A stretch of DNA of 64,000 bases from an uncultured Nitrososphaerota archaeon (GTDB lineage: Archaea > Thermoproteota > Nitrososphaeria > Nitrososphaerales > CADDZS01): the NCBI GenBank assembly GCA_963799845.1, contig CAWCYI010000006.1, positions 1,088,001-1,152,000 on the forward strand, in the 5' to 3' direction. Under the pieces are notes generated by a model. It searched no databases, was not told the DNA's origin, and worked only from the letters and a program-made list of their open reading frames with translations. Of the stretch, positions 1 to 64,000 are shown in pieces (position 1 is the first letter of the stretch; every line of letters starts with the position of its first letter). The position numbers were made by a program, and so were the translations under genes.

Positions 1-115
1 GTACTCTTCATTAAAGCCTGGAGTGTATGTCGGAACGGAAGATACATTCTTGATTAATAGTTCTGGAGGAGAGAGGTTAACTCGTATCTCCCATGACTTA
101 GTAAGAATTCGCTAA
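1..115 (+). CDS. C-terminal end of M24-family (Xaa-Pro) peptidase, 5'-truncated by window
   Basis: Frame from nt 2 reads YSSLKPGVYVGTEDTFLINSSGGERLTRISHDLVRIR*, resembling the M24 terminal motif GxRxEDxxLVTxxGxExLT; not in ORF track. Confidence 0.6.
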   Translation, partial: YSSLKPGVYVGTEDTFLINSSGGERLTRISHDLVRIR

Positions 116-116
116 T

Positions 117-1184
117 CTAGATCATAACTTCTTTTCCTTGATTCGCAGATTCGTAGCACTTCAAAGAGATCTCGACGTCTCTCCGGCCGTCTTCACCTGT
201 AACAAGGGGTTGTTTGTCCTCGAGGACACACTCGACAAAGTGTTGCACTTCTCTTCTCATTGAAGTTGGTTTCCATTCAAAGGCTGAATGAGAGATGTAT
301 GGCTCCATCCACCCGACATCCCCATAGTACGACCACCACTCAGCCATGTCTTCAGACCTATTTTTCGTCGAAAACACCTGGATCGGTCTCTCCGAAAGCA
401 TGTCGACTATGATAGAGCCTTTGGTACCGAATATTTCTAGTCGCTCCGTCCACGGAGCTTCTGTCGTATTCGAAACCGAAAAGTTTGCTATGGCGCCATC
501 GACAAAGCGGATTGTCCCCATCGCATTGTCCTCCACATCCTGATAGAGATCTTTGAAAAAAGTCATTGTCGTCGCTTGAACGCTCTTCATCTCTCCGATC
601 ATCCAACGTAGCAAGTAGAACGAATGAACACCGGCGTCAAACATCACTCCACCTCCCGCGGTGTTTTTCTTACCTATCCAGTTGTCCGGATCTGACAGAC
701 GGATCCGTTCGGAGCCTCCCAGATATGTTCTCGCAAAACAAATCTCCCCGATAGACTCTTTTTCTACGAACTCGTGCGCCACCTGATAGGCACGGACAAA
801 TCTCGTATTCTCTGCAACCATCAGCTTCACGCCTTTGTCCTTCGCCGCGCTAATGACAGCGTCAGCCTGTTCGAGAGTCGTCGTAAACGGTTTTTCGCAG
901 ATAACGTTTTTTCCTGCTTTGACCGCAGCGAGCGCTATGCGTCCGTGCAAAAAGTGTGGGACGCATATATCGATGATGTCGATATCCGGGTCCGCAATTA
1001 TTTGATTGTAATCACTGTAGGTTTTTGCCCCGTGGAGCTTCGCCGGCTCATTTATCACGCCGGGATTGGTGTCACAAAAAGCCACCAGTTTTGCCTGTTC
1101 AGGTATCTCTTCGTATCCATGAAGATGCCCCCAAGTTCCAACTCCACCTAGTCCAATCATACCGACGCGTGCTTTATCCAACAA
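117..1184 (-). CDS. Gfo/Idh/MocA family NAD(P)-dependent oxidoreductase
   Basis: GxGxxG Rossmann motif, CEKP, GGGVMFDAGVH. Confidence 0.92.
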   Translation of the reverse strand: MLDKARVGMIGLGGVGTWGHLHGYEEIPEQAKLVAFCDTNPGVINEPAKLHGAKTYSDYNQIIADPDIDIIDICVPHFLHGRIALAAVKAGKNVICEKPFTTTLEQADAVISAAKDKGVKLMVAENTRFVRAYQVAHEFVEKESIGEICFARTYLGGSERIRLSDPDNWIGKKNTAGGGVMFDAGVHSFYLLRWMIGEMKSVQATTMTFFKDLYQDVEDNAMGTIRFVDGAIANFSVSNTTEAPWTERLEIFGTKGSIIVDMLSERPIQVFSTKNRSEDMAEWWSYYGDVGWMEPYISHSAFEWKPTSMRREVQHFVECVLEDKQPLVTGEDGRRDVEISLKCYESANQGKEVMI

Positions 1185-1323
1185 GAATCAGCCTTTGTCG
1201 GCAAAAAAAAAGTCGTGGCTTATTTATGTTGAACTCAGCATATCATTCATTTTTTCTCTGGGGCACATTCAGATTTTTATGCCACCTGATAGAATCTGAA
1301 TTTCATTTAGGGGAAGTTGAATA

Positions 1324-1980
1324 TTGGAAAGTACTAGTGAAGAAGCCCTTCGAAGGGAAATCATTGATTTTGGCCTTCGTTGTTATCGCAGCGGATTTGT
1401 TACTGAAACTGAGGGCAACCTGAGCGTTCGAGTTTCAGAGGACAGATTTCTCGTGACCCCAAGCCATGTTCCGTACGAAAGCCGGCAACTTGAGGATGTA
1501 GTGTTGCTTGACGGCGAGGGTGAAGTCATACTGGGAGAGCGACGGCCTACCTCGGAGACAAGGATGCATTTGGGAGTGTTCAAGGCACGCTCAGACGTCA
1601 ATGCCATAGTTCACGCCCATCCGCTGTACTGCACGATGCTGGCCGTGATGGGAGAACCGCTCAGACCCATTCTAGACGAAATGCTCCCCTACCTCGGAGG
1701 TGTAATTGAAGTAACAAACTTCGCTCCATCAGGAAGTGCAGAAATTGCGGCAGAATGTGTGAAATCTCTAGGTAACAGAGCCGCTGTTCTTCTAGCAAAT
1801 CACGGCAATCTGTGCGTTGGAAAGAATATGAGCAGGGCGTTTCAGACGGCGAAGTATGTCGAAAAGTACGCACGGATCTACCTTCAGGCGCTCAACCTAA
1901 ATCGCGTTAGGCTCGTGCCGGAAGAGCGGCAAAAACAGCTTACACCGTTCTATGAGTATTTGAAAACCATGGATTGGTGA
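1324..1980 (+). CDS. Class II aldolase/adducin family protein (L-fuculose-1-phosphate aldolase-like)
   Basis: EGNLSVR, PTSETRMH, HAH, LLANHG metal-binding motifs. Confidence 0.9.
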   Translation: MESTSEEALRREIIDFGLRCYRSGFVTETEGNLSVRVSEDRFLVTPSHVPYESRQLEDVVLLDGEGEVILGERRPTSETRMHLGVFKARSDVNAIVHAHPLYCTMLAVMGEPLRPILDEMLPYLGGVIEVTNFAPSGSAEIAAECVKSLGNRAAVLLANHGNLCVGKNMSRAFQTAKYVEKYARIYLQALNLNRVRLVPEERQKQLTPFYEYLKTMDW

Positions 1981-2165
1981 CGGATTACTTTGATCGAGCC
2001 ACGAGCTGTGGCGTCTGGAGTCCGTATATCTTCATAGTAGCGCGCGCTAGTGCGATATCATTCGCTAGAACGCTTGATAATTTCTTTGATTCCGTATGGT
2101 TTATTGCAGCTCCTGCTCAGCCAACCATCAGATCAATTGAATCTGATTGAACCCAATTCCCAAGA

Positions 2166-3017
2166 ATGCTTAAATTGCAAAACGGGAGTCAAACGATCTC
2201 GAAGATGATGCAAGGACCAAAACAAGAAAAACTGGTCATCACAGTTACGGCAAATCCTTCATGGATTTATCCTGAAACTAAAAATCACCCCTTGACGGCG
2301 GACCAAATTGCTGACGCGGTGTACGATTCTTACAAGGCTGGTGCAAGTATTGCTCATATTCACGCCGATGGAATCCAGAAAGAAACAAGCAAAAAGATTC
2401 GGGACAAGTGTGACATTCTTGTTCAGTACGGGCTATCGGGCCAGTCGCTTGAGGTCCGTAGGCCGCTATTTGAACAGCAGCCAGATATGATTTCGATAAT
2501 ATTGACTCATCACGACGAACAGTTTACGAACGAGGCATTCAATGTTCTTCATCTGAAATCGGAGCTTGAAGAATACTGTCGTCTCTGTCTGAAATACAAA
2601 GTAAAACCAGAATTCGAGGTTTGGCATACCGGCGCTTATTGGAACCTGATGTATCTCGAAAGAAAAAATCTGGTCAAGAAGCCATACCTGCTAACTATTT
2701 TCTTTGGATGGCCCGGAGGCAGCTGGTCACCTGTCGAGGCTGATGAGTTCTTCCAGAGGGTGAAATACATGCCTGCCGGAAGCGTTTACTCGACTAGCGT
2801 GTTGGATCCTGACCAGACAAAGATCCTTATGCTCGCGATTGCAAATAGCGGCAATGTGAGAGTCGGAACTGAGGATTATCCTTTCATATCGGAAGGAGTT
2901 CTTGCAAAAGACAACGCTGCCCTCGTTTCCAGGATAGCTGGAATCGCCAAATCAATGGGGAGAGAAATTGCAACCCCTAAGGAAGCTAGAATGATGATCG
3001 GGCTGGATCGTTCCTAG
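2166..3017 (+). CDS. Beta-keto acid cleavage enzyme (BKACE/DUF849, Kce-like)
   Basis: AGASIAHIH, KPEFEVW, GNVRVGTED, REIATPKEAR; true start may be 2205/2208. Confidence 0.88.
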   Translation: MLKLQNGSQTISKMMQGPKQEKLVITVTANPSWIYPETKNHPLTADQIADAVYDSYKAGASIAHIHADGIQKETSKKIRDKCDILVQYGLSGQSLEVRRPLFEQQPDMISIILTHHDEQFTNEAFNVLHLKSELEEYCRLCLKYKVKPEFEVWHTGAYWNLMYLERKNLVKKPYLLTIFFGWPGGSWSPVEADEFFQRVKYMPAGSVYSTSVLDPDQTKILMLAIANSGNVRVGTEDYPFISEGVLAKDNAALVSRIAGIAKSMGREIATPKEARMMIGLDRS

Positions 3018-3206
3018 AGCGGCCCCATCTTAGTAGTCCCTACTAATTTTCAAGTTTTTCTCGATTCTTGGTTACTCTCCGTAAGAATCGCCGCGGGGAT
3101 CAATTCGGAAAGTAAAACTGATTGCGATATCTCATTCAATGGCTAAGCCCGAGAATTATCATTAGGAAATAGTCAAGTATGCGAATCCCCGTCGGTCTCG
3201 AACAAA

Positions 3207-4208
3207 CTAGGCGGTCTTATTCACAAAGTGGCATGCAACGTAATGTCCCGGTGAAACTGGTTCTAATGGAGGATTGACCTCGGAGCAGATCTTTTCCGCA
3301 TATGGACATCTTGGGTGAAACCTGCATCCACTTGGCGGATTTATTGCACTTGGGACTTCTCCTTTTATCTCAGCAGTAAGCAGATTTCTTTTCCAAGGAT
3401 TTGGAATTGGAGCAGAAGAGATTAGAGTGATGGTGTACGGATGTCTCGGCTTTTCAATTACGGATCTAGTCGGGCCATATTCCACCAGACTCCCAGTATA
3501 CATCACTGCAATATTGTCAGAGAGGTATTGCGCAACGGCAATGTTATGGGTGACGAGCATGTAGGACAGTGAGTACTCCTTTTGGAGATTCAGAAGCAAC
3601 TTGAGAATCTGCGCCTGAACTGAGGCGTCTAGAGCGCTCGTCGGTTCGTCAAGGACGACTAGCTTCGGCGTAGTCGCAATCGCTCTTGCAATAGCGACTC
3701 TTTGCTTTTGACCGCCGCTTAGCTGACCCGGTAATCGGTCGGCGTGTTCTGATGATAGGCCCACCGCGGCCAGACTTACGTCGACTTGTTGCTTTACGGC
3801 CTCGCTGTTTGCGCCAAGCAATCCACGAAGCGGTTCTCCGACAGAATCCTTAACCTTGAATCGCGGATCTAAAGAAGAGTCAGGATCCTGAAACACCATC
3901 TGGATGTTTCGATAGAGCTCTTTCCAGTTCTGGTGTTTGACATTTGTGATCTCCCTCCCCTCAAAGAAGATCTTTCCACTCGTTGGTGGAATGAGCATTG
4001 TAACCGTACGCGCAAGGGTCGTTTTTCCGCAACCGGATTCACCGACGACGGCGGTTGTCTTCTTCCTCCCGAGCTGGATCGAAACTTTGTCAACTGCCCT
4101 CACATATTTCTTCGATGATCGAGATAGGAGGCCTCCGCGGATGGGGTAGTACTTAGAGAGATCGTCGGTTGAAAGGATCGTACTCTCGGGAGATTCGCTA
4201 GCTTCCGT
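3207..4208 (-). CDS. dppF: Oligopeptide/sugar ABC transporter ATP-binding subunit (DppF/OppF-like)
   Basis: GESGCGKTT, LSGGQKQR, LDEPT, C-terminal GCRFHPRC. Frame stays open upstream of the called GTG (4103) with ILSTDDLSKYYPIRGG; best start is ACG at 4208. Confidence 0.9.
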   Translation of the reverse strand, partial: TEASESPESTILSTDDLSKYYPIRGGLLSRSSKKYVRAVDKVSIQLGRKKTTAVVGESGCGKTTLARTVTMLIPPTSGKIFFEGREITNVKHQNWKELYRNIQMVFQDPDSSLDPRFKVKDSVGEPLRGLLGANSEAVKQQVDVSLAAVGLSSEHADRLPGQLSGGQKQRVAIARAIATTPKLVVLDEPTSALDASVQAQILKLLLNLQKEYSLSYMLVTHNIAVAQYLSDNIAVMYTGSLVEYGPTRSVIEKPRHPYTITLISSAPIPNPWKRNLLTAEIKGEVPSAINPPSGCRFHPRCPYAEKICSEVNPPLEPVSPGHYVACHFVNKTA

Positions 4209-5272
4209 AAAGAAAACACTCCACCATATGGCCAGGCTTTGCTTCCAAGAGCTTTGGTCTCTTTTCCTTGCAAACTTTTATCGCAAACGGGCACCTCGGT
4301 TCAAATCGACACCCCGTCGGCGGATAGAGCAAGTTTGGAACATTGCCGGGTATGGGTTCCAAATTCGTGTCATCTTTGAATCCTGATGGAATGCAGGAGA
4401 GAAGACCCTTGCTGTATGGGTGAAGAGGATCGGAAAAGAGATCATAAACGTTAGCTATTTCCACGATCTCGCCGGAATACATCACTATCACTTGATCAGC
4501 CACCTGACTTGCCACTGCAAGGTCGTGGGTCACAAGAAAGATGCTCGTACTGACTTCGTTCATCAGTTCCTTCATGAGCTTCAGAACTTGGGCTTGAGTC
4601 GTGACATCAAGTGCAGTGGTGGGTTCATCCGCAATCAGAAGGGACGGCTTTTGAGAAATCGCCATCGCGATCATCACTCTCTGTCTCATCCCCCCGGATA
4701 GCTCGAACGGATAACGCTCGATCACCTGCTCCGGGTCTGCAATTCTAACAAGTTTAAGCGCTTCGATTATTTCATCTCTGAGGTCGGAGCTCAAGTGCCT
4801 CCTGAATCTCGGGATCCTCGATATTCGAATTGTTTTCGAGCTGTAAGTCTTTTGCATCACATCGCTGTTCGAAAGATCTGATTTCTTTGCTCGTCGAACT
4901 TCCCTGACGAGGATCGCCTCTGCTATCTGATCTCCAACCTTGTAGACAGGATTCAGACTGGTAAGCGGCTCTTGGAATATCATTGCAATCTCCGTTCCAC
5001 GGAATTCTCTGCGTTGCCGTTCATTCAGCGGAACCAGATCTGCATCTTTGTAATTGATAGAACCACCAGTAATTTTCGCGGGGGGCATCGGCAGCAGACC
5101 AATAATCGAGAGGCCTAGGGTGGACTTGCCGCAGCCTGACTCCCCCACTACAGCGATTCAGCTTGTTCTTCGGGACCTCAAGGCTGACGGCGTCCACGGC
5201 CTTGAGCTTTCCCCCGGATGCTGAGTATTCTATCGTAAGATCTTTAACCGATAGCAGTTTTTCTTCTGACAA
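4198..5272 (-). CDS. dppD: ABC transporter ATP-binding subunit (DppD/OppD-like), one-base frameshift near 5157-5160
   Basis: ORF 5021..5272 (LLSVKDLTIEY...KAVDAVSL) joins ORF 4198..5148 (GESGCGKST, LSGGMRQR) as KNKL-IAVVGES when one base is removed. Confidence 0.9.
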
Positions 5273-5322
5273 TCGTTTTTCACAATCAGTTTAAGAATGT
5301 CTCAGAGCTCGTGGGACAAAAG

Positions 5323-6363
5323 TTAGATTGTCGAGCTCGGATTGATCACACCTTCAAGTTTTTCGCCGTTTATGAAATTTTGCACCTGTTTTGCGACAAT
5401 CTCAGCGCCCCGAAGCGGAACTTCCCGCGACGCACCTGCGATGTGCGGAGTGATGAACACATTGTCCATCGAAACAAGTGGATTATCTGGCGATACAGGC
5501 TCCTTCTTCATGACATCCAAGCAGGCTCCGGCTATTCTACCGTTCGTCAATGCCTCCAGCAGTGCGGATTCGTCGAGCAAGCTGCCGCGGGCAGAATTGA
5601 TAAAGTACGCACTCTTCTTCATTAACTCGAATTGTTTCTTTCCAAACATATTCTCGTTTTCTTTCGACTCACGCGCGTGCAGGGAGACGAAATCCGATGA
5701 GGCTATCAGAGTATCGAGATCGGCGGATTTGATACCGGGAGCTTCGATCTTTGATTTGTCGATGAACGGGTCGTATACCAGAATGGACATTCCGAACGGG
5801 AGAGCTCTCTTAGCCACCCGCGATCCCACGTTTCCATAACCAACAAGTCCTAGTGTTTTTCCACCCAGTTCATGACCGAAAAAACTGTCGAAGGTCGAGC
5901 GATCGAACTTTCTCTTTTCCCTAAGGAAGATGTTAGCTCTTGATAGATTTCTCGCAAGAACTAACATTACGCCCAAAACATAGTCAGCAACAGCTTCAGC
6001 GTTTCTGCCGGGCGCGGACACCACAGGAATGCCCATGGCAATAGCGGCATTGACGTCGATATTCACCGGCCCTCCTCGCGCGCAACAGATGAGTTTCAAA
6101 TTCGGCGAGGCGTTCATCACCTCGTCTGTAACTGGTGCGGCATGTACCACCAGAATATCTTCGTCCTTGAGCTCTCGAGCAATCTGCTTTGGATTTCCCG
6201 AAAACTCTCGAATGGATTTCTCCGACTCAGTAGAGGGGTTTAGGCGATCGGCTTCATCCATCTGAATGTATCGTATCCGGTTGTCCGGAACCAAAAATGA
6301 AAAGGCTGTTCGAAACGTATCAACCGGCACGTAGAGATCTGCTGCAATCAAGATTCTTTTCAA
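5323..6363 (-). CDS. D-isomer-specific 2-hydroxyacid dehydrogenase (SerA-like)
   Basis: GLVGYGNVG, INSARG, LDV..EP, TPHIAG. Confidence 0.9.
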   Translation of the reverse strand: MKRILIAADLYVPVDTFRTAFSFLVPDNRIRYIQMDEADRLNPSTESEKSIREFSGNPKQIARELKDEDILVVHAAPVTDEVMNASPNLKLICCARGGPVNIDVNAAIAMGIPVVSAPGRNAEAVADYVLGVMLVLARNLSRANIFLREKRKFDRSTFDSFFGHELGGKTLGLVGYGNVGSRVAKRALPFGMSILVYDPFIDKSKIEAPGIKSADLDTLIASSDFVSLHARESKENENMFGKKQFELMKKSAYFINSARGSLLDESALLEALTNGRIAGACLDVMKKEPVSPDNPLVSMDNVFITPHIAGASREVPLRGAEIVAKQVQNFINGEKLEGVINPSSTI

Positions 6364-6399
6364 GAACTAGGCCTCACTAATACTTGGCTGACAACGGTG

Positions 6400-6409
6400 G
6401 TTTATATAA
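6400..6409. promoter_or_regulatory. Archaeal TATA box in short divergent intergenic region
   Basis: TTTATATAA about 25 nt before the kinase start and about 35 nt before the divergent dehydrogenase start. Confidence 0.5.
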
Positions 6410-6433
6410 TGAATTGGTGTGCACGAAGCCGTG

Positions 6434-7895
6434 ATGCGAACAGCTGGTAAGCCAGCGTTCTGTGTTATCGATGTCGGAACCGGCGGAATAAAATGCCTCG
6501 TATTTGACTCGAAAGGTTCGCTGGCTTTCAAGGAAAGTTCCCCGATTGACTTCTTGCTGGATGGCTATGCGATCAGTTTCGATCCATCGTCAGTCTGGAC
6601 AGATATCTGCAGAATGACGAGAAAAGCCTCGAGGGAGTGCACAAAGAAAAAACTTCAGATCGTCACTGTAAGTTCCACGAGCATGCGTGAGGGGAACGTC
6701 TTCTACGACGCCGAGGGAAACGAGCTGATTAGCGGTACCGAATTTGGACGCCAGGGCATTCATGGAAGCAGCAGAAATTCAGGGATCACCAGGAGATGCA
6801 ATATATCTTTCATCAGGACATTGGCCTTCACCGATATTCGTCGCTAGCCGGCTAAAATTTCTAGCGAAGAACAATCCCAACCTTTTCAAAAAAATTCTCA
6901 AAATCTCCATGATCAATGATTGGGTCTTGTTCAAATTCTCAGGAAAGATCGTTTCTGAACCAACTAATGGTTGCGAGACAGCCCTCTTTGATTTGAAGAA
7001 GCGAGACTGGAGCGATGAGTTGATCCGCGAGTGCTCTTTCGATCGCTCTTTGTTTCCCGAGATTAGAGAATGTGGTTCACTCATAGGTTCTGTTGTGAAG
7101 GATGCGAGCAGGAAGAGTGGTCTGAACGAACATACATCGGTAGTAGTTGGAGCTGCTGACACTGAATCGGCCGTTGCAGGTTGTGGGTTATTCGACGAAG
7201 GAAATGTAGCCGCCGTCGCAGGGACAACCACACCTGTCCAAGCAGTAACAGAAAATCCTGTGTTGGATCCCGAGAAAAGAACTTGGACCTGCTGTCACGT
7301 TCTTCCGAATCGGTGGACGCTGGAGAGCAACGCAGGCGCTACGGGACTCGTATTCAACTGGTGGGCCAAAATGACGGGGGAGGATTTTTCGGTTCTTGAC
7401 CTTGAAGTGAAAAAGGAGAATCCGGCTCCGGGAAAGGTGATAGTGAACATCGGGACGAGCCTGATGAACGCGCGATATCCCCACCCAATCGTTGGCACGA
7501 TCCGGGGCGTGAACCCGTGGACTCCGCGGGCTGAAGTTACACTGGGCATCCTTGAAACAAATTGCTTCAGCGTCAGGGCAAATCTCGAACAGATTGAAAA
7601 GGTGCTTGACAAGAGATTCGTCGAAGTGTACTTCTGCGGAGGTGCGTCAAAAAGCGAGATCTGGAGGAAACTCCAGTCGAACATTTTGGGTAGGACTATC
7701 CTAACGTTCGGCGAAGGCGAAGCAAGTGGAAGAGGTGCCGCGATGCTTTCGGCCGTTGCCATCAAAGAATTCACAGACATGAGTGAAGCGTCAAAATCAT
7801 TTCTGAGGCGAAAGACATCAACCAAACCGGATGGAAAGATTTTCGAAAGCTACGAAGTCTTATATCAGAACTGGCTAAACGGCATAAACAAATAG
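6434..7895 (+). CDS. FGGY family carbohydrate kinase (LsrK-like motifs), one-base frameshift near 6727
   Basis: IDVGTGGIK, STSMREG, restored ELLAVPNLDARA, GAADT, AGTT, CGGASKS; two overlapping ORFs join by removing one base. Confidence 0.88.
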
Positions 7896-8024
7896 GCGTC
7901 TCAATTTCTTTAATCTGAGTGCGGTTGGAGTATGTTTCGCTGGGCAAGAATGGTCCGAATCTACCGAAGATCAGTAGGGCGGATGTAGACGATTAAGCAA
8001 AATTGAACTATTTTCAGTAACACA

Positions 8025-8900
8025 GTGATAGTATTAATCTTGAATCAATCTAAATGGAAGTTCGCATATCTGCCATACTTTGGTTTCAAATCGATGGATG
8101 AAGCTCTCAAGTCAATTTCGGCGCTCGGTTACGAAGGAGTGGAGCTGCCTTCATTGATACCGTACAAGACGGCGAAGGATCTCTCCGGAGTCGTCGCTCA
8201 AGCAAAGTCGTACAACCTAGAGATCTCCGAGGTTGGGTTCTCGCAAGATTTCATAGTTCTAGACGAAGAAAAAAGAAAGGAGAAGGTCAGGGAGACGAAG
8301 GAGAAGATCCGAATTGCCTCTGAGTGTTCGATTTCGATCGTCAAAGGTCTGACGGGCCCTTACCCGTGGGACAAGAACGCCCTGCGACTCGGAGTGGATC
8401 TAACCGAGGGAAAAGCCTGGAAACTCGTTCTAGATAGCTTCAACGATTTTATCGGGGCTTGTGAAAAATACAACGTCTACTTTGCGCTGGAAGCTTGCTT
8501 CGGCACGCTGACTCGAGATTACTACACGACGAAGGAATTGCTGGATTCAGTTAATTCGAAGTACTTGGCGATAAACATGGACCCATCGCACTACAACCTT
8601 TATGGAAACGATGTAGCGTGGGTGGTTAGAAGATTCGGGAAGGATAGAATCAAGCACGTCCACTTGAAGGATTCCGTTGGGGTGCCGCGAGACGAAGGTA
8701 GGGATTTTATTTTCCCGCTTTTGGGCGAAGGAACAATCGACTGGAAAGCATTCTTTCAGGCATTGCGGGATATCGGTTACGAAGGTTATTTCTCGGCCGA
8801 ATACGAATCAATGAACTACTTCAAAAATATCCTCGACAGTGACCCGACAAAAACTGCCGAGCTCAGCTTGCAACTCATGAAGAAACTTGCATCGCTTTGA
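8025..8900 (+). CDS. Sugar phosphate isomerase/epimerase (xylose isomerase-like TIM barrel)
   Basis: GYEGVEL, ALE, DPSH, HVHLKD, LGEGTIDW, SAEYE. Confidence 0.9.
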   Translation: MIVLILNQSKWKFAYLPYFGFKSMDEALKSISALGYEGVELPSLIPYKTAKDLSGVVAQAKSYNLEISEVGFSQDFIVLDEEKRKEKVRETKEKIRIASECSISIVKGLTGPYPWDKNALRLGVDLTEGKAWKLVLDSFNDFIGACEKYNVYFALEACFGTLTRDYYTTKELLDSVNSKYLAINMDPSHYNLYGNDVAWVVRRFGKDRIKHVHLKDSVGVPRDEGRDFIFPLLGEGTIDWKAFFQALRDIGYEGYFSAEYESMNYFKNILDSDPTKTAELSLQLMKKLASL

Positions 8901-8997
8901 GTTACTGTTTTTTCGGTCTTTCATTCATTTCTGACAAGCATAGATGCCATTTCGCTTATTAGCTGAGCCGATTTCGAGATTTGGATAGTGCTATAGA

Positions 8998-10062
8998 ATG
9001 TCAGAAGAGTCGACGAAAAGAATTGGAATCGGGATGATTGGTACCGGTAACATTTCAGATCTTCACTCCGTAGGTTATAGAAAGAATGAAAGGGCGAAAA
9101 TAGTAGCTGTTGCAGACATTCAAGCTTCAGTCGCGGAGGAAAAGCGAATCGCCTTTGGAGGAGATCGGAGTTATTCGGACTACAATCAGTTGTTGAAGGA
9201 CAAGTCGGTTGACGCGGTTGACATTTGCGTCCCGAATTTCTTGCATTCTCAGATAGCAATAGCCGCGGCAGAAGCTGGGAAGCACGTGCTTGTCGAAAAG
9301 CCCATGGCCATCACGGTAAAGGAGTGCGACGAGATGATATCGGCCGCCCGAAAAAATGGAGTGAAGCTGATGGTCGGACACAACCAGGTATTTTACCCGC
9401 CGCACCAGGAAACCAAGAGATTGATTCAGGAAGAATTGGGAAGACCAATTCTGCTTCTAACGCGATTGCACAATGGGTTCCGCCAGAACATGGGCTGGAG
9501 GGCAGACCCGAAAGCTGTGGGCGGCGGTTTCTTTATGGAAGCCTGCGTTCACCGGTTGTATCTTTCGAGGTATCTAGTTGGTGAACCTACGAAGATCATG
9601 TGCCGAATGACGAAGATATTTCCAGATACCGTCGCGGAGGACATTGTGCAGGTGGCGATTGATTTTGAAAATGGAATCGAAGGATCGTTAATTGCAAACC
9701 AGGGTGGTCCTATGCCTCTATGGGATGACCGAACCGAGGTCATCGGCAGCGAAGGTTTGATTATCGTCAATGGATTTGAAGAGCAGGCAATTCCTGGCTC
9801 TCCTCTAATGTTCTACAAGAACGGCAGGTGGACTCACTACGTCAAAGCTGGTCACCCCGCTACAGTTGGAGATTGGCCTTTAGGTAACCTCGAAATTGAG
9901 GCAGATTTTCCCAAGACCTATGCACACGTGACAAGCCACTTTGTTGACTCTATCTTCGAAGACAAACAACCAATGGTGACCGGAGAAGATGGAAGGAGAG
10001 CCATACAGATGGTTCAAGCTTGTTATGATTCGGCGAAGCTGGAAAAACCTGTGTCCGTGTGA
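8998..10062 (+). CDS. Gfo/Idh/MocA family oxidoreductase
   Basis: IGTGNIS, GKHVLVEKP, GGGFFMEACVH. Confidence 0.92.
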   Translation: MSEESTKRIGIGMIGTGNISDLHSVGYRKNERAKIVAVADIQASVAEEKRIAFGGDRSYSDYNQLLKDKSVDAVDICVPNFLHSQIAIAAAEAGKHVLVEKPMAITVKECDEMISAARKNGVKLMVGHNQVFYPPHQETKRLIQEELGRPILLLTRLHNGFRQNMGWRADPKAVGGGFFMEACVHRLYLSRYLVGEPTKIMCRMTKIFPDTVAEDIVQVAIDFENGIEGSLIANQGGPMPLWDDRTEVIGSEGLIIVNGFEEQAIPGSPLMFYKNGRWTHYVKAGHPATVGDWPLGNLEIEADFPKTYAHVTSHFVDSIFEDKQPMVTGEDGRRAIQMVQACYDSAKLEKPVSV

Positions 10063-10074
10063 GGAGCTCCTAGA

Positions 10075-11100
10075 TTGAAAGCCGCTGTCATGCATGAGAT
10101 AAACAAGTCTCTTACGATTGAGGAGGTTCCGGAGCCGAAGCTGGATTATGGAGAAGTCCTCGTAGAGACGAAGGCCTGCGGCATCTGTGGCACGGATTTG
10201 CACATCGTAGAGGGCACGGGATACAAGCCTAGACTCCCACACATTTTAGGGCATGAGCCGGCCGGGGTCGTTGCAAAGCTTGGAGAGGGTGCAACAAAGT
10301 TCAAGGTTGGAGACAGGGTCGTGCCAAATATCTTCTTCACCTGCGGTGAGTGCTTCTTTTGCAGAACGAACAGGGAGACGATGTGTACTAACTTCAAGGG
10401 GGCGCTTGGAGTAGGGATAAACGGCGGGTACGCAGAATACTTCAAGGCTCCGGCGAAGAACCTGTTTATTCTGCCTACTAAGATAGGATTCAAGGAGGGT
10501 TCGGTAATTGCGGATGCGGTTGTAACTTCCGTCCATGCTGTCAGACGAAGGGCTCAGGTAAAGGCAGACGACGTGGTTGTCGTGATCGGCGTGGGCGGAG
10601 TCGGACAGAGTGTGATCCAGATTGCAAAACATGCCGGAGCAAGGGTGTTTGGAGTTGCTCGAAGGGCGCAGAGGGCAGAAGTGGGTTCAAGGTTCGGAGC
10701 TGATGTGGTGATAAATTCCTCGAAAGAAGACGTTGGTCTGGCTGTCAACAAATTGACAAACGGGAATGGCGCGGACATCGCGATAGACAACGTGGGGACG
10801 AAGGAAACTTTGCTGCAGGCACTAGGCGCAGTTCACCGCGGAGGGAGGATCGTCCTTGTCGGCGAGACTGATGATACCATCCCATTATCCACATTCAAGC
10901 TTTGCGTCAACGAGCTGGATATTATGGGATCGCGATCAGGCGGCAGGCAGGATACGGTTGAAGCGATAGAACTTGTTGAAAGTGGTGTGGTCACTCCGTT
11001 TGCAAGCGACGCGTTTCCTCTCGAAAGAATAAACGAGGCGTTCGAGGCGATAAAGCAGGGAAGGGTCATGGGCAGAGCGGTGATTTCGTTTGAAAATTAG
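10075..11100 (+). CDS. Zinc-dependent medium-chain alcohol dehydrogenase
   Basis: CGTD, GHE, structural CxxCxxC...C, GVGGVG. Confidence 0.93.
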   Translation: MKAAVMHEINKSLTIEEVPEPKLDYGEVLVETKACGICGTDLHIVEGTGYKPRLPHILGHEPAGVVAKLGEGATKFKVGDRVVPNIFFTCGECFFCRTNRETMCTNFKGALGVGINGGYAEYFKAPAKNLFILPTKIGFKEGSVIADAVVTSVHAVRRRAQVKADDVVVVIGVGGVGQSVIQIAKHAGARVFGVARRAQRAEVGSRFGADVVINSSKEDVGLAVNKLTNGNGADIAIDNVGTKETLLQALGAVHRGGRIVLVGETDDTIPLSTFKLCVNELDIMGSRSGGRQDTVEAIELVESGVVTPFASDAFPLERINEAFEAIKQGRVMGRAVISFEN

Positions 11101-11966
11101 TTCCAGCCAATTTCCTTTAGGATTCTAACCAGTTCTTTCCTATTTTTTGCTGCGGCTTCGAATGGAGCCGGGTGCTCCCATGTATCGATCTGCAACCACT
11201 CCAGTCTTGGACACTCCGACTTCATCGCTGCGAAAAGTTTCGGCATGTCGACGTTTCCATCGCCGAACGTTTGATGCTTTCCCGTGCCGAAGGGGCTCAG
11301 TGAAAAGTCGTTGTCCGCGACGTGAACCCAGCTGACGCGGCCGTTGAGCGATTTCAGAAAGCCCACCGGATCACCGTGCGAGATAATGTTCACGTGAGAA
11401 ATGTCGTAGAGAATCGCAAGGTTCTTCGATTTCACAGTGTTCAATACATGCAGCACGTCTTCGAGCGAGTCCCGCAGCCCTCCACCGTTAAGAATCAAGT
11501 TGGGTTCGGGTTCGATTGCCATCACCACGTTTCTCTTTTCTGCCTTTTCGACGACCTGCGAGACCACGCTGACGTACCTGTCCAGAAGTACGTCGTATTC
11601 TTTCGTCATTTCGCTGGTGAAGATCGGCGGTGTCAGAGTCGAGTGATGGGCGTCCAATTCCTCGGCAAACTTTAGGGCATCGTCTACGGCGTTTACATAG
11701 TTTGCCCTGTCAGTTTCGTCCTCGCTTATCGGCGGATAGAAAAATCCGATGTGCCCCGTCTGGATTCCGGGGATCTCCTGGTCGTAAGACGCGTAGTATT
11801 CCTTCGTAGCCTTTGCTACCCCAGGAGTGTACATCTCGAATTGCGCGTGGAGCTCAATGCCCTGAAACCCTTCTTTCTTTGCGAACGTAAGGACCTCGTC
11901 TCTGCGGATTATAGGGCCTGCGCTGATCCTGACGAACCCGTCCTCGCCGAGACAAATCTTGGGCAA
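11097..11966 (-). CDS. Sugar phosphate isomerase/epimerase (TIM barrel)
   Basis: GFQGIEL, AIEPEP, YDISH, WVHVAD, GDGNVD. Confidence 0.88.
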   Translation of the reverse strand: MPKICLGEDGFVRISAGPIIRRDEVLTFAKKEGFQGIELHAQFEMYTPGVAKATKEYYASYDQEIPGIQTGHIGFFYPPISEDETDRANYVNAVDDALKFAEELDAHHSTLTPPIFTSEMTKEYDVLLDRYVSVVSQVVEKAEKRNVVMAIEPEPNLILNGGGLRDSLEDVLHVLNTVKSKNLAILYDISHVNIISHGDPVGFLKSLNGRVSWVHVADNDFSLSPFGTGKHQTFGDGNVDMPKLFAAMKSECPRLEWLQIDTWEHPAPFEAAAKNRKELVRILKEIGWN

Positions 11967-11972
11967 CGCAAA

Positions 11973-12824
11973 TCATTCCAGATGAGTGATCTTGTCGAGC
12001 TGTTGTTTGGAGGCTTCGGCGGCTTTCGCCCATTCTCCTCCCCAAACATTCCTCAGGTAGTTATCGGATTCGAACTCGACGGAAAGAAAGCCGTCGTAAC
12101 CGACTTCGCTAAGCGCGTCGAAAAATCCCTTCCAATCAGTCACTCCCTCGCCGAGCATAGGGAACATGAAATTCTCGTTTTGAGTACCGGGCTTTCCAAC
12201 CGCGTCCTTTACATGGACGTGCTTGATTCTTTTACCTAGCCGTCTTACGGCGTACGCGACATCGTTTCCGTACAGAACCATGTGACTGGGATCAAGGTTT
12301 ACGGCTAGATTTTTCGAACCAAAGTAACTCAGAAATTCCTGAAGTGTGTAAAAATCGTGAACGAGCATTCCGAAAGCTGCCTCAAACGTTATCGTGATGT
12401 CGTTTTTCTCAGCGGCATCCACGATTGTGCTGAATGATTCTACGAGATTTTTCCACGCGACTTCTTCCCGGAAATCTTTTCCGATTTTTTGGGCGGATGG
12501 ATCCCACTCCGCAGGGCCGCTGAACAAATTCACCTTGTCGATTGACGCGTACCGCGCAGCCTCGATCTTGTCAACGGTATATTTTACTCGCTCGGCACGC
12601 TTTGCATCGTCTGGCACAACAAGATCAGATGAGCACATGATGTTTGCAACTTCCATCCCGTTCTTGCGGGTCAACTCGGCGAGGTTTTTCAGCTCGTCGC
12701 GAGTATTGAAGTGAATGTAGCCTATCCACTCGACGCCCTGGTAGCCGCAGCGGGAGAGGACATCGAGTGCTTCCTGCGCGTTGTTGGTGTAGTTCGGAAT
12801 GAACGAGGCTTTCCAGTCCGGCAT
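11973..12824 (-). CDS. Sugar phosphate isomerase/epimerase (TIM barrel), paralogue of 8025..8900
   Basis: GYQGVEW, NLDPSH, HVHVKD, LGEGVTDW, SVEFE. Confidence 0.9.
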   Translation of the reverse strand: MPDWKASFIPNYTNNAQEALDVLSRCGYQGVEWIGYIHFNTRDELKNLAELTRKNGMEVANIMCSSDLVVPDDAKRAERVKYTVDKIEAARYASIDKVNLFSGPAEWDPSAQKIGKDFREEVAWKNLVESFSTIVDAAEKNDITITFEAAFGMLVHDFYTLQEFLSYFGSKNLAVNLDPSHMVLYGNDVAYAVRRLGKRIKHVHVKDAVGKPGTQNENFMFPMLGEGVTDWKGFFDALSEVGYDGFLSVEFESDNYLRNVWGGEWAKAAEASKQQLDKITHLE

Positions 12825-12836
12825 GAAGTATTCACT

Positions 12837-13692
12837 TTACTTCGAGCTGACGCCGACTTTCTTGAAGACCTGTTCGAGGTATTCGCGCGAATCCCGCATA
12901 ACTGAATCTACGTCGTTTGGAAGTTCAGACCAAGATTGAGTGCAGATGTAGCCGTTGAAATCGATCTCGACGAGAGCCCGCACGATTCCTTCCCAGTCAA
13001 CCGATCCCTTACCAAGGGCTTCGTGAGTCCACTTTACACCGTCGTTGTCCGCGCCGTGGACGTAGCAGAGGTGCTTTCCGGCCCGTCTGATATCGTCCAT
13101 GAAATTGCGGTAGCTGATGTTTTGCTGGGCGGTATCGTAAATTATCTTGACGCAAGACGAATCCAATTCCTTGATCATATCCAGTGCGTCGTCTACTGTT
13201 ATCATTAGAGGGCTCTCTGCAATGTACTGGGGGTGGAGACCGAGGATAAACTTGGTTTTCTCAGCTTCTGCGACGAGTTCGTGGAGGGCATCCATCGTCC
13301 ACTTCAATCCCTGCTCCTTGGAGGTGCCGTAGAGGACGTGACCAGTTAGGACATTCATCAGTGGGCACCCGAGTTCATCGGCGAGTTTGATGTTGTCGAT
13401 GTAGTACTGGACCGTCCGGTTGCGGATGCTTTGCCTCGGACTGCTAAAGTTATACTGCAGTCCCAGCCCACCGCCGGCAACCGCAAATCCCGTCAGCTTC
13501 AATCCTAGATCGGAGATCAGTTTTTTCAGGGAATCCCGTTCGTGCTTTGTGTAATCCTCCGGCCATGCGTGCGGCGCGCCAGTGTAGAGATCTACTCCCT
13601 TGTAACCCGCGTTCGCAATTCTTCTTACTGCTTCTTCAACAGTGGTCTGTCTGTTGTATCCGAGAGTGCAAGACTGAAAGTTTTATCGACAT
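12837..13692 (-). CDS. Sugar phosphate isomerase/epimerase (FrlC-like), one-base frameshift near 13673
   Basis: ATG at 13692 with GGTGA SD gives MSIKLS. The ORF frame is open upstream of 13502 as CTLGYNRQTTVEEAVRRIANAGYKGVEIYTGAPHAWP; 190 nt between 13692 and 13502 means one extra base. Confidence 0.85.
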
Positions 13693-14013
13693 GATTTCTT
13701 TTCACCGAGGTGCTCCGTATGACCGTTGAGGCGCGGCCCCCGGTATTTATCTTATTTATTTCTCTACGCAGTCTGAGCTCTTCCAAGAGAAAACGCCTTG
13801 AATCAAGCTGTTTCAGTTGTCTGGAGTTGGAAACTAACCCCGCAGTGAACTGGAACGGGCGGGCTGCGATCGTTTCCCAATCCCGTAGAAAAATCGTGAC
13901 GGTGCATCTTCATAGATTGGAAGAAGCTTTTTGGAGGATATTTACAAGTCCTGTCTTCAGGAACAGATAAGAGCCCGCAAAAATCCATGTAAATCTCTGA
14001 AAAGAAGACAAAA

Positions 14014-14616
14014 ATGTTCATGACCGAATCGACACTTTCTGATTCCACACGTAATACAAAGAGTATTGTAGAAGAATTTTCGGATCGTTTCGTAAAACAG
14101 GCAGGAGTGATTTACACTGTGAAAAATCTAGACGAAGCAGTTTCAATAATTAATGATCTGATCAAGCGTAAGGGGAAAGGCGAAAGTTGTTGCGCTCAAA
14201 AACTTGAATTGATTGATGGTGGCTTGGTCACGGATATCGCTCCGAGAATACAACCTTCAATTCGATTTGAAGATCTCCAAAAAAAGTCAAAAGAACTCGC
14301 AAACCTTCTAGACGTGGGAATCACGAAAGCTGACTATGGAATTGCAGAAACCGGATCGATTGTGGATATTTCTTATACCGACGACAACCGGCTTTTGTCG
14401 TCCTTTTCACGAGTACATATTGCTGTATTAGAAAAATCTAAGATATTGTTGAAACTCGAACAATTGTCTCCCCAGATGAAGGAGTTATTGTTGCCAGGCA
14501 ACGGCAAAAAGCCAACTATCACATTTATCGGCGGCCCATCCAGAACATCTGACATCGAGCTAAAGTCGGTCCTAGGTGTTCACGGTCCCCACGAAGTTCA
14601 CGTCGTTCTCATCTAA
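14014..14616 (+). CDS. lutC: Lactate utilisation protein C (LUD domain)
   Basis: GIAETGSI, FIGGPSRTSDIE, GVHGP. Confidence 0.88.
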   Translation: MFMTESTLSDSTRNTKSIVEEFSDRFVKQAGVIYTVKNLDEAVSIINDLIKRKGKGESCCAQKLELIDGGLVTDIAPRIQPSIRFEDLQKKSKELANLLDVGITKADYGIAETGSIVDISYTDDNRLLSSFSRVHIAVLEKSKILLKLEQLSPQMKELLLPGNGKKPTITFIGGPSRTSDIELKSVLGVHGPHEVHVVLI

Positions 14617-14631
14617 ACGGAGTGACGGTTT

Positions 14632-16750
14632 CTGCCAAAAGACTATACAAACCTGAAGAAAAAAATTACCGCCGCCCTCGCGAGTCCTGAGAGAGGGAAA
14701 ACCCTTCTCGTCGCTGTGAAAAGGGGACGTGATGCGAGAAAAGACCAGCTCGCAACTCTTGAAAATCCGGAAGAATTTCGCCACGACATCAAACGGATCA
14801 AAACCGAGTCGATCGAAAATCTTGACGCCCTTCTAAAGACGTTCATCACAAACTGCCAGCTTAACGGTAACAGGGCCTTCGTTGCAAAGAACGGCACCGA
14901 AGTTGTAGACTACATACTTGATCTCGCGAACAAGTACAACGTTACGCTGATTGAAAAGTCAAAGTCGCTAACGACGGAAGAAATTGAGCTGAATCACCAT
15001 CTCCGAGAGGGAAAGAAAGATCTTCAGGTCGTTGAAACCGATCTCGGAGAGCGGATCATTCAGCTCGTGGATGAAAAGCCCTACCATCTTGTGTTTCCCG
15101 CGATTCACAAAACCCAGGCTGAGGTAGCCGAGATATTCTCGAAGGAAACGAAAAGTGAAATCCCTAACGACCTGCCTGCTATTATGGATGCGGTCAGGAA
15201 GCTTCTCAGACCCATTTTTCTGAATTCGCAGATCGGCATAACGGGTGCCAACATTGCTGTTGCCGAGACCGGTTCCATCGTTGTCGAGACAAATGAAGGA
15301 AATGCTAGGCTTGTCAGCGCCATTCCAGACATTCACATTGTCGTAGTCGGAATGGAGAAGATCATAGCTAACTGGGACGAAGCCTTGAAGCTCGTGATGG
15401 CGCATCCGATTAGTGCAACTGGGACGAGACTAACGAATTACGTTTCAATAGTCACGGAGAGGCTGCCGCTTGGAACTAATTCGCCCAGAGAGATGCACGT
15501 GATAATTTTAGACAACGGCCGATCCAAGATGAGGCAAGATCCGTGGCTGAAAGAAGGGTTGAACTGCATCAGGTGCGGTGCGTGTATGAATGCGTGTCCC
15601 ACGTACGGAGTGGTTGGCGGTCACGTTTTTGGCTACATCTACCCGGGTCCGATAGGCATCCCTTGGACGGAGGAGATTCACGGACTCGACAAAGCCGAGT
15701 TCGCTCATCTCTGCATCTCCTGCGGACTCTGCAAAGAGATTTGCCCGGCCGACATCGACATCCCAATGATGATCGCGAAGGTGAAAGAGAAGGATGTGGA
15801 TGAGAATGGACAGTTAACACCCAACAAAGTTCTTTCAAGATCTGATGATTTCGCGCGGATGGCGAGCGCGACTGCGCCGGTTTCAAACTGGGTGATCCAG
15901 AGCAGGATCTCTCGCAGTTTCATGAGTCGTTTCCTCGGCATTGAGAAGAAGCGGAAGCTACCGAGATTCACGAATCGGACCTTTGAAAAACGCTTCCCTT
16001 CAATGAAGCAAGCAATTGCAAATCCAAAAGCGCGGATAGTCTATTTTGTTGATCTCGTTGCGAACTATAACGAACCGGAGATAGGGATAAGGGCAGTCGA
16101 GCTGAATGCAGCAATCTGGAATCGAGACAGTCGTGCTGCCGAAGTTGAAGCCGAGTGGCATGCCATACGTTTCATACGGTGAGCTGCGGAAAGCAAAGAA
16201 GATCGCAGATTGGAACGTGAGCCTGCTCGCAGATTATGTAGAAAAAGGGTATGATGTCGTGGCAACCGAACCGACAGCTACCTACTGTCTGAAGGAGGTT
16301 TACCCAAAGCTTCTGGATAATTCAGAGAAAAGTCTCGCAGTGTCGGCAAGGTCTTTCGAATATTTTGAATACTTGGCTAAACATCGAGATCCGCTCAACC
16401 TAGGTAGAAGAAACTCCACAGCTGAAAGTAATACCATCGGCTTTCACATCCCATGTCATCAGCGCGCTCTCAGCTCCGGTAAATTCACAATCTCCGCACT
16501 TGAGACGGCCGGATACAGAGTGAAGGTGATAGAGACAGGAACCTGCTGCGGAATGGCTGGAACGTTCGGACTGAAAAAAGGGCCACTAGGGTACGACCTG
16601 TCCATGGCGGTGGGCAAACCGCTCTTTGACCTGTTCAATAATGAAAGCTCGATCAAGATCATTGCGACCGAAAGCAGCGTATGCAGCACACAGCTCACGG
16701 ACGGCACAAATTGCTCTCTCATTCATCCCTTGAACTTGATTTCATATTAA
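14632..16750 (+). CDS. lutB: LutB-type LUD/4Fe-4S protein fused to C-terminal CCG (GlpC-like) domains, one-base frameshift near 16104
   Basis: KSKSLTTEEI, ETDLGE, TNEGNAR, CIRCGACMNACP, CISCGLCKEICP. Joins to ORF 16106 as RAVEL-MQQSG, then HIPCH and CCGMAGTFG. Probable CTG start at 14632 after GGAGTGA. Confidence 0.85.
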
Positions 16751-16795
16751 TCCAAATATTTTGAGCTGGGCGAAAGCTTGCATTTAAACTAAGAA

Positions 16796-16810
16796 CTATT
16801 GAAACGAGAA
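16796..16810 (+). repeat. Target-site duplication, left copy
   Basis: CTATTGAAACGAGAA identical to 17848-17862. Confidence 0.9.
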
Positions 16811-17847
16811 TGTTTTTTCCAGAAATCATTTCGCATCTGTCAGGAGACCTCCATAGACAAAGGATATTCAAGAGCATCTAACTGCGGCATCTTCTCGTAG
16901 TAAGCCTGGGTTGGCGTCTTGAGGTCAAGGGCTCCATGAGGCCTCACTTCATTGTACCACTTCATGAACTCATCTATCGAGGAGAACCACTTGATCTTAC
17001 TCTCGAATATGTCGAAGAACTTCTCGATCTTGCCGTTCGTCTGGGGGTGGTTGACTCTTCCGAGGATGAATCTTATCTTGTGCTTCAAGAGACACCTCTC
17101 GAATTCTGTCATCCCCTTCTCCCTCCTCTCAGATTCCATCGTGTAAAATGTGGTTCCGTGGTCGGATAGGATCGATGCAGGTTTGCCGTGTTCCTTCATG
17201 GCGCTCTCAAGACAGGAAACAGAGTACTCCGAGGTCAGCGTTTCATGGACCCCAAATCCGGTAATGAGACGAGAAGCATCATCTTCATAGCAGGTGAGCC
17301 ACTTGCCCTTCCACCTCGGATCCTTTACCTCGTGCCAGTCCGTATGCCATAATGAATTCGAGTGTTCCCTCTCGTATCTGACCCACTTCCTCCTTATCCA
17401 CTTCTTCCTAGAGTTTGACGCAAAGGAGTTCATCAGGAGCACCCTGTGTATCCTGTTGTGGTTGATGTGAATCTTGCTATCGCTCTCGATCTTTCGTTCA
17501 AGGTAGAGGGCGTTTGCCCTATATCTCTGATAAGCATCAATGACGAGTGAAGTTTCCTCGTCGGTAATTGGAATGCTTTTCCTTCCTGGTTTCTTGAGGA
17601 GGAGAGGCACACCCCCACCTTTCCTGTGCTGGGCAAGTATCTGCTCAACCCTCCTCTTTGACACTCCGAGCTGGAGAGCAATGTTTGCGCAGCTCTCACC
17701 CCTTTCTCTAGCCCTGAAGAGGTAACTGATCTTGTCGCTATCAAGCTTCGCGGGCACATGTTTCCCGTAACGTTTTGTTACGCTCTTCCAAAACTCTCCC
17801 AGTCTACTCCTGTTTACCAGCTTGCGAAATAATTGTCGGAAAAGAGA
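16811..17847 (-). mobile_element. IS481-family insertion sequence (1037 bp)
   Basis: 25-bp imperfect TIRs (16811-16835 TGTTTTTTCCAGAAATCATTTCGCA and 17823-17847, 19/25 match) flanked by a perfect 15-bp direct repeat CTATTGAAACGAGAA. Confidence 0.9.
16840..17757 (-). CDS. IS481-family DDE transposase
   Basis: N-terminal HTH, WHTDW, DDASR, SDHG, HPQTNGKIEK, YNEVRPH. Confidence 0.93.
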   Translation of the reverse strand: MPAKLDSDKISYLFRARERGESCANIALQLGVSKRRVEQILAQHRKGGGVPLLLKKPGRKSIPITDEETSLVIDAYQRYRANALYLERKIESDSKIHINHNRIHRVLLMNSFASNSRKKWIRRKWVRYEREHSNSLWHTDWHEVKDPRWKGKWLTCYEDDASRLITGFGVHETLTSEYSVSCLESAMKEHGKPASILSDHGTTFYTMESERREKGMTEFERCLLKHKIRFILGRVNHPQTNGKIEKFFDIFESKIKWFSSIDEFMKWYNEVRPHGALDLKTPTQAYYEKMPQLDALEYPLSMEVS

Positions 17848-17862
17848 CTATTGAAACGAGAA
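17848..17862 (+). repeat. Target-site duplication, right copy
   Basis: CTATTGAAACGAGAA identical to 16796-16810. Confidence 0.9.
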
Positions 17863-18078
17863 AGAAAGACACTATATTGGCATGCTGGGACGGGGAATGG
17901 CCGGAATCTAGGCCGAAAAAAAGGTGGTTTGGATTATAGAAACAATCACTTAATCAAAACTAAGGGATTGGGTCTCGAATAACCGATAAAGTGCAAGGAT
18001 TGTTTTCACCCTACCTGCTGCAGAATAACGGAAGCCACTCAGTTGGGAGCACATGAGAACCAGTATCTACTAGGGTGG

Positions 18079-19056
18079 TTATGCTAGTCTAAAGCCGAGA
18101 ATTCGTTCGAGCAGATCGGTTATTGTTATGACGCCGCCAATCTTTCCGTCCCGATAGACGAAGGCTATCGTAACTCCAGCATTACTCATGCTATCCATAA
18201 CGGATGCTATCGAGGCATCAGCTTCCACCTTCGCCGGTTGCACGAGATAGTTCACAGTATTACTGTTGACGCCATTCTCAGAGATAGCTCGGGCGAGCGA
18301 GGGGAAAGTCACGACTCCGACAAACTCATCCTTGCTTTTGTCGTAGACCGGGATTCTAGGATGTCGAGATGACCCCATCACTTTCAGAGCTTCAATTACC
18401 GTTGCGTTCGAGTCAACCGAAATTATTCTTTCGGCTGGCGTGGCAATGTCCATCACATCATATTGCGAGGAGGCAAGGGTTGACCTTATCATCCTGACTG
18501 CATCGGGCCCGAATCTCTCGTCAGCTTCGAGCATGTCGATCATGTTTTCAAGTTCCTCGGAAATTTCGTCCTCACGGTAGGCCCGTTTGTTTCCGGTTAG
18601 AGCAGCAATCCTTCTTGCTAGGCTCGCAAGAGGTCCAGCAATAGGGGACAAAGCGTTGATGACACCTAGAGCCGATGGTGAAAGTGCTGCTGCCATCCTC
18701 ACTGGGTTCTCCACTGCTATTGTTTTCGGAATGAGATAAAGGAAAATCATTATCAACAGCGAGCCGACCACGACGCTCAAAATCCACCCGATTGGTCCAA
18801 ACAGCTCCGACAGTACGATTCCCATCGTCGTGACGACGACGACGTTTGCAACAGTATCGATAAAGGTAGTAACGCACACTAGTTTCGCCTTTTCCTCTGT
18901 GATTTCAAGAGCCTTCGTAGCGTTTGAAGAGCCTTCTTTCTGCATCGAGAATAATGATGGACGCTTGACGGTGAGGTAAGTTGCCTCCACTAACGAGATA
19001 TAGAAGGCGACAGTCGCGCTGGCAAATAGTGCTAGATAAATGACTAGACCGATCAC
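18079..19056 (-). CDS. CNNM/DUF21 membrane domain plus CBS pair protein (CorB/CorC-like)
   Basis: N-terminal TM helices, IPKTIA, HPRIPVY, GVITITDLLERILG. Confidence 0.85.
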   Translation of the reverse strand: MIGLVIYLALFASATVAFYISLVEATYLTVKRPSLFSMQKEGSSNATKALEITEEKAKLVCVTTFIDTVANVVVVTTMGIVLSELFGPIGWILSVVVGSLLIMIFLYLIPKTIAVENPVRMAAALSPSALGVINALSPIAGPLASLARRIAALTGNKRAYREDEISEELENMIDMLEADERFGPDAVRMIRSTLASSQYDVMDIATPAERIISVDSNATVIEALKVMGSSRHPRIPVYDKSKDEFVGVVTFPSLARAISENGVNSNTVNYLVQPAKVEADASIASVMDSMSNAGVTIAFVYRDGKIGGVITITDLLERILGFRLA

Positions 19057-19743
19057 AATATTGAGACATCTAAGATGCCTAATTAACTAACATGGAATGA
19101 CGCTAGTGCGGTCAAATAGATTGTAGGTGACGAAGGAAAGCCAAGATGAAAAGATTTTCGAAACCGAATAAGTCTCGTCGTGATCTGAGTACTAATCCAC
19201 CGGCCTCCGTCCTTGCTTGACTGACGAGTTAGATCGCCAGAGTATGTCGATGTGACGATCGTGTTTCCTGATCTTTGGAAAGACGGAGATGACAGTTGCA
19301 AGAAAGTGTGGAATGGTTAGAGAGAGCTTACGAGCAATATCAAGTTATTTTCCAAGAATCAATTCGGAACATTATTTCGAAGATCTTCACCCAGATCCCA
19401 GATTTTGCCTCGTGTGTGTGATACGCTCCGAACGACCGATCACTCGGGATTTTGGAGATTTTTGCGTTCCAAATGGGATTAGGTCACCTGCACCCGAAAC
19501 CCGGCTTAACCGAATCCCTAGGGATTCGAGACTCATGAATCCACAAATGTGGATTCCTGTGAAATAGGTCAGAGCCTCTGGAGATTCGGACTGAAACTGG
19601 TCCGGAACATCTTTTTTGGACAAGCTCGAAGAATCAAAGATGCGATGGGTTCGAATCGGATGGTCTTCGAACCCTATTTAGATGCCAATGGTAAAATCAC
19701 CGAGTTTTTCTGATATCTTATCAAGAATCGATGGGTAAAGGGA

Positions 19744-20409
19744 TTGTATCAGTTGGCCGATGAAAAAAATTCCAAAGAAACAACACCTCGTCTGAAGATT
19801 CAGACTCTTTCCGACCTGATATTCGGACTAGCTCTTTCCATAGGCGCTCTGACCCTGATTTCCCAGAAGCCTACCAACCTTCTTGAAATCGAGCTGTCTC
19901 TTCTCTATTTCGGTTTCGCTTTCTATGTGTTATCAAGCGTCTGGGTTAGATACTCCAGGATAATGTCTGTCCTCCCAGCAGAAACGGGGCCAGTAATTAC
20001 CATCAACATAGTCCTTCTTTTCCTCGTGTCGATCGAGCCCTATCTCTACAATCTCATGATCGGCTCCTCAAATGCTCCACCTCCAGGCCAGCTGTACTTG
20101 GGAACTACGACAAGCCTGTTTGCCGCTGATATGGGCCTAATTCAGCTCCTTCTAGCCTATCTTAGTTTTCAACTCACGGTAGAAGAAAGAAAGCTGATTC
20201 CAAAAGAACTGCTCAGAAACTACAGACTGTACACATATTCCAATGTTATTATTGCCGCATTGTTCTTAGTTTCCATACTTCCTATATTTTGGAGTTTCAC
20301 TATCTTCGGTATCCAGGCGAGGTTCTTGCTTTGGACGGGTTTTGCCGTGGTGGTGAATGTTAGAAGATTAGTAGAATTGAGATCCAAAAAATCGGTCGAC
20401 AAACGATGA
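19744..20409 (+). CDS. TMEM175 (DUF1211) family putative K+ channel
   Basis: IQTLSDLIFGLALSIGAL resembles RLEAFSDGVFAIAITL; about 6 TM helices. Confidence 0.75.
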   Translation: MYQLADEKNSKETTPRLKIQTLSDLIFGLALSIGALTLISQKPTNLLEIELSLLYFGFAFYVLSSVWVRYSRIMSVLPAETGPVITINIVLLFLVSIEPYLYNLMIGSSNAPPPGQLYLGTTTSLFAADMGLIQLLLAYLSFQLTVEERKLIPKELLRNYRLYTYSNVIIAALFLVSILPIFWSFTIFGIQARFLLWTGFAVVVNVRRLVELRSKKSVDKR

Positions 20410-20611
20410 AAGGCAAAATAGCCGCCGAGAAGCACCCCCACGCAAACCTCCTTTCCAACGCGGGCTGGCAGCTGCTACGAGTGACCTGTGGCTGATCATC
20501 GTGGCTGTATTTACATACATCATCTCTAAATTTTACTCACGGCATTATTATCAAGATTGGTAATCGTCTAGTATCAATAATTAGCGCGTTTCTCAACCAG
20601 CTCTGTAAAGC

Positions 20612-20619
20612 TGGAGGTG
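20612..20619 (+). promoter_or_regulatory. Shine-Dalgarno site
   Basis: GGAGGTGA 10 nt before ATG 20630. Confidence 0.6.
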
Positions 20620-20629
20620 AATAAGTGGA

Positions 20630-21013
20630 ATGGCTGAATCAAAAAGTTATTGTGGCAAGTGCGGAGCTCCAATCCCAGCTGGCGATTCATTCTGTCCCAA
20701 ATGTGGCACTGCTGTTGCAATGTCTCCTCAATCAAGTGCTCGAACATCATCTACTCCTCAGCAATTAGACTGGCGAGAACAAAGGCGCCAGATGAGAGCA
20801 GAAAGAAGGACAGAAAGATACAATCGTCCGGGCCCACATATAGGCGGACTCATAATTGCGACGATATTGATAGTGGCTGGTCTGGGCATCTTCTTCCCTC
20901 AACTCCCCTGGCAAGTGTTCTGGGGCTCTCTCTTGATTATCTTAGGACTTTGGATCGTCTACCTCTGGGCTACTAGAAGCAGAAGATACACATCCCCGAC
21001 AAAATCCCAGTAA
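20630..21013 (+). CDS. Zinc-ribbon domain membrane protein
   Basis: CGKCG...FCPKCG, Arg-rich linker, two C-terminal TM helices. Confidence 0.8.
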   Translation: MAESKSYCGKCGAPIPAGDSFCPKCGTAVAMSPQSSARTSSTPQQLDWREQRRQMRAERRTERYNRPGPHIGGLIIATILIVAGLGIFFPQLPWQVFWGSLLIILGLWIVYLWATRSRRYTSPTKSQ

Positions 21014-21044
21014 TTCCTTGCCAATCGGTGGCAATACGTTAGGT

Positions 21045-21084
21045 GGGCGATCCCCTAACCTTGATTGCCCGTCTCATCTTTTTT
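21045..21084 (+). terminator. Hairpin plus T-tract
   Basis: GGGCGATC/GATTGCCC stem followed by TTTTTT downstream of 21013. Confidence 0.4.
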
Positions 21085-21556
21085 GCAAACTGAACCGAAG
21101 ACAATTTTGCCTCCTTGAATAGGTGGAGCATTATCAGTTTTGATAAACGTCTCCATCGTTTATTTCCTATCTTCCTCATTGGATTAGCGCCCATCCACTT
21201 TTGAAAGGCGGAAAAATCCCTCAGAACCCTCGAATATTATGCAGAACTTGAATTAGGGTTCTGGTAACTTATAGGGACATAGAACCAAATTCTAAAGGTG
21301 TTAACTAGATGGACATGACGAATTTTAGATCTGTGAGGAGTTTTGAGCATTCAACACAAACTCTTACGAATTTTCCTTCATATTGAATGGATTCCATGTC
21401 TCTAACTCTGGTTGTTTTGTCGCACCTATGGCACTTCGTTATACGATTCAATGTGATCTCACTCAACTTGAGAGATGAAAGAGAGGTCTATTTTAACATG
21501 AAATAGGGGGAATTTTGAGGTTATTAACTGTCGGGACGCGGCACGAGAATCTTAGC

Positions 21557-21931
21557 TTAGGATGGCTTGTAACTTGTTAGGAAACGAACTATATCGACTT
21601 GCAGGGCATTATTAGAATTATTCCGAAGTCTTACAGTGTACTGCTGATTACCAATCGTAATCGGAAATGAGCTTCTGAATGTAGCGATTCGAGTGAAAAT
21701 AACAGTGGCAAAATGGATTCGACCTTCAAGATTTTCCTTGACTGTTCCTTCTGTTGCAGCCATTGGAATAGCAAGAAAAGCGATACCCTCTATCCAATTT
21801 ATTGTAGGCTCAACTGGACTTTGCTGAGTTAATTGCATTCGTATTATATCTTCGAAAAATGTAGAGTTCTCCTGTTCCACAATTTCATGAATTATTATTT
21901 CGGAAAAGGGGACGAATTTTACTATTGTCAT
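21557..21931 (-). CDS. Hypothetical protein (124 aa, AT-rich)
   Basis: Clean ORF with TATA-like element upstream; no recognisable motif. Confidence 0.65.
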   Translation of the reverse strand: MTIVKFVPFSEIIIHEIVEQENSTFFEDIIRMQLTQQSPVEPTINWIEGIAFLAIPMAATEGTVKENLEGRIHFATVIFTRIATFRSSFPITIGNQQYTVRLRNNSNNALQVDIVRFLTSYKPS

Positions 21932-22334
21932 AATAGTTTTTGAAGTATAATGCCAGTATATAGGTTCATTTTATTTGGATTCTCTTACCTCTCTGAGGAA
22001 TTGACTGGATTTTTCTCGGTGTTAACGTTCGAGGAATGAAGGATTCGGCGGTCGAAACATAGGCACTAGTCGTAATAAGAGAAACTGTTGCTAGGCAAGT
22101 GCATCAAGAACTTCCTGATTGTACGTTGATCTGACAGAAATTAGACATTTATGGTCTAACGGATGCAGAGCGCAGAGAAATGATCCACAAAGGCAGTAGA
22201 ATCCAGCCATCTCTTTGCAGCTAAAACAGAAAATAGTTCCGCCGATGACCTTGACCCGCTGCTATCAGCCGTTAAGTAGCCGATATCGGAGACTATTATA
22301 GAAAACTATTTTTCTGAGCGTTCCCTTACTATTA

Positions 22335-22811
22335 ATGCTGGCGCTGCCAATGTATTCCCAACTGTCCGACATGGATAGGAAGATGTTGAGGTTGCTTCTC
22401 GATTCTGAGGGGAGCATACCGACACACGAAATATCTCAAAAGCTCAATGTGCCGATTAGCACAGTTCAGAGAAGGAGGAAGAGATTGGAGGAAGAATATC
22501 TCATTAAACATTATTCGTTAGATCCTATGAAATTTGGATATAGACGGATTGACCTCTTAATTTACACTCAAGGTGGGGAGACGATGAACATTGGAAAGGA
22601 ATTATTGGAGCGTGAAGAGGTAGTGTACGCGGCGAGAACAATCGGAGAGCATACAATAGACTTACGCATTGAAGTATTCGTAAAGGATAACGGCGTCTTA
22701 CTAGATCTCCTAGAACATGTCAAGGCCATGAAAGGAGTTAGAGACGTAATCTGGACCGAAGTGATTGAGACTATCGGGAGAAAGAATCCTCCGAATCACA
22801 TCATTTTGTAG
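22335..22811 (+). CDS. Lrp/AsnC family transcriptional regulator
   Basis: DMDRKMLRLL...EISQKLNVPISTVQRRRKRLEE wHTH; RAM domain with GEHTIDL. Confidence 0.88.
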   Translation: MLALPMYSQLSDMDRKMLRLLLDSEGSIPTHEISQKLNVPISTVQRRRKRLEEEYLIKHYSLDPMKFGYRRIDLLIYTQGGETMNIGKELLEREEVVYAARTIGEHTIDLRIEVFVKDNGVLLDLLEHVKAMKGVRDVIWTEVIETIGRKNPPNHIIL

Positions 22812-22833
22812 CTTTGTCCGCTTCCAGAACTCG

Positions 22834-22877
22834 CTTACACCTGTAACAGTATCATGTGACGATTTCTAGAGTCCTGA
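22834..22877 (+). repeat. 44-bp direct repeat, copy 1
   Basis: CTTACACCTGTAACAGTATCATGTGACGATTTCTAGAGTCCTGA; 39/44 identical to 23394-23437. Confidence 0.85.
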
Positions 22878-22935
22878 CTATATCCCCCCACCAGTCTCAC
22901 CCCCAAACCAAAAAAAACTAGGTAGAGAGATTACT

Positions 22936-23022
22936 TTGACGGTCAAAGATGCGCTATTCTTAGGTAGTAAAGTGATCGTATTCTTTGTTGGTATGTATAT
23001 TGGATATGTCCTTAGAGGTTAG
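22936..23022 (+). CDS. Putative 28-aa single-TM peptide
   Basis: TTG start; MTVKDALFLGSKVIVFFVGMYIGYVLRG*; ends 5 nt before the next ORF. Confidence 0.35.
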   Translation: MTVKDALFLGSKVIVFFVGMYIGYVLRG

Positions 23023-23027
23023 AATAC

Positions 23028-23207
23028 ATGACTAGTCATAGATCATTATCTAAGAATAAGCCGTTCTATTGTGAAAATTGCAAGCAATATTTTGAAAGTA
23101 ATTATACAGAATTAGCATTATTGGAGTTTAGATGTAAAAAATGCGGTGTAGAAATGCTCAATGAGAGATCGAAATTAAGGGAATTAATGAGAGAAACTAT
23201 GCACTGA
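23028..23207 (+). CDS. 59-aa C4 zinc-ribbon microprotein
   Basis: MTSHRSLSKNKPFYCENCKQYFESNYTELALLEFRCKKCGVEMLNERSKLRELMRETMH*; GAGGT SD upstream. Confidence 0.6.
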   Translation: MTSHRSLSKNKPFYCENCKQYFESNYTELALLEFRCKKCGVEMLNERSKLRELMRETMH

Positions 23208-23393
23208 CAACTTCTTTTGTATGATGAATCTTTCCAATTCCCTTTTTCAAATAACACAATTCATGATAAATCGTATGTCAGTCTAGTTAACAGCCTTCAA
23301 AACCAAGGCTCATGTTCCTTTAAGTTACCTGAACCAAAATTTGCTCACTTCAAACATCAAATCATAATGATTCCGATTAGGCATTAACTCAGA

Positions 23394-23437
23394 CTTACAC
23401 CTGTAACTGTATCATGCGGCAATTTCTAGAATCCTGA
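23394..23437 (+). repeat. 44-bp direct repeat, copy 2
   Basis: CTTACACCTGTAACTGTATCATGCGGCAATTTCTAGAATCCTGA. Confidence 0.85.
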
Positions 23438-23594
23438 GAGAGAGGCTAAAATGGTGGGCTCTCTCTCTCACATGTGAACGCACACGTCTAAGGGGTGCCT
23501 GGCAATTTTTTCTCACCCGGCAGGGCTATTTGATGAAGTATTAGCAATTTCGGAGCGTACCACACTCGAATGTTCAGGAGGCTAATCTTTCTGC

Positions 23595-23966
23595 TCATTT
23601 CCTCGTCCTTCTAATCGCTTGATTTATCGCCTTTGCGACTGACTGCTTATCCTCTACTTCGAAAATGATTTTCCTATACTTTTCGTCATCCAAGGTTACG
23701 GTGATGCATTTGTCTGGGTGATGCATCTCGAAAAACATCATCCCATCGCTAGTCAGATAATCACCGACTTTGACCAGGCCAGGGAATAAGTGTGTCGAAA
23801 GATTGACTTTCGCACTTGTAAATGGCTTCCAAGCAACCCTCTGCGTTGAAACTGAGACGACGTGCTTTAGCGGGACTGTGATTGTTCTCTTAATCGTAAG
23901 AATCTTGTCGATACCGTGAAGCTCGAAAATCAGGTTGTTCCCCTCGATTTTCGCGGTCGCCGACAT
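23595..23966 (-). CDS. Hypothetical protein (possible PH-like beta fold)
   Basis: 123-aa ORF with ITVPLKHVVSV and YRKIIFEVED; fold assignment is inference. Confidence 0.65.
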   Translation of the reverse strand: MSATAKIEGNNLIFELHGIDKILTIKRTITVPLKHVVSVSTQRVAWKPFTSAKVNLSTHLFPGLVKVGDYLTSDGMMFFEMHHPDKCITVTLDDEKYRKIIFEVEDKQSVAKAINQAIRRTRK

Positions 23967-24100
23967 TTACGCCAACTCTTTCTTGTATGGAAAGAAGTAT
24001 TTGAATGCGAGGAGGAGGTAAACTAATGGGGCTCTCTCTCCGTACATGAGTGGTAACTTTTCCTCAGACGCCATTTGCTTTGGTCAATTCTCCCAGGGGG

Positions 24101-24586
24101 TCACTTGCCCTTGGCGGGCATCCCCTTCCGGTAATCCTCTTCCAGGGCAGCCACTAGATTATCCCAGTACTTGTTCGCGTTGCGGACCCACTGACTCCGA
24201 GTGGGATGCTTTCGTGTCATCCACCGTTCCGTGAGAGATAGGGTCACTCGCGTTCGTCCAGAACCGAGGCGTGCAAGCTTGTAATCCACCGCGTCAAGGT
24301 CCGTCACGCCTATCTGATCCTTGTGCCAGGCGTCAGGTGGAATCAATCGGACGAGTTCCACGGCTACCTTGGGGCTCTCGATAGGAGTGACCCTCTCAAT
24401 GATTCGGACCACGCGATCCGACCCGACATGAATCACCTTGTGACGCGTCTTCGAGAATTTCCCGTCGTCACTCCGAAAGTCGGTGCACCATTCGTACACG
24501 TATTTGATCGGCGCCTTGATGGTCTTCGTGACCTGGGCATGATGTGAAGCAAAAACGCGTCGGCTGGATTCCGGCATGTGACCCAT
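24101..24586 (-). CDS. Hypothetical protein (SRPBCC/START-like N-terminus)
   Basis: KTIKAPIKYVYEWCTDF resembles the SRPBCC signature IxAPxExVWxxxTD. Confidence 0.6.
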   Translation of the reverse strand: MGHMPESSRRVFASHHAQVTKTIKAPIKYVYEWCTDFRSDDGKFSKTRHKVIHVGSDRVVRIIERVTPIESPKVAVELVRLIPPDAWHKDQIGVTDLDAVDYKLARLGSGRTRVTLSLTERWMTRKHPTRSQWVRNANKYWDNLVAALEEDYRKGMPAKGK

Positions 24587-24880
24587 TAGAGTGACGGATT
24601 CCTCGCTATCAAGGTTTTCCTCGTCGGTGCTGTTAAGTTGATGGGCCCTCCTTCAAGTTCCTCTTCCTGTTAACCATCGGGCCCTGAGCCGCGTTCTGGA
24701 TGATCTTCAGCCACTTAACTTAACAGCTATGTTCCTCAATATGAAATCAGAAATCGATCTTTTTTATCAATCCTTGAAATCTTGGATCTTTTCTTATTTC
24801 GTCAAATGAATGATCGACATTTGTCGCGAGAGTATAGCTTCTTTGTGATCTGGCCAGTGGGCATCCCTAAATCCAAGAGT

Positions 24881-25573
24881 TCATTCCTCGACCGCGCCCC
24901 CACGCTCACGCAGGTGTCGACGGAGACTGTAGGAGGGATCCATCTCGCGTTTTGCTAGATAATCGTCAAAATCGAGCTGATCCCAGAGCCTCTTTCCGGC
25001 TTTGATCTTCTCCGCCTGGCTGCGCTCAACATTGTGAATTGACTTTGCGACTTTCAAAATTTCCTCAAGCTTACTTAACGAAACGAAAATGACTCCATCG
25101 TCATCCGCGAAAACAATGTCGCTGCTGTCAACTGCAAAACTCTCCCAATCCGCGGATACAAGGTCGAGGGGGCCTCGCTCGTCCAAGCGACGAGGGCCCG
25201 CAGAAAGTGATCCGTAGCTGAACACGGGGAAACCAATTGGCACGAGTTCACTCGTGTCCCGAATTAGACCTCTCACGACGAAGCCTGACAAGCCCCAGGT
25301 CCTAGCTTCGAGCACTGTAAGATCGCCGATGCAGCTTTCGTCGGTTCTTCCTTGATTATCGATAACTAACACGTCCCCTGGAATTGATTTCTTCATGGCT
25401 TCGATGAAAACATCGACGCTCCCCCTGTGACGGGCTGGCAGAACCCTTCCTGCAACGCGCATTCCACGGACAAGTGGATGTATTCCTGAGGGCGCCATTC
25501 GTAGAGGAATGTGCAGCCGAACGCAGGCGTCCGCTATAAGCGGAGTTGTTAGGTCAGCAAAAATATCTTCCAT
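24881..25573 (-). CDS. RraA family protein (HMG aldolase-like)
   Basis: TPLIADA, GDVLVID, CIGDL, GLIRD, FADDDGV. Confidence 0.88.
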   Translation of the reverse strand: MEDIFADLTTPLIADACVRLHIPLRMAPSGIHPLVRGMRVAGRVLPARHRGSVDVFIEAMKKSIPGDVLVIDNQGRTDESCIGDLTVLEARTWGLSGFVVRGLIRDTSELVPIGFPVFSYGSLSAGPRRLDERGPLDLVSADWESFAVDSSDIVFADDDGVIFVSLSKLEEILKVAKSIHNVERSQAEKIKAGKRLWDQLDFDDYLAKREMDPSYSLRRHLRERGGAVEE

Positions 25574-25947
25574 GGGACCACAACCAATTGAAATCTTGGG
25601 TGATAAATCTATGATCCAGCGTCTAACTCCGCAGAATTCCGGAGCTTTACCTCTTACGAAAGCTGCCTCACTTTGCGAATGCTCAGGCGCGACAAACCGC
25701 TCGATTAGTCTAGTATCTCATATGAAACATTCAGATATCGGGTTGGAGGTAACAAATTGAACCCACCTATAAATAGGATAGTTCCGAATCCCATCCCCTC
25801 CGCGCCGATTCTTGCAATATAGAAGCTACAGAACCAAAGAATCGACTGTTTCTCTCGCTGACAGATATTTTGAGAATCAGTGACAGGTATTTTGAGACGA
25901 ATGACAGGAACTTTGAGAAGCGACAACTTTCAGAGAGAGAGCTGAAA

Positions 25948-25974
25948 TGGTGGGGTCGGCCTTGAACCGGCGAT
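25948..25974 (-). other. Degenerate tRNA 3'-end fragment (att-like remnant)
   Basis: Minus strand ATCGCCGGTTCAA-GGCCGACCCCACCA: T-arm with about 4 nt deleted, acceptor strand and CCA; no 5' half present. Confidence 0.5.
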
Positions 25975-26133
25975 TTGTGGCGAAGATTTTCGACCGTCAG
26001 TGAGAAGAAATCTCATTAGTCCTCGCTAAACGTCAAATTCTAATTCCATCCATTTGTTGTGATCGGTTGCTTGATCTTACCATAAAGCGTAAAGCAAAAT
26101 TTTCAAATTGAGCCATGAAGAGCAGGCTGCAAA

Positions 26134-27495
26134 TTGAAAGTCGCAATAATTGGAGCCGGCAGTGCCGTCTTTTGGTTGTCATTGACCAGAGATTTCTGTA
26201 CCATGAATAGTGCTTCCGGGAGTACTTTCACGCTTGTCGATATCAACAAGGAACGATTGGATGCGGTCTATGATTTGGGAAGCCGCTACATCAAAGACCT
26301 TGGAACGGACATCAAACTCGAAAAGACGCTCGACCGTCGAAAGGCGATGGAGGGAGCAGACTTTGTTGTCAATACGGCAATGCCAGGCGGGCACGAGCAT
26401 CAGGAAGCGATGAGAAGTGTCGGAATGAAGCATGGGTATTACATGGGAGTTGACAACGCCGAGCACAATTTTGTCTGGGATTATTTCACCATCTTGGGAT
26501 ACAAGCAGTACAATCTAGCCCTCGAAATTGCGAGGGACATCGAAGAGATCTGCCCGGACGCATGGATGATGCAAACAGCTAATCCAATTTTTGAAGTCGC
26601 GACATTACTCCGGCGCAACAGCAAGATCAAGGTGGCCGGGTTTTGTCCCGGATACCACGCCGTTCACCACCTCATGTTTGCAGTTGGCTTGAGCCCAGCT
26701 GAGGTCGATTTCCAGGTTGCAGGGTTCAATCATTGCATCTATCTAACCAAATTCAAGAACAAAGAAACGGGAGAGGATGCCTATCCCCTACTAGATGGAT
26801 GGACGAAAACAGGGGCTCCCGAGCTTTGGAAAAATCATGACCTTGGTCTTTGGACCGAGACAGTTAGCCCTGCTGCTGTTGACATGTACGAACTCTACGG
26901 GATGTATCCAATTGGCGACACAGCGAGGTGTTTCTCATGGAAGTACCACTACGATCTGGAGACCGCGAAAAAATGGTACGGCGAAATCGGCGGTACCGAT
27001 TCAGAGCTTGGTCTCCAGTTGTGCTTAGATCGATTTCAAGGCAATGTCGACAGGATGTTCAGGCTCCTAAAGAACCCCAATCTGAATCTCACCAAAGAAA
27101 TTCGTCCCTCGAAAGGAAATGACGAATTCTCCGATTTCATAGATGCTATTTCATTGGGAGAGGAAAAGCGCCTCGTGTTGAATATTCCAAACGAGGGCAT
27201 ACTTACTCAATTTCCAAATGACCTTTCGATAGAGGTTCCTGTCAGCATCGTCAATGGAAAGTTGTACCCAGAACACGTGGAACCTTTTCCAAGCCGTTTG
27301 CTCAACTTTGTGATGAGGCCGAGGATGCTGAGGATGGAGTGGGCTCTTGAGGCTTATGACAGTGGAGACAAAGAGATGCTGGTTGAAAACCTAATTCGTG
27401 ATCCCAGGACAAAGTCCGAGGCGCAGGCGAGAGAGACGATCGACGATCTGCTCAATATGCCCCTCAATGCTGACATGAAGGCGCATTACAAGTGA
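26134..27495 (+). CDS. Glycoside hydrolase family 4 (Thermotoga alpha-glucosidase/glucuronidase-like)
   Basis: IIGAGSAVF, TANP, GFCPG, GFNH, PIGDTAR, DPRT. Confidence 0.92.
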   Translation: MKVAIIGAGSAVFWLSLTRDFCTMNSASGSTFTLVDINKERLDAVYDLGSRYIKDLGTDIKLEKTLDRRKAMEGADFVVNTAMPGGHEHQEAMRSVGMKHGYYMGVDNAEHNFVWDYFTILGYKQYNLALEIARDIEEICPDAWMMQTANPIFEVATLLRRNSKIKVAGFCPGYHAVHHLMFAVGLSPAEVDFQVAGFNHCIYLTKFKNKETGEDAYPLLDGWTKTGAPELWKNHDLGLWTETVSPAAVDMYELYGMYPIGDTARCFSWKYHYDLETAKKWYGEIGGTDSELGLQLCLDRFQGNVDRMFRLLKNPNLNLTKEIRPSKGNDEFSDFIDAISLGEEKRLVLNIPNEGILTQFPNDLSIEVPVSIVNGKLYPEHVEPFPSRLLNFVMRPRMLRMEWALEAYDSGDKEMLVENLIRDPRTKSEAQARETIDDLLNMPLNADMKAHYK

Positions 27496-27517
27496 GTTCA
27501 AGGAGTTTGTATTTGAA

Positions 27518-27796
27518 ATGAGTGCAGCAAGTCAATCACAGGGTCCGGACATTGGCGCATCGAGCGGAGGAACGTGCAATACAGAGTTGAAATTGGGAGA
27601 TTCGTGCGATTCATGCTGGAGGGGAATCATGATGCCTCCGGGCGGTATCAGTTATTACGTTCAAGAGATCGCGAAATATGGAAACATTCGACATTCTAGA
27701 GGTCAATACAAGATCAAGTGTCCAAGGTGTGGTCACTGGCATACTTCAATCGGACTCGATCTCAAAACCGGGTTCGATCCGATCGAAACGCCCTAA
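27518..27796 (+). CDS. Small CxxC...CxxC zinc-binding protein
   Basis: CDSC and CPRCGH; AGGAG SD; lies between GH4 and amidase on the same strand. Confidence 0.6.
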   Translation: MSAASQSQGPDIGASSGGTCNTELKLGDSCDSCWRGIMMPPGGISYYVQEIAKYGNIRHSRGQYKIKCPRCGHWHTSIGLDLKTGFDPIETP

Positions 27797-27818
27797 GAAT
27801 TCAAGGTTATTGAAAAAC

Positions 27819-29207
27819 ATGCCTTCTTCAGAATCTGAGTCATCTTACTCTCTAGAAAGGCTCTCCCAAGAGCTTGAATCGGGAAAGCTAACCGTGAATG
27901 AAGTTGTTCGGGACGAAATCTCGAATATCCAAACTTACAGCGATCTCAACGCCTTCGTCACGACGTTCGATTTTGATTCCCAAATAATTTCGGAAGCTAT
28001 CAAAAATGCAGGATCATATCTCAAGCGGAAGTCAAAAAATCTACCATCTCTGGCCGGGATTCCATTCGCGATCAAAGACAACGTTTTCGTTTCTGGTTAC
28101 AGAGCGACGAATGGATGCGTTGCATTCAAGGATTTCATCCCAAACGTGAACGGGGATGTATTCGATCTGTTCTATTCAAGGGGCGCGATCCCTCTAGGGA
28201 AGACAAATCTTCACGAACTATGTCTGGGACCCACTTGTTCAGCATCCTTTTTTGGTCCCGTAAGGAATCCAATTGATTCATCGCGGGTAACGGGGGGATC
28301 GAGCGGCGGTTCGGCTGTCTCCGTCGCACGGGCAAAATACGCGCTTGCAAGCATTGGTTCTGATACTGGGGGGTCAGTAAGAATTCCGGCGGCATTATGC
28401 GGAATCTGCGGATTCAAGCCTACTATTAACACGATCAGCTCGTTCGGAGTCTTCCCGCTGAGCGCGACGTTGGATACCGTCGGCGTGCTAGCGAGAACTA
28501 TGGAGGATCTGATTTTCTCCCTTTGTGGCATTATGCCGGAAAAATTCCAACTTGAAACCTCTATGAAATCGAGAAAAAGAAAAGTGAAAATTGGAATACC
28601 GGGGAAGAGGTATTTTGACGGAGCCGACAGATCTGTGCTCAAAGCTTTTTGGAACGCTATTGAAAAAATCCGTGGAGAGTTCGAAATAATTGAAGGAATC
28701 TCGATCCCTGACGAAGATAGGATTGCCCGCGTAAGAAGATCAATCATGTTGAGGGAGGGTGCGTGGTTTTACTCTGAAGTTCTAGGGAATGAAGAGTACA
28801 GGAAAAGAATGGACCCTGACGTGCTTACACCCCTTGATGCCGGACTGAAGATGGGAATGGTAGAAGCGATGCAAGCAGAAGCCTTCAGAGTCGCATTTAC
28901 ATCCAAAATGTTTGCAGTTTTCAATGATGTCAACTACGTCGCGATGCCTACATGCCTCATCGAGCCGCCCAAACTTGAGGACATGCTTGATAGATCGAAA
29001 TACGCGCTCGCGAGGCCCCTTTTGATCAGGAACCCCGAGGTCTGGAATCTGTGCGGGTTTCCAGCGCTTTCTCTCCCGAGCAACCGGCTAGACGGTCACT
29101 CTCTTCCGACCGGTTTGCAATTAGCTGGAAAATACGGTGATGATATCGGTGTCTTAGAAGTCGGAAGTAGAATCTGGCAGTTAATCCATCCACTTTCAAA
29201 TGTGTGA
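27819..29207 (+). CDS. Amidase signature family enzyme
   Basis: AIKDN, GKTNLHE, GGSSGGS, GSDTGGSVRIPAALCG; start moved from 27678 to 27819 to avoid the upstream gene. Confidence 0.92.
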   Translation: MPSSESESSYSLERLSQELESGKLTVNEVVRDEISNIQTYSDLNAFVTTFDFDSQIISEAIKNAGSYLKRKSKNLPSLAGIPFAIKDNVFVSGYRATNGCVAFKDFIPNVNGDVFDLFYSRGAIPLGKTNLHELCLGPTCSASFFGPVRNPIDSSRVTGGSSGGSAVSVARAKYALASIGSDTGGSVRIPAALCGICGFKPTINTISSFGVFPLSATLDTVGVLARTMEDLIFSLCGIMPEKFQLETSMKSRKRKVKIGIPGKRYFDGADRSVLKAFWNAIEKIRGEFEIIEGISIPDEDRIARVRRSIMLREGAWFYSEVLGNEEYRKRMDPDVLTPLDAGLKMGMVEAMQAEAFRVAFTSKMFAVFNDVNYVAMPTCLIEPPKLEDMLDRSKYALARPLLIRNPEVWNLCGFPALSLPSNRLDGHSLPTGLQLAGKYGDDIGVLEVGSRIWQLIHPLSNV

Positions 29208-29521
29208 GAGCATTCGCTGTAAAAATGGAACATGAAGCGGCGAGAGCCGAGACAAAGCACGAAACCAGATTAAGGAGTTTTCGAAGCTCCTTCCCGCTTG
29301 CGAAATTTTATCGATAAACGGGCGTGGCACGAGGTTTCAACCAAAAGAAACCCTCCGCGTGACATCCTTTGAGGGCTGTTGTTTTCCTAGGAAATCAACT
29401 TGATATTGGGAGCCGAGGGAACGCAGTGATCGTTTTCTGCTATCCCTTCTAACTGGGCGAGCAAAGTCGGGGCACAGATTTTCCACCCAGAAAAAGGGTA
29501 GATTCTTCCCCCTTCCTGTTC

Positions 29522-29875
29522 CTACCATCGAAAGTAGTATCCTCTACGACGAAGATCGGATTCGAGTTCCTCCTTCCTCGCTCTTATCAGTCTAGCCATG
29601 TGAAGAACGCTTTCATCCGTCAATTCCTCGAGTTCTTTTGGACTGAGCTGCCGCTTGTAGTCATAACTCGAATTGAGAGAACCTTCAATGAAATCATCGA
29701 TCTTTAGCAGTGGCGTCTGCCCATTTTTTGAAGAGACGTATTCTTTCAGCGCCGATCTTATCACACCTGTTAGGCTACTACCTTCATCTTTCCCAATCAA
29801 AATTGCGGCATCAAGAACCGCCTTGTCTTCCTGCCTGAAGTTCAACGGGTGCACCCATCTCGGCTTTAACGTCAA
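29522..29875 (-). CDS. Ribbon-helix-helix (CopG-like) DNA-binding protein
   Basis: HPLNFRQEDKAVLDAA...EGSSLTGVIRSALKEYV; TTG start at 29875 with GAGG upstream. Confidence 0.6.
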   Translation of the reverse strand: MTLKPRWVHPLNFRQEDKAVLDAAILIGKDEGSSLTGVIRSALKEYVSSKNGQTPLLKIDDFIEGSLNSSYDYKRQLSPKELEELTDESVLHMARLIRARKEELESDLRRRGYYFRW

Positions 29876-29977
29876 GGTATGAACTATCCTCAATCTGTGA
29901 TGTTGTACTGCGTGCATGTACTGCAGCGCTCAGGGTAGATACGTTTCCAATGCCTCCGGATGTCCCTTCCCCTGGCT

Positions 29978-30458
29978 TTACAACTCTATCATTGACTGAA
30001 TCTCGACATACTTCGGCTCCCAGTTTCCTGCTTCCTTCTGTGCCCTCGCTATCCCTGTGACTGTGGGTTTCCAAATTCCAATGCTGTCCTCGGTAGCCGG
30101 ATAGAGTTGTCCCTTCTCGACCAGGTTTTTTCGTGAGAATTTTATTACCGTTTCAACGACGTTCTTTTTAGATTCGGAGTAAACAGACTCGTAAATCGGT
30201 AGCGGTAAGTTCACGATACCACTTGCTTTTCACTTCCTCCAAAACAAATTTCGTCCGAACTCCGGACAAATGAGATTCAGATAAGACGCAAAGTATTGGA
30301 ATTTCTGGACTGCTTCGCGCCGGTGATCTCGTGGTGGCTGAGACGAAATTCCTGTAGTTCCTCCGTCGTCCCCGGAACGATTCGTTTTCTTGTAGATCAG
30401 AATCCTCCGAGATTCCTCTTGGATCCTCTCCAGTCGCTAATTTTGCTTCAGGTTTCAT
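29978..30458 (-). CDS. Winged-helix protein (Mrr N-terminal-like), one-base frameshift near 30187
   Basis: Two overlapping ORFs join as ELTATDLR-AVYSESKKNVVETVIKFSRKNLVEKG...GIWKPTVTG; total length 3n+1. Confidence 0.6.
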
Positions 30459-31046
30459 GAGTTGTTTCGAAATACGCGACAGAAAAGAGCCTCGTAATAA
30501 GCGTCCTTCTCTGCTAGTTCAGACGAGCACTCTGCAATGTTTCCCTAAAGTCCGGAGATTCCGAGATCTATCTACTGGTTCCTGATGCCGCTCTGTCTTC
30601 TACGGACAACGGTAGAGGAGGGAGTCGCTCTGTTTGTATCAGCTTGCAATTACCGCTAGGCACTTCTTCCCGATTTAGCGGTGGTTACTGCTGTTAGTTC
30701 CGGCTGCTTCGGCGCTACTATTTGCCGCTGCCTAGCGCTCGTTTAGATTTATTCGCCGTCACCAGCTTGTAAAGATGGGGCGCCGCTAGATGCGCTTTCG
30801 AAGCCAGAGTTCACCTCTGGAATTCATCATTTCCACATACCATTCGCGCGTTGTCGCTTCTTGTTCGGTTTGTCCGGCGAACGCTACAGACTGACCGGCG
30901 AGCAGGGCAGGCACCAGCTTGCCAGCGAGCTGCCCAAAATACTATTGGATGTCATCCCAGGATTTGCCGACGATCTACTATGATGTCTTCGAGAGCACGT
31001 CCCCGGAACGTCTTGCAATCATTATGTCTTTCAATGTGTAGTATCA

Positions 31047-31092
31047 TGGTGCAAACATCATTGTTAACTTGGTGCAAACATCATTGTTAACT
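31047..31092 (+). repeat. Perfect 23-bp tandem duplication
   Basis: TGGTGCAAACATCATTGTTAACT x2. Confidence 0.9.
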
Positions 31093-31530
31093 TGAATGCA
31101 ACATTGCGTGCACGTTCTGAATTACTCTTTGCAGATCTTTCTTCCCAGTTTTTTTGGGTCATGCCGGACATTCAGCCCATCCGATGATTAACAAATCGAC
31201 TCGAGATGCCTATGCGAGTGCGTTAACGCTTCGCTCAAATGCACCTATGCTTATTTTGGATGGAGCAACTGAGCCGCTGCATAGCCCTCTGGAGATTTAC
31301 ACGGAGGTTAGCTCTCCAAATCGGATCACGGAACCCAGTCCTGCCAAAGCTGTTAATGGTCAAGGGAACTAATAACTCTTGAAGGCGTATTCCGAAGTCG
31401 CCGTCAAAATTTTCGAGCGGGAAGGGAGTCCATTCAAAGATGTTCTTGAGACCTTTATCCGCTCATATCCACTATCGTCACCTAGAAAGATTAATTTCTA
31501 GATCCCAAGGCAGGGTGGCTTGGCCACACA

Positions 31531-32544
31531 ATGGCAAGAAAAAGATCAGGCAAACCGTTAGAGATTGCACTCGATATCGGGGAGAATGAAAAAGATCCTA
31601 ACGAGTTCAAGGAGTGCGTAATACTTGCAGAGAAACTCGGTTTCGACGTCGCGTGGCTCGGAGATCACTTCATGCCGTGGGTCCACAGCAGCGACAGATC
31701 TTCGTTTGTCTGGTCCCTCATGGGTGCGTGTCTTGAAGCTTCAAAGAAAGTAAGGCTCGGTCCTTATGTCACTACCCCGATAGGCGCCAGATATCATCCG
31801 CTGATAATTGCTCAAGCCTCAGCAACCCTTGACAACATGTATCCTGGTCGGTTCCTTCTGACAGTAGGAACCGGTGAAGCCATGAACGAAGCCCCGTTCT
31901 TTCAGGGATGGCCGCCCTGGAAGGAGCGCATGGAAAGGCTTGTCGAGGGAATTCAGCTGATCAAGAAGTTCTGGACAAGCAAATCATACTTTGATTTTGA
32001 CGGGAAATACTTCAAAGCAAATCAAATTTATATGTACACGAGACCCCGAACTAATCTGAAAGTTTACTTCTCAGGGGTCGGTCCCAAGGCTGCTAGGAAT
32101 GCTGGTGAGTTCGGAGACGCCTTGATTACCCTTTCCCACGCCAACCCGTTCGAGCGATGCAGAGACTTGATTTTCCCTGCTTTTGAGGAAGGCGCGAGGA
32201 GCGCGGGCAAAGATCCGTCAAAAATGGAAAAGATAGTCTCGCTTAGTTTCACTCTGAAAGATCCCACAACCTTTTCGAAAACTGAAAGGGTGTATGCTGG
32301 AATCGCAGCGAAGAATTCCACGGACGTGGCCGATCCGAGGGTGATTGAAAAGATGGGATACGACATGTCAGACGAGGAGCTGTTCCATTCAACGACATTT
32401 TGTCAAAAGTGGTCCGATGTCATTGATCTGATTTCAAAGTACCAGGAGTTGGGAGTAACCCAGATTGCCCTCAATTCCGGCGCTGACAAGAAAATGATCA
32501 GAACTTTTGCCGCCAAGGTTCTTCCGCACTTCAAGAAAAAGTAG
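31531..32544 (+). CDS. LLM-class (F420-dependent, Fgd-like) oxidoreductase
   Basis: GDHFMPW, RYHP..IAQASATL, GTGEAMNE. Confidence 0.88.
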   Translation: MARKRSGKPLEIALDIGENEKDPNEFKECVILAEKLGFDVAWLGDHFMPWVHSSDRSSFVWSLMGACLEASKKVRLGPYVTTPIGARYHPLIIAQASATLDNMYPGRFLLTVGTGEAMNEAPFFQGWPPWKERMERLVEGIQLIKKFWTSKSYFDFDGKYFKANQIYMYTRPRTNLKVYFSGVGPKAARNAGEFGDALITLSHANPFERCRDLIFPAFEEGARSAGKDPSKMEKIVSLSFTLKDPTTFSKTERVYAGIAAKNSTDVADPRVIEKMGYDMSDEELFHSTTFCQKWSDVIDLISKYQELGVTQIALNSGADKKMIRTFAAKVLPHFKKK

Positions 32545-32609
32545 TAATACGATTCATTCTAACTACAAAAGGCCGCATTTGAGAGCCGGTCACGTAGAGA
32601 GCTGGTAAG

Positions 32610-33749
32610 ATGGGCGAGCCTTCGAAGCCTGACCTAGGAATATATTATGAGATGCTTCGGAGTCTCCCGCCGAAGGAGCCGTCGCTGTCACTTCTCTCGA
32701 AAGAATGGCCTGACGTAGATGAGTGGCGAAGGCAGGCGAGAGAAAGAACAATCGAACTAATGGATTTCTCCCCCAAAAGCATCCCCTTGAACCCGTCGGT
32801 TGATTCGACGCGATCCGAAGACGGAATCGTGCTCGAAGAGATTTCATACGACATGCCATACGGTCCGAGGACGCGAGGCTTTTTCCTTTATCCGAAGGAT
32901 GGAAAGAAGTTGCCTGCAGTGGTCGCGCTGCATGATCATGGTGGCTTCTTCTACTACGGGAAGGAGAAGATCGTAGATTCTGGAATACAAAGTAGATCGC
33001 TCGAAGAGCACAAGAGGCAGTGCTATGGAGGCAGGAGCTGGGCTAGCGAGCTTGCAAAGCGGGGATACGCCGTTCTCGCGATTGACTCGTTCATGTGGGG
33101 CAGCAGGAAGATACCGATGGACTCAATGAACGAAGAGCTGCTTGCACCTCTCGAAGGCCCCGAACCAGGTTCAGAGGATTTCATCCAGGCCTTCAATATT
33201 TTCTGGGACACGATCGAGTCCCCGATAACTTTGAGCACCGTGCTAGCCGCTGGCACGTCTTGGCCGGGAATACTCTTCTATGAAGACATGAGGAGCATTG
33301 ACTTTCTGCTTACCCGGCCAAAAATAGATCCCGAGAGAATTGCGTGCGGTGGTCTTTCCGGAGGCGGCCTCCGTACCGTGTTCCTCGCCGGGCTTGATCC
33401 CAGGATAAAAGCGGCGTTTTGTGTCGGATGGATGAGCACGATGGGGGATTTGCTCCGAAATCACGTTCACGGGCATGGGTTGGCGATGTACGTCCCTCGC
33501 CTTCTTAGGTTTCTAGACATACCTGACGTGATCGCACTGCGCTCACCATCACCGCTCCTCGTTCAGTACGATATAGACGACGGGCTCTTCTCTTTGGAAG
33601 GTCAGAAGGAGGCCGATCGAAAGATATCGAGCATCTACGAAAAGATGGGCCATCCAAAAGAATACGTTGGCAAGTTCTACCCAGGACGACACAAATTCGA
33701 TGTTGAAATGCAAGAGGACGCGTTTAAGTGGCTTAATGAGACACTCTAA
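32610..33749 (+). CDS. Alpha/beta hydrolase (dienelactone hydrolase/esterase-like)
   Basis: PAVVALHDHGG, GLSGGG nucleophile elbow, DGLF, YPGRHKF. Confidence 0.85.
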   Translation: MGEPSKPDLGIYYEMLRSLPPKEPSLSLLSKEWPDVDEWRRQARERTIELMDFSPKSIPLNPSVDSTRSEDGIVLEEISYDMPYGPRTRGFFLYPKDGKKLPAVVALHDHGGFFYYGKEKIVDSGIQSRSLEEHKRQCYGGRSWASELAKRGYAVLAIDSFMWGSRKIPMDSMNEELLAPLEGPEPGSEDFIQAFNIFWDTIESPITLSTVLAAGTSWPGILFYEDMRSIDFLLTRPKIDPERIACGGLSGGGLRTVFLAGLDPRIKAAFCVGWMSTMGDLLRNHVHGHGLAMYVPRLLRFLDIPDVIALRSPSPLLVQYDIDDGLFSLEGQKEADRKISSIYEKMGHPKEYVGKFYPGRHKFDVEMQEDAFKWLNETL

Positions 33750-34011
33750 GTGGCGCCTAACCCTTATACATGATCTTTGCCCTAAAACGGCCGACATCTA
33801 TTTCAAAATAATCCTTAGAAGTTCGGAATATCTGGTAAATCTATTCTCATACAGATAAAACAGAATCTGAGTCGCCGAACTCGGGGAGTGCTCCTCTGTC
33901 AGTCGAACAAAGTGATGCAAATTCTTCACCTAACCTAACTCGACTGATAACGTGAAAATGTAATTGGCATAAAGCTCGCTCGTTTCAAATATAGATAAAT
34001 AATCCAATTCG

Positions 34012-35769
34012 GTGTCGAGAAAGAAATCTCTCAGCGCTGTCGATCGCCACATGGACAAACAGGGAAAAATCGCATTCATGGATGGGGAAGAGTATCTACT
34101 CTGGGAGTCGGGGGTGGGGCGCGCGATCCGGGCGAATGCACCTCAGTTGACTTTGCAGGAACCGAAGGACTTGGTGAAGTTGCCGATTACGGTCGCGCTA
34201 ACAAAGCACTCGAGCCGGCGCGGGGACGCCATGTTGGAATATCGGCTGGGCCTGAACGCAAATAGCGTCAAGATCACCGGCACAGCTATGGTGAGCTTCA
34301 CTCTGCCTCATCAGGATGAGGGTGACGCGCTGTTGTGCCAAGTGGAATTGGCGTTTCGCGAGCTGGTCAGGTCGAATGTGACGGCGGAGTTCTCGTTTGA
34401 CTTGCAGTGTCGAGCACCGGAAAAGGTAGTTATTCCACAACGTGACGGAATTCTACAGACGGTGGCGTTCCCGGCTGGGTGCTGTTTTAAGCTGGGGCAG
34501 GCGGCGAATGACGGTTCTCCGTTGGGGATGCCGGTCGTCGGATATGTTTGGGACGACCTGCAGTTAGCGGTGTCAGCTGACCCGTATTGCGGGTGTGCCA
34601 TAAACGGAACTACCGGCAATGATGGTATCCAGATTTCGGTGGCGACGAATTATCCAGGATCGGTTGTGCCTGTGCAATCGGAACGACGAACGTTTGTGCT
34701 GGAGTTTCACCGCAAGGGAGCCGACGGAACATTACGGAGCTTTTACCGGACGATACCGGAGATCGAGCCGGACGCGCCCTGGACACAAGCGATCCATTTG
34801 GTTTATTTCGATTACCTGTCGCAGGGGGGCGAAGGATGGTTCAAGGATCTCAAGGTGTTGGCGGAACGAATACCCTCGCAGAATCGCGGCCACGTCGCGG
34901 TCTGTTTGCATGGCTGGTACGACTATTTTCAGCAATACGGTTACGATCATCCGCACAGGGTGTTGCTCAAGGAGTGGACAGCGTTCCCTAGCACGTACAA
35001 AGTGCCGATGAGCCTTGCAGAGATGCACCGGCGTTTGAAGTTCGCGAAGGACCTCGGCTTCCGGGTGCTGCTCTACTTTGCTGACGGGACGAACAGTGAT
35101 TCGGGTGCACCGAATTTTCGCAAGGAGTATTTGCTGAAAGATAAAAACGGCGAGACGTTTTCGGGTTTTAAGGGACCGGATTCCGTGGGACAGCCGTTGA
35201 TGATGGATCCGAGCGTTCCGGGACTGCGAGAGTGGTATAGGGGCTACCTGCGAGCACTACTGGATGAATACGCACGGGTCGTCGATGGGTTCGTGTGGGA
35301 TGAAACGTTTTACATTCCGGCGGATTTTATTTCTTATTCACAGGCAGAACCGGCCCATGCAGATCGCGCGATGATGAGCCTGGTGTCGGAGTTGACGCAG
35401 ATGGCACAGTCGTATCACCAGCAGAATCCGGACCTTGTGTTCCTCGCCTCCGATTGTGGGCAGACCAGCTATGCATTGGTCGCAAACGGCACGTTTCAGG
35501 ACAGCACCATGGAGGAGGAGGCCTGGGGGCCGAGCATGTTCGCCAACTACCGGAATTGCCTTTGGAGTTGCAACTGGTTTCCGTTGCGGTACGCGGAACG
35601 AAACAAAATTGCCGCGGAGAAGTATGGTCTACCGCAAGGAGTATCCAATGGCTGGCAAGACAACTGCGGCCCGAGTCAAATGCCACCGGAGCTTCTCGAA
35701 GCGGTTTTGAGGCGATTCACCAAGAACGTGGAGTCCAGCCGGCAAAGGTTGCGGTACCTGATTTCGTAA
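34012..35769 (+). CDS. Hypothetical protein, putative glycoside-hydrolase-like TIM barrel; GC-rich
   Basis: LHGWYD, AKDLGFRVLLYFADG, MDPS, DGFVWDE recall GH27/31/36-clan barrels (inference). Confidence 0.65.
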   Translation: MSRKKSLSAVDRHMDKQGKIAFMDGEEYLLWESGVGRAIRANAPQLTLQEPKDLVKLPITVALTKHSSRRGDAMLEYRLGLNANSVKITGTAMVSFTLPHQDEGDALLCQVELAFRELVRSNVTAEFSFDLQCRAPEKVVIPQRDGILQTVAFPAGCCFKLGQAANDGSPLGMPVVGYVWDDLQLAVSADPYCGCAINGTTGNDGIQISVATNYPGSVVPVQSERRTFVLEFHRKGADGTLRSFYRTIPEIEPDAPWTQAIHLVYFDYLSQGGEGWFKDLKVLAERIPSQNRGHVAVCLHGWYDYFQQYGYDHPHRVLLKEWTAFPSTYKVPMSLAEMHRRLKFAKDLGFRVLLYFADGTNSDSGAPNFRKEYLLKDKNGETFSGFKGPDSVGQPLMMDPSVPGLREWYRGYLRALLDEYARVVDGFVWDETFYIPADFISYSQAEPAHADRAMMSLVSELTQMAQSYHQQNPDLVFLASDCGQTSYALVANGTFQDSTMEEEAWGPSMFANYRNCLWSCNWFPLRYAERNKIAAEKYGLPQGVSNGWQDNCGPSQMPPELLEAVLRRFTKNVESSRQRLRYLIS

Positions 35770-35995
35770 TTAATGTAACACAAGTTTTGCGCGAATAGAA
35801 AATGCCTGTGGACTATTATTGACGTAACGATTTATGGTCGACGAAGACTCACACTAAGCTATCTAGTTCAAACGCACTAAAATCTCAGGATAGCTGGCAA
35901 CGCGCATGGAATGTCTAGTTGTTAGAATTTGACACGCACGGATCGGAGGACTCCTTTGTGAAGCAGGGGCAGGGACTCGATAGTCGCAATCTTCT

Positions 35996-36019
35996 CCATG
36001 CCCGAGAACTCGGACATGG
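35996..36019. terminator. Hairpin between convergent genes
   Basis: CCATGCCCGAG-AA-CTCGGACATGG; a second hairpin lies at about 36063-36094. Confidence 0.4.
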
Positions 36020-36107
36020 CTGAACACTGCAAGTGATAGTAGGGAAAAAGTAGCAGGAAAGCAACCGGTTTCCAGAAAAACCGGAGACCGGCTTGAGCTA
36101 TCTGTGC

Positions 36108-38162
36108 CTATTGACTAGGCTTGGGTGGAGTGGATGGAGAGGGTGGAGCAGGCGCACTCGCTCCTCCTCGTCCTCTTCTCATCATTGCCACGACGGCTGC
36201 TATGACGACTAAAATCACGACAACTGCCGCCGCGATGTAGAGGGTTGTATTGTTTGATGTACTCGAGCTTGTGGAGGTTACGACCGTCGAGGTGCTCGGA
36301 GGTACAACCGTTGTGCTTGAGGAAACCACAGCCGTTGAGGTGGTCGATGAGCTCGATGCCGGAGCAGTGGAGCTAGTCACCACCGTGGGTGAAGACGATG
36401 TGGTTACAGTAGTAGCTGTTGTTGTGGTCGAGACGGAGGTCGTCGTGCTAGATATCGGTGCTACGACATCAAGAGCAAGATCATAATACTCCAGCCCCGT
36501 GGTCGATTGTGGATAGTAGACCCCGGTTAGGTTAGCCGGATTGCCCCAGTAGAAATCATTGCTGACCGCCTCCCAGTTATAGACGTTGAATAACGGAATT
36601 TCTGGGACTCCTTGAGTGTAAAGCGTAGCCGCAGCTCGGGCGTCAGCGTTGAATTGCGAAGAGTTCGCAGGTTCGTTGATCATCCGTTGAACAATGGCGT
36701 AGAAGCTGGAATTCCATGACACATGCATACTATTCATGGTAACGTAGTAGTCGCCAATGTCCGATAGGATTCCAGGGCCGGGTGTGACTCCGTTGTCAGT
36801 CTGCGGGCCGAGGACACCAGTAGCAATCACCTGCCAGCCCGTAGCATTGTTGGCACCCGCGCGTAGGGTAGAAGATGGAACTGAGACTGGGCTCACCGTT
36901 ATTCCCAGCTGACCCCATTCAGTAGTAAGCAATGTAGCGACGCTGGCCGAGTAGGGCTCAGTTGTTCTGTACTTTATTGTAAGCGAAACCGTCGTGCCGT
37001 TAGGATACTCTAAGGTATTGCCTGAATATTTGAAGCCAATTGATTGCAGTATCTGCTTACCCTGTGTGACATTGTAAGTGTACCCGATCGGACCCGTTCC
37101 GTTGCCAAAACCGATCTGCTGGTTGTATGAAGGTAACAAGAAGTCTTGATTGCTTGAGCTCTCGTTGGCGTACGGGCCGCTCAGTTCACTGTTGATCAAT
37201 GTGGCATTGGTAGCGAACGCGAGGGCACGCCTGAATCCTGTTATGTTAGTGGGATACACCCAGTCGTTCAAAAGTGCAGCGACGGTCAAACCTGGAGTCG
37301 CGTAGGGAGGGCCAATCAATGAGTGTCCTGTCAGGTTGGCGATGGCTTCCAGTCCGGAGTAAGCTCCAGTGTAAGAGACCCCATCTATTTGGCCGGCAAC
37401 GTAGGCGTTGAACTCGCTGGACTGGCTACTAAACAAATAGAAGTCCATGCTCTGTAACTTTGGAGGACCGTTCCAGTAGTATGGGTTTGCCTGGTATACT
37501 ATCGGATTCTGTGCAGAGTAGCTTGTTATTACAAACGGACCATCTGCCACGATATTGTTCAGGTTCTGAAATGATGAAAGATTGCTCAAAGAAACTTGGC
37601 TGAATGTCTGGTACGGCAGGACAGCAAATCCGTTGTAAATAAAGCCCGTGAGTATGAACTGCAAATTCTCGCTAGCAAGATTTACCTGTACGGATGTCGA
37701 GTTGAGGATTGACATGTTTGTTATATCCGGTGAAAAATATCCAGATTCGTTGTAGAGTTTCAACGTGTACCAGAGATCCGTCGAGTTCAGAGGAGAGCCG
37801 TTATCCCACTTTAGGTCGGGCCTTAAACTGATAACATATTGGGTGCCATTAGCGTTTGAACTATAGCCCCCAGCCATGACATTAGTGATAATCGGGAGAG
37901 GAGGCCAATTAAAAGAGAACATATAGTCATACAGAATTCCAATCGTCGTGAAATCTGAGGATGGATTGAATGGATTGATAGCGGGAAGTGGCGGTACGCC
38001 CAACTCACCGATAGAAAGTGTAGTGGTGGCAGAGGAAGCAGCTTGTACGTGTTCTCGGGTACTGGCTCCTGAGAAAAGGGCCGGACTGACGAGCACAGCC
38101 AGCATCAATAATGCGATTAGTTTGAAGTGTACTGCGTGAGATCTAATAACCTTCACAATCAT
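36108..38162 (-). CDS. Family-5 ABC substrate-binding protein, S/T-rich linker and C-terminal TM anchor
   Basis: LRPDLKWDNGSPLNSTD, DGPF, ANPYYW, FRRALAFA; signal peptide; many NxS/T sequons. Confidence 0.9.
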   Translation of the reverse strand: MIVKVIRSHAVHFKLIALLMLAVLVSPALFSGASTREHVQAASSATTTLSIGELGVPPLPAINPFNPSSDFTTIGILYDYMFSFNWPPLPIITNVMAGGYSSNANGTQYVISLRPDLKWDNGSPLNSTDLWYTLKLYNESGYFSPDITNMSILNSTSVQVNLASENLQFILTGFIYNGFAVLPYQTFSQVSLSNLSSFQNLNNIVADGPFVITSYSAQNPIVYQANPYYWNGPPKLQSMDFYLFSSQSSEFNAYVAGQIDGVSYTGAYSGLEAIANLTGHSLIGPPYATPGLTVAALLNDWVYPTNITGFRRALAFATNATLINSELSGPYANESSSNQDFLLPSYNQQIGFGNGTGPIGYTYNVTQGKQILQSIGFKYSGNTLEYPNGTTVSLTIKYRTTEPYSASVATLLTTEWGQLGITVSPVSVPSSTLRAGANNATGWQVIATGVLGPQTDNGVTPGPGILSDIGDYYVTMNSMHVSWNSSFYAIVQRMINEPANSSQFNADARAAATLYTQGVPEIPLFNVYNWEAVSNDFYWGNPANLTGVYYPQSTTGLEYYDLALDVVAPISSTTTSVSTTTTATTVTTSSSPTVVTSSTAPASSSSTTSTAVVSSSTTVVPPSTSTVVTSTSSSTSNNTTLYIAAAVVVILVVIAAVVAMMRRGRGGASAPAPPSPSTPPKPSQ

Positions 38163-38277
38163 TTTTAATCTTGGCTTGAGAAGAATTCTCTCAATTTAAA
38201 TCTTTAGCGATGATCTATTCGTATTTGTCCTAAATTCGAAACCTGCTAAGATTCTGTTAGATCCCTGGTCTGATTGA

Positions 38278-40406
38278 TCAGGCTTCGACAACAACCGCAA
38301 CTCTAGCAGACTTCACAGAGATCTTGCGTGACGAAAGTTGTGTGATCGGGTTTGTGAATGGTTCGTATACTTTGAAGCGCTTAGAATTTCCGCCGTCGAG
38401 AAGGACATTTACTCGCTTATTCACATCGCTAGTATTCATCAAGACAACTGCTTTCTTGTTAGCCTCCTTGTTGATGTGGACACCGTAGAGAATCCCCTCG
38501 GTCTCACCCTCAACAGTAGCGCCGACAGTATCTCTGAATTGTCCATTCCACAGATAATCACCCAGCTCCCTCCGGATTCTCACGATCTCTTTGATATAAT
38601 TTCCCAATTTCGGCGCTGAGGCGATCGTTTCATGCGCGTTATGAATTTCCACATTGATGACGTACCCGACTCTCAGACAATTGTTTATCGAGTGATAATC
38701 AAACTGATCTACACATGCAGTGAGCATGATCTCGGGAAAAGTGTATCTGCAAATGGGTGACCGATCCCAGTCTCTCAACCTGAAGAAACCTATGTTTGCG
38801 TACGGCCACAGGTAAGGAGGAGAGGCTTCGACTGATATCAGAAATTCCGGGTTGTACTTGCGACATACCTCGCTTATTCTCCTGAGCGTCTCAACTATGC
38901 CCTTGGAAAAGGCCTCGGCAGGCTTGTGACCATGGGTCTCATCGTAGCATAATCCGTAATCCGTGACTTTGTCTATTTCCAAACCGTTGAATCCCAGTTC
39001 CGCGACTTGCTCGAACCGTTCAACTATCAGATCCTGGTACGGCTTTGCATACGGACACATCAAAGCAAGCTGTCGGTACCCCCACTTGTTCTTCTCCGCG
39101 AAGGTGTGCATCCCGTATCCGATGCGCACCTGATTTCCGAATCTGTCTTTAGCAGCATATTTGTAGAGTTCTTTTTTGAATTCTCCGGTATTCACGTCCG
39201 CGACTTGGATGTTGACGAAGGGAAGCACCTTGACATCCAGCTTGTTTGCTTCCCTTATTCCTTCGGAGAGTTCCTCCCTAGTACCAAGTCTAGGGTCCGG
39301 GGAATAGTCTGGGTATCCCCTATCCATTCCTCCGCGGTGGAAGCCGGTTAAGTTGATAACATTCACTCCGTATTTTATAGCGTCTCTTGCCAACTTGGGG
39401 ATGTCCGAGAATCTGAAAAGAAGTAAATCGTCGGGATAACCAAAGACAACAGTCTCCCAGGTCATTCCTCCCGCCACCCAGTTTGGCCTCTCGGCAATCT
39501 TCATCCATGTGTCAACCCATCGGCGGTATCTGTCAGCACCACTATGCCAGTCGCCCTTGTGAAAGTTGATGCAGGCAGGCGCCGAGGCCCAGCTTTCACC
39601 CGGTTTGATGAACGGGAGCTTCGCTATGCTGCAGTTCACGCCTATCGGAGTATTCGGGCCTGCTTCTTCTCGTGTGGGCCATCGATCGAGCTTCCCCGCT
39701 GAACCATTCCGGGCTGGAGCTCAAAGTGGAAGAAAGTGACTTGAGGAGAAAGATCGTGGCTGGCAAGATAGATGCCTTCGTGCGTTTCGCCGTTACTGAA
39801 ATCAACCCATTGCATCGTCAATTCCCATGGATAGGCTAGCTCGAAATAATCATAATACTCGTTCCAATATGGAAAATAGCTCGGGAACCTGTCCAAAACC
39901 TTTCTTCCGAAGCTTGGAGTACCGGAGCCGTCCCATAGTGCGGCGGAAAACTCCGTTTTCTTTCTGTCTCTGATCCCGTGGAAACCGCCTAGCATTGGGG
40001 ACCAAACCTCCTCGATTGTGTACTTGCTTCCATTGCTTACAGATGTTGTCACCTGAATCTCGTTTTCCTCTGGCCCTAATTCGAAAGACTGTTTCAGACC
40101 TATCTCGAATGTACCGTTCTTATTCTGGAGATTGTCCCAAGACAGAGTGCATGAATTCTTTGCGCTTTCGAATCGAACGAGCTTCTGCTGTGAACCAACC
40201 AGATAGTTGTGCCTTAGTTCTGGAAGCGGTACGAGAAGTTTGAAGTTCGAAGCGAGTCTCGGCTCACCGATCGCTTCAAAATGCGATTTTTTGTGGAACA
40301 CGCTCTTGAGCGCCCCCGTTGCTATCTCAAACTTCAGCTTGAAGGTGTCGTTCTCAAGTTTGTATTGCATAATGACACAAGAAACCTTCTCATTATTAAG
40401 AATCAT
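38278..40406 (-). CDS. DUF6259-like putative glycoside hydrolase, one base missing near 39690-39697
   Basis: HKGDWHSGADRYRRW, GMDRGYPDYSPDPRLGT, MCP, GLEIDK, CYDETHGH. The two ORFs join as QRG-KLDRWPTREEAGPNTPIGVN. Confidence 0.75.
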
Positions 40407-40606
40407 TTACGTAAGATATGACGAAAGGAACACCATTGATTGAGTGGGAAATACCCCACCTTCAATATAGTCGTATACAGACATTTTTACTCATTCTAAT
40501 GGCGAAAAATTAGAAGGTTCAAAACAGAGTGAAAACATGGTTAGCTTTTTCACGACTTTCTTTAATTATGGCGTTGTAAACAGGATTACGAACAAGGGGA
40601 CAACAG

Positions 40607-42067
40607 ATGACTACAGAGATTTTGAATTTCATTTCAGGCCAGTGGGTAAAATCGGAAACCGGCGAGACGTTTCAAAACGTTAACCCGGCTCACACGTCAA
40701 TCCCGACGGGTGCTTTTCAGGCCTCAAGTAAGGAGGATTCGCGGAGGGCCATTCACTCCGCAGCAGAAGCTTTTCCGATATGGAGAAACACGCCTGCCCC
40801 TCAGAGGGGAAAAATTCTGTATGCCGCATCCAATATACTGGAAAGCCAGGCGGACGAGCTCTCAAAGATTCTGACGCAAGAAGAGGGGAAAACTATCGCG
40901 GAAAGCAAAGGAGAAGTCCAAAGATCGATAGATATTTTCCGATACTATGCCGGTATCGGCAGTCGCCTCGCCGGTAAAACCTTCCAGTCTGGAATCAAGA
41001 GAACTCTGCTCTACTCGGTCCGAGAGCCGCTTGGGGTAATCGCTATTATGACGCCATGGAATTTTCCGATAGCGATACCGACGTGGAAGATCGCGCCTGC
41101 CCTAATTTCTGGGAATACGATAGTTTTCAAGCCTGCGTCTCTTACGCCGCTGATTGCCCAAAAGATGACTTTATCTCTTGAAAAAGCAGGCCTGCCAAAA
41201 GGAGTCCTGAATTATGTTACCGGAGCTGGCTCGGTTGTAGGAGCCGAGTGAAGTGTCAATCCGGATGTAGATGCAATCTCATTCACCGGTTCGTACGAGG
41301 TTGGGTATGGCATTCAGAAAGCCCGTGCAAACTCAAGCAAAATAGCAAGGATTCAGCTTGAGATGGGCGGCAAGAACCCAACTATAGTCCTGCCAGATGC
41401 GAACTTGGATGAAGCAGTCTCGCTTGTCGCGAAGAGTGCATTTGGACTGACAGGTCAGGCATGTACTGCCACCAGTCGCGTAATAGTTCATGAGGAGGTG
41501 AAGCAGCGGTTCGTTGAGAAGCTGAAAGCCGAAGCCAATCAGACAAAAATCGGAGATGGACTGCAACCTGCTACGATGATGGGTCCGGCGGTTTCTGATC
41601 CTGAACTCCAGAAAGATCTTCGATATGTTGGCATCGGCATAGAAGAGGGTGCCAAACTCGTAGCCGGTGGTGAACGAATTAGGGGCGAAGGACTGGAGGA
41701 CGGATATTTTATCCGGCCGACGATATTCGACGAAGTTTCTTCAGATATGACAATTGCGAAAGACGAGATATTCGGCCCTGTTATCTCGGTGATGAATGCG
41801 AAAAATCTGGATGAAGCAATCCAAATCGCAAATAATGCCGAGTTTGGTCTGACTGCAGGATTATGCACCTCGAATCTCTCAAGCGCGCTCAGTTTCGCGG
41901 ACAAAGTTGATGCCGGAGTTATCAAGATAAACAAGATGACGACCGGTCTTGAGCTGCACGTGCCATTCGGGGGCTTCAAGAAATCGAGCGCGAACACGTT
42001 CAAAGAACAGGGAGAGGAAGCTATCGACTTTTACACCAGAACTAAGGCTGTCTACATCGGATATTGA
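40607..42067 (+). CDS. Aldehyde dehydrogenase (2,5-dioxopentanoate/KGSA dehydrogenase-like), in-frame TGA at 41249
   Basis: TPWNFP, FKPAS, FTGS, LEMGGKNP, GQACTA, EIFGP, PFGG. Both ORFs share a frame, separated only by GAG-TGA-AGT where Leu is expected. Confidence 0.9.
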
Positions 42068-42295
42068 TCGCAAACAAGCATTCACCTGTCTCTTGGCCAA
42101 CGAATTTCGGAGATAGTTTCTTGAAGTAAATTTGGCGAAGTGTTAAATATCAAAAACTCGAAATATGCCGGTACTCTTTTTCATGATCGCTAGCCCTAAA
42201 GATGTCCTTTGCGAAAATGATTTCATCGGGGCAATTGTTTGAGGAGGCAATTCCTAAGTCCTTATTCTTTCGGGAACAAATAGGAGAGAAAGCCC

Positions 42296-43291
42296 ATTCG
42301 CCTTAGAAGCAGGTTCTCGAAAAAATACCTAATCGGTAGATTCGTATCCCTATTCATTGTGCTCCTCGCGGTACTCGTTCTGAATTTTCTCTTACCCCAT
42401 CTGCTGCCAGGGGACTTTGTCGAGACCTACGCTTCGATAATTTCCGGTGCTCATCACCTTCCTTACGCTAATGTCCTTGCTAGACTCGAGAAAGTTTTTG
42501 GGAAACCTGAGCCGCTCCCGATTGCATTTGCAAACTACATGAAGCAGGTTTTATTTTCTTTTCCGCCTAACTTCGGCCCATCGTTCCAGTACTACCCGCT
42601 GTCCGCTTGGACAATAGTTCTCTTCGCTCTCCCTTGGACGCTTTTATTGCTCGGCGTCTCTCAAGCAATTGCTTGGATTGCATCCATTTTCGTAGGTGTG
42701 TACCTTGCTCTACACAAAAACAAATTCATCGATCGAACCCTGCAGCCCGCACTCTACTTTCTGAACTCTATTCCGGGTTTCTGGCTCGCTCTTATGTTTA
42801 TTTTTATATTTGCTCTCGAGCTGAAGTGGCTTCCTCCGGGGCAGGCTTATTCAGTCCTTCCAACTCTTTACACCGTGCTTGTACACTTGATTCTTCCATT
42901 ATCTGTGATCATAATCATATCACTGCCGAGCCACGTATTGGTCATACGGAGTGCCGCAATTGATATCGTTGGCAGTGATTTTGTTGCCGCTACGAAGGCC
43001 CAGGGTCTTAGTAATAGGATGATCATAAATAGAGTGTTGAGGAATTCCCTCATTCCTTCGCTAACACAGATGTTCCTCTCCGTAGGCTATTTAATCGGGG
43101 GAATAATCACTATTGAGTACGCATTCTCATATCCCGGAATGGGGACGATTATCGCTCAATCAGTTGCAATTGAAGATTTTCCAGTGATGCAGGCGGCCTT
43201 CTACGTAATTACGATTGTAGTGCTCATCTCGAACCTCGCTGCCGACTTGGTATACCCACTGATCGACCCAAGGGTGTCGTATGCAGAATAA
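42296..43291 (+). CDS. dppB: ABC transporter permease (DppB-like)
   Basis: KYLIGRFVSLFIV precedes the called GTG; LLPGD, SDFVAATKAQGL, RNSLIP, YPLIDPRV; probable ATT start at 42296. Confidence 0.9.
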   Translation: MRLRSRFSKKYLIGRFVSLFIVLLAVLVLNFLLPHLLPGDFVETYASIISGAHHLPYANVLARLEKVFGKPEPLPIAFANYMKQVLFSFPPNFGPSFQYYPLSAWTIVLFALPWTLLLLGVSQAIAWIASIFVGVYLALHKNKFIDRTLQPALYFLNSIPGFWLALMFIFIFALELKWLPPGQAYSVLPTLYTVLVHLILPLSVIIIISLPSHVLVIRSAAIDIVGSDFVAATKAQGLSNRMIINRVLRNSLIPSLTQMFLSVGYLIGGIITIEYAFSYPGMGTIIAQSVAIEDFPVMQAAFYVITIVVLISNLAADLVYPLIDPRVSYAE

Positions 43292-44185
43292 ATGACAGCG
43301 ACCCAGACAACCTCGCGCAGCTTTATCGGTCGGCTAAGATCCGGTAACGGATTTGCAAGCTTACTTTTCAAGTCAGTATTAAAGAGAAGAGATGTTAAAG
43401 TAGGACTAGGTATTCTCGGTTTTTTCGTCATTCTTGACTTTGTGAGCGTTGTCTACCTCCCGTACAATCCGTTAGCTCCAGTATCAGTCTCGATACACAA
43501 TCCAGCGCCTCCATCTTGGAAATTTCTGTTCGGAACGACAAATTTAGGCCAGGATGTGTTCAGCGAATGGATGTTTGGTACTCAGGCGACGCTTTTCGTA
43601 GGTTTTCTTGCTGCTCTAGTTACTGCTTTACTTGGCGTTACTACCGGGATAATTGCAGGATACATGAAGATGTGGGACGAACCGCTTATGAGGGCTGCGG
43701 ATGTGATACTTACACTGCCATCGCTTCCTCTGTTGATTGTCGCGGCGGCATTTTTGAAGCCAAGTGATTTTAATGTCGCGATTTTGATTGCCGTACTGGC
43801 TTGGGCTGGTATGTCCAGAACCTTAAGGTCCTCAGTCCTTTCCCTGAAGCGTCTGCCCTTTGTTGAAGTCGCGGAGTTGAGCAACGTCCCGGCGTGGAAA
43901 ATAATGTTTGTAGACATGCTAAAGCACACCTTGCCGCTTATACTCACCTATTCCCTCTTTGCAGTCGGTGGCGCGATTCTCACGGTCGCCTCTCTCGACT
44001 TCATTGGTGTAGGTCCCGTAACTGACTACAGTTGGGGTTCAATGATTTCATTATCAAACGACAACAACGCATTGCTCCAAGGGGCATGGTGGTGGCCGGT
44101 GCCGCCGGGCTTGAGCATCGCGATTTTGGTTACGTCCCTCGCTCTAATCGCATATGGACTCGAGTCCGCCTTCAAGAACATGTAG
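43292..44185 (+). CDS. dppC: ABC transporter permease (DppC-like)
   Basis: FGTTNLGQDVFS, PFVEVAEL, SWGSMI, WWWPVPPGL. Confidence 0.92.
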   Translation: MTATQTTSRSFIGRLRSGNGFASLLFKSVLKRRDVKVGLGILGFFVILDFVSVVYLPYNPLAPVSVSIHNPAPPSWKFLFGTTNLGQDVFSEWMFGTQATLFVGFLAALVTALLGVTTGIIAGYMKMWDEPLMRAADVILTLPSLPLLIVAAAFLKPSDFNVAILIAVLAWAGMSRTLRSSVLSLKRLPFVEVAELSNVPAWKIMFVDMLKHTLPLILTYSLFAVGGAILTVASLDFIGVGPVTDYSWGSMISLSNDNNALLQGAWWWPVPPGLSIAILVTSLALIAYGLESAFKNM

Positions 44186-44202
44186 AAGGAAATCGAAGAA
44201 AG

Positions 44203-45168
44203 TTGGCGAGCAACCAAGCTTTGCAAACTGGCACTGCTCTAAGTATCAAAGATCTCAATGTATCCTATTTCATAGGGTCGAAAAATAATCTGATGGCATG
44301 CAGGGACGTCCAGTTTGACACGAAAGTTGGAGAGAGTGTGGGTCTCCTCGGCGAAAGCGGTGCGGGGAAAAGCACTGTTGCCTACGCGGTGATGGGACTG
44401 ATAGAGCCGCCAAACAAAGCGACAGGCGAAATAATCTATGGTGGAAAAAATGTTCTAACAATGTCTCAAGACGAGCTACGCAGCTTTAGGTGGAATGAGG
44501 TCGCAATGATATTCCAGGCCGCAATGAACTCGCTCGATCCGATTGTGACGGTAGGGAAAAACATGGACGAGCTTATCTTGGATAAGGGCGTCGTCCACAA
44601 TAAGCAGGAAGCAAGAGAGTTGTCCAAGAAGCTTTTGGCGACAGTTGATCTCTCGGAGGATGTCTACAAGATGTATCCATTCGAGCTTTCCGGTGGGATG
44701 AAGCAGAGAGTTATCATTTCGATGGCGCTCGTTACCAATCCAAAGATCCTCATTCTCGACGAACCAACTACTGCTCTGGACACGATAACTCAGTACTCTG
44801 TCCTGTCTACAATCAAGACTTTGAAAAACGAGGGACGAGTCGGAGGTCTGCTTTTGATCTCTCACGACATTTCGGTTCAGTCGTTCATGGTCGATCGAAT
44901 TCTAATAATGCTCAAGGGGCTGGTCGTTGAAGATGCGCCGATAAAGACTGTGATGGAGGACGCGAAACACCCTTACACGCAGGTCTTGACAGAGAAATTG
45001 AAGATCGACACGTCAAAAAGATCTGGTGCATCAAATGTATCTTCGACGAACGGATGCCCGTTTGCGAACTATTGCCCGTACGTGATGAGCCGCTGCCAAG
45101 AAGAAGTACCGAGATTAATCCAGATCGCTGACGGACACCGCGTCGCATGTTTTCTCTTTGGGGGTTAG
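44203..45168 (+). CDS. dppD: ABC transporter ATP-binding subunit (DppD-like)
   Basis: GESGAGKST, LSGGMKQR, LDEPTTALD; TTG start at 44203 after the dppC stop. Confidence 0.92.
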   Translation: MASNQALQTGTALSIKDLNVSYFIGSKNNLMACRDVQFDTKVGESVGLLGESGAGKSTVAYAVMGLIEPPNKATGEIIYGGKNVLTMSQDELRSFRWNEVAMIFQAAMNSLDPIVTVGKNMDELILDKGVVHNKQEARELSKKLLATVDLSEDVYKMYPFELSGGMKQRVIISMALVTNPKILILDEPTTALDTITQYSVLSTIKTLKNEGRVGGLLLISHDISVQSFMVDRILIMLKGLVVEDAPIKTVMEDAKHPYTQVLTEKLKIDTSKRSGASNVSSTNGCPFANYCPYVMSRCQEEVPRLIQIADGHRVACFLFGG

Positions 45169-46159
45169 GGCAGTGCAAGAATCTGAACAATCCTTTGAAT
45201 TAAGGAAGACATCTTCTCCTGTGTTAGAATTCAAGAATGTCTGCCAGTACTTCAACGATAAAAATGGTGGGATTGTTACCGCAGCGGAAGATGTCAATCT
45301 CTCCATAATGTACGGGGAAGTAATGGCTTTGGTGGGTGAAAGCGGATCCGGAAAAACTACTCTCGGTAGGCTTTCAGTCGGCCTGGGAAAGCCGAGCAAG
45401 GGAGAGATACTGCTTAACGGAGAAAACGTCTCAAGTTACACGAAGCTGCAGCTGAGAGGAAAGGCTCAGTATATTCACCAAGATCCATACAGCGCGCTTG
45501 ACCCTTACCTTAGTGTTCGCGAAGTGTTGGAGAGACCCCTGATCCATGTTCGCAGAATAAAGGATCCCGCGAGGAGGGAGGATATAATGACAACAATTCT
45601 CGACGGCATGGGACTCGAAAGTTTCTACCTTTCCAAGAGCGTTCGCGAACTCAGCGGAGGTCAGAAGCAAAGGATTCTTGTAGCCAGGGCATTTGTGGTC
45701 GAACCGGAGTACGTGGTCGCTGACGAGCCGACTACCATGGTAGATTTCGTCAGGCGAAATGAAATCATTGCACTTCTAACGAACCTTAGACAGAAAATGG
45801 GTACCGCCGTGTTATTGATCACACATGATGTCTCTGTTGCCTCAAAGCTGTCGGATAGAGTGGCTGTGATGTACAAAGGTGAAATCGTCGAATCAGGAGT
45901 TACTTCCGAGGTCCTAAAGGATCCGTTGCACCCATACACACTGGCTCTCCTATCTGTTACTCCAGAGAAGCTCATGAAGCAAGAAGGACCGCTGCTTGCC
46001 GCGACAAGAAAAGGAAATGTCACAATTCCGTTGAAATTCGAGGGATGCAGATATTCTTTCGTTTGCCCTTTTGCTTTTGACCGCTGTCGGGCAGAACGAC
46101 CCAAACTCGTCGAAGTGAGTTCCGGACACAAAGTCGCCTGCTTCAAAGTTACGGGCTAG
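45158..46159 (+). CDS. dppF: ABC transporter ATP-binding subunit (DppF-like)
   Basis: GESGSGKTT, LSGGQKQR, ADEPT, C-terminal Cys cluster. Confidence 0.92.
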   Translation: MGVRAVQESEQSFELRKTSSPVLEFKNVCQYFNDKNGGIVTAAEDVNLSIMYGEVMALVGESGSGKTTLGRLSVGLGKPSKGEILLNGENVSSYTKLQLRGKAQYIHQDPYSALDPYLSVREVLERPLIHVRRIKDPARREDIMTTILDGMGLESFYLSKSVRELSGGQKQRILVARAFVVEPEYVVADEPTTMVDFVRRNEIIALLTNLRQKMGTAVLLITHDVSVASKLSDRVAVMYKGEIVESGVTSEVLKDPLHPYTLALLSVTPEKLMKQEGPLLAATRKGNVTIPLKFEGCRYSFVCPFAFDRCRAERPKLVEVSSGHKVACFKVTG

Positions 46160-46192
46160 CCCGGCAGACATTATTAGCTCGCCATAAATCGA

Positions 46193-47335
46193 GTGTCCAC
46201 GAAAATGTCCGAAAATCAGATCAACGTCGCCGTTGTCGGCGCAGGGATGATTAGTATGATCTACCTGGCGAACCTTACGGGGTTCAAAGCAATCAAAGTA
46301 CGAGCGATCGCTGATATCATTCCTGAAAAGGCTCAGAAGATGGCACGGGACTTCAACATTGAGAAAGCCTGCTCCGTGGGCGAAGTTCTGGAGGATCCTT
46401 CGATTGAGATCATCGTGAATCTCACGGTTCCAAAGGCTCACGCCGAAGTTACGGTGAAGGGCATAGCTGCTGGAAAGCACGTCTACGGGGAAAAACCACT
46501 GGCGACTAATCGAGAAGATGGAAAGAAAATTCTTGAGGCAGCAAGGTCAAAGGCCGTCAGGGTCGGATCCGCCCCGGATACATTCCTCGGCGGAGGCTTT
46601 CAAACGGCAAGAAAGATTTTGGACGATGGTTGGATCGGAAAGCCAGTTGCTGCCGCTGCATTTAGGGCAGACCACGGACCAGATGAACACCCCAACGCGG
46701 CGTTCTTTTATCAAAAGGGTGGCGGGCCACTATTTGACATGGGTCCATATTATCTCACCGATCTGGTAAATTTACTTGGGCCTGCAAAGAAGGTAGTCGC
46801 ATTGATACAAGTGCCGTTTGCGGAGAGAACGGAACTGTCAAAAGCGCCCTGGGGCAGGACTGTAAAGGTCGAAGTGCCCACACTGGTGACGGGCGCGATC
46901 GAGTTTCAATCCGGCGTTTTATGCTCAACTGTGAACACATTTGACGTTTGGGCGACCCATCTTCCGCACATTGAAATTTACTGCACTAACGGCTCGCTTT
47001 CGGTTCCTAATCCTAACAGATTTGGAGGGAACGTCAAGATAAAGAAGCCTGATCAAGAGGAATGGACAGAGATCCCTCCGATGGGAGGATTCATGAACGA
47101 CATGGCGGACTACAGGGGCATCGGTACTCTGGATATGGCTCTCGCGATTCTCAACGGCAGAGAGCACCGTGCAAACCTGGAGCTCGCTTATCATGTCTTG
47201 GACATCATGCAGAGCTACTACGATTCCGCTCAAACTGAAAAGACTGTCTACGTCGAAAGCTCATGCAAGAAACCTGCCCCTCTTCCACTAGACCCGGTGA
47301 ATGGAGAAATCTCCCCAGCCACGGCGTACGATTGA
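46193..47335 (+). CDS. Gfo/Idh/MocA family oxidoreductase
   Basis: VGAGMIS, GKHVYGEKP, APDTFLG, GGGPLFDMGPYY. Confidence 0.92.
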   Translation: MSTKMSENQINVAVVGAGMISMIYLANLTGFKAIKVRAIADIIPEKAQKMARDFNIEKACSVGEVLEDPSIEIIVNLTVPKAHAEVTVKGIAAGKHVYGEKPLATNREDGKKILEAARSKAVRVGSAPDTFLGGGFQTARKILDDGWIGKPVAAAAFRADHGPDEHPNAAFFYQKGGGPLFDMGPYYLTDLVNLLGPAKKVVALIQVPFAERTELSKAPWGRTVKVEVPTLVTGAIEFQSGVLCSTVNTFDVWATHLPHIEIYCTNGSLSVPNPNRFGGNVKIKKPDQEEWTEIPPMGGFMNDMADYRGIGTLDMALAILNGREHRANLELAYHVLDIMQSYYDSAQTEKTVYVESSCKKPAPLPLDPVNGEISPATAYD

Positions 47336-47358
47336 TGGTAGCTAGAGCGACTACGGAA

Positions 47359-48135
47359 CTACGATATTCCTAGCTTTTCCAAATAGTTCTTGCTCATTCT
47401 CAGGCTTTCAACCGTGTCTATGAGCGAGTCGTCTTGCTCGACGATGTACCACTCCACGCCGGAATATTTGCACGCATCAAGTATGTAGGGCATGTTCATG
47501 TTTCCTTCGCCGACCTCCATCGTCACTGGTTTTCCTTCCACTATTCCGAGGTCCTTGATATGAGTCAGCGGTACGCGGCCCTGAAACTTTCTTATCCATT
47601 CCGCAGGATCTCCTCCGCCATATTGCACCCAGCAGACATCGATTTCGGCGAGATAGTTTTTCCAGTTTGATTCGTTGAAGATAATCTCCATTGCAGTTTT
47701 TCCCCTGAATTTCTCGAATTCCTTTGAATGGTTGTGATAAGCGAATTTTATCCCATTGTTGTTTAGTTTCTTACCAAATGAGGCGAGCATGCTCGTCCCC
47801 GTCAGATATCCCTGTTCGTCCTTACAGAATCGATCTCTCGGGAGATTCGGGACCACTACGTATTCAAGTCCAATAGCTTTGATGTTCTCGATGGCGTCGT
47901 CGATCCCATACTCTAAACGCTCAAACTCTGTGTGCGCTGAAAAAGCCCTCATTCCCACCCGATTGAGAAGGTCCTTCAATTCTTCTACTTCGAATTGAAG
48001 AAGAAGGCCGTCTAGGTCTAGCTCGACTGCCGAGTAGCCTAGCTCGCGAATTTGTCTGAATGTTTTTTCAACGTTTTCGGGATTGTTTAGCTTATCACGT
48101 ACAGTATAGGAATTGAATGCCAGCTTCGTTGACAT
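47359..48135 (-). CDS. Sugar phosphate isomerase/epimerase (TIM barrel)
   Basis: YTVRD, AYHNHSKEF, EIDVCW, HIKD, VGEGNMN, IVEQD. Confidence 0.92.
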   Translation of the reverse strand: MSTKLAFNSYTVRDKLNNPENVEKTFRQIRELGYSAVELDLDGLLLQFEVEELKDLLNRVGMRAFSAHTEFERLEYGIDDAIENIKAIGLEYVVVPNLPRDRFCKDEQGYLTGTSMLASFGKKLNNNGIKFAYHNHSKEFEKFRGKTAMEIIFNESNWKNYLAEIDVCWVQYGGGDPAEWIRKFQGRVPLTHIKDLGIVEGKPVTMEVGEGNMNMPYILDACKYSGVEWYIVEQDDSLIDTVESLRMSKNYLEKLGIS

Positions 48136-48437
48136 GATGCTTTATTCTTGGTCGATTTTTTAGTTATCCATTTCTTAAGAGATGTGGTCATGATAGAAGA
48201 TTGCTGCTTCGACATGACTGATTATTCTTGCTTCAACACAGGCCTGCGAATTAGAATGATTCCACTAGAAGATTGAGCGGCAGTCCAATATTTTTCTAGG
48301 CCAAAAGATGAGTCAGTCGCGCTTGATTCCGACGATTGAATCTTAGAAAATGAAAAAGAAAACGCAACGAATTTCGGAATGCTGCCGAATGATTTGCGTA
48401 AGAAGCTTTTTATTTCTGCTCCCTATTCGATGCACGC

Positions 48438-50441
48438 ATGCGGATTGGATCCAGCCTCGGGAAATCCACGAAACTCGTTATAGTTCTCCTCATGTTCGCT
48501 TTGCTAGCCCTTTCGTCGACAAGCCTTTCCTTCGGAGTAAAAGAGGTGCATGCTGCTTCAAGCGCATCCTCGACTGTACTATCCCTCGGCGAGGTAGACA
48601 CTCCTCCCATAGCCGCATTGAATCCTTTGAATCCCTCTTGTAATACTCACCTCTGCTCGCTCCTTTACGATTACGCGTACTCGATTAATTTTCCACCGTT
48701 AGCCTTCATCAGCCCGAGGATGGCCTCGGGATGGACGCAAAATGCGAATAACACAATATGGATCCTAAATCTGCGGCCGAACCTGAAGTGGAGCGATGGC
48801 AGTCCGTTGAATGCTACAGATTTGGCATTCACGTTAAACATTTACAACGAATCAGGTTACTACACGGCTCCGTATGTTAACGGTATTACGATCTTAAACT
48901 CAACAGCTGTTCAGGTGAATACTCAACCAGGCAATTTCATGCTCTATGATATTATTTTCAACGGATTTGAAATATTGCCAAAAGAGACGTTCGGGCAGTA
49001 TAACGGTACAACGGTATCCTCATTTCAAGACTTGACTAACATCGTATCCGATGGAGCTTTCTACTTAACAAACTACACCATTGGTGAAAATCCAGTAATA
49101 CTGAAGGCGAATCCCTACTACTGGCAGGGGACTCCAAAATACCAAACACTAGATTACTATCAGTATTCCTCAAATTCGGCTCTGCTGAGTGCACTGGAAG
49201 CTGGGCAAATTGGCATGGCTAGTTGCGGACCAGGGTCTTGCCTCACCATTCCGGGATTCTCAATCGTCAATCCTCCTCAAGCAATTCCGGGCCATACGCT
49301 TGGCATAGAGTTCAATGACTGGACGTATCCCTTCAATAATACGCTTGTGAGACAGGCGTTAGCCTATGCAACCAACATAACCCAGATTAACTACGCGGTG
49401 AATGGAGCATCCGCGCCGAATGCCTCTGAAAATCAAGACCTGCTTCTACCCGCGTATAATCAGGCAATCGGATATTCGAATGGCACAGGACCTGTGGGCT
49501 ATACTTACAACACGACGGAGGCTGAACAATTGTTTGTGCAGGCCGGATTCAAATACGCCGGTACAACTCTTGAATATCCCAACGGAACTGCTGTCGCCTT
49601 CACATTGCAATACGAGTCCATCAGACCCTGGCAGGCGAGTACTGCAACAATAGTATCAGCCCAGTGGGCCGATGTTGGTATCAGAGTACAGGACATTGCG
49701 GAGGAGCTTACAACGTTCAACAACTTGGCAACACAAGCCAATCCGGTTGGATGGCAGGTCGTTGTCGGTGAAGTAACTCCCGCCTATATGAATAACTGGG
49801 GAGTGACTCCCGGTCCCGGAATAACGCTAGAGCTTGGCACATATGAAGTTCCTGTTAACAATACCTTCACATTCTGGAACGCGACTTATGCACAGGTGTA
49901 TGCTAGATTACAGAATGATGTCGTAAATTCGTCGCAATACTATTCTGACGCTATGGAGTGCGCCTGGATCAACGCTCACGAGGTTCCCGTGATACCGCTT
50001 TACAATATCTTCGGAAACCTGATCATTTCGAACAACATCTATTGGGGCAGTGAATCCCAGTATACTGGAATCTATAACACGCAAGCTGAGACTAGCCCGG
50101 TGTTCTGGGATGAGACATTGTTCGAGGCCGCCCCGGTCAATTCCTCCTCAAGTTCGGTTGCAGTTTCGACAGTGACCGCGACGGTGAGCACGGTCTCGAC
50201 ACTTTCCTCAACGGTGCTCTCAACTGTCACCTCAGGAGGTTCTACAGTTGTGTCTACAGTAACTAGCGCGGTTCCAACTACCATAGTCTCTACCGCAGCT
50301 ACAACGACAACTTCATCTTCTTCCCCAACTCTATTGTACGCTGGAATCGGTGTTGTGATCATTATCATCGTAGCCGCCGCGGCGGCAATGATGATGAGAC
50401 GCAAACCGGAAGCCCAACAACCATCTGGGGGAAAATCCTGA
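48438..50441 (+). CDS. Family-5 ABC substrate-binding protein, paralogue of 36108..38162
   Basis: LRPNLKWSDGSPLNATD, ANPYYW, VRQALAYA, S/T linker, C-terminal TM followed by RRK. Confidence 0.9.
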   Translation: MRIGSSLGKSTKLVIVLLMFALLALSSTSLSFGVKEVHAASSASSTVLSLGEVDTPPIAALNPLNPSCNTHLCSLLYDYAYSINFPPLAFISPRMASGWTQNANNTIWILNLRPNLKWSDGSPLNATDLAFTLNIYNESGYYTAPYVNGITILNSTAVQVNTQPGNFMLYDIIFNGFEILPKETFGQYNGTTVSSFQDLTNIVSDGAFYLTNYTIGENPVILKANPYYWQGTPKYQTLDYYQYSSNSALLSALEAGQIGMASCGPGSCLTIPGFSIVNPPQAIPGHTLGIEFNDWTYPFNNTLVRQALAYATNITQINYAVNGASAPNASENQDLLLPAYNQAIGYSNGTGPVGYTYNTTEAEQLFVQAGFKYAGTTLEYPNGTAVAFTLQYESIRPWQASTATIVSAQWADVGIRVQDIAEELTTFNNLATQANPVGWQVVVGEVTPAYMNNWGVTPGPGITLELGTYEVPVNNTFTFWNATYAQVYARLQNDVVNSSQYYSDAMECAWINAHEVPVIPLYNIFGNLIISNNIYWGSESQYTGIYNTQAETSPVFWDETLFEAAPVNSSSSSVAVSTVTATVSTVSTLSSTVLSTVTSGGSTVVSTVTSAVPTTIVSTAATTTTSSSSPTLLYAGIGVVIIIIVAAAAAMMMRRKPEAQQPSGGKS

Positions 50442-50461
50442 GTTTTCCCTCAAACGACTTT

Positions 50462-53122
50462 TTATTCATGCAGCTTGAATTCGTAAAATCCTGAGCCGAT
50501 TTCGCATTCGATGTATCCATCAATGTTCTTGATCGATATTATTCCTTCTCTTTCGACTGTTCTTGAAATGCCATCCTCAAAAATAACTGTAGACCCTTCA
50601 TCAAGCTTGAACCGCTCAAGCCCGAGTTTTGGGAAACAAACAGTAGCCCAGCTGTTAGGAGGAACCTCAACGAATAATAGTAAGGATTCTCTTCCATTTT
50701 CTCTGTTCTTCCTCCACTCCGACCTCAATGTTCCCCGAGCAGTTTCGAGCGATGTAGAAGCAAATCTGAGATCGTTTGGAATTAGAGGTCTTATCAAAAA
50801 GTGTCCGTAATCTGTTGAAGATGGGTCGTGTTGGAAGCCACCCAGGGTATTGAAAAACCATCCATCGATTGCGCCAAACATTATGTGATTATGGGAGTTC
50901 ATCCCCACACCTCCCAAGTACTCCCACCTCTCCCACAGAGTAGTCGCACCTTCTCGTATCATGTAGCCGTAACTCGGATACGTCGTCTGTGTCGCAACCC
51001 TAAATGCGAGCTCGCCGAAACCGTACTTCGTAAGAACATGGAAGAAAAATCTAGTCCCTATGATTCCCGTATTAAGATGCCCATCATGGGTTATCTCGAT
51101 ATCCTGAATCAATCCTTCGATAACCTGCCCTAACTTGTCCTCTGGAACGATTGCGGCTTGTAAGGGTAGTAAATTACAGGTCTGGCTCAGACCATATCCC
51201 CAGAATTTCGAATACCGCTCGGCGTGGGCATAGTTGCGATCTTCCCTTTCAGCAAGAAATTTTCGATTGAACGAATTCTTGATTTCGTCTGACAACCGAG
51301 AATATTTTTCGGAATCTTCGAGGTTACCCAGTACCCGAGCGATTTCCGACAATCTCGAACAGTTTTGATGGAACCAAAAAGTCGATATCAACTCGCCGGG
51401 AGTTTCGATAGGTTTTACGTGGCTTGGGGAGCACCAATCCCAATACTTGCTCAAGTTGAGAGTGAGATCATTGGATTTTGAGATTTCGAATTCAACCCAC
51501 TTCTTCATTCCTTGATAGTGTTTCTCAAGAGCTCTTTTGTCTCCATAAAGTTCGTAAACGTTCCATGCAATCGCTATGTATGTCGCACCGCAGCTAGAAT
51601 CCGCAGGATATCTTTCCCCAAAAGATGGAACGACGTCCGGAATTGTACCGTCCTCATGTTGGGAGTCGAGTATGTCATCCAGGAGTTTCTCAAAAAATCC
51701 TAGCATCCAGAAATTCATCGTCGCCTCTTCTGCGGAAAGCATGGTGTCCTGAAGCCAGCCAAGTCGCTCGTTTCTCTGCGGGCTGTCGGTCGGGATCCCC
51801 ATGAGGTTGCTGAGCTGAGACCAGATCGTGTTCCGATGAATCGAATTCAATAGGTCATCAGAGCACGCAAAAGAGCCGGAACTTTCAACGTCAGAGTGCA
51901 CGAAACGGCCCTCAAGAGTTTCCAGTGTCGGAATGCCCGTGAACCCACTCAATTCGACGAATCGAAAACCATGGTACGTAAACCGGGGTTCGTATTCTTC
52001 GACTTTTCCGGCCCCTTTGAGGATGTAGACGTCAGTCGCCTTTGCTGCTCGGTTTGTCCCTCGGTTTAGAGTCCCGTCCGGATTCAGAAGCTCCGCAAAC
52101 TTCATTGTAACTTCGGTTCCTCTAGGGCCTTCAACCCTTAGCTTCGTCCAGCCGCTAAAGTTCTGACCAAGGTCAAAGAGATAGACTCCTGGAATTGGTT
52201 CCGAAATTCGGGAGGGTTTTAACGACTTGACAACTCTGATCGGGGGAAAGAAAGCGGAGGAAACGAGCCCACCGATTCCATTAACATCGGCAAGTTTGCA
52301 CTTATTCCACTTCTCCTGGAAATTGGGGCAGTCCCAGCCTTTCTTTTCCAATCTCGCGTCATACGTTTCTCCGTTGTAAAGATCACTGGAAACAATCGGG
52401 CCTTGGTCGGTTGTCTCCCAAACTTCGTTGGTGCCGACTGAATTTTTGACCCCTTTCTCATCTTCTATCACGAGCTGGACGATCGCGTTGTTCGAACCCT
52501 CTCGCCTCGCCCCGAGCATCAGGCCTACTGCGTTTCTTCCCGATCGAAGGACCGAAGTGATATCGAAAACTGCGTAGTAGACTCGCTTGCTTGCATCTGA
52601 AGGAGCCGGATCGAGGACCCGGTCACCTATTTTCTCTCCGTTGATCCTTAGTTCATAGTAACAAAGGCTTGAGACATATGCACGGGCTCTTGTCGGAGGA
52701 GCAGTGAGATCAAATTCAGTTCTCACAAGGTTATCGCCCTCGATCCATTTTGCTTTCCAGTCGTCCTCATACAGCAGGCCCATTTCCCACGAGGCGACCT
52801 GGCTGAAATCTGAAGGACTGTCATTTTCGTCCCAAACCCTAACCTTCCAATAACAGCAGTTTTCAGAATTCAGCTTTTTTCCGTCATACTCAACAGAAAT
52901 TGATTTGTCCGAGATCATCTTCCCCGTGTCCCAAAAATTACCTCGATCATTTATGAGCTCGTCAAGATTGTCAGAAACTATGACCTGGTATGCCGTTTGC
53001 CTTTTTCCTCGACCGCCAGCAGATTTCAATATCCAGCTTAATCTGGGTCTGCCTTCTTGCAGTCCGATCGGGTCGCTCACGTACTCACACCTTAAATTAG
53101 AAACCTCAACACCGCTTTGCAA
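50462..53122 (-). CDS. GH78 alpha-L-rhamnosidase family protein
   Basis: LRCEY, DLGQNFSGW, PRFTYHGFRFV, PTDSPQRNERLGW, GATTLWERW, NSHNHIMFG. Confidence 0.93.
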   Translation of the reverse strand: MQSGVEVSNLRCEYVSDPIGLQEGRPRLSWILKSAGGRGKRQTAYQVIVSDNLDELINDRGNFWDTGKMISDKSISVEYDGKKLNSENCCYWKVRVWDENDSPSDFSQVASWEMGLLYEDDWKAKWIEGDNLVRTEFDLTAPPTRARAYVSSLCYYELRINGEKIGDRVLDPAPSDASKRVYYAVFDITSVLRSGRNAVGLMLGARREGSNNAIVQLVIEDEKGVKNSVGTNEVWETTDQGPIVSSDLYNGETYDARLEKKGWDCPNFQEKWNKCKLADVNGIGGLVSSAFFPPIRVVKSLKPSRISEPIPGVYLFDLGQNFSGWTKLRVEGPRGTEVTMKFAELLNPDGTLNRGTNRAAKATDVYILKGAGKVEEYEPRFTYHGFRFVELSGFTGIPTLETLEGRFVHSDVESSGSFACSDDLLNSIHRNTIWSQLSNLMGIPTDSPQRNERLGWLQDTMLSAEEATMNFWMLGFFEKLLDDILDSQHEDGTIPDVVPSFGERYPADSSCGATYIAIAWNVYELYGDKRALEKHYQGMKKWVEFEISKSNDLTLNLSKYWDWCSPSHVKPIETPGELISTFWFHQNCSRLSEIARVLGNLEDSEKYSRLSDEIKNSFNRKFLAEREDRNYAHAERYSKFWGYGLSQTCNLLPLQAAIVPEDKLGQVIEGLIQDIEITHDGHLNTGIIGTRFFFHVLTKYGFGELAFRVATQTTYPSYGYMIREGATTLWERWEYLGGVGMNSHNHIMFGAIDGWFFNTLGGFQHDPSSTDYGHFLIRPLIPNDLRFASTSLETARGTLRSEWRKNRENGRESLLLFVEVPPNSWATVCFPKLGLERFKLDEGSTVIFEDGISRTVEREGIISIKNIDGYIECEIGSGFYEFKLHE

Positions 53123-53204
53123 TGCATTGAAAAACCAAGAATTCTTTTTTTATCAACATTATCTTGAATGAGAACTTTGGTCGATAGGTACTAGGGGCGA
53201 ATGT

Positions 53205-55970
53205 GTGATGGTTTCTACTACTAATACTCCCGAAGTCGTTTTTCCCAGATTGAAGATTCTGCTAGATGGGGAATGGAGATTTAGGGAAGATGCCGACAGT
53301 TCAGGTGAGTCTCTCGGATGGTTTGGAAAGTCTCCTTGGACGGAAGAAACCAGAAAGTGTTTGATTTCCTCTCCATTTCAATCGCAGTTTGCCGATCTTC
53401 GAGAGTTCTGTGGATTTGTCTGGTACCAAAAAGAGGTTCACGTGCCAGATGAATTTATTGGGTCATCTGCGATCCTTAGATTCGGGGCGATCAACTACGA
53501 CCCAACGATTTGGATAAACGGAGTTCCCATTCCCGGAGATTTTGGCGGAGGATATCGTCCTGTCGTCGCCGATCTCGGCGACGTATTAGAATCTGGAAAA
53601 ACTAACACTTTCACTGTTAGAACCTACTTTCCTCATCCAAGAATTTTGCCGTGCTACCCTCATGGAAAACAAAAGTGGTACGGACATGCCGGAGGGATCT
53701 GGCAGGGCGGGTATTTGGAATTGCTGTCTAACGTACACATCGATGATTGCTTCGTCCGCTCAAATTCTTCTTTAAGGTCTGTCACATTATCAGTCAAACT
53801 AAGTGGCAATATTTCTAGTGACTATTCACTTAATACTCGAGTTTTTTCTTTGAAGAAGGTTTCCGATCCAGGAAGTAAAAGTGAACAGGTTGCCGAACGA
53901 GATGTTGATCTTGCCCGTTCTCCTCAGAAAGGAAAAATCGAATTCACCATCCCGATAAACGGTGCAAAGCTTTGGAGCCCCGCGAACGCGCATCTTTACG
54001 AGGCACGAGTGCGTCTCTTCCGTGGGTCAAAACCGATCGATGAAATCTCTGTCGAATTCGGAATCAGGAAAATCCAAGCCGTCGACAGCAAATTGTTTTT
54101 GAACAACGAACCGTTGCTGATTAAAGGTGCCCTGAACCAAGGATTCTATCCGGGAACATTGTACACGCCGCCAAGCGAGGCGTTCATTCGCCGCGAGCTC
54201 GAGCTAGCGAAACAAATGGGTCTCAATCTTCTGAGGCTCCATGTGAAAATCGAAGACGACAGGTACCTCAAATGGGCTGACAGGTTGGGAATTCTTATCT
54301 GGGAAGACCTCCCCAACGTCGAAATCTTGAACGACGATGCAAGAAACCGACTCGAACAGATATTCAAGGGCAATCTAATGCGGGATCGGAATCATCCGTC
54401 CGTCATCGTTTGGTGCATCGCAAATGAAGCCTGGGGTCCGGATCCCTCCAACCCGGATCATGCCAGATGGCTAAACAAGATGTATGCGATGGGAAAGTCC
54501 CTCTCCCCTGACACACTGGTCATCGATAATTCGCCGTGCTATCCGAATTACCATACTTCAAAGACCGACATTGCCGACTTTCACTTCTACACCGCTATCC
54601 CTGCCGGGTACAAGCGGTGGATTGAGTTTCTAGATTCATTATCTTCTCCTAAGAGAAGAAAGAAGCTGCTTTTTGGCCCCAACACACCCAATGAAGATAA
54701 GCCAATTGTTATTTCGGAGTTTGGCGCGTGGGGATTGCCAACTATTTCTCAGCGAGGAGAAGTTCCATGGTGGTTTTCTCAGGGATGGGAATCCGGGGTG
54801 CCAGCAGGATTCGAGAGAAGATTCGAGAATTCGGGACTCTCATCGGTGTGGAAAAATCTAGAGAACATGGAGGTAGCGACCCAGAGGCACGAATACAAAT
54901 CCCTCAAATTCATGATCGAATCTATGCGGAAAATGCCGGAGCTTTGCGGATACGTAATTACTCAGTTTTACGATCTGCATTGGGAAGCCAACGGTTTGCT
55001 TGATTTTCAGAGAGCAAGAAAGGAAGGCTTTGGAGATATACAGAAACTGAACGCCGACGCGATGTTGATTGTAGACCGGACAAGCACCAAAACCAACGTT
55101 TGGTCCGGCCAGACACTTTCGGTCCCGGTGCTTTTTTCAAATATGCGTTCCGGGGAAATGGCCAACTGCACTCTAGATTGGCGCTTCGGGAAAGAGAGTG
55201 GGGAGGAGAGAATAAAATTGATAAAGTCTTGTGGCCTATCCACCATTTCCAAAATTAGGCTCAAAGCGCCTCGAGTTACAAGACCTACAATGTTTGCTCT
55301 TGATCTAAATTTGAGAACCGAAGATCAAATCGTTTCAGAATCGATTGATTTTCTAGTCTCGCCGAAATTGAAAGCAAGATCGTCACCATCTTCACTCTAT
55401 TTTCACGAGCCAGCAGGGCATTTAGATCGTTTTGGCACCTTGAACCTGCTCAAAAAGAAGATTCAATCTAGTTCTTCTCAAATGAATATCGCATCGGATC
55501 CCAAACACATCATGATATCTTCAACTTGCGATGAAACGGTGAACCATCATCTCTCGATCGGTGGAAGGGCTCTGATCCTTCCTGATGAGAGTGGAGTTTT
55601 GAAAGTTGGAGAAAGGAGTTATACTGTGGAACCGCGAGAGGACGATGGAGTTCAGGGTTACAATGTCATAATGAGAAATGAAATGTTCTCGCAACTGCCA
55701 ATCGAGAACCCCATGAGTTGGTCGTACTCTGAAGTTTCCCCCAAGTACATAATTAGAAACATTCTTCCGGAGGATAGCGAGAAAATACATGCAGCTTACT
55801 TTCAGGGGTGGGTGCATAATTTCGGCGCAACAATCCTGAAAGCGAGGACGGACCAAGGCGGTCTTGCGCTCGTCTCTACTCTAAATTTCGGGGGCTATGG
55901 CAAAGATCCCGTGGCGACATTACTTTTTGAAAACCTCTTAGCCTCCCTCGAAGGGCCCCAATCCAACTAG
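53205..55970 (+). CDS. GH2 family glycoside hydrolase
   Basis: LDGEWRF, GGIWQ, FGIR, NLLRLH, NHPSVIVWCIANE (acid/base), ISEFG (nucleophile). Confidence 0.9.
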   Translation: MMVSTTNTPEVVFPRLKILLDGEWRFREDADSSGESLGWFGKSPWTEETRKCLISSPFQSQFADLREFCGFVWYQKEVHVPDEFIGSSAILRFGAINYDPTIWINGVPIPGDFGGGYRPVVADLGDVLESGKTNTFTVRTYFPHPRILPCYPHGKQKWYGHAGGIWQGGYLELLSNVHIDDCFVRSNSSLRSVTLSVKLSGNISSDYSLNTRVFSLKKVSDPGSKSEQVAERDVDLARSPQKGKIEFTIPINGAKLWSPANAHLYEARVRLFRGSKPIDEISVEFGIRKIQAVDSKLFLNNEPLLIKGALNQGFYPGTLYTPPSEAFIRRELELAKQMGLNLLRLHVKIEDDRYLKWADRLGILIWEDLPNVEILNDDARNRLEQIFKGNLMRDRNHPSVIVWCIANEAWGPDPSNPDHARWLNKMYAMGKSLSPDTLVIDNSPCYPNYHTSKTDIADFHFYTAIPAGYKRWIEFLDSLSSPKRRKKLLFGPNTPNEDKPIVISEFGAWGLPTISQRGEVPWWFSQGWESGVPAGFERRFENSGLSSVWKNLENMEVATQRHEYKSLKFMIESMRKMPELCGYVITQFYDLHWEANGLLDFQRARKEGFGDIQKLNADAMLIVDRTSTKTNVWSGQTLSVPVLFSNMRSGEMANCTLDWRFGKESGEERIKLIKSCGLSTISKIRLKAPRVTRPTMFALDLNLRTEDQIVSESIDFLVSPKLKARSSPSSLYFHEPAGHLDRFGTLNLLKKKIQSSSSQMNIASDPKHIMISSTCDETVNHHLSIGGRALILPDESGVLKVGERSYTVEPREDDGVQGYNVIMRNEMFSQLPIENPMSWSYSEVSPKYIIRNILPEDSEKIHAAYFQGWVHNFGATILKARTDQGGLALVSTLNFGGYGKDPVATLLFENLLASLEGPQSN

Positions 55971-56085
55971 GATGGGATCCGCGCACACGATCCCGAAAAT
56001 ATGCGAGGGTTCAGGAATTTCGTCGGCTAGCATCTTGTCATCATTAATATTTAATTCGCCACTCGAGATTGAATTGTGAGAACAT

Positions 56086-57432
56086 TTGAAAATAACCATA
56101 ATTGGCGCGGGAAGCGCCGTCTTCTGGATGTCGATGATTCGCGACCTTTGTCTGATGGAAAGTGCGCCAGGATCGACCATTTCTCTAGTTGACATCAACA
56201 AGGGAAGGCTGGATGCCGTCCACGATCTGGGGACGAGGTACGCGAAGGAAGTCGGAGTAGACGTTACCTTCGAAAAGGGTGATGATCGGAGGAGCGCTTT
56301 ACGTGGTACGGATTTTGTTCTTAATACTGCTCTCGTCGGAGGTCACGATTATACTGAGAAGGTGCGAAAGATCGGAGAAAAGCATGGTTACTACAGAGGG
56401 ATCGATCACAGGCACGTCCGGTTCATCGGCGGATTCGACCAAATGAAACTCGCCCTCGAGATTGCAAAAGACATGGAGGAGATCTGTCCGGACGCATGGC
56501 TCCTGCAGATCGCCAACCCAGTTTTCGAGATCACCACGCTTCTTCACCGCGAGAGGAAGATCAAGGTCGCAGGGTTTTGCGATGGTTTCAGGAGCGGCTA
56601 CCTGCAACTTCTACTAGCTCTAGGTCTGAGTCCAGCCGAAGTTGACTTCCAAGTCGCAGGATTCAACCACTGCATCTGGCTGACCAAATTCTTCTACTCT
56701 GAGACCGGCAAGAATGCCTATCCTGTCATCGACGATTTTGCGCGAAACAGAGCCGAGGATTTCTGGAAAGAGCATAAGCTCGGTTTGTGGGAAGAGACAC
56801 TCAGTCCTGCTTCGGTTGACGCTTACAAGCACTTTGGCCTCTACCCGGTCGGAGACTCTGGTCGCGAGTTCCTCTGGAAGTATTATTATGACCTAGACAC
56901 TTTGAAGAAGTGGTTTGGACCAATCGGCGGGACCGATTCCGAGATCGGAAATCCACTTCGTCTCGAAGATTTCCAGAAAAACGTGGACAAGCTTTTCCGA
57001 CTGAGCAACGACCCGAAAGCTTCGCTGAAAGCTGAGATTCCTCCTGAGAAAGGCCTCGACCAGTTCTCCGACTTTATCGATGCAATCCATCTTGGGCGAG
57101 AAAAGCGACTGGTAATCAACGTTCTGAACAAGGGCGCAATCTCTCAGGTTCCGGATGACGTGGCTGTCGAGGTGCCTGTAGTGATGAAGGATGGAAGGCT
57201 TTACCCAGAAAAGATACCGCCCTTCCCCAACAGACTCCTGAATTTTGTTCTCATCCCCAGGATGCTCCGAATGGAGTGGGGTCTGGAAGCTTTCCTCTCA
57301 GGGGAAAGAGAGATGCTAGTAGAGATTTTGATCAGAGATCCGAGGACGAAATCGGAAAAACAGGCAAGAGATGCACTTGACGAGATTCTAGCCCTACCGG
57401 AGCACAGTGGTCTTGCATCGTACTACAAATAG
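56086..57432 (+). CDS. Glycoside hydrolase family 4
   Basis: IGAGSAVF, ANP, GFCDG, GFNH, VGDSGR. Confidence 0.92.
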   Translation: MKITIIGAGSAVFWMSMIRDLCLMESAPGSTISLVDINKGRLDAVHDLGTRYAKEVGVDVTFEKGDDRRSALRGTDFVLNTALVGGHDYTEKVRKIGEKHGYYRGIDHRHVRFIGGFDQMKLALEIAKDMEEICPDAWLLQIANPVFEITTLLHRERKIKVAGFCDGFRSGYLQLLLALGLSPAEVDFQVAGFNHCIWLTKFFYSETGKNAYPVIDDFARNRAEDFWKEHKLGLWEETLSPASVDAYKHFGLYPVGDSGREFLWKYYYDLDTLKKWFGPIGGTDSEIGNPLRLEDFQKNVDKLFRLSNDPKASLKAEIPPEKGLDQFSDFIDAIHLGREKRLVINVLNKGAISQVPDDVAVEVPVVMKDGRLYPEKIPPFPNRLLNFVLIPRMLRMEWGLEAFLSGEREMLVEILIRDPRTKSEKQARDALDEILALPEHSGLASYYK

Positions 57433-57477
57433 GCTCGATGCCCTAATTCAAAACATTGGACAAGAGACCGATAAAAA

Positions 57478-58377
57478 ATGGATAAGCCCTCCGGGATAAT
57501 ACCTGCCCTCAGTACTCTTACCGACACCAAGGGGATGTTTGACGAAGATAGCGAGCGCTCTCTGGTCAGAACGAGCATAGAGTGGGGAGTCAGCGGTGTT
57601 GCTGTATCGATCATCGCAGGAGAATTTTACAAATTTACCGATAATGAAAGGAAACGGACGTTTGAGGTCGCTGTCGATGAGGCAAACGGGAAGGTTCCCG
57701 TCTGGGCCGGCATCAGCCACCTCGGAACGGCCTCCTCAATTGAACTTGCGAAATATGCGAAGGATGCCGGAGCGGACGGAATCATCGCCCAGCCCGCATT
57801 GGTAGGAAAGGAAGCTGCACTCGCGCTTCACGAGCATTTCAGCACCATTTTTTCCAAGGTTGATCTCCCGGTAATGATTCAGGACGCCGAGGATTTCAAC
57901 GGAATCAAGATGGAACCGGGCCTCTACGCCAGACTCGCAAACGAATTTCCACAGTTCCTCTGCGTGAAGATAGAGGGCGGAAAGACCCTGGATAAGATCA
58001 GGGATACGAAAATCACGATTGGAAACAGGCTGTCTATCCTCGGTGGGATGGGAGGGCGGTTGCTCCTGGAGGAGCTTGCGCTCGGAGCCGTCGGGAGCAT
58101 TCCGAACCCGTGCATGGCCGACATCATTGTCCAATCGTACAACGATTTTAGGGCAGGAGATCTTGAAAAAGCCCAGAGAACCTTTTCAAAATACAAACCG
58201 TGGCTGGAGTTTCAGTCACAGCACTCCCAATCAGCTTTCGAAATCGTGAAGGAGACCCTTCGTTTGCGTGGTGTGGTGAAATCGTCGTTCACCAGGAGTC
58301 CACACGTTCCTCTGGCCGATGAAACGAAACTCGAGCTGAAAAAACTGATCGAAAATATGGGACTGCTGAAAATCTGA
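57478..58377 (+). CDS. DHDPS/NAL family lyase (2-keto-3-deoxy-sugar-acid dehydratase-like)
   Basis: GEFYKFTDNER, GRVPV-like GKVPVWAG, MIQDA, Schiff-base lysine VKIE. Confidence 0.85.
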   Translation: MDKPSGIIPALSTLTDTKGMFDEDSERSLVRTSIEWGVSGVAVSIIAGEFYKFTDNERKRTFEVAVDEANGKVPVWAGISHLGTASSIELAKYAKDAGADGIIAQPALVGKEAALALHEHFSTIFSKVDLPVMIQDAEDFNGIKMEPGLYARLANEFPQFLCVKIEGGKTLDKIRDTKITIGNRLSILGGMGGRLLLEELALGAVGSIPNPCMADIIVQSYNDFRAGDLEKAQRTFSKYKPWLEFQSQHSQSAFEIVKETLRLRGVVKSSFTRSPHVPLADETKLELKKLIENMGLLKI

Positions 58378-58378
58378 C

Positions 58379-59722
58379 TTATTTGTAGTATGCGGCCATT
58401 TCCCTGTTCTCCGGCTGCGATAAAATATCGTCCAGAGCTTCCCTTGCCTGTTTCTCTGAGTGCGTCCTTGGATCACGGATTAGAATCTCGGCCAGCATCT
58501 CTCTTTCTCCCGAAAGATAAGCTTCCAGCCCCCACTCCATGCGCAAAAGTCTTGGAATTATCATAAAATTCAGCAGGCGGCTCGGGAACGGATCGACGTG
58601 CTCTGGGTAAAGCTTCCTATTCTTGATATTGACTGGGACTTCAACGGCCGCATCGGAAGGAAGCTGTGGCAGCGCACCGTTGTTTGGTATGTTGAGGACC
58701 AGCCTCTTTTCCTCTCCGAGGTGGATTGCGTCGATAAAGTCGGAGAACTCGTCCAGCCCCTTTTGAGGTGGCAGGAAGGCTTTGACCGAAGCGTTAGGAT
58801 CGTTACTCAGTTTGAATAACTCATCTACGTTCGCCTGAAACCTCTTGAGGCGCATGGGGTTCCCGATTGAAGAATCAGTCCCGCCGATCGAGCCGAACCA
58901 TCGCTTCAAAGTATCGAGGTCGTAGTAGTACTTCCAGATGAATTCCCTTCCGGTATCACCGATTGGATAGAGGCCGAAGTGCTTGTAAACGTCCACAGCC
59001 GCGGGGCTGATCGTCTCCTGCCAAAGACCAATCTCGTTATTTTTCCAGAACTCTCCTGCCTCATTCTTTATCCAGTTGTCGATCATCGGGTAAAGATTGC
59101 TGCCGTCCTCTTTGTTCTGGAACTTTGTCAGGTAGATGCAATGATTTAGTCCAGCGACCTGAAAGTATACGTCAGCGGGACTCAAGCCGAGTGCCATCAT
59201 CAGGCGGTAAATCCCGACGAAGCCATCGCAGAAACCAGCGACCTTGACTTTGCGCTGTCTGTGAATCAATGTCGTGATGTCAAATACCGGGTTCGAGATC
59301 TGCATCATCCAAGCGTCCGGGCAGATGTCCTCTACATCTCTTGCGATTTCAAGGGCGAGCTTGAACTGGGAGTAGCTTACGATGAACCTTACCTGGCGGT
59401 GGTCGATCCCCATGTAGTAGCCATGCTTCTCGCCGATAGCTTTCATCTTCTCCGCGTACTCATGTCCTCCGACCCATGCGGTGTTCAGGACAAAGTCTGC
59501 GTTTTTTAAGGCCTGGCGTCTGTTCTCGGCTTTTTCAAATCTAATGTCAACTCCAACCTCTTTCACGTACCTCCTCGCAAGATCGTAAACGGCGTCCAAT
59601 CGCTCATTGTTTACGTCAACCAGTGATATTGTGCAGCCGGGCGCGCTTTTCATTACCGTGAAGTCTCTAAGCGTCGAGACCCAAAAAGCAGCACTTCCCG
59701 CTCCTACGATCGCTATTTTCAT
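58379..59722 (-). CDS. Glycoside hydrolase family 4
   Basis: VGAGSAAF, SNP, GFCDG, GLNH, IGDTGR; start set at ATG 59722. Confidence 0.92.
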   Translation of the reverse strand: MKIAIVGAGSAAFWVSTLRDFTVMKSAPGCTISLVDVNNERLDAVYDLARRYVKEVGVDIRFEKAENRRQALKNADFVLNTAWVGGHEYAEKMKAIGEKHGYYMGIDHRQVRFIVSYSQFKLALEIARDVEDICPDAWMMQISNPVFDITTLIHRQRKVKVAGFCDGFVGIYRLMMALGLSPADVYFQVAGLNHCIYLTKFQNKEDGSNLYPMIDNWIKNEAGEFWKNNEIGLWQETISPAAVDVYKHFGLYPIGDTGREFIWKYYYDLDTLKRWFGSIGGTDSSIGNPMRLKRFQANVDELFKLSNDPNASVKAFLPPQKGLDEFSDFIDAIHLGEEKRLVLNIPNNGALPQLPSDAAVEVPVNIKNRKLYPEHVDPFPSRLLNFMIIPRLLRMEWGLEAYLSGEREMLAEILIRDPRTHSEKQAREALDDILSQPENREMAAYYK

Positions 59723-59862
59723 GATAATCCCATAATTGCAAAACACGATTTGAAATTATTTTCGCAGACAGACAAAATCTAGATGGAAGGTAGTTACTAG
59801 AACGGAACGTCGGCAAGAAGAATAAGAAGCGTGCCGGAAATTTTTCAAGGAAAAGGGTCCGG

Positions 59863-61230
59863 TCACTTGTAGTGCCTAGCCATATCAGAATTTTCCGGCA
59901 TGGTCATTATCGCCTCGATCGCATCGCGCGCCTGCTTCTCCGATTTTGTCCGCGGATCCCGAATGAGTATCTCGACCAAGACCTCCCTGCTTCCCGTTCT
60001 GAAAGCCTCTAGCCCCCACTCCATCCTCATCATCCTGGGAATCAAGACGAAATTAACGAGCCGTTTTGGAAACGGATCTACGTGCTCCGGCTTCATCTTT
60101 CCATCCTTTGATACCATGACAGGCAGTTCAACCGCAAGATCTTGTGGAAACTGCGTCAGTAGGCCGTTGTTTGGAATGTTCAGAAAGAGCCTCTTTTCTT
60201 CTCCAGTGATCGTAGCATCGATGAAATCGGAAAATTCCGAGTGCCCCTTTTCAGGAGGAACTTCGACGGTGAGCTTGGCGTTTGGATCGTTGGTGAGCCG
60301 GAACAACTTGTCCACTCCGGCCTGGAACCTCTTGAGCCTCAGCTCAAGTCCGACCTCGGAATCGGTACCGCCCAGGTGTCCGAACCATTTCTTTGCGGTT
60401 TCGAGATTGTAATGGTACTTCCATGTGAAGCTCCGTGTAGTGTCCCCAATGGGGTACAGCCCGTACATCTTGTACATATCAGCCGAAGCAGGGCTGAGTG
60501 TTTCCTGCCACAGACCAATCTCGGTGGTCCGCCAGAACTCCGTCGCTTTGTTCGCGATCCAATCGTCAATCACCGGGTACAGGTTGGCACGGGTACTCGC
60601 ATCTCTGAACTTTGTCAGCCAGATACAGTGGTTGAAACCCGAGACTTGAAACTCAACGTCTGCCGGGCTCAGTCCTAGCGTCATCATCAATGGGTAGATT
60701 CCGATGTACTCGTCGCAGAATCCGACCGTTTTGATCTTACTTTTTTCCTTCCGCAAAAGCGACGTCACTTCGAAAATGGGATTTGCAACCTGAAGGAGCC
60801 AAGCATCCGGGCAGGTTTCTTCCATGTCCGAAGCAATGTCCAGAGCTAACTGGTACTGCTTGTAGCCGAGAATCGTGTAGTAGTCGGATACAAAGTTGAA
60901 CTCGACGCTGTCTATGCCCCGGTAGTAACCGTGTTCTTCACCAATCGCACGCATCTTCTCCGTATAATCGTGGCCGCTCGGGAAGGCGGTGTTCAATACA
61001 AAATTCGCGTCCCGAAGAGCCCTACGTCTATCCAGGGATTTCTCGAATTTTATTTCAACGCCTAACTCCTTTGCATACCTCTTCGCAAGTCCGTAGGCCG
61101 CGTCAAGGCGCTGCTCGTTTACATCGACGAGAGAAAACGTGCTCCCTGGAGCACTTTTCATTATGCAAAGGTCCCTGATCCATGCTATTGAAAATGCGGC
61201 GCTCCCGGCTCCGATAATTGCAACCTTCAT
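59863..61230 (-). CDS. Glycoside hydrolase family 4
   Basis: IGAGSAAFS, YYRGIDSVEFNFVSDYY, ANP, GFCDE, GFNH, IGDTTR; start set at ATG 61230. Confidence 0.92.
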   Translation of the reverse strand: MKVAIIGAGSAAFSIAWIRDLCIMKSAPGSTFSLVDVNEQRLDAAYGLAKRYAKELGVEIKFEKSLDRRRALRDANFVLNTAFPSGHDYTEKMRAIGEEHGYYRGIDSVEFNFVSDYYTILGYKQYQLALDIASDMEETCPDAWLLQVANPIFEVTSLLRKEKSKIKTVGFCDEYIGIYPLMMTLGLSPADVEFQVSGFNHCIWLTKFRDASTRANLYPVIDDWIANKATEFWRTTEIGLWQETLSPASADMYKMYGLYPIGDTTRSFTWKYHYNLETAKKWFGHLGGTDSEVGLELRLKRFQAGVDKLFRLTNDPNAKLTVEVPPEKGHSEFSDFIDATITGEEKRLFLNIPNNGLLTQFPQDLAVELPVMVSKDGKMKPEHVDPFPKRLVNFVLIPRMMRMEWGLEAFRTGSREVLVEILIRDPRTKSEKQARDAIEAIMTMPENSDMARHYK

Positions 61231-61279
61231 CGCTCTAACTTCCTTGCTTATCAAAAGAGACTATTCAGGTCGGTAACTT

Positions 61280-62368
61280 TTACTTCATTTTGCCTCTGGC
61301 GGCGACCTTCCAGACGTTTTCTACATTCCCTTTTCGGAGAGCAATCATCTCGTCGTGCTGATTTATAAGCGTGCAACAGTGCTGTGGAATAGCTTGAACC
61401 CGGTCTCCCACCTTGAGGGATCTGCTCGGTCCCTTCAACGAAACATGACCGTGCTCTTCGGAGAATCCGTAAATTTGAGCGCCTTCAAGCCCAACGAGCC
61501 AAGGATAAGCACAGTGGTCGAAGTGAAACGCCTTGCTCCCCGCATCCAGTATGGCTCGATCCTCTGTCGGTTTGCTCATGACAGTTGATAGTAATGTTAG
61601 GGCACAATCGTCGATCGTGGCTACGTCTGCCTCTATCAAATTTATCGCGTTGAAAAGGTACATTCCAGGTTGAACCTCGGTAACCTCTGGTCGCTTGGCA
61701 TCTGTCCATGTACTGACCGAAGATCCTACGCTCGTGACTTTGATCTCGTGGCCTCGCCGTTTGATTTCTTTCTGGGCGATTGCAATCTGATCCATCGCCT
61801 CGTTTGGGATTTTTTCTCGCTCCTCTTTTGTTTTTCCACCCTTTGCGTGTCCATCATAGCCCATGATTCCGGTAAAGACAAGATTCTTCAGGCGTGCAAC
61901 CTTATCCGCCAAGTCTCCGGCTTCGATTGGGAGAACTCCACAGCGGTGAAGACCAACGTCAACATCCACTAACACTTTGATTTCTGTTCCAATTTCCGAA
62001 CAGGCTTTGGAAATTTCAACCGCGTTGTCGTAATTGTCAACAGCAACCTTGAGATCAATTCTGTCAGCGAGGCGAGCTAGTTTTGGGTACTTGTGATTCC
62101 CGACGACTTCATTTGTTATGAAAATGTCCGTGATCCCGTGATCGGCAAACACCTCCGCCTCGCTCAGCTTCTGGAGGCAGACTCCTTTTGCGCCCCCGTC
62201 GAGCTGCAACTTTGCAATCTCCGGAATCTTGTGAGTCTTTACGTGCGGTCTGAGATCAACATGGCATTCTCTTGTAAAGTTCGCCATCCTGCGCAGATTT
62301 CGTTCCATAATATCCATGTCTACGATCAGGGATGGAGTATCAAGGTCGTCTATGGTCTGGGTCGGCAT
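61280..62368 (-). CDS. DSD1/D-threonine aldolase family PLP-dependent enzyme (fold III)
   Basis: TPSLIVD, RPHVKTHK, HRCGV, YDGH, SEEHG, HCC. Confidence 0.9.
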   Translation of the reverse strand: MPTQTIDDLDTPSLIVDMDIMERNLRRMANFTRECHVDLRPHVKTHKIPEIAKLQLDGGAKGVCLQKLSEAEVFADHGITDIFITNEVVGNHKYPKLARLADRIDLKVAVDNYDNAVEISKACSEIGTEIKVLVDVDVGLHRCGVLPIEAGDLADKVARLKNLVFTGIMGYDGHAKGGKTKEEREKIPNEAMDQIAIAQKEIKRRGHEIKVTSVGSSVSTWTDAKRPEVTEVQPGMYLFNAINLIEADVATIDDCALTLLSTVMSKPTEDRAILDAGSKAFHFDHCAYPWLVGLEGAQIYGFSEEHGHVSLKGPSRSLKVGDRVQAIPQHCCTLINQHDEMIALRKGNVENVWKVAARGKMK

Positions 62369-62472
62369 TCATCAAGACTGTTCTTGCGGATGCTAATATT
62401 CTGATTGGATTACTCAAGAGAAAAGTAGAGCGGAGATATCTTCCGGAGACTGCTTACCCACTAATGGAGAAT

Positions 62473-63480
62473 TTACTTAAAATTCGGAAGGATTTTCTTC
62501 GCGAATGTTCTGATTCTTTTCTTGTCGGGGCCTGATGGGAGCACGATCTGGTCCACACCTATCTCTTTGTACCTGTGGATGAGTTCGACGACATCCGACC
62601 AGTCGGAGCAAAAGTTCGTACTCTTCAGGATGACATCGTCCGGCAGGTCGGCGCCCATGTGTCCGATCTTTCTCGGATCGGGCTCGGAGAGGGCGTTCTT
62701 TTTCAGATTGCCTGCGTACTGCTTGTGCGTTTTCAAATAAGTGTCAGGGTCTTCCAATGTAAAACTTACTGTCAGGATTTTTTCCATTTTATCTGGATCT
62801 TTGCCGACACTTCTCGCACCCCGATCAAAACTAGGAAATAATACGTCTCGACATTTCTCCAGAGGGTTTCGGGAACCGACAGTAATCAGACCGTCGCCAT
62901 ATCTGCCAGAGATCTCAGCAAATTTTTCGCCAACTGCTGAAAAGTAGATCTTCAGATCAGTTCTCGGTTTCGTGTATAGGAAAATCTGCTTCTCCCTGAA
63001 AAATGAGCCGTCGAAATCAAAGTAAGAAGCACTTGTCCATAATTTTCGCATTAGCAGGGTCCCTTCAACTAACCTTTGGGCCCTTTCCTTCCACGGCGGC
63101 CAACCCCCCGGAAGAAACATCGCTTCATTGACCGCTTCTCCTGTTCCCACCCCCAAGAGAAATCTTCCGGGATACATGTTGTCAAGGGTAGCGGAGGCCT
63201 GCGCAATTATGGCAGGATGATACCTGGCACCTATTGGAGTGGTCACGTAAGGTCCAATCTTAATTTTTCTTGATGCTTCGAGAGAGGACGCGATGAGCGA
63301 CCAAACGTAAGCAGAGCGGTTGCCACTATCCATCCAAGGCATGAAGTGGTCGCCCAGCCAAGCGACGTCGAACCCCAATCTTTCCGCGAGAACCATAGCA
63401 TCTCGGAATTCCGTTGGATCTTTCTCGTTTTCTCCAATGTCCAGTGAAATCTTCAATCCTGTTTTGGATTTCCTCGTCAT
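62473..63480 (-). CDS. LLM-class (F420-dependent, Fgd-like) oxidoreductase, paralogue of 31531..32544
   Basis: GDHFMPW, RYHPAIIAQASATL, GTGEAVNE. Confidence 0.88.
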   Translation of the reverse strand: MTRKSKTGLKISLDIGENEKDPTEFRDAMVLAERLGFDVAWLGDHFMPWMDSGNRSAYVWSLIASSLEASRKIKIGPYVTTPIGARYHPAIIAQASATLDNMYPGRFLLGVGTGEAVNEAMFLPGGWPPWKERAQRLVEGTLLMRKLWTSASYFDFDGSFFREKQIFLYTKPRTDLKIYFSAVGEKFAEISGRYGDGLITVGSRNPLEKCRDVLFPSFDRGARSVGKDPDKMEKILTVSFTLEDPDTYLKTHKQYAGNLKKNALSEPDPRKIGHMGADLPDDVILKSTNFCSDWSDVVELIHRYKEIGVDQIVLPSGPDKKRIRTFAKKILPNFK

Positions 63481-63607
63481 AAGAGGCTGCCAATAACTCG
63501 TAGTTTAAAACCAGATAAAATTGTTCCGAGTGTGTCTTGTGTGAACTGAAAAATTGACTTTTTGATTCCAAAAACTGTTTTTAGCCGATCGATTCTCTGC
63601 GGAGTTA

Positions 63608-64000
63608 ATGGTACAAGAAAATTCAGAAAATTTGCTAGAACAGATTGAAAATTCTACGAGCGTCGGTAGAGCAAGGATCTGGGGTCTAAGCGGGGCAGGA
63701 TTTGTTTTGCGCTATCGAGGTGATGTAGTTTACATCGATCCCTGGCTAGTTCCCCCTGACGCAAAGAGAACAACTCATCGGGCGTACCCCATCCCTTTCC
63801 CGCCGGAAAAAGTTCGGAAAGCCAATGCTGTGATTTCGACCCATGAGCACGCAGATCACTGTGATGTCCCAACCATCGCAGGAATCGTAAGGTCAACGGG
63901 TGCCGTTTTTATTGGACCAAAATCTGCGACGGACAAAGCAATCAACGGGGGACTATCATCTTCGAAAGCGATCACAGTTTCTCCCGGAATGAAACTCGAG
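63608..64000 (+). CDS. Metallo-beta-lactamase fold hydrolase (UlaG-like), 3'-truncated by window
   Basis: ATG 63608: MVQENSENLLEQ...WGLSGAGF...YIDPWL...STHEHADHCD (HxHxDH); missing from the ORF track because no stop is reached. Confidence 0.85.
   Translation, partial: MVQENSENLLEQIENSTSVGRARIWGLSGAGFVLRYRGDVVYIDPWLVPPDAKRTTHRAYPIPFPPEKVRKANAVISTHEHADHCDVPTIAGIVRSTGAVFIGPKSATDKAINGGLSSSKAITVSPGMKLE

Follow-up and report, generated by a model that had tools for sequence, protein, structure and literature searches.

Methylation of the palindrome AGCT as N4-methylcytosine (m4C) is already documented in the archaeal phylum Nitrososphaerota. In the available text of one survey, groups of orphan methyltransferases with this specificity were assigned to all of the Nitrososphaerales (8/8) and all of the Nitrosopumilales (14/14) genomes, the enzymes of the phylum were described as orphans without a nuclease, and GTAC was reported as an m4C motif in Nitrososphaerales (PMC10609329). 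At the level of the modification itself, the accessible part of another study gives AGCT as modified at 82–91% in both Thaumarchaeota MAGs (PMC8919816), and M.Nca01I, M.NspBD3I and M.TarMY3I appear as AGCT m4C enzymes in the excerpts of a third source (PMC11033074).

Modified bases are also a source of error in finished assemblies. As far as the available portions of these reports go, errors arise at a subset of the places where a methylated motif occurs and can fall up to 5 nt to either side of the modified base (PMC12392509), and modification-induced nanopore errors are mainly mismatches (C>T, G>A), with indels being put down to homopolymers (PMC11610603, PMC10687267). A literature search, limited in coverage, found no description of nanopore errors tied to AGCT in members of Nitrososphaerota.

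The DNA considered here, referred to as the window, is a stretch of 64,000 nt from contig CAWCYI010000006.1 of an uncultured Nitrososphaerota archaeon. Its origin in a Nitrososphaerales (Thaumarchaeota) archaeon is clear: the lineage was verified as belonging to Nitrososphaerota, and the best protein homologues and loci carry the names Nitrososphaerales or Thaumarchaeota archaeon, at no more than 96% amino-acid and 89% nucleotide identity. One of the window's own ORFs is listed on a contig of 1,751,265 nt, and from the 1.75-Mb length of that contig we infer a long-read assembly. A tRNA scan of the 64-kb window found no tRNA. The surveyed Nitrososphaerales genomes with AGCT methyltransferases are those of ammonia oxidisers, and the sugar-catabolic genes of the window suggest that its host may sit in a family of the order other than those surveyed.

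A preliminary description of this DNA, made from the letters without database searches or knowledge of the source, had proposed that seven broken genes all break at AGCT, that the genes are intact in the organism and that the genome methylates this motif. The letters and coordinates that it gave for the seven sites are all correct, and its mention of m4C at AGCT in Thaumarchaeota agrees with the surveys cited above, in the parts available (PMC10609329, PMC8919816).

Seven Single Lesions and Their Placement

The positions of the lesions were fixed without the motif, using reading frames, alignments to Pfam families and PDB chains, comparison with closer homologues, and nucleotide alignments to the contigs of relatives, the last of which cover 8.1–16.8 kb and 26.1–28.8 kb of the window. 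As the preliminary description had noted, each of the seven genes has one lesion only. Five lesions are +1 (S1–S5), one is −1 (S6) and one is an in-frame stop (S7); six (S1–S6) fall inside AGCT or 0–3 nt from it (Table 1).

Table 1. Lesions in the window, with coordinates counted from its first base.
Site	Position	Strand	Lesion	Gene
S1	5156..5163	-	Extra base 3' of AGCTG (minus-strand reading), within 5156-5160; AGCT 5160-5163	dppD/oppD-like ABC ATPase (about 5272..4198)
S2	6723..6734	+	Extra base within 6726-6734; AGCT 6723-6726	FGGY sugar kinase (6419..7895)
S3	13671..13675	-	Extra base 13673 inside AGCT (+ strand AGACT)	Epimerase/isomerase (13692..12837)
S4	16100..16107	+	Extra base 16104-16106 directly after AGCTG	LUD-Fer4-CCG fusion (14716 or 14632..16750)
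S5	30185..30189	-	Extra base 30187 inside AGCT (+ strand AGACT)	159-aa gene (30458..29978)
S6	39689..39698	-	Base missing between 39693 and 39694; adjoins AGCT 39689-39692 and a C4 run	DUF6259 gene (40406..38278)
S7	41246..41254	+	In-frame TGA 41249-41251	Aldehyde dehydrogenase (40607..42067)

At S1 the upstream frame extends to K-N-K-L and the Walker-A frame starts directly after a TGA; this downstream frame matches the Opp/Dpp ATPase chain 8j5q_D from the first residue after the TGA, and the spacing agrees with that of three paralogues in the window. A PDB search with the 89-aa N-terminal piece of dppD gave chance matches only (E 0.4–1.1). At S2 the Pfam family FGGY_N is split, with profile positions 3–92 in one frame and 102–245 in the other, and the PDB chain 5ya0_A aligns at residues 23–115 and 119–515, so that exactly three residues remain for the junction.

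The gene interrupted at S3, six codons from its start, encodes a xylose-isomerase-like TIM-barrel protein (Pfam AP_endonuc_2). Nucleotide alignment to two related contigs, L002 and L014, shows a single gap at 13673; the site reads as an intact AGCT in L002 (S-A-C) and as AGCG in L014. At S4 an alignment of 2140 nt to the related MAG contig L001 contains one gap, at 16105, which adjoins AGCTG, and the AGCT is retained in L001. The preliminary description had labelled this gene LutB, a name that gives way to LUD-Fer4-CCG fusion, since the full-length homologues are single proteins of 677–708 aa; the same homologues led us to reject a reading as LutB followed by LutA in separate overlapping genes.

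At S5 an intact homologue (P0361, 159 aa, 97% identity) has D-L-R-A-V-Y across the site, and only the deletion of base 30187 yields its reading; that deletion also restores AGCT. The earlier label of wHTH for this gene found no support, as neither the pieces nor the intact homologue match any Pfam family. At S6 comparison with the homologues P0002–P0008 gives Q-R-G in one frame and K-L-D-R-W-P in the other, and homologues at 72% identity have Q-R-G-K-L-D. One further protein, P0001, is exactly the truncated DUF6259 ORF; the longest contig on which it is listed measures 2,873 nt, not 1.75 Mb, and a second contig may thus share the S6 lesion.

S7 differs in that Pfam Aldedh is matched at 1–198 and 203–461 in the same frame. 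The interrupted position is readable in 119 of 120 homologues (L 76, M 20, I 17, F 4, V 1, S 1), making it a conserved hydrophobic position with L, M, I or F in 117/119. Selenocysteine or other recoding of this TGA was rejected on that basis and because TGA ends 7/18 genes as an ordinary stop. Derivation of the TGA from AGCT (as GAG-CTG) requires two edits, and derivation from TTA requires one; an AGCT origin is compatible with the sequence but is a conjecture. The claim that all seven breaks lie at AGCT accordingly holds for the six placed by alignment, with S7 remaining conjectural, and the three AGCTs that had been reconstructed fared likewise: those at 13673 and 30187 are borne out by the AGCT of L002 and the R-A-V of P0361, and the one in the aldehyde dehydrogenase gene is unproven. 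Inspection by eye of the 64 Pfam-scanned ORFs, which is blind to lesions in ORFs without a family, revealed no further broken gene.

Three of the sites (S1, S2 and S4) have R-A-G-CTG-A and an identical +1 geometry in common, and the incoming frame of each contains a TGA; one could envision programmed recoding in which AGCT(GA) signals a frameshift or stop read-through. We give this practically no credence. The lesions as a set have neither one direction of shift nor a conserved slippery signal kept in relatives, as five are +1, one is −1 and one is a stop; two lie inside the motif, in the opposite strand orientation; at S3, S4 and S5 the corresponding proteins have uninterrupted frames in relatives; TGA is a normal stop in this genome region; and CUG-A is not known to be a slippery site. 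Such a mixture of lesion kinds is what miscalling would give, and does not fit any one biological mechanism.

Gene Integrity and the Possibility of Real Lesions

Relatives are in frame wherever the comparison covers a site, in DNA at S3 and S4 (L001, L002, L014) and in protein at S5 (P0361). The gene halves are 91–97% identical to intact homologues, and around S4 pN/pS takes values of 0.050 on the upstream side and 0.107 on the downstream side, the latter indicating that selection has acted on the detached part. Relaxed selection and several lesions per gene, as expected of pseudogenes, were not found, and the earlier view that these are intact genes gains support from these observations.

The motif could still mark real and recent damage, with AGCT as a mutational hotspot whose 1-nt scars have only just inactivated the genes; an example would be a cognate restriction enzyme that cuts AG^CT wherever a site is briefly unmethylated, the ends then being rejoined imprecisely. 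AluI-type enzymes cleave at AG^CT. The insertions at S3 and S5 sit exactly at this centre, all other lesions are at most 3 nt away, and P0001, listed on a contig of 2,873 nt, may be S6 observed independently. Against this, seven lesions over 36 kb would mean that about one gene in ten is broken overall, each gene has a single lesion and parts under strong purifying selection, and relatives are intact at S3, S4 and S5. AGCT occurs 273 times in the 64,000 nt, an observed/expected ratio of 1.10, and this lack of depletion argues against restriction pressure. The methyltransferases of the phylum are, moreover, described as orphans without a nuclease (PMC10609329, in its available part). The preliminary description had ranked both a hotspot and recoding as less likely alternatives, and we agree, holding the hotspot to be improbable and recoding far more so. 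Marginally more doubtful than the plain hotspot is its fuller version, in which real, site-specific indels, for instance scars of self-restriction at AG^CT or of methyltransferase-linked repair, would only lately have disrupted some one in eight of the region's genes, and a free-living archaeon would have been sampled just as motif-driven gene loss sets in.

Enrichment of AGCT over Chance

The association of the lesions with AGCT is beyond chance. In the sequence as it stands, AGCT touches 4/7 lesion intervals; when intervals were placed at random on the unedited sequence, AGCT reached four in 0 of 3000 placements, and any one of the 136 4-mers did so in 125 of 3000. Once the two verified extra bases are taken out, the count for AGCT rises to 6/7 intervals, a single short motif far in excess of expectation: among 4000 random placements after removal, the maximum over all 4-mers was 5 (nine trials) and AGCT never exceeded 3. 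A binomial estimate is 7e-9, or 1e-6 after multiplication by 136. None of the seven intervals is touched by GATC, GTAC or CGCG, for which methylation in the phylum has been claimed, or by the controls CTAG and GGCC. The distance from GTAC to S2 is at most 3 nt, and that from GATC to S6 at most 5 nt.

These figures bear directly on the idea that the lesions are unrelated pseudogenes or homopolymer indels, tied to AGCT by coincidence or by a reader's choice within ambiguous overlaps. The 125 unedited placements with some 4-mer at 4/7 could be cited in its favor, as could the C4 run at S6 and the single TTA>TGA change as a simpler account of S7. The intervals, however, were set by alignments and not by the motif, and 6/7 was never attained in the 4000 placements, and we consider this idea very improbable. 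A homopolymer explanation was rejected separately, since a run of at least three bases touches a single lesion (S6).

Context around the Affected Sites

About 7/276 AGCT sites (~2.5%) are affected, and the error falls inside the motif or 0–3 nt from it, which corresponds to the subset of sites and the distance of about 5 nt known from modification errors. The affected sites are not a random sample of context. C-R precedes the motif at all seven, in the orientation that places the lesion 3', and the 8-mer CRAGCTGA is affected at 4/16 sites versus 2/259 other AGCT sites (Fisher p = 1e-4, post hoc).

This concentration could mean a pure sequence-context error, that is, an assembly artefact without methylation, caused by a weakness of the basecaller or polisher for C-R-A-G-C-T-G-A itself. 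Consistent with such an error, published modification errors are mostly mismatches, in the portions of those reports available, and substitutions at AGCT relative to L001 are not in excess, which is a weak test given its 11 sites and the invisibility of silent mismatches; AGCT is retained between L001 and the window at 7/11 sites, a small sample, compared with 65% for all 4-mers. The core common to the sites is, on the other hand, exactly the motif that the surveys, as far as available, report as methylated across the phylum. The full 8-mer is absent at S5 and S6, and twelve sites of identical context carry no lesion, two of them sharing the 10-mer of S1 and S4. Nor did a literature search of limited coverage turn up a description of such a context error. 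Taken together, this reading strikes us as unlikely, and methylation rather than bare sequence context would be the cause of the miscalls.

A Proposed Model of Miscalling at Methylated AGCT

Motif-linked long-read consensus errors at methylated AGCT, in genes that are intact, are in our judgment the probable explanation of the seven lesions. The lesions would then be absent from the organism's DNA and represent residual consensus errors of a long-read assembly. An orphan AGCT methyltransferase of the kind typical of Nitrososphaerota would deposit N4-methylcytosine on AGCT, as the published surveys of the phylum lead us to infer for the host genome, and the modified base would distort the sequencer signal over a few surrounding bases. 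In some contexts, mostly C-R-AGCT-G-A, the consensus would gain a base (S1–S5) or lose one (S6), and perhaps do both at S7. All seven genes would be intact and functional in the organism.

Several observations sit uneasily with miscalling at methylated AGCT. GTAC, reported as m4C in Nitrososphaerales in the available survey text, is without a lesion in the window. Six of the seven lesions are 1-nt indels, and the R9/R10 reports, where accessible, describe a predominance of mismatches. A Pfam search of the window's 64 ORFs yielded no methyltransferase family match. The small fraction of AGCT sites affected, the lack of a substitution excess at AGCT and the contig bearing P0001 also weigh against it.

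Implications

On this reading an already familiar type of artefact betrays a methylation system that is itself on record, and nothing biologically new is added. Its practical consequence is for annotation: the Dpp/Opp ATPase, FGGY kinase, sugar epimerase/isomerase, LUD-Fer4-CCG oxidoreductase, DUF6259 glycosidase-like protein, aldehyde dehydrogenase and small conserved protein should be annotated as intact genes and not as pseudogenes. By extrapolation, the whole 1.75-Mb assembly probably contains a few hundred similar errors, and these would distort the metabolism reconstructed for a heterotroph-like lineage of Nitrososphaerales about which little is known. Motif-aware polishing (AGCT, especially CRAGCTGA) would mend the assembly. 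More generally, a methylation motif can be discovered from finished sequence by frame breaks alone, and m4C-driven indels, if true, would form a class of error outside the targets of mismatch-centred correction tools.

Comparison with Known Systems

The persistent orphan Type II m4C AGCT methyltransferases grouped in REBASE as HG19 (Nitrososphaerales) and HG11 (Nitrosopumilales) match the window in phylum, order and 4-nt palindrome, to the extent that the source describes them. The window itself is without such a gene. Long-read homopolymer indels likewise give adjacent half-gene pairs in a well-conserved genome, but only one of the seven lesions here touches a run of at least three. A further likeness is to the assemblies with nanopore modification errors (Dam/Dcm; novel motifs such as GCAGC/GCTGG in Listeria; Hammerhead, Modpolish). 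As described in the available parts of those reports, such errors are mainly mismatches, in contrast to the 1-nt indels that make up six of the seven visible lesions here, and the present case further differs in its motif, AGCT, in the presumed m4C and in its archaeal host. The published errors also persist through polishing and disrupt or change genes (PMC12392509, PMC10687267, PMC11610603), and in both settings one recurrent short motif is involved, at a subset of its occurrences and a few bases from the modified base.

Placement of the lesions

The preliminary description had reported seven broken genes, all interrupted at AGCT, and on re-reading, the letters at all seven sites stood as it had given them. 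Each lesion was positioned independently of the motif, and the results are collected in the table.

Lesions (S1 to S7) and GH-family genes of the window
Feature	Gene	Position	Strand	Basis
S1	dppD-like gene	one extra base in 5156-5160, overlapping AGCT 5160-5163	-	frames, PDB alignment, paralogue spacing
S2	FGGY kinase	one extra base in 6726-6734; AGCT 6723-6726	+	Pfam, PDB chain 5ya0_A
S3	xylose-isomerase-like TIM barrel	extra base at 13673	-	nucleotide alignments to L002, L014
S4	LUD-Fer4-CCG gene	one gap at 16105, directly 3' of AGCTG	+	alignment to L001
S5	159-aa gene, 30458-29978	extra base 30187	-	intact homologue P0361
S6	DUF6259	one base missing between 39693 and 39694; adjoins AGCT 39689-39692, within or beside a C4 run	-	homologues
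S7	aldehyde dehydrogenase	TGA 41249-41251, in-frame, no frameshift	+	Pfam, homologues
GH4	four paralogues	26119-27492, 56080-57429, 58382-59755, 59866-61260		Pfam
GH78	alpha-L-rhamnosidase	50465-53149		Pfam
GH2	GH2 enzyme	53172-55967		Pfam

At S1 one frame holds the N-terminal strand as far as K-N-K-L. The frame of Walker A begins right after TGA and is aligned with an Opp/Dpp ATPase chain from the first residue on, and the spacing is identical to that of three paralogues within the window; one extra base is therefore present. The placement at S2 follows from the TGA of the incoming frame and from a split in two alignments: the first frame covers Pfam profile positions 3-92 and the second 102-245, and PDB chain 5ya0_A is matched at 23-115 and 119-515, so that exactly three residues remain for the junction. 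At S6 the Q-R-G-K-L-D-R-W-P of the homologues (57-72% identity) is split in the window between two frames, as Q-R-G and K-L-D-R-W-P, and one base is therefore missing.

Relatives place three further lesions. Each of two nucleotide alignments at S3, to the contigs L002 and L014 of related MAGs, opens a single gap; L002 has the intact AGCT and the S-A-C predicted for this epimerase, and L014 has AGCG. A full HMMER scan found for S5 an intact homologue (P0361, 159 aa, 97% identity) that reads D-L-R-A-V-Y over the break, and the R-A-V foreseen there is obtained, with AGCT restored, only by deleting base 30187. The winged-helix label of this gene gained no family support, no Pfam family being matched even by P0361; a search of 1.84 billion cluster representatives gave 40 homologues of the protein at E <= 0.001. 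Against L001, a third such contig, the S4 gene shows exactly one gap in 2140 nt (89.3% identity), with AGCT kept in L001. A single lesion beside AGCT was borne out, but the gene called LutB is not LutB alone and encodes a LUD-Fer4-CCG fusion (homologues of 677-708 aa).

About 30 conserved N-terminal residues of this fusion lie upstream of its first canonical start, GTG 14716 (14626-14716), starting at CTG in the window and L001 and at TTG in L002; public gene calls differ here. Directly downstream is an rve-type integrase ORF of 335 aa (16843-17847, minus strand), probably an insertion sequence breaking local synteny, and nucleotide similarity to L001 ends at 16759.

At S7, homologues have L in 76 cases, M in 20, I in 17, F in 4, and V and S in one each (119 of 120 readable). 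An origin from GAG-CTG requires two changes (C lost, A gained), and the gained A resembles the extra base of S1 and S4; TTA to TGA requires one. TTA, however, is used least among the Leu codons (54 of 753, versus 158 for CTG), and TTAA stands at 0.35 of expectation. S7 may derive from AGCT or from TTA.

Real or apparent gene breakage

Each of the seven genes has one lesion, the halves at S4 and S5 are near intact homologues (91-97% identity), and at S3, S4 and S5 relatives keep the reading frame. The window-L001 comparison gives a pN/pS of 0.050 upstream of S4 and 0.107 downstream, so the part that would go untranslated has evolved under selection. Either the lesions arose very recently, then, or the DNA does not contain them. 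The same selection signal, and the load of broken genes implied, weigh against a real AGCT-targeted indel hotspot such as scars of AG^CT cutting, which we consider improbable even though insertions in the middle of the motif, as in S3 and S5, would fit. That AGCT is not depleted, and that its methyltransferases are described as orphans (PMC10609329), also speak against it. Programmed recoding is scarcely credible: five insertions, one deletion and one stop do not fit a single mechanism, and TGA is the ordinary stop in 7 of 18 genes.

The exact sequence of the truncated DUF6259 ORF is on record as P0001 (38278-39639, minus strand), with four cluster members and a longest contig of 2,873 nt, not 1.75 Mb, so a second contig may carry the S6 lesion. 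Should that contig come from a separate assembly sharing the frameshift, S6 would be reproducible, whether as a true lesion or as one systematic error of the reads.

Association with AGCT

There are 273 AGCT sites in the window, one every 234 nt (observed/expected 1.10). In the sequence as it stands AGCT touches four of the seven lesion intervals, a count it reached in 0 of 3000 random placements of equal-width intervals and the best of 136 strand-symmetric 4-mers reached in 125. Once the two relative-verified extra bases are removed it touches six of seven; in 4000 placements the best 4-mer then reached five in nine trials and six in none, and AGCT at most three. A binomial estimate gives 7e-9, which becomes 1e-6 when corrected for the 136 4-mers. 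GATC, GTAC, CGCG, CTAG and GGCC touch none of the seven intervals, a homopolymer of at least three occurs at S6 only, and coincidence or plain homopolymer error is accordingly very unlikely.

With the lesion set 3' of the motif, every site reads C-R-AGCT and four read C-R-AGCT-G-A, a regularity that the preliminary description had not remarked. Lesions fall at 4 of 16 C-R-AGCT-G-A sites versus 2 of the 259 AGCT sites outside that context (post hoc Fisher test, p = 1e-4); the remaining 12 sites with the 8-mer are free of lesions, two of them sharing the 10-mer of S1 and S4. Such strong dependence on the 8-mer leaves room for a pure sequence-context error independent of modification, which we hold to be a minor possibility.

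Genomic setting

The window (48.2% G+C) is densely coding over its 64 kb, and a Pfam scan of 64 ORFs found genes for the catabolism of sugars and organic acids along with three sets of Dpp/Opp-type ABC transporters. Besides the GH-family genes of the table there are five xylose-isomerase-like TIM barrels, two family-5 binding proteins and three oxidoreductases of the GFO/IDH/MocA type; together they make up a carbohydrate-catabolic island out of keeping with the ammonia-oxidising image of the order. None of the 64 ORFs matched a methyltransferase family. Inspection of the Pfam results by eye showed no further broken gene, a check that is blind to lesions in the family-less ORFs at 19256-25717, 29525-29929 and 34003-35766, one of which is 588 aa. 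Over the whole window TATA (0.27 of expectation) is, like TTAA (0.35), strongly under-represented, and GATC (1.59) and TCGA (1.74) are over-represented. The nearest homologues and loci bear the names Nitrososphaerales, Thaumarchaeota or Nitrososphaerota archaeon, with up to 96% amino-acid and 89% nucleotide identity (L001). A protein collection lists the truncated LUD ORF on a contig of 1,751,265 nt, a length from which we infer a long-read assembly.

Modified AGCT as the probable source

The lesions are probably long-read consensus errors at m4C-modified AGCT, and the seven genes intact: AGCT carrying m4C would be miscalled in the consensus and give apparent frame breaks. The AGCT methylation that the preliminary description, made without knowledge of the taxon, cited for Thaumarchaeota agrees with the host taxon and with published surveys. 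Persistent orphan m4C AGCT methyltransferases are reported in all 8 Nitrososphaerales and all 14 Nitrosopumilales genomes surveyed, and GATC m6A in 27 of 29 Nitrososphaerota (REBASE survey, PMC10609329); AGCT is modified at 82-91% in both Thaumarchaeota MAGs of an SMRT metaepigenome study (PMC8919816); and a review table lists M.Nca01I, M.NspBD3I and M.TarMY3I as AGCT m4C (PMC11033074).

Some observations sit less easily with m4C-linked errors. The visible lesions are indels, whereas modification errors are described chiefly as mismatches, with indels ascribed to homopolymers (PMC11610603, PMC10687267). Silent mismatches would escape notice, but AGCT shows no excess change in a small comparison with L001 (7 of 11 sites kept versus 65% of all 4-mers). 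GTAC, also reported as m4C in the order, is without lesion. Assembly errors tied to AGCT in this phylum did not turn up in our literature searches, made in a limited library.

If m4C-linked error is the true explanation, the seven genes are to be annotated as intact. The observation is right and of use when such sequence is annotated or polished; biologically it is not new, the pattern pointing to the documented AGCT m4C methylation of Nitrososphaerota. It works the same way as the modification-mediated systematic errors of nanopore assemblies, in which untrained modifications are reported to give errors that outlast polishing, hit only part of the motif occurrences and can lie several positions off the modified base (PMC10687267, PMC11610603, PMC12392509), but it differs from them in its indels, its presumed m4C and its narrow context.
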